Assembly (NCBI GenBank): GCA_030167865.1
Contig: JALAGF010005957.1
Coordinates: 1-33,525 of the forward strand
DNA length: 33,525 bases
DNA from: Craspedostauros australis
Taxonomy: Eukaryota
Reading direction: 5' to 3'
Numbering within the stretch: position 1 is the first letter of the stretch; each line of letters starts with the position of its first letter. The position numbers and the translations under genes were made by a program. The notes beneath the pieces are model-generated. The model did no database searches and was not told where the DNA came from. It saw only the letters and a program-made list of their open reading frames with translations. Below are positions 1 to 33,525 of the stretch, one piece after another.

Positions 1-246
1 ATATCAATGAATCAAACGAAGACGTCGCTGCGACATTGCTTTGTCAACATCTCACAAACAACGAAGAAACACAACAAATGACAAAAAGCACTTTGGGGTC
101 GTACTAGTCGTAAACTGAAGTATTTGATGCACTTGCCGGGTGTCCCGGCTTGTTCGCAATTTTGTCTGTGTGTCTGATGATTGGGAGCGCGCGCCACGAT
201 CGAAAACACTGATTTTTGAAACGGGTCGAAGGAATCGGAGACTGCA

Positions 247-260
247 TTTCGGCGCGAAAA
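247..260. promoter_or_regulatory. Putative E2F-binding site upstream of histone H2B
   Basis: TTTCGGCGCGAAAA; the minus strand reads TTTTCGCGCCGAAA, matching the E2F consensus TTTSSCGC, ~250 bp upstream of an S-phase-type gene. Motif match only. Confidence 0.4.
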
Positions 261-462
261 CTGAGAACGCGGCAACACAGCAGCACAGCAACACAACAGC
301 ACAACAACACAGAAACGCGGATGGGCACAAAGCAACAAGAGAAAGAGTCGATCTCCATTTGCTCATAACTCCAACCACACCCCAAACCTCACCCATCCAG
401 CACATATCACCACCAACAACCATAACAACAATCACAATAACAACACTGAGTACAGCGTATAT

Positions 463-495
463 ATTCACATTCACATTCACATTCACACTCACATT
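463..495 (+). repeat. (ATTCAC)n hexamer microsatellite just upstream of the H2B ATG (probable 5' UTR)
   Basis: attcac attcac attcac attcac actcac att. Confidence 0.8.
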
Positions 496-505
496 AACTT
501 TCACA

Positions 506-859
506 ATGGCCAAGACACCATCCAAGCAATCCGCCAAGGCGCCGAAGAAGGCCTCCACGGGATCGTCGAAGTCTAAGAAGCGCACGGAGACGTACTCGTC
601 CTACATCTACAAGGTGCTGAAGCAGGTGCACCCAGACACCGGAATCTCGAAGAAGGGCATGTCCATCATGAACTCCTTCATCAACGACATCTTCGAGCGC
701 ATCGCCACCGAGGCAGGCAAGCTCGCCACCTACAACAAGAAGGCCACCCTGTCCTCGCGAGAGATCCAGACCGCTGTGCGCCTCATGCTGCCGGGAGAGC
801 TCGCGAAGCACGCCGTCTCTGAGGGAACCAAGGCTGTCACCAAGTTCAGCTCCAGCTAA
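506..859 (+). CDS. H2B: Histone H2B (117 aa, intronless)
   Basis: [15 protein letters not shown]...[44 protein letters not shown]...[33 protein letters not shown] is a canonical H2B histone fold. ATG at 506; the longer ORF from 140 uses a non-ATG start and is low complexity. Confidence 0.98.
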
Positions 860-1632
860 ACCCTGTGTCATGCATGTTCACGCATAACTGCACGCACAAC
901 TGCATGTATCAATGTGATTCGAGCAATGTGCGACAGCGCAGTGGAACCGGATGAGGCAGTATTGCATTGAACGATACTCCTGTGGTGCACATGTCATTCC
1001 ACCAACAAGCGTCACAATATAGTATAATCATCACAACAATCATCACAACACCCTGACGATGCAAAGTTGTGGAGATGAAAACACCTGGGCTCGAAGTGCC
1101 ACGACACGAAAGTAAATGCGGAAGGCATCTTACACTGCTTCACTCGCATGGTGGCCAGAAAAGATGACTCGAAGATCCATTCGAAGGGGAGCAAACACGG
1201 TCAAACGCCACAGCTTGTGGTGACACGGACAGGGAAACGGCACCATAATCTAGCTCGAGGCGGAGACAAAGAGCCAATGTAACAACTACAATAACAACCT
1301 GCATAGAACAACACCAAAAGCAAACGGGCAGTTTCACGATTCTCTCGCGAGAGTAACAATGCTCTACCGTTCTAAGACATTATGCAGTCCGCAACCGATG
1401 TCCACGACTGCGACCATGTTGTTGATATACATTCCACTTGCGTCCCGCACATCACCCACCTTTCGCAACATATTATAGTCGTAGCGAGTTGCGATAGATT
1501 GCCAATTACTCCACTCCACAGAAATAGGGCGCCTCTACATCCAAATGCATCTGCTGGACAGAGTACCGGTAGCAGCCCCGTGCATACGCACAAGTACCCT
1601 CCACCATCTCAGTGCTCGTCGAGCAGAGCATC

Positions 1633-3684
1633 TCAGTACACCATCTCCGCGTCACCGGGGTCGCTGTTGCTGCCAAGGTTGTCGGGAATCGCCGACAGCG
1701 GGTTGCCGCCGTTGCGCCGGGGTTGGCCGCGTTCCGCGTCGCGCTGCTTCCTGTTGCGGAAGGCGTGGCTCACCTTTTCGCGCCCATCGTAATCGCTGAC
1801 GAGCACCCAGTCGTTGTCATCGCCGCGCTTCAGGAACCTCCCACCTGCGGCCTTCACCATCTGCACGATCCCTTTGGAGATGGAGGTCTTGGTGGAGCGG
1901 TCGGATTCGGAGAACACGGGGTAGTACTGGTCGATCCATTCTGACAGCCGCTTGTTGCCCGGCCATTCCTGGAACGGCCGTCCGCGTCCCAGCAGCACGT
2001 CGTTGGGGTGCGGATATTCAATGGCCTCCGCCCCCTCCCGCTGCTGCTGCTGACGCTTTTGTTCCTGCTCCTGCATCTCCAGCAGATGCCGTTCCTGCAA
2101 CCATGCGAATGTCCTAGTGATGTCACGGTTGCCGTGCGAATCCACCGGCAGGCCATCGGCGCTGATCCCGAACGTCATCAATGAGTACTGGCATTCCGTG
2201 TGGGAACCTGGTGTCGATGGTTCGGAGAAGATGAACCAGACAGAGTAGAGCAGAAGATGATTGCGGTGAGACGGAGGTGCATTCAACGTGCATTCAATGA
2301 ATCCAACGTGCATTCAACGGGCATCCAATGTGCATGGGCGAACGACATCATCAATTCGAAGGGAGTCGGCTCTCACGAGGAGCCCTGACGAAGCAAGCAA
2401 GCATGTAGCACGCAGGCAAAAGAAAGAAGCACGGACGATGCGCTTACCGTAATGCGTCCGGAACCGCAGTCGGTTGTTCCTCCCCAAGGCCAGCTGCGCC
2501 ACAGCCAGCGCTGGAAGAAGCTTGGGGTCATTGTAACAATAGTGGACGGCCGTGTTGCGAATGGGGGTGGCATCGACCATCTTGGTGGTGATCGTCATGA
2601 CCTGCCGATCCAGCATGGAATCCCTGAGGACGTCAAATCCCACGTTGTAGAGAATCAACACTGTGCCTATCTTTTGGGATAGATCATCTTCCGCCATGGC
2701 CTCCAGGAAGTAGCATGTTGCACGGAACTGCGTGCCGGTCCAGATCGCGAAGATACATGCAATGGCACATGCAAGGACAGATCCAAGGGAAGGTGCAAGA
2801 GGAGAAAAAATGCGAAAGTGAGAGACTGCGGCACCTTGCCAATACACCCCAGTCCATTTCAAGAACCTACGCAATCGCATGCGCCATACACGATTCGTAC
2901 GTACCAGGTCCTGCCAAGTGTCGTAGCGCTGATACTTCTGACAAGCAGCGTAGCAGATGCGGCCTTTCCTGTCCCTGTTGGGTAATTTGGTGAGCGCCCC
3001 CGTCTTGAGATAGTCCATGCCGCCATCCCCAATATCCTGCAGCGTGATCTTCTTGACGAGCTTCTCGAGGCCGAACAGCTCGAGCTTGAACTGGAAATGT
3101 CTGACGAGGCGTTCCGCGGCCTTTCGCGTGTCGTACTGTTCCGTGCGCAGGAAGAGGAGCTTGTAGTTGCGGGCTTGGATGAAGCTGGGGGACATGAACA
3201 TGGCGCGCTCGTAGGCGGAGCGTTGCTGCACCTGCTTGAGCTCGTAGTCCATTTCCGTGAGCTTTGCCTTGAGGAGGTCCGGCGTCTCCTCCGTTTCGTT
3301 GGCCACCCCGTGAACCTGCTCGTAGACGCGGTTGCGTTCCTGCACGCTGAGCTCGTTCATCTCCTTGGCCAGCATCCTGTCGGTCTCCGTGAGCGGTATG
3401 TCATGCGCCGAGGCGACCGATCCGTGGCCCAGGAATTGGTGGTCGTCGTTGGATGCGGAACCGGCCGAAGTTGCTGCGGATGCATTGGAGGAGACCGAGG
3501 CCGTGCCGATGTTGGTTGGGTTCCAGTTGGGCGTGAAGCACGATCGGGTCCTGCTCTGCGAGAAGGAGACGCCCTGTGGGAACTGCGGGTTGTACTGCTG
3601 CGCCGTCATGTTGGTCTGACTGTTGAGACTTGAGCGGTTCGGAGCAGACGAGAAGCAGCTGTTGCCAAGGGATCCGCTGTCCAT
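1633..3684 (-). CDS. Diatom-family protein with CRAL-TRIO/Sec14-like region and C-terminal DUF6824 domain (~544 aa); exons 3684-2905, 2727-2448, 2207-1633
   Basis: Motifs ELSVQERNRVYEQVHG and LLFLRTEQYDTRKAAERLVRHFQFKLELFG; spliced RFRTHY-G-SHTECQYSLMTFGI; DUF6824-type PHPNDVLLGRG...WPGNKRL...GGRFLK...W......REKVSHAFR. Donors GTACGT (2904) and GTAAGC (2447), CAG acceptors (2728, 2208), frame preserved. Start chosen as the first in-frame ATG. Confidence 0.82.
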
Positions 3685-3907
3685 GATTGCGGTCGAGGTG
3701 AGTGGTTTGAATGTTGTGGATGTTGTGAATGTTGCAATTGCGTTGGCTGCCCGTATAACTTCTGAAGCTTGCCTTGTGCGCACAGGATCCTGCGGCTGTT
3801 GTTGTTGGTGCCGCCGGAGATGCTTTGCATCTGGACCTGAATCTCCCAGACACGCAATTGGCTTTCGCTTCACTTGGCTCCACCGTGATCCAATCCCAAT
3901 GCGGTGC

Positions 3908-3943
3908 AGTATACTATTATATTATATAATAGAATAGTATACT
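3908..3943. repeat. Near-perfect 36-bp AT-rich palindrome
   Basis: AGTATACTATTATATTATATAATAGAATAGTATACT is self-complementary except for the 3919/3932 pair. Confidence 0.85.
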
Positions 3944-4152
3944 TGTAGTAGCGATAGCGATAGCGGTAGCAGCACGAGCGTAATATGCTCGAATGCAGTC
4001 CTCTCCTCTGTTGTATAATATTAATAGAATATAATGTGATAGAATACGAGGTACTCGGACGCTCCAATTCTGATGCGATGAAACGCAATAGAACACAATT
4101 GAACACGATTGGACGCAGCACAGCAGAGTGCTAGTGTGAATCCAAGCACGTA

Positions 4153-4188
4153 TCCAGGTCCCAGGTCCCAGGTCCCAAGTCCAAGTCC
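4153..4188 (+). repeat. Short tandem repeat (CCAGGTC)n degenerating to CCAAGT
   Basis: tccaggtcccaggtcccaggtcccaagtccaagtcc. Confidence 0.7.
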
Positions 4189-5656
4189 GATGTCTTCCTC
4201 CAAGTGGGATGAGATGGAGACAGAGCCGAGGGGAGTCCTTGAAGGCCCCGGTCGTCTGTTGCCTGTTCTTGATTGTGGCTGCGGATCTCGCACCGTCTCT
4301 CCTCGGATGGGAACAATGACAGTTGCAAGATCTCCTGCTGGTTGTTCCTCGTGCTGCGGTTGGTGCTCTGCTAGTCGTAGCAGTCCTTCTTGTCGCTGTT
4401 GCTGTTGATGATGATGCTGTCTCCAATGGCTCGATCGAGTATCGGTGGTTCTGTTTCTGTCTCTGTTTGTGTTGCTGTTGCTGCAAATACAAACACAAAC
4501 GCGGTTTGTCCAGCCGCCTCAGCTTCCTTTGGTGTCTCCCTTTGATGTCTCTCTTCGATGTTGTCACAGAAGGTACCGCCAGGCAGGGGGCACTGATGGC
4601 TGCAGGCTCGAATTCAAACAGAGCAGAGCAATGGTTTCCGACACAACAAGTGGGGGTGAGCAGAGCCGATCCTGTTATAGTATTGTGATGGTTGGTGGCG
4701 TTCACTGTGACACCCAGGCTCATGTGGTTGTGGGGTGGGGAGGAACAGAGAGAGAAAGATACCAAGTGCGACAGCGAAGAAGGAGATTTTCGGCAGTTCA
4801 GCCACCATCGCCAGCCGCTGTGCCCCCCATTGGGTTTGGGGCTGTGTCCGCACCGCCCTCGTCGCGTGTGTCTTTCTTTGGTTGTGTCCTCTGTTCGGAG
4901 CCGTGGGACTCTCGGGTTATCTCTGTGTCGATTCCGATCGGGCGGAGTTTCTGGGGAGCGCTCCTTTGTTCCTCTGACAGATGTTCCTTCCACTCTTCCG
5001 TCCTTCGCAGCTGCACTTTGGGCAGACCGCGTGTCATGTTGTCGCCACCAAACGTGTTTCGTGTTGTTCGCTCCTTCGTCGGTTCGATTCGAAGCGTGTT
5101 GGTCTTGCGTACCTCTTACTACTGCGTATGCGTGATCGCTTTGCGTCCATTCGCTACACCCCACGCTCGCGTCTGTGTCCATGACAACGAGCAAACACAA
5201 CAGCTTCTGGATAACCCCTTCGTCACAACAGGACATGGTATGCGAAGCAATCGCTATGTGAAGAAACGCACTATGATGCTATGGGAATTTCTTCGAATTC
5301 ACATTTAACCCCGCAACACCACATGACGTGAAGCCTTTTCCATAGAAATGACAAAAAGCCAACGTCGAATACCTTGCATAGTACTACTACTCGACACCAG
5401 ACAGCCAAACGTTGACAGGCAGCACAAAGCAGGCGCGAAGCGAAAAGTGGAACCGGGCGAATCCGATCATCGCACCAGAACGCGGACCAACTGCGACAGG
5501 TGGCGTTCGCGTTGTCACGGTTCATGTCGCAGACATACGTTTCACATGGAACAAACAAAGTCTCTTCTCCAACCATTGACTAATGCGATTAATGTTTCAC
5601 TCGTCTTTGTCTGTCTAGATAAGAGATCTCGTAGACTTGAGTATCTTTTGGCATGA

Positions 5657-5664
5657 TGACGTCA
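5657..5664. promoter_or_regulatory. TGACGTCA (CRE/aureochrome-type bZIP site) upstream of the plastid cyclophilin
   Basis: Perfect palindrome ~270 bp upstream of ATG 5930; motif match only. Confidence 0.3.
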
Positions 5665-5929
5665 GAACTTCAAAACGTTGTTTCTTCCTTGACACCCCAA
5701 CAACGTGATCTTTCTGGATCCTGGGCGTCCACATGATGGTCTATGGCGGTGTGTGATGGCAAGGACAGCGATCGGAGGAGCAATCGGAGGGATGAACGAT
5801 CCCATCCATCACCATCATCATCACTACCATCACAATCACCGCTTCCATTGCAGAGAGTGAATGTATATTGCGTAACAGAACCAAACACAAGCCAAAAAAA
5901 GCCAACAAAAGTCAACAAAGTCAATCATC

Positions 5930-8191
5930 ATGAAGGTCCTTGCCGTTCTGTTCGTCATTGCCGCATCCCTGATTTCGGTCAGCGCGTTTGCTCCACTCCC
6001 TCCATCCACCACTTCCACCACTTCCACTACCTCCACTGCCTCCGCATGGACAGCCTCAAAGCAGATCGATCAATCATCGACGCAACTGCACATGTTCGAT
6101 GGCATCTTTGATGGCATCTCAAAGGCCATCTTCGGAAGCACAGATGCGGAGATCACGGAGACGGTCTACTTCGACATCGACATCGACGGGGAGTCCGCGG
6201 GACGCATCGAGATGGGACTCTACGGTTCGACCGTCCCCAAGACCGTGGAGAACTTCAAACAGCTCTGCACCGGAGAGCCTGGATTCGGCTACAAGGGATC
6301 CACCTTCCATCGTGTCATTCCGGGATTCATGTGCGTGCAATATCACAATCATCATCACAATCATTATCACATTGACAACAGCAGCTCCAACGAATGCATT
6401 CCATTTCTTCGTGCACATCAACTCATCTATCTCCTTCTTTTTCTTCTTCTGCTTCTGCGTCTGATCCACAATCTCATATGATATCTCCATCTTCCAATTC
6501 CATTCTCTAACTTGTGCATTCGTTCATTCATTTATTCATTCATTGATGTTCTTGATCACGCTCCACCATTTATTCCAATTCTTCGGCAATACTGCAACGA
6601 TGCACAACAGGTGCCAAGGTCAGTGGAGTGCTCTGCAATGCTCCACCCGCACATTGAGTGCGATTTCAAGACTCTTCCCTTGAATACTCGTAACGCGTTG
6701 TACATGCCATCGCGTTCGTTCTCGCGTGAGCAAGCTCTGCTCTTCAGCCTTACGTACAAAGGCAACGATCAAGTTGGCGTCAAAACGCTTGGTTTTGTTT
6801 TCGTCACATCGACTGATTTCCATCTCTTTCATCGCCCACCCTGTTACATGCCGATACACACGACCGCATGCTCTCACGTCCACTTTGTCTCTCCCAATCC
6901 TCCTTCTCAAATCCCCGTTCCACCCACAACACTTGCCTGCCCGCGTATTGCCGACTGCGTCCTGCGTGCCGTGCATTCCCACAGGCGGTGACTTCACCAA
7001 CGGCAACGGAACGGGCGGCAAGAGCATTTACGGACGAGTCTTTGATGATGAGAACTTCGACCTCGCCCACGGAGGACCAGGTACGTCTCCATCCGAAATG
7101 CGCTCGTGGTATTGTGCAAGTAGAGAGACGACTGGTGCACCGATATCCTCGAGAGTATTTGTACGACTCTTCCACTCTGGCCTTAGATAGATCCATGATG
7201 ATACAGCTGGGTATCGCATCATGCTTTGCTTGATGCTGTGCTTCTTCTTCGCAATGTATCGTTGACTGACTTTCACACTCACGCTTCCCCCGTCGTGCTT
7301 CCGTGCCTACCGACAATGCAAAAACAACGCCCTGGCCGCAACCAAACGCACACCGTGTGACGACTCGACATTATCCCTCTGCCAATTGTACGCTTCAGGA
7401 ACACTGTCCATGGCCAATGCTGGACCTAACACCAACGGGAGCCAATGTGAGTACTCTACAAGTTCGGAAGGCATGTGCCGAGTCGATGTGCTGCGTGTCG
7501 GTCACGCTGCGTGCATCTATTCTTATGCACATTTGGTGGCGAAACGCACTGCATGTGTGCATCGTCGCGTGGTGTGGCGTTGCGTTGTGTGGCGTCTCCT
7601 GTCATGCAATGTCACGGCTGCTGAGATATATCATCCATGTGATGGATGAGCGGCTTGTGCCGCAGGTGGTTCCGACAACAAGACATGCGTGATGGAGCCA
7701 AGCATCCCGTGCACACATTTGGCAACGATTCAGTTGCTGCGCGGTATCGTGTCACACGCCACGCCATTGCAAGCCATTTCACCCCATGCAATTGCACCAC
7801 ATAGCCTCGTGTCCTTTCCCTGCTGCGTGTTGCGATGGATCACTTCTTCGATCCGCTGATCCACCATCACTGCAACAGTGAACATGAACATGAACTTGAA
7901 CACTAATCGCCACCTTCTGCCACTGTCGCGATTCTATTCGATTCTATGACACTATTGCCATCCGCACCATTCGATGTCCACACATCATCCACGCACACAC
8001 ATACATGCATCCACACCACAAACGCTGCAGTCTTCCTGTGCACCGCCCAGACGCCATGGTTGAATGGCAAGCACACCGTGTTCGGCAAGGTGACGAACGG
8101 AATGGACCTCCTGCGCAAGATCGAGACCTACGGAACAGAGATGGGCCGCCCAAAGGCCACCATCACCATCGCCGACAGCGGTACCATTTAG
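5930..8191 (+). CDS. Plastid-targeted cyclophilin-type peptidyl-prolyl cis-trans isomerase (~237 aa); exons 5930-6330, 6611-6618, 6985-7080, 7399-7446, 8031-8191
   Basis: Signal peptide ending VSA-FAP (ASAFAP motif) plus an S/T-rich transit peptide. The spliced product reads [80 protein letters not shown]...[40 protein letters not shown]. All four introns are GT-AG and phase-consistent. Confidence 0.95.
6611..6618 (+). other. 8-nt micro-exon (GTGCCAAG) of the cyclophilin
   Basis: Context acag|GTGCCAAG|gtcagt. It supplies (AT)G TGC CAA G(GC) = M-C-Q-G, restoring the conserved FMCQGGDF motif and the reading frame. Confidence 0.88.
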
Positions 8192-8854
8192 ATCCGTGCA
8201 CCATGGTATGGACCAAAAGAGGATCCATGCGTATGGTAGATAGGGGAGTGACTATGCAACTGAAGCGCAGAAATGTGACCAAGAAAGATGTGCCCACCGT
8301 TGATCATGCGCATTCAGATTGAAATCTCCAGCCCTCTCACTCTCTTGGGAGACTCTTCCACGATGTGTGGATTCTCAGAGATCGTCAACCACATAGAGCA
8401 GAGTAGAGTGCTATTGCTGCTTCCCTCCAAAAACTCGTGGATTCGAGCTAAAGCTAGAGACTGATTGAAGAACCAATACGATCTACCTGCATACTCGCAG
8501 AGTTCTCTACACTGGCGAGCAGTCTACCGTGTGATGACCATCTCGTGGTTTTGTTCTTCGCGCGGTCTGTCCGTCGCACGGAAAGTGCGTAGACACCAAC
8601 GAAAAAGGGATCCTCGTGATTCACTGTTTGCGCACATCGAACATCAACTCCGCATTTCTCCACTTGTTGATACAGTCCATTCCCATCGTTCACTGTCCAT
8701 TGTCTAACCCACAGCCAAATATTACATAATATTACAGAATACCTCTATATTAACGTACACCAGCACTGTCACCATGACCATCACTACCTGCAGGAATGAG
8801 ACATCTTCAACAGGCAAGAGTAAAAGCAGCAGCAGAAGCAAGGACGCCAGCACC

Positions 8855-9739
8855 ATGAATTCTGTGATCTCGCTGGCCGGCAGCAAGCTGAAGTCCAAGA
8901 TGGGCGCCCGTCTCAACGAATCGGCAGCGACGGGACCGTCCGAATTCGCCCGCCTGCAGCTCGAGAAGATGGGTTGGAAGGAGGGCAGCGGGTTGGGAAA
9001 GAACAAGCAGGGCATCGCGACGCACATCCGCGTCAAGAAGCGCATCGATGAGGAGGGCGGATTGGGGAAGAAGGATTCTCATCTCGATGCCTCCGTCAAG
9101 GGCGTCATCGGGAAGGAGTGGTGGAAGTCGAGCGTGGGAGATACCTTGGCTCGGTTGTCTGGTGGCAAGTCCAGCACCAAGTCTAGTGGCAAGTCCAGTG
9201 GCAAGTCCAGTGGCAAGCGAGAGAAGAAGGCCAAGAAAGAAAAGAAAGCAAAAAAGAACAGCAGCAAGCGCAAGCGAGAGTACACGGACGAGGAGCTCTT
9301 CCAGGCGACGGGCGGTGCTCGGTTTGGAATGCGAGCGCAGTCGCGTCAGGCAGGCAAGTGGCAGCGCACCGAGGCCAGAAGCAAACGGAGGCTTGAAGAG
9401 GAGGCCAATGCCAGGAATGCGGTGGAATGGAGCGGGCAGGGAGAGGCCATGGTTGTGCTTGGCACCAACGGAAAGCGCAAACGGTGCAAATCATCAAAGG
9501 ATGATGAGGGGAGCGAACCAATGGGCGCAGCTGCGGCTGGGGGAGAGACGCAAAACAGCGTCACACGCACAGATGGTAGCGCGCAACATACCAGTATTGG
9601 TAGCGACGGCAAGAGCGCAACGCCAGAAGGGCAGACGGTCGCGAAGGACACGGCGAAGCAACAACAGAAGAAGAAGAAAGACAAGAAAAGCAAGAAATCA
9701 AAGAAGTCAAAGAAGAGCAGAGATGCGAAGGTGGCGTGA
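8855..9739 (+). CDS. G-patch domain protein (PinX1/Pxr1/GPATCH4-like, probable nucleolar Prp43/DHX15 cofactor), ~294 aa
   Basis: G-patch SEFARLQLEKMGWKEGSGLGKNKQGIATHIRVKKR...GLG, then WW, a TDEELFQATGGARFGMRA motif and K-rich tails. An alternative upstream ATG lies at 8774. Confidence 0.85.
   Translation: MNSVISLAGSKLKSKMGARLNESAATGPSEFARLQLEKMGWKEGSGLGKNKQGIATHIRVKKRIDEEGGLGKKDSHLDASVKGVIGKEWWKSSVGDTLARLSGGKSSTKSSGKSSGKSSGKREKKAKKEKKAKKNSSKRKREYTDEELFQATGGARFGMRAQSRQAGKWQRTEARSKRRLEEEANARNAVEWSGQGEAMVVLGTNGKRKRCKSSKDDEGSEPMGAAAAGGETQNSVTRTDGSAQHTSIGSDGKSATPEGQTVAKDTAKQQQKKKKDKKSKKSKKSKKSRDAKVA
9158..9217 (+). repeat. 12-bp coding tandem repeat encoding (SSGK)-like x5
   Basis: tctggtggcaag tccagcaccaag tctagtggcaag tccagtggcaag tccagtggcaag. 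Confidence 0.8.
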
Positions 9740-10521
9740 TGGAGTGTGGTTGAATGTGACTGAGTGCATTTCCACTAACGTGGACGTGGGCACGATGGTG
9801 CATGGTACAGTCATGCTGTGCAGCCATGGTTCCATCTTGTCGCCGATGCAACTGCGCAGAAGGCTCAGCTCGGCATTCTCTCCAGAGTAACCCCAACCGC
9901 ACGCGCATACAACAATGGCAGAGACACTTGCGCAACTGATGATGCAACGATATGGTGCGCCCCTTATGGTACAGGCCGGTTGGGATGCACAAAGAGGGTT
10001 CTTCGGCACCATGCCGTTCCCTCGACTCGTACAGACCCACCAGCTTCAAAGCGAGGCCGCGTAAAAGACGGAATGCTCTACTTGTCACGTGCTCCACGTT
10101 CCCATACCTGTGTGGGGTTGGTACAGTACAAGTACTCACATTGGTTCAAAAGTAGAACTCGAAGCACGTTGACAATCAACACACTCGCACACGCGTTCTT
10201 TCCCTACATTCATTGATGTATTCGTTTCTTTGATTCACTTGAGGATTATTGTAAACCCACCGGTACAGATATTAGAAGGCAGGAGCACATAGTCCGTAGA
10301 GCGTCACATCAGTGCGCAGACTCACGCACACCTGCCATCGAGTGTTGATGCGTGGCATAGTAGCATGCCACATGATCCCATGCCATCGCCGCTGGTGACT
10401 TGGTCCCATACGATGACACTACGCGGCCATCCAGCCCCGCCGCTTCGTTCCCTTTCTTTCCCAAAACCCTTGTCACTGTCACTGACACCCATGCCCATCC
10501 ATTGTGGTATGAGTGTTGGCA

Positions 10522-12350
10522 TTAGCCGTTGGACGGTGCCGGACCTTGGTTGCCACCCATCGGTGGTGGCTGGGGCGATCCATTTGGCGGGGGCATTCCA
10601 GGTCCCTGAGGCATCGATGGACCGGGACCGTGGTGGTGCATGCCTCCTGGAACACCGGGTGGCATGTGATGCATGCCGTGTGGTGGGGCACCGTAGGGTC
10701 CGTGTGGCAGAGGTGGGCCGGGATGCTGCATGCCATGTGGTTGCGGCGGTCCCTGATGTGGATGCCCTGGATGCGGTCCCTGCTGTGCGCCGGGATGGCC
10801 GTGGGGGTGTCCATGCGGGTGTCCATGCCCGTGTGGCGGCGGCGGTTGCTGATGCTGGAATTGTTGCATCTGGAACTGCTGCCACTGCAGCTGTTGAAGC
10901 TGCTGGTTGAAGACCGGGCTCTGATGTGCCAGCTCGCCCGGGTTCATCCCCTGCATCCCCATCATGGGGTTCATGCCTGGCATTCCCATGGCACCCATCC
11001 CAAAGGGCATGCCGAAGGGCATGTTGCCCATGGGTGCCGGCATGATGCTCTGCTGCTCCTGGAACTTGGAAGAGCTGTGGCTGCTCATGCGGAGGCAGAG
11101 GGAGCGATCTTCCCTGACGAAGAACTTGTGGTAGTACGATCCCATCTCCGGACCGCGCGTGACGCGGGTGAAGCCCCACCTGTTGAGCTTGCGCGTGAAG
11201 GAGGTGAACTTGGTGGCCTTGAAGTATTTGGGGATGACCTGCAACGCGAACTTCTTCTTCTTGTAGATGATGAAGGATCGACCGTGCGGCAACCAGGCGA
11301 TCGTGTCCTCCTGTTCAGGCGAAGACAGGATCTCCATCAGCTGTAATTGGCCAGAATGAATACAGGAATTTATGAATATATGAGTGCATGCAAGTGCGCG
11401 GATGGAGACATGCACAATCGTGATAGATGCTCTGTCCAAAGTAATCGATACGATCACTGTCGTGATCACCGTCACGATCACCGCTACAGTGCAGTTGTTG
11501 CAGCGATCACAAGTGGTCATGCTAGTATTCTTGACTGACAAATACTGTGCCACAGCACAGCACGTAGACACCACAGCACGTACACAACACTTCAATACAC
11601 CGAAGAGATACTTGATCACACCCATTGTACCGCATTGCATCGCATCGCATTGCACTTCCTCGTATCACACGCACAGAGTAGTTATCAAGCAGAATCTGCA
11701 ACGTGACTTACCACCTGCGGGAAGGTCTTGGGTGCTTCATCCTCCATCTCCTTGATCGTCTTGGGCTCCACCCTCTTGAGGTTGGTGCCGTCCGTGATGA
11801 GGGCGTACGCCTGACGTTGCTGCTCGGCCCTGTCCTCTTCCGCAGCCGCAGTCTCCGCCGCGGACGCCTCTGCAACCATGGTCGGCTTGGGCTCGCCTTC
11901 GCCGCCTTGCTCCAGAGTTGGTGGAAACGCGGCTGGCTGTTCCGCGAGGTTTGCATCCGCAGCACCAACGGGAACAGCAGCTGCGTTGGGCTTGTCGCCT
12001 GCAGCTTGCCCCTCCGCGGGTTCGTTGGCGGTTGCCGCAGGGGGCGCAGCGGGTGCTACCACCACAGTGCCGACGTTCTCCGTTCGTTCTGTCTTGACGG
12101 TGCCTCCTAGCGGAACTGCGCTGTCCGCGGCGCTGGTGGGGTCCTTCTCATCCTTCTGATCTGCGATAGGTGCAGCTTCGGCCACTGGTGCGATCGCCGC
12201 ATCGATGGGCACCACTGTTGATGGTCCTTGCGTTTCTGGCGCATCGCTCAGAGGGTCTTCGATCGCATCTGCCATCGCATCTGCCATTGGATCGGTCGTC
12301 GGGTCGGCCGCTGCGTTGGTCGCTGTTGCTGTCGGTCTCTCGGATTCCAT
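10522..12350 (-). CDS. Heat shock factor (HSF-type DNA-binding domain) paralog A, ~485 aa; exons 12350-11712, 11340-10522
   Basis: Spliced TFPQV|LMEILSSPEQEDTIAWLPHGRSFIIYKKKKFALQVIPKYFKATKFTSFTRKLNRWGFTRVTRGPEMGSYYHKFFVREDRSLCLRM. Donor GTAAGT 11711, acceptor TTACAG 11341, phase 0. A/E/P-rich N-terminus and M/G/P/Q/H-rich C-terminus. Confidence 0.93.
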
Positions 12351-13316
12351 CTCTTCTTCAATGCAGAGCAAGGGACGTGCCGGTGTTTGGTATTATGGCA
12401 TACAATTATATGAGTGCGTATGAGTGTGTACTTACGCCACTCAACAAGCATTCGGAGGATCACGACCAGTCAACAAGAAAGAGCGCGGTGGACACGACAG
12501 ATCGCGAAACAACCAAATACGGTTTGTGAGGAATGGAGTGAGACGACGTTGTCTGTGTCCATCGTCTCATGAGACTCGCAGCGGATGCTGGTTGCGCTGT
12601 CCTTTCGACAGCCAAGAGACATGGGTCGCGCCACTATTCCTCGCTGCATCAAAATTAGACCTCGTGGCAAGACCGATTCTTTCTTGGCCTGATCGTACAT
12701 ATCTCCAGCAGAAATCACTGTTTTCTACGTAGTACCTACTTAATCGTGCTGAAAATGACTAGGGATTGTTTGAGGCTCTCACAACCGACACGAGAAGCAC
12801 AATGTCTGCAGAGACTTCGCAGTGACTGTCTTGTCTCGTGCCGAGCCACCGATCAGTTTCCATCATCACACAAAACGGAAATACAAACTCCAACAAGCCA
12901 GAAGCGTGCAAAACGCATCGCTTCTCAAGCGTTGGAGTGCGCGTTCCAAATGCCTCAACCACTGCACACACGTGCGTACGAAAGCTGACACTCAACTCCA
13001 CGGCTCAACACTCTACACTCAACGCTCTACACTGGAGACACTCTCAATGTAACTAGAATACCATACACATGACGGAACTCAAGACCGTAAGATATAATAT
13101 AATATAATACTTCTTTGTTAGAGCACTCTGCTTCTCTTTCTTTTGCTGAATGTCATTCTTTGGCAATGCATCGTACTCTACTGGCACTTGTAATATGCAC
13201 AGGCACATTTCCTTGTACTCGTGGTTGCACTCGTGCTCGTATCATTAGACTTCGGTTTCCCCCCTCACAATATTACCCCATCAGCTCCTTGTTTGTGATC
13301 GGTTCCAAGTGCGAAA

Positions 13317-16300
13317 TCAACCCTCCAACAGCGCATCGAGCTTGGAGAACTCTTGCATGGCGTTGTTCACGGCAGCGGTCATCTTTCGTCGCCGGGTTCG
13401 GCGTGACACCTGGAACGCAGCTGGCGCCTCAGCGTCGCCATCGGTCACGAAGAACGTCTGCGACAGTCTCTTCGCGGCCGACGTCTTCGTTTGCTGCATG
13501 TACGAGACTTGCTCCGATCGCTTCGCTGCTTTGTTGCCATCCAGAGGGGCCAGAGGGTTGCGGGAGGAACCTCCAGGGGTCTCGTGTGCGCCGTTCTCGT
13601 CTTCCGCCTCGCTGACGGCGCCTTCCACAATGCCGCCACTCGTAGTCATGGTTTCCTTTGGCTCTTCATCCGATGTGATGCTGGCGAAGGGATTCGCGGC
13701 ATGGCTGCGTGGGAGCACAGCATGTGACGTCGCTTTGATGCTGCCACTACCACTACCACTGCTATTCCTATTGCTATTGCTGTAGTGCGCTCGCAGCCGG
13801 TCCTTCAATTCGGATTTCTTTCCTGAAACTTTCAATCCCAGAGAACGGAGACGATTCTTCAGCTCGATCACCTTCAGTGTGTCCAAAGAGGCTTCGCGGT
13901 CCTGTGAAGGAGCAGCTGGCTCAACGGCCAACAGTGTTGGCTTTTTCGGGCCTCCAGATAGCACGCCAAGCTTCGCTCTTGGAGGGTCATGAGGAGTGGT
14001 GGGCTTGAGCCGCGGAGCGGGGGCCTTGTTCTCTTTATCCTCCGTGACTGCGAGTTGTGATGTCTTGCTTGTCGTGCTCTCTTCTCCCAATGCCCCATCG
14101 ATGGACATGCTGTAGATGACAAGATGGTTCATGGCGATCACCAGACACAATGGAAACAACCGAATTGAAACGAATTGAAATGAAATAACATGAATGGAAA
14201 TGCAGTGTTAGTTCCGTGATCAATATCTGACGCAACGGTGCCTTTTGGTTTCTGACTCTGCACCAGACGGCGAAGAACAGCAAGCGTGGACATGGACAGG
14301 CACGCAAAACAGATGCGGGCAAGCACCACAGACCAAAGCAGACATTGGTCGATCGCACTCATCGCATTCGTGTGCGTACGTGTATACGTATTCGAATGCA
14401 TCGCACGGCACCAATCTCAATCACTCCCCCACTCTCACTGCCACTTCCACTCGCAGCCCCATTATCAATACATACTTGTGAACGGAGATGTCCTCCTGGA
14501 TGCTTTGCAAATCTGCATGCTGCAATTGCTTCCCTTGCGGCTTCTTGGCCTTCGCGCCTGGCGTATCTGGACTCCAGTCGCTGTCATTGTGATCTTCGAT
14601 GTCGCCATCCTCGCTGTAATCATCACCATTGGCACCAGCATCATGATCGCCATCGGTGATGCGGAATGAGACCGGGTGACCATCACCCATCATTGCATTG
14701 GCAGCGGAAGGATGCTTCCTCTGCTTCTGCTTTTTCTTGACGATTCTCTTCTCCGTGTTGGAAATCATCGTCTCCGCCACTTCGTTCACGATGCTCTCCA
14801 TGCTGGCCTGCCTCTCTTGGACGGTGTGAAGACACATGCGGATGTTGGCAGCAACGGAATCACATTCCTCCCAGTATGGCTGCAGGAGCTCATGGATCCG
14901 GTGTGCCACGTCTTCGTTGCTGGCGTGTTCGCTCAGCTGCGCCTTCATCTCCACCTCAAGAGTGTTGCGTGTGGAATCCAACAAGGACGCCATCTCCTCC
15001 GCCTGCTCGATCTGAAGGTGCAGCATCTGCTCCTCGTTTCGTTTCCGTTCCTTGGACACGGCGGTCTGCACAGCTTGCGCCGTCGCGGTGGCATGCTCCG
15101 TCTCCATGGATTCGTTGCGAATGTTCGAAAACACGAGCCGGCGGAAGATGTCCACACACATGACGTTGAGATCGTCGGTGGACACGCCCTTGTCGCCCAT
15201 TTCGTACCGTTCCGATGAGGCATTGAATCGGAACAGCGCCCTCGACTCATTCATGGACTGCTCGATGGCATCGATATTCTTGCGCAGCTCATGGACGGTG
15301 AGGTTTCGCTCTGTCATCTCGCTATCGCTCGTAGCATCCTCCGCATCAACGCTGGATGATCGTGTTCGGCGCTGTTGGACTTCTTCGATCACCTTCTGTT
15401 GCTGTTCGAGTTGCGTTCGCAGCTTCTGCAGAGACACCATCGTCGCTAGAGCATTGTCAACGGAGGACGCCAACTCATCCGTGTGCCCAGCGCTAGATGT
15501 ACCATTCGCTGGTGAGGCTCCACGTGAGGAGGTGGACCTGGCACCGTGCGAGTTCGTGTGCGCGTGCGTATGAGACTTGCTATCGGTGTTGCCAGAGTGG
15601 TTTCGGCGGCTTCGACTGGCATGATGATCAGCCTTGTCCTTGTCGCGGAGGTCCTTCAGCTTCTTGCGCAGCGCATCGGCTTGTCGCTTGGCGTTGTCGC
15701 GAACCTTCTGCAGCTCCATCTTCAGCTTCGTACTGTCACGGACCAACTTGGCGGCCTGCTTCTTGGCCTCCTTGCGCTCGCTGCGTCTCTCCTCCGTCTG
15801 CTCCTTGAGCTTCTTCTGCAATGCCGCGCGGCGCTTCTTGTCGTTCTCAATATCCTTCGACAACTTGCTGCATTTGGTCTCCGCCATCTGCTTGAGTCGA
15901 AGGCACTTCTTGTGGCTTGCAACCTTCGACTTCAGATCCTGAATCTTGGTCTCGAGCTGCTTTACCTTCTTCTGGAGCTTGGATTCTGCGGAAATCTTGC
16001 TGTTGGTGTTTGCGGACCGTTTCGTTGATGATTTCTGCCTCTCCGATTTGAGCTGTTCGATGGCATCCTCCTTTTGGGTGAACAGGGCCTTCTCCTCCTC
16101 GTTGAGACGCTCCAGGGCCCGCAGGAAGTGCGTCCGCATTTTGTCCATGCATTCCTGCTCTTGGTTGGCACGCTGGATCATCTCCTGCTTCTTCTCGATA
16201 TCTTCGGTCAGGTTGGCCAGTTCGGACGTCAATTCAACCTGGTTGGCGAGATGGGCATGCTCATCAGTGTCAGTACCATCAGCGCCACTCCCACCATCCT

Positions 16301-18458
16301 TGGTTCCAAAGTCCGGTGTGTGCAGCAGAGATGTTTCCACAGCCTTGAGGTTGCCTCTCTGAACCACTATGGATGCAGCAGTCGAGCGGGCAACTTCGGC
16401 CTCCATGATGGCCTCGGCAAGCCGGCTCTTCAGCTGTTGCACTTCTATGCGGAGGCTTGCAGAGTTTGACTTCTCTTGCCCATCATTATCAGAAGCCAAA
16501 TCCAGTTCCAATTTCACACCCTGCTCTTTGGCCTGCTTGACCGCCATCTCCATCTTCTCCTGAGCAGAGTCGGCGCGAAGGGAGATGGTCAATGCATCCG
16601 CTGCTGATTGCTGTGCCTTGATTTCGAGCTGCTCCACCTTGGAACGCAATGAAGCGATCTCCATGTGTAGGGTGGTGATGACGTCTTTGGGATTCTTCAA
16701 GGATGCCATCCCGGGGCTTGAGGCTGCCAGTTGCGGTGATGCCAATCCTGATGCTGCGAGGGTGGCGGCTTCGGCCAGAGACGAGCCACCGAGGCTGTGT
16801 TGCATCTTGGCGCCGTTGGATTGCTTCAGCATGGACTCCAGGAGCACGATGCGGCTCTTCAGTGCCTGATTCTCTTGACGTAGGGCCGTTGCGACCTCTG
16901 CTGACACGGATGCTTCGATGACGTTCTTGACTGCGAGGTTCTTGATGTTGCGTGCCCGTTGAGCATACCGGAGCGTGTTCGTCGATTCCTCCACGTTGGT
17001 TTCGGCCGGCGATACGCACGCCACCATGACGGTGCGAGAATTTCCGCCCAAGGAATCCTGTAGCAGGCGCGTGAGCTTGGAGCTGCGGTAGGGCACGTGC
17101 GTGTGACCTGATGATCCACCTGGGCTCCTCTGTCCCACCTCTGCCAGACAAGAGACGACCTGGCCCAAAACGAACAGTCCCTTGTTGATGTTAATGCCTT
17201 CCTTCATTCGGTTGCCTTCCGCGCCCGTCCGCTTGATCCGTTCCGATCCAGCGAGATCCACGAGAGTCAATTTCGCTTCGACAGTCTTCGTCTGTTTCGG
17301 CGTCTCGGTGCTTTCTTTCGCAGGGTGTTCATCCGTGATGGTAGCAGTACTGTCGCTGTCGGCGTCGGCACTCGTGGCGATAGTTGCCGAGCTGCCAGAG
17401 ATGGCGACGCGCAGCGTGCAGATGGCATGCGATCGGCTGGAGACGGCATTCATCTGCGTTGATGCCGTCGCTCGTCGTTGCGACGCCGATTCCATGAGCT
17501 TGTTGACGTCCTTGGGGGACTGCACTGGGACCCATGAGAGGTTCTGGACGTAAACGCCATGTCGGCTGTCGCGGATGTGCAGGTTGGCCGCGGCGACTGG
17601 GTCCTGGTTGAGCAGATCGCGTGCCTCCTCGTTGTAGATCTCAAGGTAGGACATCTCGACGGTAACCTGCCGATCCCCCTCCAGTTCCTGTTGCTTTCGG
17701 AAGAGATCGTACACGGCGCGAGGGATCACGCCATCCATTTCACCTGGCACAGCGAGGTCGTTTCTACTTGCATCCTTCCCGTCTCCGTCTCCGTCTTCAT
17801 CGTCCGTGTCGTCTTTGACGGCGCACGCCGATCCCATGGTGAATGTCTTGCCGGCTCCCGTCTGCCCGTAGGCGAGCACTGTAACGTTGAAACCGTTGAA
17901 GATGTCAGTCTGCACGAGATCTCCCACCGTCTCCTCGTACACGCCAGCCTGGGTGGCGTTCTGGTCGAAGACGACGTCGTACTGGAAGTTGCGGTCGCCG
18001 TGCACTTGGATAGCATTGTTGTGCCTGGTGGCCTTCACGACCTCTCCTGCATTCTCCGCGAGTTCCTTCTTGGACAATGGTCGCACTCTGGCCACTACCT
18101 TCACGTTCTGGCCGGAGCTGCTGCTGGAACCATTGGTGGGCGTGGACGTGGATGCGGATGTGGACGTGGTTGCCGAAGTCATGGCGGAAGCGCAAGTGGT
18201 GCTGGATGCCATCGAGCCGCTGGATGCGCCCAACGGGTCTGCGTGCTGACCATCCGCTGATCTACCAGCAGCGTTGGCATGGCTCAGCTTGACTCTCTTG
18301 CGGCTCTTGGAGCTGTACGATGATTGGTTTCGGGGAGATGGACGAGTCCCATCATATCTCGAGTGCGATGAATGAGGATCTGCTGGATGATCTCCATCGT
18401 CCGAAGTTGAAATGTCAAGGTTGCGGCGCCTTTTGTGGAGGTTCGTTGATTTCGCCAT
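13317..18458 (-). CDS. Kinesin-4 family (chromokinesin-like) motor with coiled-coil stalk and C-terminal SAP domain, ~1591 aa; exons 18458-14476, 14109-13317
   Basis: Motor motifs VKVVARVRPL, AYGQTGAGKTFTMG, NAVSSRSHA, LVDLAGSER, EGININKGL, HVPYRSSKLTRLLQDSLGGNSRTVMVACVSPA, TLRYAQRARNIKN, followed by a long coiled coil. Donor AA|GTATGT (14475) and acceptor CTACAG|C (14110) join in frame (AAC) to the SAP-containing ORF 13317-14159. The motor call is very secure; the exon join is inferred. Confidence 0.9.
13785..13886 (-). other. SAP DNA-binding domain coding segment (in kinesin exon 2)
   Basis: LDTLKVIELKNRLRSLGLKVSGKKSELKDRLRAH matches the SAP pattern L..LKV.ELK..L...GL..SG.K.EL..RL. Confidence 0.9.
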
Positions 18459-19657
18459 TGTGCCTCCTGCTCCCCTTCACTGTGGGGATACGTATGCACT
18501 CAATGGGCCTGATCACGACCTCAGATGCAACGACGGCAACACACCGGCTTGATGCCTGCTTGGGGGGTGGTCGGGTGGTGAGTGATGGTCGGTTGATGCT
18601 TAAAGCTCGAAGCTCTGGACTTGATGCTTGATGTCTGATGTCTGATGTTAGAATGAGGAGAACTGTTGCTGTGGTGTGGTGTGGCGTGGATAGTGCTGTG
18701 GTGTGGATAGTGCTGTGATGTGAAGAGTGATGTGATACTTTGCGATGTGCAACTGCTGTTAGTTGCACCGTGCTTGTTTGTAAGTCAGCAGGGTGATTGG
18801 GCCAATGAACTTATGTAATGGTGTGGCAGTACACAATGTTCACGGCATGCACGGTAGTGGCGACAATGCCAACAACAGCCTTGAATGGCAACACGAGGTC
18901 TTGTTCTCCTCACCTGATCTCTGAGATTGCTCTGTGGTTCGACACCACTCTTCTCGTGGCTTGCAAGATGCAACAACGATCAGTGTGAAAGCCTTCGCTC
19001 TGTGGTTCGATTGCGGAAAGATGTTGCAGGTGCGTCCTTGTCGGCATGACAAGCCAGTGGCTTTGCTCCTCCATCGTTTCACTCAAGTGTTGTTGCTTGC
19101 AAGCGTGGAATTCCACGCTCGAAGTTGGTTTGGGTGTCAGCCACGCATCTCTCGTTGTTTGGTGTTCTTCTTCTTCATTTTTGAAATCAAACCCAATAAC
19201 GTCCAAACGGACATCAATCTGATTTGAATCTGAGTCGCCCGAGTCAAAGAAAGAGCGATCTTGAAATAACAAGAAATAACGTCTAAGCGTTATTATAGCG
19301 TTAGTAGTTGGCTATCCATGACTCGCTGTCACGAGATGAATCTCTTTCTTTTGTGTGATGTGTGGCCGATTCTGTGACAAAAGAACAACAATCGAATCCA
19401 CGATGCTGTTCCCACCACCCATCATCACTGGCCGGATCATCTCTCGTGACATCCTCCGTCAGCATAGTCGTTGTCATGCCCATCCTCGCAGATGAGCTGA
19501 GCACCTTCTTCTCAGTTCATCATCATTCATCTCCAATCACACCGTCGCACCGTCGCACCAGCAAGTCAGATACGCAGCCAGACATCTCCATTTCAATCCG
19601 CTCCACCACATTACGCCCCATCCATATTTGGAGGAGCGGTCTGCGGCGGACAGTTGC

Positions 19658-21175
19658 ATGATGGACGGCGTGGGTGTCGCTCTCTCTGCTCGGAGGACGG
19701 CTGGCGCTTCATCGAGGAACTCAGCGACGATCAGGTCCCCCGCTGTGTCGTTCATCGGTGCCGTGACGCTAGCTGCCTTTGGCAACGCGTTGATCGGGAT
19801 CGACTCCATTGGGTTCTGCGAGGCGATGAGCCAGCCGGCATTCTCCCAGGCCATCAAGGGGAAGATGATCCTCGCCCCGTTGACGCGCGGAGGCAACCTC
19901 CCGTTTCGTCGGCTGTGCGCGGACTTTGGCATGGAGGTGTCCATGTCGGAGATGGTGTACTCCCGCCCATTGCTCAAGGGCGACCGCATCGAGCAGGCCA
20001 GGTTGAGGAGGGCCAGCAACGAGCAGCTCTTCGGAGTGCAGATTGCGACCAAGCAGATCGACGAGGGCGTGCGGGCCATGCGAATGGCCAAGGAGGCTGG
20101 GGCGGACTTTGTGGATCTCAACTGCGGGTGTCCCATCTTCGACGCCACCAGGCGCGGTCTCGGCTCCGCCTTGCTGCGCCAACCCAACAAGCTCGGCCGT
20201 TTGGTGGAGGGCATCGTCCAGGAATCCCAAACCGGCCTGCCGCTGACAGTCAAGATCCGTCTGGGCTGCTGCGCCGACACTATCAACGTGCGGAGAGTTG
20301 TGAGCACCCTGCGCGAAGCCGGAGCCTCCGCCGTCACCATCCACGGTCGGACGGCGCAGCAGGGATACGCGAGGTCGGCCGACTGGGACCTCATCAATCA
20401 GGTCGTCGTGGACGGTCAAGAGTCCGGCAGTGACATCCCCATCGTTGGCAACGGGGATATCCTCACGTACTACGAGGCGAGGCGGCGGATCGAGGAGTCC
20501 GGCGTCGACAGCGTCATGGTCGGTCGCGGGGCCTTGATGAAGCCGTGGATCTTCCAGGAGTTCCGCGATGGCATCGACTGGAGGCCGGAGATGGATGATC
20601 GCATCGCGGTGTACCGGACGCTCACTAGGTACATGAAGGACCATTTTGGCGATGATGACTGGGGACGCAAGAAGGCTTGGAGATTCCTGCCGTGGCATTT
20701 CCACTTCTTGACGAGGTACAAGCCGTACCCGGAGGATCAGTTTGGCGAGATGTCGAAGGAGAAGCCCTTGATCCACGATCGGTTCGGCATCCCCGAAACG
20801 ACCACGCCTCTGGAGACGCTGATGTATCACAGGAGCGAGAAGACGCACGATCTGATCTCGCATTGCCTGTGGGATGCCGATTCTGATGCGGACGCGGTGA
20901 GGCGATTGAACGATCTTGCGGAGAGCCACACGTTTAAGGAGATTCTGAATGAGCAACCGGAGGAGACAGAGGACCCCACCACAACTGAATTGGCCAACAT
21001 ACCGAAGGGTGACGGAAAGAAGGGCCATCAACCGAGACGGAGCCGCAATCCAAAGCCAAAACGCACTCCGGAAGAGATCGCGGAAATTAGAGCGGAGCGA
21101 GCTGCGAAGAAAGCCAGGCTTGAGGCCGAAGCTGCCGCCGCCGCTGTTGCGGCTACGAGCGGCGCAGATCTGTAG
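19658..21175 (+). CDS. tRNA-dihydrouridine synthase, DUS3-like FMN-dependent catalytic domain (start uncertain: 19658 or 19826)
   Basis: LAPLTRGGNLPFRRLC, SEM, VDLNCGCP (catalytic Cys), G.GSALL, TVKIRLG, TIHGRTAQQGYARSADW, GNGDI, VMVGRGALMKPWIFQE; single long ORF. Confidence 0.9.
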   Translation: MMDGVGVALSARRTAGASSRNSATIRSPAVSFIGAVTLAAFGNALIGIDSIGFCEAMSQPAFSQAIKGKMILAPLTRGGNLPFRRLCADFGMEVSMSEMVYSRPLLKGDRIEQARLRRASNEQLFGVQIATKQIDEGVRAMRMAKEAGADFVDLNCGCPIFDATRRGLGSALLRQPNKLGRLVEGIVQESQTGLPLTVKIRLGCCADTINVRRVVSTLREAGASAVTIHGRTAQQGYARSADWDLINQVVVDGQESGSDIPIVGNGDILTYYEARRRIEESGVDSVMVGRGALMKPWIFQEFRDGIDWRPEMDDRIAVYRTLTRYMKDHFGDDDWGRKKAWRFLPWHFHFLTRYKPYPEDQFGEMSKEKPLIHDRFGIPETTTPLETLMYHRSEKTHDLISHCLWDADSDADAVRRLNDLAESHTFKEILNEQPEETEDPTTTELANIPKGDGKKGHQPRRSRNPKPKRTPEEIAEIRAERAAKKARLEAEAAAAAVAATSGADL

Positions 21176-21545
21176 CTACGAGTATCATCCATGGTCATGA
21201 TGCGACAGCTTAGTTTTTGAATTGATCAGTCCCATACTCTGATTGTTGTAATAGGTCATCGAGTTGAGCGCGACAATGGAGTACGTTCGTCCTGTGCCCA
21301 TGATGTGTCCTATTCAGTGCGAGTCCATGTTCTGCTCCCCAGAGAGTGAACATGGCAGATGGTGAACATCGCATGAAAGAAGGAATGAAGGAAAATGACG
21401 TGTCTGATGTTCTAGGTTGTAACTATGAGTATGTCGTTGCATACTCGTGCTCGAAGTGTTGGTAGCCGTAGTCGTACTCATACCCAAACTGATTCTGGTG
21501 CTGGAATCGTGCCGCTGTGTGACGCCAAGACCTCTCCGTCCGCAT

Positions 21546-24288
21546 TTAGTTGGCCTCGGAGGCCTTCTTGAGCAAGAAGATCTGGCTGAGAGCATCCTGG
21601 ACTGCGGCATCCGGGGTGGATGCTCCGGATGTGACACCCATGACGACGTCCTTGTCGGTATTCAGGAGGAATTTCTCCGTCTCGATCTCGCCTTTCGTGT
21701 TCCTGTGCGTGATAGTGTTGTCCGCCGAGATGCACTCCGCTCTGTTGATGTGGAAGGATCGGACACCGGCCATCTGTGGGATCTCGAGCAAGTGGGCGGT
21801 GTTTGATGAATCCCAACCTCCAACGACGAGGATGAAGTCCAAACCGAGCTTCTCTGCGTTGTCGACCAACTCGGCCACGGCGTCTTGTCGTTCCTGTTGG
21901 CCATTGTAATGCATTGCATTGTATTTCGTTGGAGGTACGCCATCATTCCATCAACCGATCAAATATTCATTCAAAGAAAAATAGGTGAATAAACACACGG
22001 CAGGTGTGATTGATGTGACGGTGAGATGGCCATGCGTGCAAGGATGCAAACAAATGAATAAATGAACTTGACTCTCTCCGTCTATCGCTAATGCCGGCGT
22101 TGAACGTGATTGACGCCCGATGCGCAACGGCCCACGTGCGGTATCCAACAAGTAAGGGAAGAGAATAGCAGCAACAGCAACGACAACAGCAACGACAACC
22201 GCAGCGAAAATTGCGACATGGGCAGACTTACCTGCGTGGCATCGCAGATGGTGTCGAACTCCAAGTAATGCTCGCTGATGTTGCCTGGCCCGTACTTCTT
22301 GATGAGGGTGGTCTGGAAGAGCTGTCCGATGGCCCTGGTCTCCTTCTTGTACATGGTGGTCTGGTTGGCGAGACCGACCTTCTGGAGCATGGTGTCTGGA
22401 TCGAATCCTTCGCTGATGGCGTTCTCGAAGTGCTTGAGGAAGGCCTCCTTGTCGCCTCCGTTGGCGATGTAGTCGGCGACCATCTCGGCCTCTTTCATGT
22501 TCTTGACGCAGATGTAGTCCTCGCAGAAGCTGGTGGTGGCGACGGTCTCCTCGTGGGCGTACTTGCCGTGGATGATGGAGGTGTGTCCCTTGCGCTGGTG
22601 GGCGTCGACGGAGTTCCAGACCTTGGACACCCATGGGCAGGTGGTGTCAACGATCTCCACATTCTGCGCGGCCGGTCAATCGGGATGGTAGGGTGACGCG
22701 TTTTGGTGATGAAGTGTTGTGAGGGCAAGTGTTCAGCGCACATGGGCAGACATACCATATAGTGCATGGGTGGCAACAACCTCGATCAGCGCGCGATACG
22801 ATGACAGGGAATCCATGTGACCTCTGCACACTCCATTTGTTGCATGAACTGACGTGCCAACGCGGTGATACACTGAGATGCGACAACATTGGAATCCCCC
22901 CACACAATTGATACCAGCACTGACCTTCTTGTCGAAGTATTCCATCTCCTCGAGGGAAGCACCGAAGGCGGGAAGGATGACGACGTCGCCATCCTCCACG
23001 ACCTCGAAGTCCTTCTTGCCCTCGCCCAGCTTCTCGATGAGGTTGACGTTCATGTCGGTGAGACGATCATTGACCTCCGGGTTGTGAATGAGCTCGTTGG
23101 TGATGTGCAGCTTGCGGTCTGGGAAGTGTTCCACGGCCTCGTAGGCCAGCGCGATGCTGCGCTCGACGCCCCAGCAGAATCCGAAATCCTTTTTAATGCG
23201 AACGGAAATGGCAATGGGTGGTGGTTGCGTGATGCGGCGTATGCAATGCAGCGTGATATGCCATGATGTGTAAGCGCGCCGTCCCATCAAGCGATGTAGG
23301 GGCATACCACAAGAGCGCCGACGAAGAAGAGGAGAACATGAGAAGTGACCATGAAGTGAGAATATGAAGCCGAACGGAAGGCATATCGCGGGATATCATG
23401 TTGGATATGGCAAATCGCATTGTCAACGTGGCAACGCTGCTGGTTATCTCGTGAGTTGATGGCCGAAAAGATCCAAAAGAGGAAGAAAGGAAGGCAGTAG
23501 AACAGGGTGTTGCATGGTATGGTATGGTATGGTATGGTTTGATATTCGTTGATGCGATGAATTTGGAGACTCCCACAAGATTGTTGAAGGAAATCCAACT
23601 CCGTCGCATCGCATTGAATTGCATTCCATTCCAAGAGGCCATCACTGAACGAATTCGGTGTTCTGAAGGCAATAGCACAGTTGCTGCGTTCCTCGATTTG
23701 ACACCATGATCTGCATGGTAAGATGGGAGGAGCCATGAATTGCCACTTTTGGCGCCAAACCGAGGCCTGCAAGCAAGAATCCTTCACTTTTGCCTTCAAT
23801 TCTGCCTTGAATGCGATCTGAATGGGACCTGAATGGAAGGAGAGAAAGCAATCGCAGATCGACATGAACAAAGGCATCCCAAGAAGCACCAAGATGGGCA
23901 CCCAAAGAGGCAACCTCCACAGATCTGAGATCTAGAGACACACCTTGGCAAGGTAAACCTTGACGCCATCCCTGTCGATGGAGTACTCGTTGCTGCGGAG
24001 CTCCTGCACGAGATCCGAATTGTACTGATCCTGCACGCTCTGCTCCACCTGATCGCGCACTTCCTTGAATCCCCTGCGATGGAACTGATCGCTCTTGAAG
24101 AAATCGAGGCGCGCGGCCTTCTTGGTGCGGCGCCTCTCCTCCTGCTCCTTTTCTGTGGTGGAGAACAGAGCGCTGGTGCTTGGAGCAGAGGCGACCGCGG
24201 ATGCGCTGGAGCTCGGAGTGGGAATCACGAATGCTTCCGCGCAGGCGCTGCTGGCCACCAGCAAGACTGCGGATGTTGTGAACTTCAT
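21546..24288 (-). CDS. ispH: 4-hydroxy-3-methylbut-2-enyl diphosphate reductase (HDR/IspH/LytB), plastid MEP pathway, ~462 aa; exons 24288-23944, 23188-22925, 22663-22232, 21893-21546
   Basis: Signal peptide ending AEA-FVIP and a cyanobacterial/plant-type N-terminal region (FHRRGF). The three Fe-S cysteines lie in [16 protein letters not shown] and [11 protein letters not shown]; also [37 protein letters not shown]. Three phase-0 GT-AG introns. Confidence 0.96.
23514..23538 (+). repeat. (ATGGT)5 microsatellite in ispH intron 1
   Basis: atggtatggtatggtatggtatggt. Confidence 0.85.
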
Positions 24289-24732
24289 TGTGTCTTTGTC
24301 TTCTTTGTCTTTTAATAATATTATAGATCGTAAGTTGTTGCTGTGATGAGCCTGGATGAGGTTTGATGAGACGAGATGCGATCCTCGTGTGGCCCTTGGT
24401 GACTTGTTGATGTGTCCGTCAATGTAGTAATACGTGTTGATCGAATCTCTTGATGTGTTTGCTGATGCGCTTGTTTGGCTGTGACCTGTTCTAGCGCGGG
24501 TGTCGGAGTGATGTTGGGGAGACCTTCTCGTCTTTTCTCTCTTCCACGTGACGCCACCACCACCACCACCACCACCAACAACGACAACGACGACCAAACA
24601 CAACGAGCACCATCCACGATTTTGCTTGGCTGTTCCAACACATTTGATCGCATGAGTCAACCACGGATCGAACTTCAACTCAAGCGTCAGATCGTGAAAA
24701 TGCCTCTGTTCGCTCGCGCTCTCTGCTTGAAC

Positions 24733-24742
24733 ATGACGTCAT
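24733..24742. promoter_or_regulatory. ATGACGTCAT (CRE/aureochrome-type bZIP site) upstream of ispH
   Basis: Perfect 10-bp palindrome ~445 bp upstream of the ispH ATG; motif match only. Confidence 0.3.
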
Positions 24743-24959
24743 CAATGTCGTCATCACGACTGGACACGGGTATGCCTCACAAAATGCGTTCGCAAAAAGC
24801 CAAAACCCGAACAACGGAAAATGTGCAGAAACACAAACATCAACCTCCAACGCGACAAGTCCTCGCGCGGGCACTCGAGAGGTGCACACAACCGTCATCG
24901 GAATGCCAGGCACGCACGAGCGTAATGCTGCTAATACTATTGTTGCTTGCATAAGGTTC

Positions 24960-25060
24960 TGTATTAGAGCCTATTAAAATATATAATAGAATAGCTATAT
25001 TAGCATGGTACTCTGCTTTATTCTATTGTAGAATATAATAGAATACTATTGTATTAGATT
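24960..25060. repeat. AT-rich island sharing motifs with the island at 3908-4050
   Basis: CTATTAAAATATATAATAGAATAG (24971-24994) vs CTATTATATTATATAATAGAATAG (3914-3937), 22/24 identical; both are followed by TAGAATATAAT..AGAATAC. Confidence 0.55.
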
Positions 25061-25210
25061 GCATTGTTACTCCACCAGCCTTGTACATGTTGGCCAAGGG
25101 CATCTGTCTTCACGACAATATCGCCAACCAACCGACGACAAACTGGTGTTCGGAATATGTTCGATCACTGCGTCGCGCTGTACGCCTATGATGTCGGCGG
25201 CTGCTTTTTG

Positions 25211-28200
25211 TTACTCCTGCTGTTGATGCCGCCCATATTGTTCGTGCTCTCGTTGCGAGTTGTCTTGGAATAGATTTCCACCCTGTTGCTGCTGCTGCTG
25301 CTGCTGCTGTTGTTGCTGATGACGATTCTGCGGCTGAATCTGAGGGTCCATGTTGGCCACCATCATTAGCAAGTCTCGATTCGGCTCCAGCCTGGGCTCG
25401 GCGTACACGTCACGTCCTTGCCTGTGCGACTGCAGGATTTGGTACGGCATGGAGATAGACGAACCCGGCAATCCCCCAAGACTGTCCGAAGCAGCTGCCT
25501 GCTGCGTCTCCTGCCATGTCTGCTGCATCGATTGTTGCATCGATTGTTGCCACGCTGATCCCTGCAGCAACTGAATCTGGCGCGGCTCCTGTCCAGACGA
25601 CGACGACGACGAGGCAGCAGCAGCGGCGGCGGTAGCCGCCAGCGTTGGATTCTCGCCAGCCAAAGGACCGACAGCGCCTGCTCCGGTCAACGGACCAGAA
25701 ACTGATATGGCGTCAGCTGAACCAGTTCCAAAGAATCCCGCGAGTGATGGGTTGACCCCAACCCCAGGTGTTCGGTTCGTTCCATCCACACCATCCGAAG
25801 GAACCCCACCGCGAAAGCTACTGCGGTCGATTCCTTCCATTCTCCCGTGGAGATCAGTCTGCCTTCCAGACGATGCGATCCTTTGGGCCGCATGCTGCTG
25901 CAATCGCAGGTCGAGGTCGGTGATGCCATCGAACGGATGTGATCCTCCCTGGGTGCCCCCCTTCCCCTTGTCAAACCCATACTGCCGCCTCAAGAGTTGA
26001 TCGAGCGAATACTGACCCATCATGGCCGTGATTGGAGGGTAATCGCAACTCACATCTGGCTGCGGCTGGCCATCAGCACGGACGCCAGAGCTGCCGATGC
26101 GGCTGCCATTGGGATTACTACCATGCTGTGGCACTCCGACTTGATGTGCTTGGTTTTGCATTTCCTGGAGATGTAACTGCAGCGGAAGTGAGAGCTGATG
26201 CTGCTGCTGCTGCTGCGGCTGCTGCTGCTGTTGTTGTCGGCTGTGCTGTCCCTGTGATTGTGGTGCATGCTCTACGTGCTGACCATAACCGTGAACTCGC
26301 CTTTCCAGAGCCATCTGGAGAATATGGTTCGCGGATGACACGTTCTCATCGAACATCGTGCGATTGAGGTTGGAGGCGCCAAGCTGGCCCTGCGCCCCCA
26401 TCTCATCCGGTGCTCTCGTTCGCCCCTGCGCCAGCCTTGATTGTAGTTGCAGCATCGTTTGGGCTGTGATATCCGCCGTTGGGCCCACGAGTTGCTGAGA
26501 CGATTCTAGGTCTTGGGGCGCGTTGGGCATTTGGTGGGCTTGGGTTGGTGCTTGTGCGCCTGCTGGCGTTTGCATCTCTGCCTGTCTCTGCGGCTGTGTT
26601 CCCGGATACATTTTCATTGGTGTTTGTGCCTGCGCTTGTGTTTGTATTTGGGCTTGCATCTCTGCCTGCAGTCCTCCCTGCATCCCTGTCTCCAACCCCA
26701 CGTGCAACGCTCCCTGGTTCTGCAGCTGCGGCTGCATCTGCTCTTGATCTTGTTCGCGTTGCGGCGTCAACCGAGTGTTGCGGCCGCCCTGCGGGACGAT
26801 GAGGCCCAATGCGATAGGATCCATGGGCTCGATCTGCTGAGGCTCTTTTGAGCCGATGCAATTCATTTGCAAACAGAGGCGCAAATTGCCTCGTTGGAAC
26901 ATCGGGTGGTAGTAGGCGCCCGTTTCTGGCCCTCTGGTTACTCGTGTGAAACTCCTTCATTCGTTGCGCAAGAGTGCATACCATGCCATGCACACCAATC
27001 ACGGCAACAGGATGGCGTGACGATGAATGCACATGTACCACAGGTAGCAGGAATGCCAATTTGGCACAGATTTGAGTGCCAACCGAGCATCATCCCAAAC
27101 GGCGATTTCAAAACAAAGATGGCGTCCGAGTCAGATGGCAGGGCATACACGTACACGCGCGCACACACACGTGCATCAGCGCATCAGTCACATTGGAATT
27201 GAAGAGTTAGTCATGCGAAGTGATAAATTGATGCACAGCAGAAAAAACAGGAACTGACTTGTCGGTGTCATCTCTGTGCCGTAGCGTCCGAATATCTTTC
27301 ACTGGGCCGGATCGCAATGGAGCATCAAACCGCAATGCATGCGAAGTGTTAGCCTGGGAGACTGCAACCTGACTTCCATCGTTCACAGGCGCAGCTGACG
27401 TGCTTCCAAGGTCTTTGTGACTCATGTTATAACGTATTGAAGATTTAACGTGCGCATGAGCGTTCCCATAGATGGACTTGAGGGGAGGATTTCATTGCAG
27501 TACAGGCTCAACCCCGAGGCAAACTCCCTGATGATGGAAACCAATAGAAGCAGCAACAGCAGCATCAACAGCAACAGTTTGTTCAAGACATGAAGCGCGA
27601 TAGTACAACGCAGTTGCGAGTCAAGTTGCTTCTGCTTGCTTACCATCTGTTGAGCTTTCGCTGCGGGTGGTCCATTGTTACCGAGCGTTCCAATGAAGAT
27701 GGGAGCGGGCAGAAGCAAGCATTCGGTCAAAAAGAGTTGAAGAACGCCAATAGGCAAAGCAAGTGAGTACGATGCGTCTTCGATCTGGCTGTCCACGCAA
27801 GTATCTGATGAAGGAGGTACGCACAGGAAGACCATACCCATTCCGTCACAGGATGACACACCAGTGAACACTTCAGCAGCCAACACAACGCCATGATACC
27901 TTTTGCATCATGCAGTATGGTACAAGCAGCATACGAGTACATGAGAAAGCCAAAGAACATGAAGCCCCACAAGTTGCGAATAGTGCCATCCCAATACTTG
28001 AACGTATGACTCACCGTGAAGCTCGTGAATTTTGCTTTCTTGCTGAAGTAGTGTGGCATCACCTCGGTTGCAAAACGGTGCTTCTGCAAGATGATGAACC
28101 CTTTGCCGTGTGGTAGCCATGATATGATGTCAGAGAACTTCTCTGTGGAGAGAATCTCCATCATCTTTGTTATCAAACATGTTGGTTCCAACAACAAAGG

Positions 28201-29154
28201 CAAGGTCAAGGTCATGGACAAGGGCAGGAGAGTGTCGGCATGTACAAACGCGTCGGAAGGCGTGAGATGTGAATAGTGCTGTGTACCACGGCGGCGTGTT
28301 GGATTGCCCAGCCAATATCAATATCATGGCACCATCGCTGGGCATCTCGTGAGATCCGCAAGTGTCGACAACAGCATTCGTATGGACTGCCTCATTCGGC
28401 ACTCGTCTTGCGTGGCACGAAGCATTTGTACATCAACGTATCTGCAATCCTTGATGCGACAAGAAGCCAATACAATGGGGTCCTGAGGTTGTGACTGATG
28501 GCCCTCGTACAAGCACTCGTCCTTGCAGAGATCGTATTTGCGTATTGGTGCTACTCGTACGCATGCGACAGCCAAGTGCTGTGGCAAGAATGCTCGTGAA
28601 CGTGGCCGTGAACGTGGCCGTGAACGTGGCCGTCAACGTGGGAACGATAATTGACGTGTACACACTCTTACCTTTTGCGGGAATGTCATTGGCGCACTTG
28701 CATCGGCACATGACAAGGTACTGGAGTCTTTGTCTTTGTCTGACTTTTGGCCTGTGCGTTGCATTCCCAATGGCAACTTGCTCTCAGGTGTCGATGTAAA
28801 CAGCGGAACGGCGTTTGTCATTTCATTGGTCCACATTCGTTGCGATGCCGACGTTGAACTTTCGTCGTCAAGCCGATGATCTACCCGGAGCAAATCCTCG
28901 GCAATCGCAAGCTGGTTCTGATTGTGATATCCGTGCTGGCTCTTCCGTTGCTGCTGATGCTGATGCTGATGCTGATGCTGTTGCTGACCTTGTATTTGCT
29001 GATGGTGCTGCGGTGGCTGTTGCCATCTCTGAGCCATGTCTTGAGGAGAACTCAGTGTGGTGGTCTGACGATCATGTTGGGCATTCCCTTCTTGTCCCAT
29101 CCGTCGATTCCCATCAGGCTCGGGCGGGTCGAGAGGCACATTGTCATCATTCAT
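25211..29154 (-). CDS. Heat shock factor (HSF-type DNA-binding domain) paralog B, ~797 aa; exons 29154-28672, 28164-28015, 27660-27644, 26954-25211
   Basis: Spliced TFPQK|MMEILSTEKFSDIISWLPHGKGFIILQKHRFATEVMPHYFSKKAKFTSFT|RKLNRW|SFTRVTRGPETGAYYHPMFQRGNLRLCLQM. Donors GTAAGA, GTGAGT, GTAAGC; acceptors AAG, CAG, AAG. Long Q-rich C-terminus with polyQ. Confidence 0.9.
27644..27660 (-). other. 17-nt micro-exon of HSF paralog B encoding RKLNRW
   Basis: Minus strand ccgcag|CGA AAG CTC AAC AGA TG|gtaagc encodes exactly the missing recognition-helix residues, which are contiguous in paralog A. Confidence 0.92.
28595..28641 (+). repeat. 12-bp tandem repeat (CGTGAACGTGGC)x~4 in HSF-B intron 1
   Basis: cgtgaacgtggc cgtgaacgtggc cgtgaacgtggc cgtcaacgtgg. 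Confidence 0.85.
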
Positions 29155-32117
29155 CGTAGAGTGGTAATTGTGTAAACACTCTATAATCGATGGCTGGGAT
29201 GGCAACAAGGCGTTTGCTCTGTTGCGTCGCGGGAGACCAACTCCCCGGGGGCAATTGAAGGCCAGAGCACAACGCGTGGGGGTCGTACGACCTTGCAAGG
29301 TATGCCGGTGTGTTCAGCCGAGGTGCTGGAAGACCTGATCACGACGAATCCGAGTATATCCGCAGGCCTGCGTACGAGTAAAATGGGTGATTGCGGCCCG
29401 GTTTGCTGGGAACCTGTTCGGAGATGACTTTCCTTGCCACGTCCCTGGTGTTCGTGCTCGTCCTTTGCTTGGTTGTTTGCGTGTGCCTTGTTGGCTGTGC
29501 GATCGTTGCATTGCCGTCTTCCCAACTTGTTGGTTTTGCTGTTTCTATTTTGTGATGGCGCGAAGGCAGGGATGAAGATAAAAGAGAGGTCGCGATGGCG
29601 GTAGGAGTATTGTGAGGATTGGAGGGCGGTGTCGATGACAACACCTCCAACGACACGGTCGGAGGCAAGGGCAATGCAGTTCGGACAACGGTTGTGTTTG
29701 TGATGACAAATAATGATAAGGGGTTGGATCATGGATGCTCTACATTTGATGATGGATGAACACGGGCCTTTTGAACGTGTTCTGTGCGTCAAAAAGGCAT
29801 GAATTAATCTGCCCGAAGACGGCAACGACCTGTGTTTCAATTCACGATCTGCAGGCGACGGTCTCAACTTGATCCGAAGTGTCATGGACAAAAGTAGTCT
29901 GCAGTGATATTCACCTTTGCATCCGGCAGCTCCTCGACTTCGGCAAGTGGAATGGGTGATCGTCACGATGCAGAGCAGCTGGTCAGCGTATTTGTTGCCT
30001 GTGTTGCCTGTGTTGCCTGTGATCGATGATGTGTTCCATGCTTTGGATGTGTTGGATGTGTTGGATGTGTTCAGTGCCTCTCTCTGTTGGCTGGAGTTGC
30101 AAAAACATGGGCGCTGGCGGTTGATGGATGCGATGATGGGCGATTCAAGATAGGTTTCACCTCAGGTTTCTTCAGCATCGCCAGTCCATCGCCACAATCA
30201 ACGAAGGAGCACTCCCACACGCGCTCTTCGAGCCCTGTTGCCTCCACATCTCCTTCCCAACAGGGGATATCTTCGTTGCATTTGCCTTGGTCCTGGCATC
30301 CCTTCTCCTCTTGTGGCGCACGGAAGGTTCGCGTTTGTTTTGCACTTCTGGTGATCGGGAATGGGTGTATCTGGGTGAACCATCATCCGAGAGGGCTCTT
30401 TGCGACGGCGACACCAATGCGAAGAATAATTGTTCTGGAGGAATTCGATCAACCACACAATCTCGGGCTTCTCATGGATGAGCAATTCGCGCATCGTCAA
30501 AGTCTTGATGTTGCTATCGTTGTTGTTCCGACCGATCCTGCTTCCGCTCCTGTTTCTGGAGGGGTACAATGGCAGTACGGGTAACTATTTGGACAGTCGA
30601 GTATAGTGCTCCTGGGCACTCTGGAGTTGGGTGCCACACATGTAATGGCTCGTATGTCTGTGTGAAGAGGGGTGCTTGTTGGCTGATTGCCGCTCTTGGC
30701 CTCATTCAACTTATCGTTCGCTGCGCGGTCATTCACGATGCCATTCACCACAAAAGCACATTCAAGTCCATTTGATAGATCAGAGGGGCCAAAAATGCTG
30801 TGGCTTGGCAAAACATCACGCGCCTCAACATGCAGGATGTCGCGATACCGACTATCATCAACAATTACATGCTTTTTGGGGACAAGCCAGATTCGAAAAC
30901 GCTCCTCCGGTCAACTTTGACTTTGTCCCTTGTACGATGTTCTGATCAGAACCAGAACATGGGTGGATGCTGATACCCGCTACAATTGCTGAGTTTTTGT
31001 ATGGCCTTATCACACAAATCGCAATGAAGCAATGGGATAGGAGTGTGCAGGCGGAGACAGCCAGGCGCAGACAGATACGGGTGGGGATGTGCTGTACGAG
31101 CTTGTACGCCACAACGAACGCTCACATTTCTGAAGCAGAAGCGAAATCAGATCGCACACTGCTTGTGCTGGCGCCGCAAGAGCGCACTCCTCGCCACGCT
31201 ACTATACATAATACGGGTACGAGCTACACAAGTATAATAGGTTGTGCTGGGCAGCGCTTGTACGTCCAATACTTCACTGTTTGAAAATGGAGGCATTGGT
31301 GCCGTAGGAGTACTAGTCGTATCGTCCACACCAGTACCACTGCTTTGCACTTTGCACGACCATGACGGTAACCCACACAATTCGCATCGGAAGGAGAAAG
31401 AGAAGAACGAGGATCTTGGATTGATTCTTCCCTTCTCCTCCCCATTCTGAGTGTTCTCGCTTCCGATGAAGGAAGAGGCCATCCTCCCGGACAATTATGA
31501 TGCTGTGTGTGGCTGCCCATCCTTGGAGGCGGCATTTGAGTGGAGGAAGGGACTGGGAGAACACCCGAATCTGCTCTGCAGTATGAGTCCTCTGTGCTCC
31601 AAACAGCAAACCACAGTCCAATCGAAATAGCAGTAGGAGCACACGCAAGATCCATGGTACTTTTCATAGGAGTTGGAGTAGAAACGTGGAGTAAAACGGG
31701 AGCGCCGCATCTGCTTGGCCATGTGCGCGCATCATGCCGATACTTACGACCCCATTCAGGATAGAAACGTACGTTTTTGCGGATTTTTAAGATAAGCACT
31801 TAGATCATCCTATTATGTTGCAGAGAGTATATGAGTGAAGTTACAAGATCCTGGGTCTTGTAGTTAAAAAGTTTATATTTTTCGCATTAGTCTATGACTA
31901 GAAACGTTGAGCATGCGGACGTTGAGAGGCACATGAGGTTCGGAATCGCTAGTCGTGCTTCGGCTCGCTGTCCAGTCGTGTCCATCATCAGCGCTCTCGC
32001 ATTTCGCATTGGTGAGGCGGTTGGGTGTGAAGAAATGATGAGGATTGCGCAGTGGCGGCAGGCTTGCTGAGGCTGATGCTTCATCTGGGCTGCCGATCAG
32101 ACATCGCAATCCAGCGT

Positions 32118-32303
32118 TGTGGGTTGGTGGGTAATCCAGATCTTGATGCCCAGCTTGACTTCCACACTGCTTTGTTCTCTGTTCTNNNNNNNNNNNNNNN
32201 NNNNNNNNNNNNNNNNNNNNNNNNNNNNNNNNNNNTGTGGGTTGGTGGGTAATCCAGATCTTGATGCCCAGCTTGACTTCCACACTGCTTTGTTCTCTGT
32301 TCT
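32118..32303. other. 50-N assembly gap (32186-32235) flanked by an identical 68-bp direct duplication (32118-32185 = 32236-32303)
   Basis: The same tgtgggttggtgggtaatcc...ttgttctctgttct sequence lies on both sides of the gap, typical of an unmerged contig overlap. Confidence 0.85.
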
Positions 32304-32708
32304 GCTGCTGTTCATGGCCATCGTTGGCTTCTGGCCGTTGTTCATCTGCTTTGCTCTTGGCTTTTTGTTTCAGTGTCAATCACTTGATTCTTCCGAATTG
32401 AACGCAGTTTTGTGTGTTTTCCCGTTTCCGGAGACGCATGATTTTCTTGTTCTCAACGTATTTCACGTTTTGGACGAGAACAAAGGCCTCATGTCTTCAA
32501 ATATTGATTCCAAATTTCTGATTTCTGATCTAACTTCGGCGAGAAATGTTCTCCACGATAGTGTTTGAATTTTCAGTGGCCAATCAATTCTTCTCGATGT
32601 CGCACAGTATCTTCACGAAAGAGAGACAGACCTTGTATTTGGCAGTGAATACCAGCGGCGGTTGGGATCTTGGTGGGAGAGAGTTCAACTCGTGATCCTG
32701 TTGTGTTG

Positions 32709-32758
32709 NNNNNNNNNNNNNNNNNNNNNNNNNNNNNNNNNNNNNNNNNNNNNNNNNN
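32709..32758. other. 50-N assembly gap
   Basis: Run of N. Confidence 0.99.
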
Positions 32759-32811
32759 TCTCTCCAAGTTCGCCAACCTCTATCGCACCCACACACCACA
32801 AGCTACGATTC

Positions 32812-32859
32812 CAACAACAACAACAACAACGACGACGACGACAACAACGACAACAACAA
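32812..32859 (+). repeat. (CAA)/(CGA) trinucleotide microsatellite
   Basis: caacaacaacaacaacaacgacgacgacgacaacaacgacaacaacaa. Confidence 0.9.
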
Positions 32860-33525
32860 TCTAACCACAAAAGCAGCTCCTGAAGAATCTGCGTTGTGAC
32901 CGCCAGTTGTCATGATCGGAGATCGTTCCATGGAAGCGATTGAAAGCACAACCGGCATCCATTACTGAATTCATCATTGGGGGCAACACGCATCTCGCAC
33001 ACTCAAAATTTGTCACTCTGCCTGGGAAACCTTTGACTGTGCGAGATGTTTGTGCTCCGCGCGCACAACACTTGTGATGTTGACATCTGTCGAAGGACCA
33101 CTTTCGATTCGCATTGTCCACGTCGCGTGCAATGATTGGTGTAAAAACAAGTCCATTCAGTCAAGGGTCGTGACATGTTGGTGATTCCTTCGGTCTCTCT
33201 TGGGTCATTCATCCAAGGACTGTCGGATGAAGGATCAGGCATGTGCTGCCGGGATCGATCAGTGTTTGCAGATCAAGATGGTGGCNCTCAAGTATCAGAT
33301 CGGTGTTGCCCCTGGCATCTGGCCTAGCATGAGTATCCATTTGATTTTCATTCTTTCCATGCTTTGTGACCGACGGCGAAGGTACGAGCTTAATGCTCGA
33401 CTCGATTGCAGCGGACAATGATGATGGTGATAGTAGTATTTAATGACATGAAAGTTGCTGGATGGTCCAAGTGTTGAGGGTTCGCACACAGCAGTATAGC
33501 ATGATGCATGCCATGCAACAGAGAT

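Follow-up and report, generated by a model that had tools for sequence, protein, structure and literature searches.

Introduction

In the canonical architecture of the 3' part of introns, the branch site lies 18–40 nt from the AG with a pyrimidine tract between the two, and the second step of splicing is established as a scan of the spliceosome to the first AG. Mean branch point distances of 31.5 nt in mammals and 27.6 nt in Arabidopsis are given in one cited account (PMC2483917), according to which Yarrowia, Trichomonas, and Giardia fix the distance from the branch point to the AG at 2–10 nt (Irimia and Roy 2008). Distant branch points combined with AG-exclusion zones have been described for human exons, including PTB exon 11, GABBR1 exon 23, and alpha-tropomyosin exon 3 (Gooding et al. 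2006, Genome Biol 7:R1; PMC1431707); in the same source, zones of at least 100 nt are counted in 838 of 67,334 human introns (1.2%) and are linked to regulated alternative exons. In the case of Saccharomyces cerevisiae, introns with a long interval between the branch point and the 3' splice site are described as needing RNA structure (Gahura et al. 2011, NAR). Within the cited passages of this work, the branch point is a few tens of bases away from the 3' splice site, and distant ones form a small, mostly regulated human minority. For diatoms, literature searches brought up no study of branch points or AG-exclusion zones.

Here, 14 introns of six genes are analysed in a single stretch of diatom DNA of 33,525 nt (the window). 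The AG-free length before the acceptor is 87–297 nt, with a median of 155 nt, and the motifs situated within these zones suggest, if they mark the branch sites, that the predicted branch points are distant from the acceptor, at approximately 100 nt.

Introns and AG-Free Zones of the Window

The rebuilt models give intron lengths of 177–755 nt. A codon-usage scan of the window found no further clear multi-exon genes; hence, the sample could not grow beyond 14 introns. A preliminary description of the same DNA had listed the 14 acceptors with hand-counted AG-free lengths, an intron length range, six branch-like motifs, and three AAG acceptors. The acceptors and AG-free lengths are reproduced exactly, the length range is the same, all six motifs are found at the same coordinates and distances, and the AAG acceptors (23189, 26955, and 28165) are present after A-rich sequence. 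Candidate branch sites are given below as matches to CT[ACG]AC, a motif chosen post hoc, with the data already seen.

The DUF6824 gene, on the minus strand, contains two introns. DUF_1 (2728..2904, 177 nt, in frame, GTACGT..CAG) has an AG-free zone of 96 nt (2825–2730) and a CTCAC candidate whose A, at 2819, is 91 nt from the 3' end. DUF_2 (2208..2447, 240 nt, GTAAGC..CAG) has a zone of 160 nt (2369–2210), with a CTCAC candidate whose A, at 2267, is 59 nt from the acceptor; an 11-nt tandem array is also situated in this zone (2277–2335).

Four introns are located in the cyclophilin gene on the plus strand. CYP_1 (6331..6610, 280 nt, GTGCGT..CAG) possesses a zone of 224 nt (6385–6608) with CTAAC at 6507–6511, the A being 100 nt from the end, and is directly followed by an 8-nt micro-exon (6611–6618). 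In CYP_2 (6619..6984, 366 nt, GTCAGT..CAG), the zone of 209 nt (6774–6982) contains the sole CT[ACG]AC of the intron, a CTCAC with its A at 6876 (108 nt). CYP_3 (7081..7398, 318 nt, GTACGT..CAG) carries two candidates in a zone of 190 nt (7207–7396), a CTGAC whose A at 7269 is 129 nt from the acceptor and a CTCAC whose A at 7281 is 117 nt from it. CYP_4 (7447..8030, 584 nt, GTGAGT..CAG) has a zone of 150 nt (7879–8028) without CT[ACG]AC, in which the A of a CTAAT lies at 7906 (124 nt).

The single intron of HSF-A, HSFA_1 (11341..11711, minus strand, 371 nt, GTAAGT..CAG), has the zone 11429–11343 of 87 nt, again without CT[ACG]AC and with a CTCAT whose A is at 11381 (40 nt). KIN_1 (14110..14475, minus strand, 366 nt, GTATGT..CAG) leads from a kinesin ORF to a SAP-domain ORF; its zone covers 115 nt (14226–14112) and includes AACTAAC at 14213–14207, with the A 98 nt from the end.

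The three ispH introns, on the minus strand, sit after model residues 115, 203, and 347. ISPH_1 (23189..23943, 755 nt, GTGTGT..AAG) has a zone of 246 nt (23436–23191) with CTCAC, the A being at 23357 (168 nt), and A-rich sequence without a pyrimidine tract upstream of its acceptor. ISPH_2 (22664..22924, 261 nt, GTCAGT..CAG; zone 22780–22666, 115 nt) and ISPH_3 (21894..22231, 338 nt, GTAAGT..CAG; zone 22066–21896, 171 nt) each contain CTCAC as the sole CT[ACG]AC, with the A at 22720 (56 nt) and 22022 (128 nt), respectively.

HSF-B, also on the minus strand, contains three introns. HSFB_1 (28165..28671, 507 nt, GTAAGA..AAG) has a zone of 112 nt (28278–28167) and a CTCAC candidate (A at 28263, 98 nt). 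HSFB_2 (27661..28014, 354 nt, GTGAGT..CAG) has a zone of 115 nt (27777–27663), in which the sole CT[ACG]AC is a CTCAC with its A at 27764 (103 nt), and directly precedes a 17-nt micro-exon (27644–27660). The longest zone, of 297 nt (27253–26957), belongs to HSFB_3 (26955..27643, 689 nt, GTAAGC..AAG) and includes two candidates, CTGAC (A at 27131, 176 nt) and CTAAC (A at 27207, 252 nt).

Support for the Splice Junctions

Homology fixes 13 of the 14 junctions at residue level, one of which is additionally joined by a spliced contig, and at these 13 the models follow homologous proteins or coding contigs colinearly, without a missing or added residue. For DUF_1, the homolog P0003 aligns as one block with the spliced model, whereas its alignment with the unspliced read-through shows, at the intron, a gap of exactly 59 residues, and the DUF_2 junction falls within gap-free alignment blocks of P0003 and P0013. 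The cyclophilin exon peptides match residues 3–60 and 65–95 of the human cyclophilin A chain 1ak4_A; the gap between residues 60 and 65 is exactly four codons, as supplied by the model with the 8-nt micro-exon, and, for CYP_3, residues 95 to 113 leave 17 codons, corresponding to exon 4 plus the split codons. The spliced DNA-binding domain of HSF-A is colinear with protein P0002 through the HSFA_1 junction, and the spliced domain of HSF-B is colinear with P0002 at all three junctions. When the large HSF-B exon was used as a query for homologs, two distant matches only were obtained, P0002 among them.

In ispH, uninterrupted homologous coding contigs (e.g., L001 and L003) span the residue-115 junction of ISPH_1 in a single HSP. 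Run X1, which is guessed to be RNA (0.19 share of words), gave 12 contigs when mapped on 8700–28699, with one joint only; most introns and exons there are without cover, which speaks neither for nor against the models. The joint is that of ISPH_3, where a contig joins 21892 to 22231 and omits 338 nt with CT..AC ends. Against the model of ISPH_2, an X1 contig is colinear with the genome for 22 nt beyond the acceptor and ends at 22685. Two loose X1 contig ends (11624 and 16622) have no match in the window, and two others are short repeat matches. The KIN_1 junction is predicted from domain architecture alone: the homolog P0136 combines kinesin, KIF21A-like, and SAP parts in one protein, in the order of the KIN_1 model, so the stop-containing stretch between the kinesin and SAP ORFs must be removed.

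AG Depletion Upstream of the Acceptors

The AG-free zone measures at least 87 nt in all 14 introns and at least 100 nt in 12 of them, and the longest AG-free gap within each intron is the terminal one (14/14). Window-wide, at least 87 AG-free nt are found upstream of 55 of 3844 AGs (1.4%). In the last 100 nt of the introns, AG is observed 3 times versus 50 expected, whereas GA, with the same base content, is observed 49 times versus 50 expected. For AG, the observed/expected ratio amounts to 0.06 over the terminal 100 nt, 0.59 at −200 to −100, and 0.75 further 5'; the step is clear, yet the upstream ratio is still below 1. Furthermore, when exclusion zones are measured upstream of −3, the median length for AG is 154 nt, compared with medians of 4–22 nt for the other 15 dinucleotides.

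The zones of the 14 introns are longer than in shuffled controls: the combined p for the terminal AG-free runs is ~3e-16 with dinucleotide shuffles that keep the AG count of each intron, the Fisher combined p with per-intron mononucleotide shuffles is ~1e-25, and the terminal run beats both kinds of shuffle in every intron. The 3' parts of the introns are somewhat G-poor and C- and T-rich, and small tandem arrays occupy approximately 20–60 nt within several of the zones. AG-free runs of at least 100 nt number 35 on both strands of the window, and 23 of these lie elsewhere than in the introns, e.g., antisense to coding sequence. Counted without annotation, such runs amount to 1.04/kb in the window versus 0.61/kb in the contigs of relatives; both values are above what is simply expected, and the count is therefore not discriminating.

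Candidate Branch-Site Motif and Pyrimidine Placement

CT[ACG]AC is unevenly distributed along the introns. It is absent from the last 55 nt (0/14 introns; 0 observed versus 3.2 expected, P=0.04), enriched in the AG-free zone beyond 55 nt (14 versus 7.0, P=0.01), and depleted upstream of the zone (3 versus 9.0, P=0.013). A copy in the zone beyond 55 nt occurs in 12 of the 14 introns, versus 5.4 expected, which is matched by 0 of 1000 shuffles; in these 12, the nearest candidate is 56–176 nt from the acceptor (median ~100 nt). Eight of the 14 introns have exactly one CT[ACG]AC in their whole length, situated within the zone, and CYP_4 and HSFA_1 have none in the entire intron. An unbiased 5-mer enrichment test did not pick out any branch motif; CTCAC occurs in 8 introns versus 4.45 expected from dinucleotide shuffles, a weak enrichment (uncorrected p=0.03, among many 5-mers). 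The degenerate YTNAY is found at most 60 nt from the acceptor in seven introns, in which weak proximal branch sites may exist, and is absent there in the other seven. In several introns, the AG-free zone begins 60–120 nt upstream of the candidate motif, a wider extent than one single branch site would need.

Over the 30 nt that follow the candidate branch A, the pyrimidine fraction reaches 0.70. The value is 0.56 both in the final 30 nt upstream of the acceptor (Wilcoxon p=0.002) and upstream of the candidate motif (p=0.006), and the enrichment after the motif is not an uninterrupted tract. When the 200 nt before the acceptor are divided into bins, the bin of 20 nt from −22 to −3 is the poorest in pyrimidine (0.55) and the richest in A (0.27). 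The canonical pyrimidine tract directly upstream of the acceptor is absent from this profile.

Two further hypotheses were rejected. RNA structure that shortens the spacer is not indicated, the mean folding z of the 14 spacers versus dinucleotide shuffles being 0.01, with the sole clearly negative value in DUF_2 (−3.6). An introner or repeat origin finds no footing in an all-against-all blastn of the 14 introns, which gave matches of 11–35 nt only, the best being a 27-nt low-complexity stretch.

Orthologous ispH Introns of Relatives

Eleven ispH introns were modelled in the relatives, i.e., the metagenome contigs L002, L013, L024, L036, L054, L072, and L048; L016 was left out as a duplicate of L013, and the HSP pairs of L008 and L039 gave no intron model. 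The positions of these introns are identical to those of the window ispH (after residues 115, 203, and 347), and the relatives share the CTAAC/CTCAC motif, mostly as a single copy per intron. Compared with the window ispH introns of 261–755 nt, those of the relatives are 43–185 nt long. CT[ACG]AC is present in 9 of the 11, and the nearest copy is 19–47 nt from the acceptor in 8 of the 11, whereas none of the 14 window introns has a copy within 55 nt (Fisher p=1.5e-4). A distant position of the motif is not general among diatoms, as these closest ispH relatives show. The median AG-free zone is 42 nt in the relatives versus 155 nt in the window, and the median AG-free share of the intron is 0.53 versus 0.44, respectively. 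Given the similar share in both sets, the long zones look like proportional stretching of an ordinary architecture.

Proposed Mechanism and Alternatives

The pattern is probably explained by stretched introns with a stretched spacer, a distal CTNAC branch site, choice of the first AG, and purging of AG by selection. The introns here are several times longer than the orthologs of the relatives, and the stretching would have extended to the spacer that separates the branch site from the 3' splice site. The branch site would be a CTNAC-type motif with a pyrimidine-rich stretch right after it, approximately 56–176 nt upstream of the acceptor, and in the second step the spliceosome would use the first AG past the branch, presumably by a linear search. 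A new AG in the spacer would then act as a wrong acceptor, and selection would remove such AGs, leaving zones of 87–297 nt. Such an AG-free spacer would also permit weak AAG acceptors without an adjoining pyrimidine tract. Growth of the introns between the motif and the AG, proposed in the preliminary description as part of the intron lengthening, fits the short orthologous introns of the relatives and the tandem arrays inside the zones. The scanning mode proposed for these introns, on the other hand, is not new, being the established model of the second step; rather than a new mode, the pattern resembles the known first-AG rule, extended over longer distances as the introns of the lineage expanded.

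Branch points might instead be proximal, or many, degenerate, and spread over the last 100–200 nt, with AG purged widely as a competing cryptic acceptor near usable branch sites or near the region that 3' splice-site factors bind early. The YTNAY matches near half of the acceptors, the zones that often reach well upstream of the best distal motif, and the AG ratio of merely 0.59 at −200 to −100 all agree with this explanation. It is nevertheless unlikely: CTNAC, which marks the 3' intron part of the relatives, is missing from the last 55 nt of all 14 introns, with its enrichment lying further upstream; within the zone, pyrimidines are scarcest in the final 30 nt and most abundant right after the distal motif; and 7 of the 14 introns have no YTNAY within 60 nt at all. 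The distant branch point of the preliminary description has partial and indirect support, as a prediction that fits the AG depletion, the CT[ACG]AC distribution, and the pyrimidine placement.

It is very improbable that base composition, mutation bias, or recent slippage growth of chance AG-less sequence produced the zones without selection against AG. The G-poor, C/T-rich 3' intron parts, the tandem arrays in several zones, and the 23 of 35 long runs outside introns would suit such an origin; however, GA is at its expected level where AG has nearly vanished, the other 15 dinucleotides are without a comparable exclusion zone, mono- and dinucleotide shuffles are exceeded in every intron, and the arrays take up approximately 20–60 nt of zones measuring 87–297 nt. 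With 13 of 14 junctions colinear with homologs in cyclophilin, HSF-A, HSF-B, the DUF6824 gene, and ispH, with ISPH_3 bridged exactly by a contig, and with no other AG acceptor available upstream in zones that lack AG, an artefact of hand-made models, in which acceptors were misplaced at the first AG after an AG-free run, is hardly credible, even though KIN_1 has no residue-level fix, a single junction is bridged by a contig, and one contig enters ISPH_2 by 22 nt.

Extending the preferred explanation, stretched introns with a distal branch site, to the whole genome in this diatom lineage is a tentative step. Nearly all introns would then have the branch site and its pyrimidine stretch approximately 100 nt or more from the acceptor, and the second-step search would routinely cover 60–300 nt without RNA structure. 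If true genome-wide, this would be the first organism known with distant branch points as the rule, and a natural system for studying first-AG finding over long distances together with the second-step factors that changed to permit it. It would also show that an intron can lengthen both upstream and downstream of its branch site provided that the spacer stays AG-free. Gene-finding programs and branch-point predictors confined to the last 50 nt would fail here, and an AG-free-zone rule would aid the annotation of acceptors, including weak AAG acceptors and those of the 8-nt and 17-nt micro-exons.

Comparison with Known Systems

As in the verified human distant-branch-point exons described by Gooding et al. 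(2006), a long AG-free zone directly precedes the acceptor, the acceptor is the first AG downstream, and a branch-like motif with a pyrimidine-rich stretch is situated toward the 5' part of the zone, away from the AG. In contrast to the 1.2% of human introns in that survey, a zone of at least 100 nt is present here in 12 of 14 constitutive-looking introns, from six housekeeping and regulatory genes; moreover, the long uninterrupted pyrimidine tract of the human cases is missing, and the branch sites are predicted from sequence. The long-spacer introns of S. cerevisiae, as reported by Gahura et al. (2011), likewise have a strong branch motif far from the acceptor, but the spacers here show no excess folding, and the motif is CTNAC instead of a fixed TACTAAC. 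Yarrowia, Trichomonas, and Giardia, as described by Irimia and Roy (2008), offer a parallel in their lineage-wide shift of the 3' intron architecture; here the shift would run in the opposite direction, toward a predicted distance that is variable and around 100 nt. If it holds genome-wide, this lineage would represent the opposite extreme to those yeasts and parasites in which the branch point has a fixed place within a few bases of the AG.

AG depletion upstream of the acceptors

The 14 introns modelled in the window all end in long stretches that lack AG. Immediately upstream of the acceptor, the AG-free stretch measures 96 and 160 nt in the DUF6824 gene, 224, 209, 190, and 150 nt in the cyclophilin gene, 87 nt in HSF-A, 115 nt in the kinesin gene, 246, 115, and 171 nt in ispH, and 112, 115, and 297 nt in HSF-B (median, 155 nt); the lengths counted by hand in the preliminary description are identical on recount. 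Over both strands of the whole window, 55 of 3844 AGs (1.4%) are preceded by at least 87 AG-free nt. Of the 35 AG-free runs of at least 100 nt in the window, 23 lie outside the introns, often antisense to purine-rich coding sequence, and several other dinucleotides also form long runs above the prediction of a uniform model; composition therefore needed controlling. AG-free runs of 160–221 nt lie antisense to the coding sequences of the G-patch protein (9539–9759, − strand), HSF-A (10713–10888, + strand), and HSF-B (26510–26669, + strand), and probably arise because the sense strands are rich in purines.

In the last 100 nt of the pooled introns, AG occurs 3 times against 50 expected from base content, while GA, composed of the same bases, occurs 49 times against 50 expected. 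AG is absent from the last 50 nt (26 expected), and its observed/expected ratio is 0.59 at positions −200 to −100 and 0.75 in the 5′ remainder. Measured upstream of position −3, the AG exclusion zone has a minimum of 86 nt and a median of 154 nt, and the medians of the other 15 dinucleotides are 4–22 nt. Furthermore, the terminal AG-free run exceeds mononucleotide shuffles in each intron (Fisher combined p ~1e-25), as well as shuffles preserving dinucleotides and the AG count (combined p ~3e-16; individual p 0.0005–0.086), and the longest AG gap within the intron is the terminal gap in 14/14 introns. The depletion is thus genuine: it affects AG specifically and concentrates at the 3′ end.

Intron models and junction support

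The 33.5 kb window has 53% G+C and three runs of N. A Pfam scan of long ORFs identifies a histone, a DUF6824 protein, a cyclophilin, a G-patch protein, two HSF-type factors, a kinesin followed by a SAP-domain ORF, a dihydrouridine synthase, and IspH/LytB; the homologs include proteins labelled by source as diatom, from Nitzschia and a Striatella record of MMETSP, and the window is accordingly regarded as diatom-like. The N-terminus of IspH (24288–23944, − strand) is signal-peptide-like and continues into an AEAF|V junction, which we take to resemble the diatom plastid-targeting motif. Reading both strands in three frames recovers 14 GT..AG introns of 177–755 nt, whose ends include every acceptor proposed from the sequence beforehand.

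In cyclophilin, exons 1, 3, and 5 encode peptides that align to residues 3–60, 65–95, and 113–163 of the human cyclophilin A chain 1ak4_A, and the 4 and 17 residues left between them equal the contribution of an 8-nt micro-exon, a 48-nt exon 4, and split codons. This micro-exon (6611–6618, + strand) and a 17-nt one in HSF-B (27644–27660, − strand) are each flanked by long introns and needed for colinearity with homologs. The spliced DNA-binding domains of HSF-B (three introns) and HSF-A (one intron) are colinear with the homolog P0002 over every junction. In the DUF6824 gene, the first intron (177 nt, in-frame) corresponds to a gap of exactly 59 residues between the homolog P0003 and the read-through translation, which disappears in the spliced model, and the second junction falls within gap-free alignment blocks. 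The homolog P0136 (982 residues) contains kinesin, KIF21A-like, and SAP domains in one chain, in the same domain order as in the window; therefore, the stop-containing stretch between the kinesin and SAP ORFs must be removed. The intron appears to join these ORFs at a predicted junction, and the gene (13320–18476, − strand) would comprise a motor and KIF21A-like domain seemingly joined to a C-terminal SAP domain.

For ispH, many homologous contigs with an uninterrupted frame align to the spliced model in a single HSP that spans the junctions following residues 115, 203, and 347. The third intron (21894–22231, − strand) is bridged exactly by a contig from sequencing run X1, presumably RNA, and is the sole junction of the 14 seen in the organism's own data. 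Against the model of the second intron (22664–22924, − strand), this same high-depth contig continues into it for 22 nt beyond the acceptor and stops there (22664–22685), which we tentatively read as unspliced material, although contig filtering may also be the reason; the upstream ispH exons are without X1 cover. Elsewhere, two X1 contigs have loose ends, of 83 letters at 11624 and of 34 letters at 16622, without a match in the window; the former resembles HSF-coding sequence and perhaps derives from a paralog. Upstream of the first HSF-B exon, a stretch with one AG in 190 nt and weak coding potential (29545–29737, − strand) could be a further intron in the 5′ untranslated region.

Candidate branch sites

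The motif CT[ACG]AC is present in 12 of the 14 introns and absent from two, with exactly one copy per whole intron in 8/14. Its nearest copy lies 56–176 nt from the acceptor (median, 101.5). Compared with dinucleotide shuffles of each zone, the motif is seen 0 times in the last 55 nt (3.2 expected, P = 0.04), 14 times in the AG-free zone beyond 55 nt (7.0 expected, P = 0.01), and 3 times upstream of the AG-free zone (9.0 expected, P = 0.013). Beyond 55 nt, the zone contains it in 12/14 introns against 5.4 expected, a value reached by 0/1000 shuffles. Pyrimidines constitute 70% of the 30 nt that follow the candidate branch A, versus 56% of the 30 nt immediately preceding the acceptor (p = 0.002) and 56% of the 30 nt before the motif (p = 0.006), and the most A-rich bin is the 20 nt adjoining the acceptor. 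These results favour distant candidate branch sites and are supportive, not decisive, because the motif was chosen post hoc, after inspection of the data. In an unbiased 5-mer test of low power (14 sequences), CTCAC is found in 8 introns (4.45 expected; uncorrected p = 0.03), a level that many other 5-mers share.

The ispH introns in relatives

A metagenome search with a single exon of ispH, sampling this one gene, yields 80 loci; the relatives show 59–84% identity over the query exon. In seven loci with interrupted genes, 11 distinct introns of 43–185 nt are modelled, leaving out two HSP pairs without an intron model and L016, a duplicate of L013. Six of the 11 share the positions of the window's ispH introns (21894–23943), all phase 0 in the window. 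These positions are common to the relatives L002, L013/L016, L024, and L036, which retain different subsets; many homologous contigs lack all of these introns. CT[ACG]AC is present in 9/11 relatives' introns, usually as a single copy; the nearest copy lies 19–47 nt from the acceptor in eight, and in the ninth the distance is 86 nt and the motif precedes a CT repeat. The motif lies within 55 nt in 0/14 window introns versus 8/11 relatives' introns (Fisher p = 1.5e-4). The median intron length is 360 nt in the window versus 106 nt in the relatives (~3.4-fold); the median AG-free share of that length is about equal (0.44 versus 0.53).

Introns in the window's lineage may thus have lengthened both upstream and downstream of the branch site, and the growing branch-to-acceptor spacer would be held AG-free by the first-AG rule. 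Short tandem arrays of periods 4–12 within the terminal AG-free zones (2277–2335, 6517–6544, and 14161–14202) fit growth through local duplication of AG-free units; others occur elsewhere in the introns (23514–23538 and 28595–28641). The 14 introns have no detected sequence in common and so are not copies of one element. RNA structure in the spacers, the solution used by yeast, was not seen, the folding energies of the 14 spacers matching those of shuffles (mean z 0.01).

Comparison with known distant branch points

First-AG selection and AG-exclusion zones are already established. The "scanning mode" put forward in the preliminary description is accordingly a known mechanism in an unusual regime rather than a new one, and the basis for a claim of generality is 14 introns from six genes in one window. 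Our literature searches found no report of a genome in which distant branch points are the rule, and no study of diatom branch points. In the portion consulted of the survey by Irimia and Roy (PMC2483917), mean distances are ~28–32 nt in plants and mammals, some lineages have evolved very short fixed distances, and Phytophthora has branch motifs of the CTRAC/CTRAY type.

In the case of the human exons with verified distant branch points, the consulted part of Gooding et al. (PMC1431707) places the branch site, together with a stretch of pyrimidines, toward the 5′ side of the AG-free zone, and the acceptor is the first AG downstream. The window introns have the same layout, with candidate motifs in the place of verified branch sites. 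Zones of 100 nt or more are found in 838/67,334 introns of that human set (PMC1431707), compared with 12/14 in the window.

Follow-up and report, generated by a model that had tools for sequence, protein, structure and literature searches.

A predicted 17-nt coding micro-exon within the recognition helix of an HSF-family gene in a diatom

Anatomy of the HSF-B locus

In the window, i.e., the whole 33.5-kb stretch of DNA that was analysed, the minus strand contains what is likely a diatom gene for a transcription factor of the HSF family (called HSF-B here) with a genuine protein-coding micro-exon of only 17 nt. This anatomy is read from the genomic sequence, and we infer transcription and splicing as modelled. 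The region for the DNA-binding domain is interrupted by three GT-AG introns, all six ends of which are canonical (GTAAGA/AAG, GTGAGT/CAG, and GTAAGC/AAG), and the predicted product has approximately 797 amino acid residues when the first in-frame ATG is assumed to be the start.

The putative first coding exon, exon 0 (28672..29154), is located within the open reading frame (ORF) at 28633-29313, where it starts at the first ATG (29154, a provisional start codon) and extends to TTC CCG CAA AAG (FPQK) at 28672, which is followed by the donor gtaaga at 28671; concerning this exon end, an FPQ[KR] motif is found directly before LMEIL in relatives. Intron 0 (28165..28671; 507 nt, GTAAGA...AACAAAG) is in phase 0 between FPQK and MMEIL. 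The paralog HSF-A has an intron of 371 nt at the same position (FPQV/gtaagt...acag/LMEIL), and the same position in other diatoms is suggested by read-through ORFs (P0001, P0004, P0027, P0054, and P0066), where unrelated sequence ending in Q precedes LMEIL.

Exon 1 (28015..28164; 150 nt, 50 codons, MMEILS...KFTSFT) encodes the first half of the HSF domain down to the middle of helix 3 and ends with TTC ACG at 28015 before gtgagt. Indeed, exon 1 alone was matched by Pfam HSF_DNA-bind (PF00447) with E=7.4e-10 and 39.7 bits (cut-off 22), and the match covers profile positions 6-53 of 100, namely the first half of the domain ending just before the missing motif. Exon 1 is 70-80% identical to diatom HSFs; the closest protein in the protein collections is only 80% identical, and the organism's own HSF-B product was not among the matches.

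Exon 1 is followed by intron 1 (27661..28014; 354 nt, GTGAGT...CCCGCAG, phase 0), the micro-exon (27644..27660; CGAAAGCTCAACAGATG) with cag before and gtaagc after it, and intron 2 (26955..27643; 689 nt, GTAAGC...AATGAAG), which is in phase 2 inside a Trp codon. Exon 3 (25211..26954; 580 codons and a stop, in the ORF at 25211-26956) then begins at 26954 with G AGT TTC after ...atgaag and supplies the G completing the Trp codon, the remaining winged helix (SFTRVTRGPE...YYHP...), and a long Gln-rich tail. All of these features are on the minus strand, as confirmed for every coordinate and sequence in the preliminary description, which had placed the break of the domain at KFTSFT/gtgagt, its resumption at gaag/G AGT TTC, and the missing RKLNR-TG at 27660-27644 as cag/17 nt/gtaagc between introns of 354 and 689 nt.

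The first ~50 residues of exon 3 resemble P0082, P0083, and P0064. Exon 3 alone gave no Pfam match at E<=1, and a search of the protein collection with its translation gave six matches, all within the first 5-9% of the query, where the DNA-binding domain ends and the PMDPIALGL motif lies, and none in the C-terminal part; neither the organism's own product nor a close ortholog was thus among them. When the spliced HSF-B domain was searched against the window with tblastn, furthermore, the domain of HSF-A was hit with 61% identity (E=2.7e-34), and the first 31 residues of exon 3 align with HSF-A inside this match. The HSF-A domain (11083..11343, minus strand), 16 kb from HSF-B, serves as an internal control, in which the motif around RKLNRW is uninterrupted (KFTSFTRKLNRWGFTRVTRGPE is unbroken in the DNA).

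Reading frame, motif, and base contacts

The micro-exon codes for Arg-Lys-Leu-Asn-Arg and the first two bases of Trp, and joining the three pieces restores KFTSFT, RKLNRW, and SFTRV in a row. Exon 3 is open for 580 codons only in the phase set by inclusion of the 17 nt, and the other two phases run into a stop after 183 and 4 codons as counted from base 26954. Only the inclusion of 3n+2 bases leads into the frame with SFTRVTRGPE..YYHP..C[IL].SK..Q.I.PM[DN]P[IV]ALGL, the same stretch as in P0082, P0083, P0064, and P0217. The segment is thus flanked by splice sites on both sides, and both the frame and the motif are restored only with the 17 nt, as is characteristic of a coding micro-exon. Indeed, the helix-3 motif SF.R.LN..GF with its invariant Arg is present in HSF-B only once the 17-nt exon is spliced in; the Gly of this motif is replaced by Ser in HSF-B (RWSF), and likewise in P0004, P0012, P0040, P0083, P0169, and P0192.

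One might suppose that the 17-mer is random intron sequence resembling the motif by chance and that the gene in fact has another structure. A search with a degenerate pattern (YAG, codons for R-K-L-N-R, TG, and GTR) nonetheless gave only one match in the window and none in any of 100 dinucleotide-preserving shuffles. Also, exon 1 and exon 3 enclose 33 segments of up to 59 nt that are stop-free, bounded by AG...GT, and frame-restoring, of which only that at 27660-27644 gives RKLNRW, the family-invariant hexapeptide found at this point in every sampled relative, and no other model restores the domain. The shuffle and candidate-segment tests effectively refute a chance resemblance, to which we assign next to no probability.

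In terms of the wider family, the motif region was found in 158 of 211 proteins (P0001-P0211), a count that includes transcript-derived or spliced models, which are mute on introns, so that fewer relatives bear on intron 1. SF[TN]-R-[KR]-[LM]-x-[RH]-W is read straight on in 155 of the 158, of which 135 are continuous past the Trp and 20 were flagged as stopping after it. A metagenome scan for YAG, R-K-L-N-R codons, and TGGTR with a flank of 2000 gave at least 119 loci, and an HSF domain was found by tblastn in none of the 119 listed; these matches were rejected as further cases of the micro-exon and attributed to chance, the pattern being too degenerate for a collection of this size.

As to the function of the encoded residues, helix 3 is located at residues 46-55 (FTSFT+RKLNR) in the model of HSF-A, which was aligned to human HSF1 (5hdg) with E=1.2e-12. 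In this alignment, the first Arg of the micro-exon is paired with the Arg of HSF1 ...sfvRqlN..., and the Asn of the micro-exon with that located three positions later; they correspond to HSF1 Arg71, which is described to hydrogen-bond the G of GAA in a bidentate manner, and to Asn74, for which a water-mediated base contact is described (PMC8379338). The earlier proposal that the helix-3 Arg contacting the G of nGAAn lies on the micro-exon is therefore upheld by the match to Arg71. The proposal that the micro-exon encodes the recognition helix holds for the RKLNRW residues, but the exon supplies only the C-terminal five of the ten residues of helix 3 together with two bases of the Trp codon, not the whole helix.

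Intron history across diatoms

Among the 20 ORFs in which the domain was flagged as ending after the Trp, a true break is present in 18, all from other diatoms, and P0176 and P0207 look divergent but continuous by eye. We took these 18 ORFs as genomic because the domain halts right after RKLNRW, where the sequence continues with a stop or Y-V/Y-G/C-V/F-V, fitting TG/GT...; they include the nearest relatives of exon 1 that were found, P0095, P0098, P0100, and P0102 (76-80% identity). In P0217, ~108 nt of unrelated sequence is read through at the position of intron 2, after which ...SFTRVTRGPE follows. Judging from these ORFs, the position of intron 2 is old, conserved, and common to the closest diatom HSF subfamily.

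By contrast with intron 2, intron 1 looks lineage-specific, because KFTSFT-RKLNRW is unbroken in 18 of the 18 ORFs, where intron 1 is absent. A survey for the same micro-exon across the diatom HSF family had been suggested, and none of these 18 ORFs has it. P0197 at first looked like a possible second case with its change of frame exactly at FT/R; its tail is, however, the +1 reading of RKLNRWGF..., and P0213, a transcript of Minutocellus in the same cluster, is normal, so that P0197 has an indel or a frame error but not an intron.

From the comparison of these sequences, the micro-exon most likely originated when the gene acquired a new intron of 354 nt (intron 1) at a distance of 17 nt upstream from the older intron splitting the Trp codon. 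We infer a gain of intron 1 rather than many losses. As to an introner or a transposon as the source of the new intron, no copies of intron 1 were found by blastn elsewhere in the 33.5-kb window, where the three introns gave only short low-complexity matches of the CAG/CTG type. Terminal inverted repeats are lacking at the ends of intron 1, and Pfam gave no family for any of the six open frames scanned, which lie within the introns or on the opposite strand, without a transposon-like protein match. Introner families have been described for Thalassiosira oceanica and for some diatom relatives (PMC12130899). An introner-derived intron would have many near-identical copies in other genes of the same genome; the search for copies of intron 1 covered 33.5 kb. 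The frame of exon 1 runs 95 codons into intron 1 without homology, a length that is reached in only 95 of 5000 shuffles; this open frame is treated as unexplained or due to chance.

Alternatively, the 354-nt segment might be a recent insertion into a single exon ending in ...RKLNRW, by which a functional HSF was lost and a pseudogene was left. Such an event would be consistent with intron 1 being found in none of the sampled relatives, and HSF families of diatoms are large, so that the loss of a copy could be tolerated. The segment nevertheless has GTGAGT...CAG ends that fall precisely between two codons and neither adds nor removes a residue, the downstream frame of 580 codons is intact with its first ~50 residues conserved, and the above lack of repeat copies, terminal inverted repeats, and transposon-like protein matches also counts against an inserted element. 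We thus consider a disrupted gene very unlikely, while noting that a recent insertion with GT...AG ends by chance would leave an identical signature for a while.

The arrangement also has practical consequences. Gene finders and ORF-based callers will miss the 17-nt exon, and HSF-B will be called truncated, frameshifted, or devoid of the DNA-reading residues; this junction hence needs to be checked when the large HSF family of diatoms is counted or classified from gene models. The locus further represents a clean and datable example of the birth of a micro-exon, in a helix that is among the most conserved of the protein, and will be useful for studies of intron gain in diatoms.

Splicing of the micro-exon and comparison with known systems

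Each of the flanking introns would be removed separately with the exon always included, which is expected because the micro-exon is required for any functional protein; constitutive inclusion is therefore probable, albeit as an expectation. The preliminary description regarded the base-reading residues as sitting on their own skippable exon, so that splicing could control DNA binding. They do have their own exon, but "skippable" is misleading, given that 17 nt is not a multiple of three; skipping would shift the frame, resulting in an out-of-frame tail of 228 codons with a stop and the loss of the C-terminal 580 residues.

Even so, use of the micro-exon could be conditional, with skipping of the exon or retention of a flanking intron producing a frameshifted and unproductive mRNA, so that splicing would set the level of active HSF. 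In another version, the AG in the Lys codon AAG (27656-27655) would act as an acceptor; the exon would then be 11 nt long, and the protein would stay in frame and lack only Arg-Lys, the Arg being the base-reading residue. The base-contacting Arg and Asn do sit on the 17 nt, and the internal AG, 6 nt into the exon, leaves an 11-nt exon (27654-27644) that keeps the frame, but this AG is merely the usual Lys codon of the motif. Similarly, an inverted repeat of 15 nt with 87% complementarity (27718-27704 / 27640-27626) has its two arms on either side of the exon and donor, with a predicted fold of -34.8 kcal/mol (z=-1.87); this fold, predicted from a single sequence, is, however, only slightly more stable than expected, and 8 of 200 shuffles fold as well. 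Exon skipping and intron retention are reported in a diatom, namely Phaeodactylum, where exon skipping was found in 1,099 genes during a time course of nitrogen starvation (PMC5859163), and plant HSFA2 is controlled by splicing in the intron of the DNA-binding domain (PMC8483784). Skipping of the whole exon nonetheless breaks the frame and does not yield a factor that is dead in binding yet otherwise intact, and the comparative data can be explained by an accidental intron gain, for which no function needs to be assumed. Conditional use is hence unlikely in our view, and it is quite unlikely that the micro-exon serves as an on/off element, in which skipping or retention is conditional and perhaps aided by the stem, or the acceptor at +6 nt gives a protein without the guanine-reading Arg. 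Such a product might retain the ability to oligomerise and behave as a dominant-negative HSF.

What is unusual in HSF-B is the gene structure but not the protein. The winged-helix structures of human HSF1/HSF2 and yeast HSF (5hdg, 7dcj, 5d5u, and 1fyk) have the same fold and the same recognition-helix motif, while HSF-B differs from the HSF1 type in having the diatom-type TRKLNRW instead of VRQLNMY and a long Gln-rich tail. The closest members of the diatom HSF subfamily are the P0109/P0217 cluster, P0095, P0098, P0100, P0102, P0082, P0083, and P0064/P0054 of Fistulifera solaris. HSF-B has in common with them the MMEIL/LMEIL start after intron 0, the extra residue before KFTSFT (F[SN].K.KFTSFT), the YYHP...PM[DN]P[IV]ALGL continuation, and the intron inside the Trp codon after RKLNR. 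In this subfamily, however, KFTSFT-RKLNRW is in one piece of DNA without a micro-exon, and the Trp-codon intron is short where measurable (~108 nt in P0217 versus 689 nt in HSF-B). Within the limited collection of literature searched, we found no description of a micro-exon in a diatom HSF.

HSFA2 of plants is alike in that the domain is interrupted near helix 3 by an intron, in which splice sites flank a very short segment resembling an exon (PMC8483784). In Arabidopsis, this segment is a cryptic and non-coding mini-exon of 31 nt, which is used only at 37 °C and adds a stop leading to mRNA decay, and variants retaining the intron of the DNA-binding domain are also described for plant HSFA2 (PMC8483784). 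The micro-exon of HSF-B is, in contrast, coding and required for the normal protein, and the polarity would be reversed with its omission being the unproductive event. A regulatory role of the micro-exon is speculation; if true, splicing would offer a means of controlling how a stress transcription factor binds DNA, and HSF-B would be a diatom counterpart, reversed in polarity, of the mini-exon control in plant HSFA2.

Constitutive coding micro-exons inside conserved domains are present in plants and animals. The micro-exon of HSF-B is like them a very short exon with a part of a conserved motif and canonical splice sites, and it plausibly arose from the gain of an intron beside an existing one.

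Gene anatomy of HSF-B

On the minus strand of the window, the DNA-binding domain of HSF-B was found to be split into pieces: namely, the open frame of exon 0 (29313-28672), which ends with ...FPQK and is followed by gtaaga; intron 0 (28671-28165, 507 nt, 3' end ...aacaaag); exon 1 (28164-28015, 150 nt), which encodes MMEILS...KFTSFT and is followed by gtgagt; intron 1 (28014-27661, 354 nt, 3' end ...cccgcag); the micro-exon (27660-27644, 17 nt, CGAAAGCTCAACAGATG), followed by gtaagc; intron 2 (27643-26955, 689 nt, 3' end ...aatgaag); and exon 3, which begins with G AGT TTC at 26954 and is open throughout to the stop at 25211. Re-reading of the minus strand reproduced all coordinates of the preliminary description. 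Exon 1 by itself matched Pfam HSF_DNA-bind (E=7.4e-10, profile positions 6-53 of 100), which covers the HSF domain as far as the missing motif.

When the pieces were joined by coordinates, KFTSFT, RKLNRW, and SFTRVTRGPE... were read in a single frame with zero residues gained or lost. A degenerate pattern composed of an acceptor, R-K-L-N-R, TG, and a donor was matched once in the window and in 0 of 100 dinucleotide-preserving shuffles. Also, among 33 mini-exon candidates (AG...GT-bounded, stop-free, <=59 nt, and frame-restoring between exon 1 and exon 3), RKLNRW was given by 27660-27644 only. In terms of entry phase, only 3n+2 added bases keep exon 3 open for 580 codons; the remaining two phases run for 183 and 4 codons from base 26954 before they are closed by a stop. 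The micro-exon is a real feature.

Judged by eye from translations only, the window also contains ORFs resembling histone H2B (128-859, plus strand), a G-patch protein (8708-9739, plus), a kinesin (14421-18476, minus; ORF length 1351 aa), and tRNA-dihydrouridine synthase (19496-21175, plus). Most of these four are long uninterrupted frames, and the three long introns within the HSF-B domain are hence locally conspicuous. Runs of N (assembly gaps) occur at 32186-32235, 32709-32758, and 33286, toward the 3' end of the window and far from the micro-exon.

The residues encoded by the micro-exon

HSF-A, a second HSF gene on the same strand 16 kb from HSF-B (10525-12392, minus; domain at 11343-11083), has KFTSFTRKLNRWGFTRVTRGPE unbroken in DNA. 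Its domain is 61% identical to the spliced HSF-B domain (E=2.7e-34) and aligns with human HSF1 (5hdg_A and others, E=1.2e-12), placing ftsfTRKLNRWGF over masfVRQLNMYGF. An intron of 371 nt in HSF-A (11711-11341, minus) lies at the same position as intron 0, between FPQx and LMEIL, whereas helix 3 and the sequence beyond it are free of introns. Pro, Gly, His, and Gln abound in the HSF-A tail.

Passages of PMC8379338 describe helix alpha-3 as the recognition helix of HSF, with the specificity arising mainly from an invariant Arg (HSF1 Arg71) that forms bidentate hydrogen bonds to the guanine of GAA, and with an adjacent Asn (Asn74) making a water-mediated base contact. Codon 1 of the micro-exon is the Arg equivalent to Arg71, and codon 4 is the Asn equivalent to Asn74. 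In an AlphaFold2 model of the HSF-A domain (20-row alignment; mean pLDDT of 80.7 for the best model and ~50 for the other four), helix 3 spans residues 46-55, that is, F-T-S-F-T plus R-K-L-N-R by alignment numbering, and the junction between exon 1 and the micro-exon thus falls in mid-helix. The proposal that the 17 nt encode the recognition helix therefore stands for the base-reading Arg and Asn, but the HSF1 alignment and the model point to the second, base-reading half of helix 3 and not the entire helix. HSF-B belongs to the HSF family by both its domain-profile match and its helix-3 motif.

History of the introns

Exon 1 as the query gave 81 matches in a word-indexed protein search (top identity 76%) and 1,739 matches at E<=0.001 when 1.84 billion representatives were searched exhaustively without a profile, with a top single-domain identity of 80% in the best 150 of the 1,739; exon 3 gave 6 matches, limited to the domain end and the PM[DN]P[IV]ALGL motif. 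The named matches were all diatoms (Odontella, Conticribra, Fistulifera, Minutocellus, Striatella, Grammatophora, and Amphiprora), and the organism's own protein was absent among the matches of the three protein searches. All 211 database proteins numbered P0001-P0211, including the best 150 of the 1,739 exhaustive-search matches, were classified: the domain is continuous through and past helix 3 in 135, 20 were flagged as ending directly after RKLNRW, three differ elsewhere (P0079, a break after RRLK; P0196, divergent from after FTRK onward; P0197, a frame change), and 53 are divergent, mainly multi-domain HSF-like proteins without the helix-3 motif. Two of the 20 flagged proteins (P0176 and P0207) appear by eye to be divergent yet continuous domains, leaving 18 true breaks.

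Because their domain ends abruptly, the 18 short products are read as putative genomic ORFs; they run to ...KFTSFTRKLNRW and then end or go on as Y-V, Y-G, C-V, or F-V, which fits read-through of TG/GTAT.., TG/GTAC.., and similar (the slash marks the exon end). The break is at the position and phase of intron 2 in HSF-B (TG/gtaagc). Among these ORFs are the closest exon 1 relatives in the matches listed (P0095, P0098, P0100, and P0102) and a Fistulifera-like pair that reads through (P0054 and P0162); unlike this pair, an NCBI gene model, also Fistulifera-like (P0064), goes on with ...RWNFVRVTRGPE. In P0217, a cluster-mate of P0109, furthermore, 36 unrelated residues (~108 nt) are read through before SFTRVTRGPENGAYYHP...PMNPVALGL appears again. 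The 18 breaks and this resumption together show that intron 2 is old within the HSF-B subfamily. The position of intron 0 is common to HSF-A, and several read-through ORFs suggest the same. When the three introns were compared by blastn with the 33.5-kb window, only low-complexity matches of the CAG/CTG type were found; a CTG/TTG-rich run within intron 2 (27540-27580, minus), the complement of Gln-type repeats, was their sole source, matching Gln-rich coding tails.

As for intron 1, transcript-derived or spliced-model proteins cannot reveal introns, so that fewer than all 158 proteins with the helix-3 motif region (the 135, the 20, and the three) are informative. A survey of diatom HSF relatives for the same micro-exon, as envisaged in the preliminary description, found none: KFTSFT and RKLNRW lie on one unbroken piece of DNA in all 18 informative ORFs and in HSF-A, and no intron-type break between FT and R was seen among the sampled proteins. 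The simplest history is that the 354-nt intron was gained 17 nt upstream of an old exon end, by which those 17 nt were stranded as an exon. A possible second case, P0197 (a metagenome-derived, Minutocellus-like HSF), has a +1 frame shift exactly between FT and R; its transcript-derived cluster-mate P0213 is normal, and the probable cause of the shift is an indel or an error in assembly, not an intron.

Pfam matches were found in 0 of 6 open frames of the introns, and no terminal inverted repeats were found at the ends of intron 1. As for a possible introner origin of intron 1, introner families are known from Thalassiosira oceanica and a parmalean, as noted in part of PMC12130899. The frame of exon 1 continues without a stop through 95 codons of intron 1 (27727-28014, minus) with a hydrophobic tail and no Pfam match; a run of this length was equaled in 95 of 5000 shuffles and is possibly due to chance.

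Splicing and comparison with known systems

Control of DNA binding by splicing had also been proposed. Skipping of the 17 nt shifts the frame into an unrelated tail of 228 codons; judging from the reading frames, skipping would act as an on/off (unproductive-splicing) device and not give an HSF minus its reading head alone. Within the micro-exon, 6 nt from its start, the Lys codon AAG carries a further AG (27655-27656, minus), use of which as the acceptor would leave an 11-nt exon with in-frame loss of exactly Arg-Lys; as a pure possibility, this would be the only clean "binding-dead" isoform permitted by the sequence. The intron 2 acceptor (26952-26957, minus) is a tandem AAG/GAG, and use of the distal AG would change Trp-Ser to Cys in frame. 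An inverted repeat of 15 nt with 87% complementarity (27718-27704/27640-27626) flanks the micro-exon, and the predicted stem pairs the 3' end of the micro-exon and the donor; at z=-1.87, with equally good folds in 8 of 200 shuffles, this bracketing stem is weak. The regulatory idea is not absurd, because exon skipping and intron retention both occur in Phaeodactylum (in portions of PMC5859163) and plant HSFA2 is regulated via splicing in a DNA-binding-domain intron (in portions of PMC8483784). Nonetheless, a switch operated by splicing, perhaps by way of the internal acceptor, is speculative and quite improbable. The comparative data account for the arrangement without regulation.

The HSF-B protein is unremarkable among diatom HSFs, and the coding micro-exon in its gene is of a type already familiar; no description of a micro-exon inside the HSF recognition helix was found in the literature searched. 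The micro-exon is relevant to gene annotation, and it illustrates how a micro-exon may be born through intron gain.
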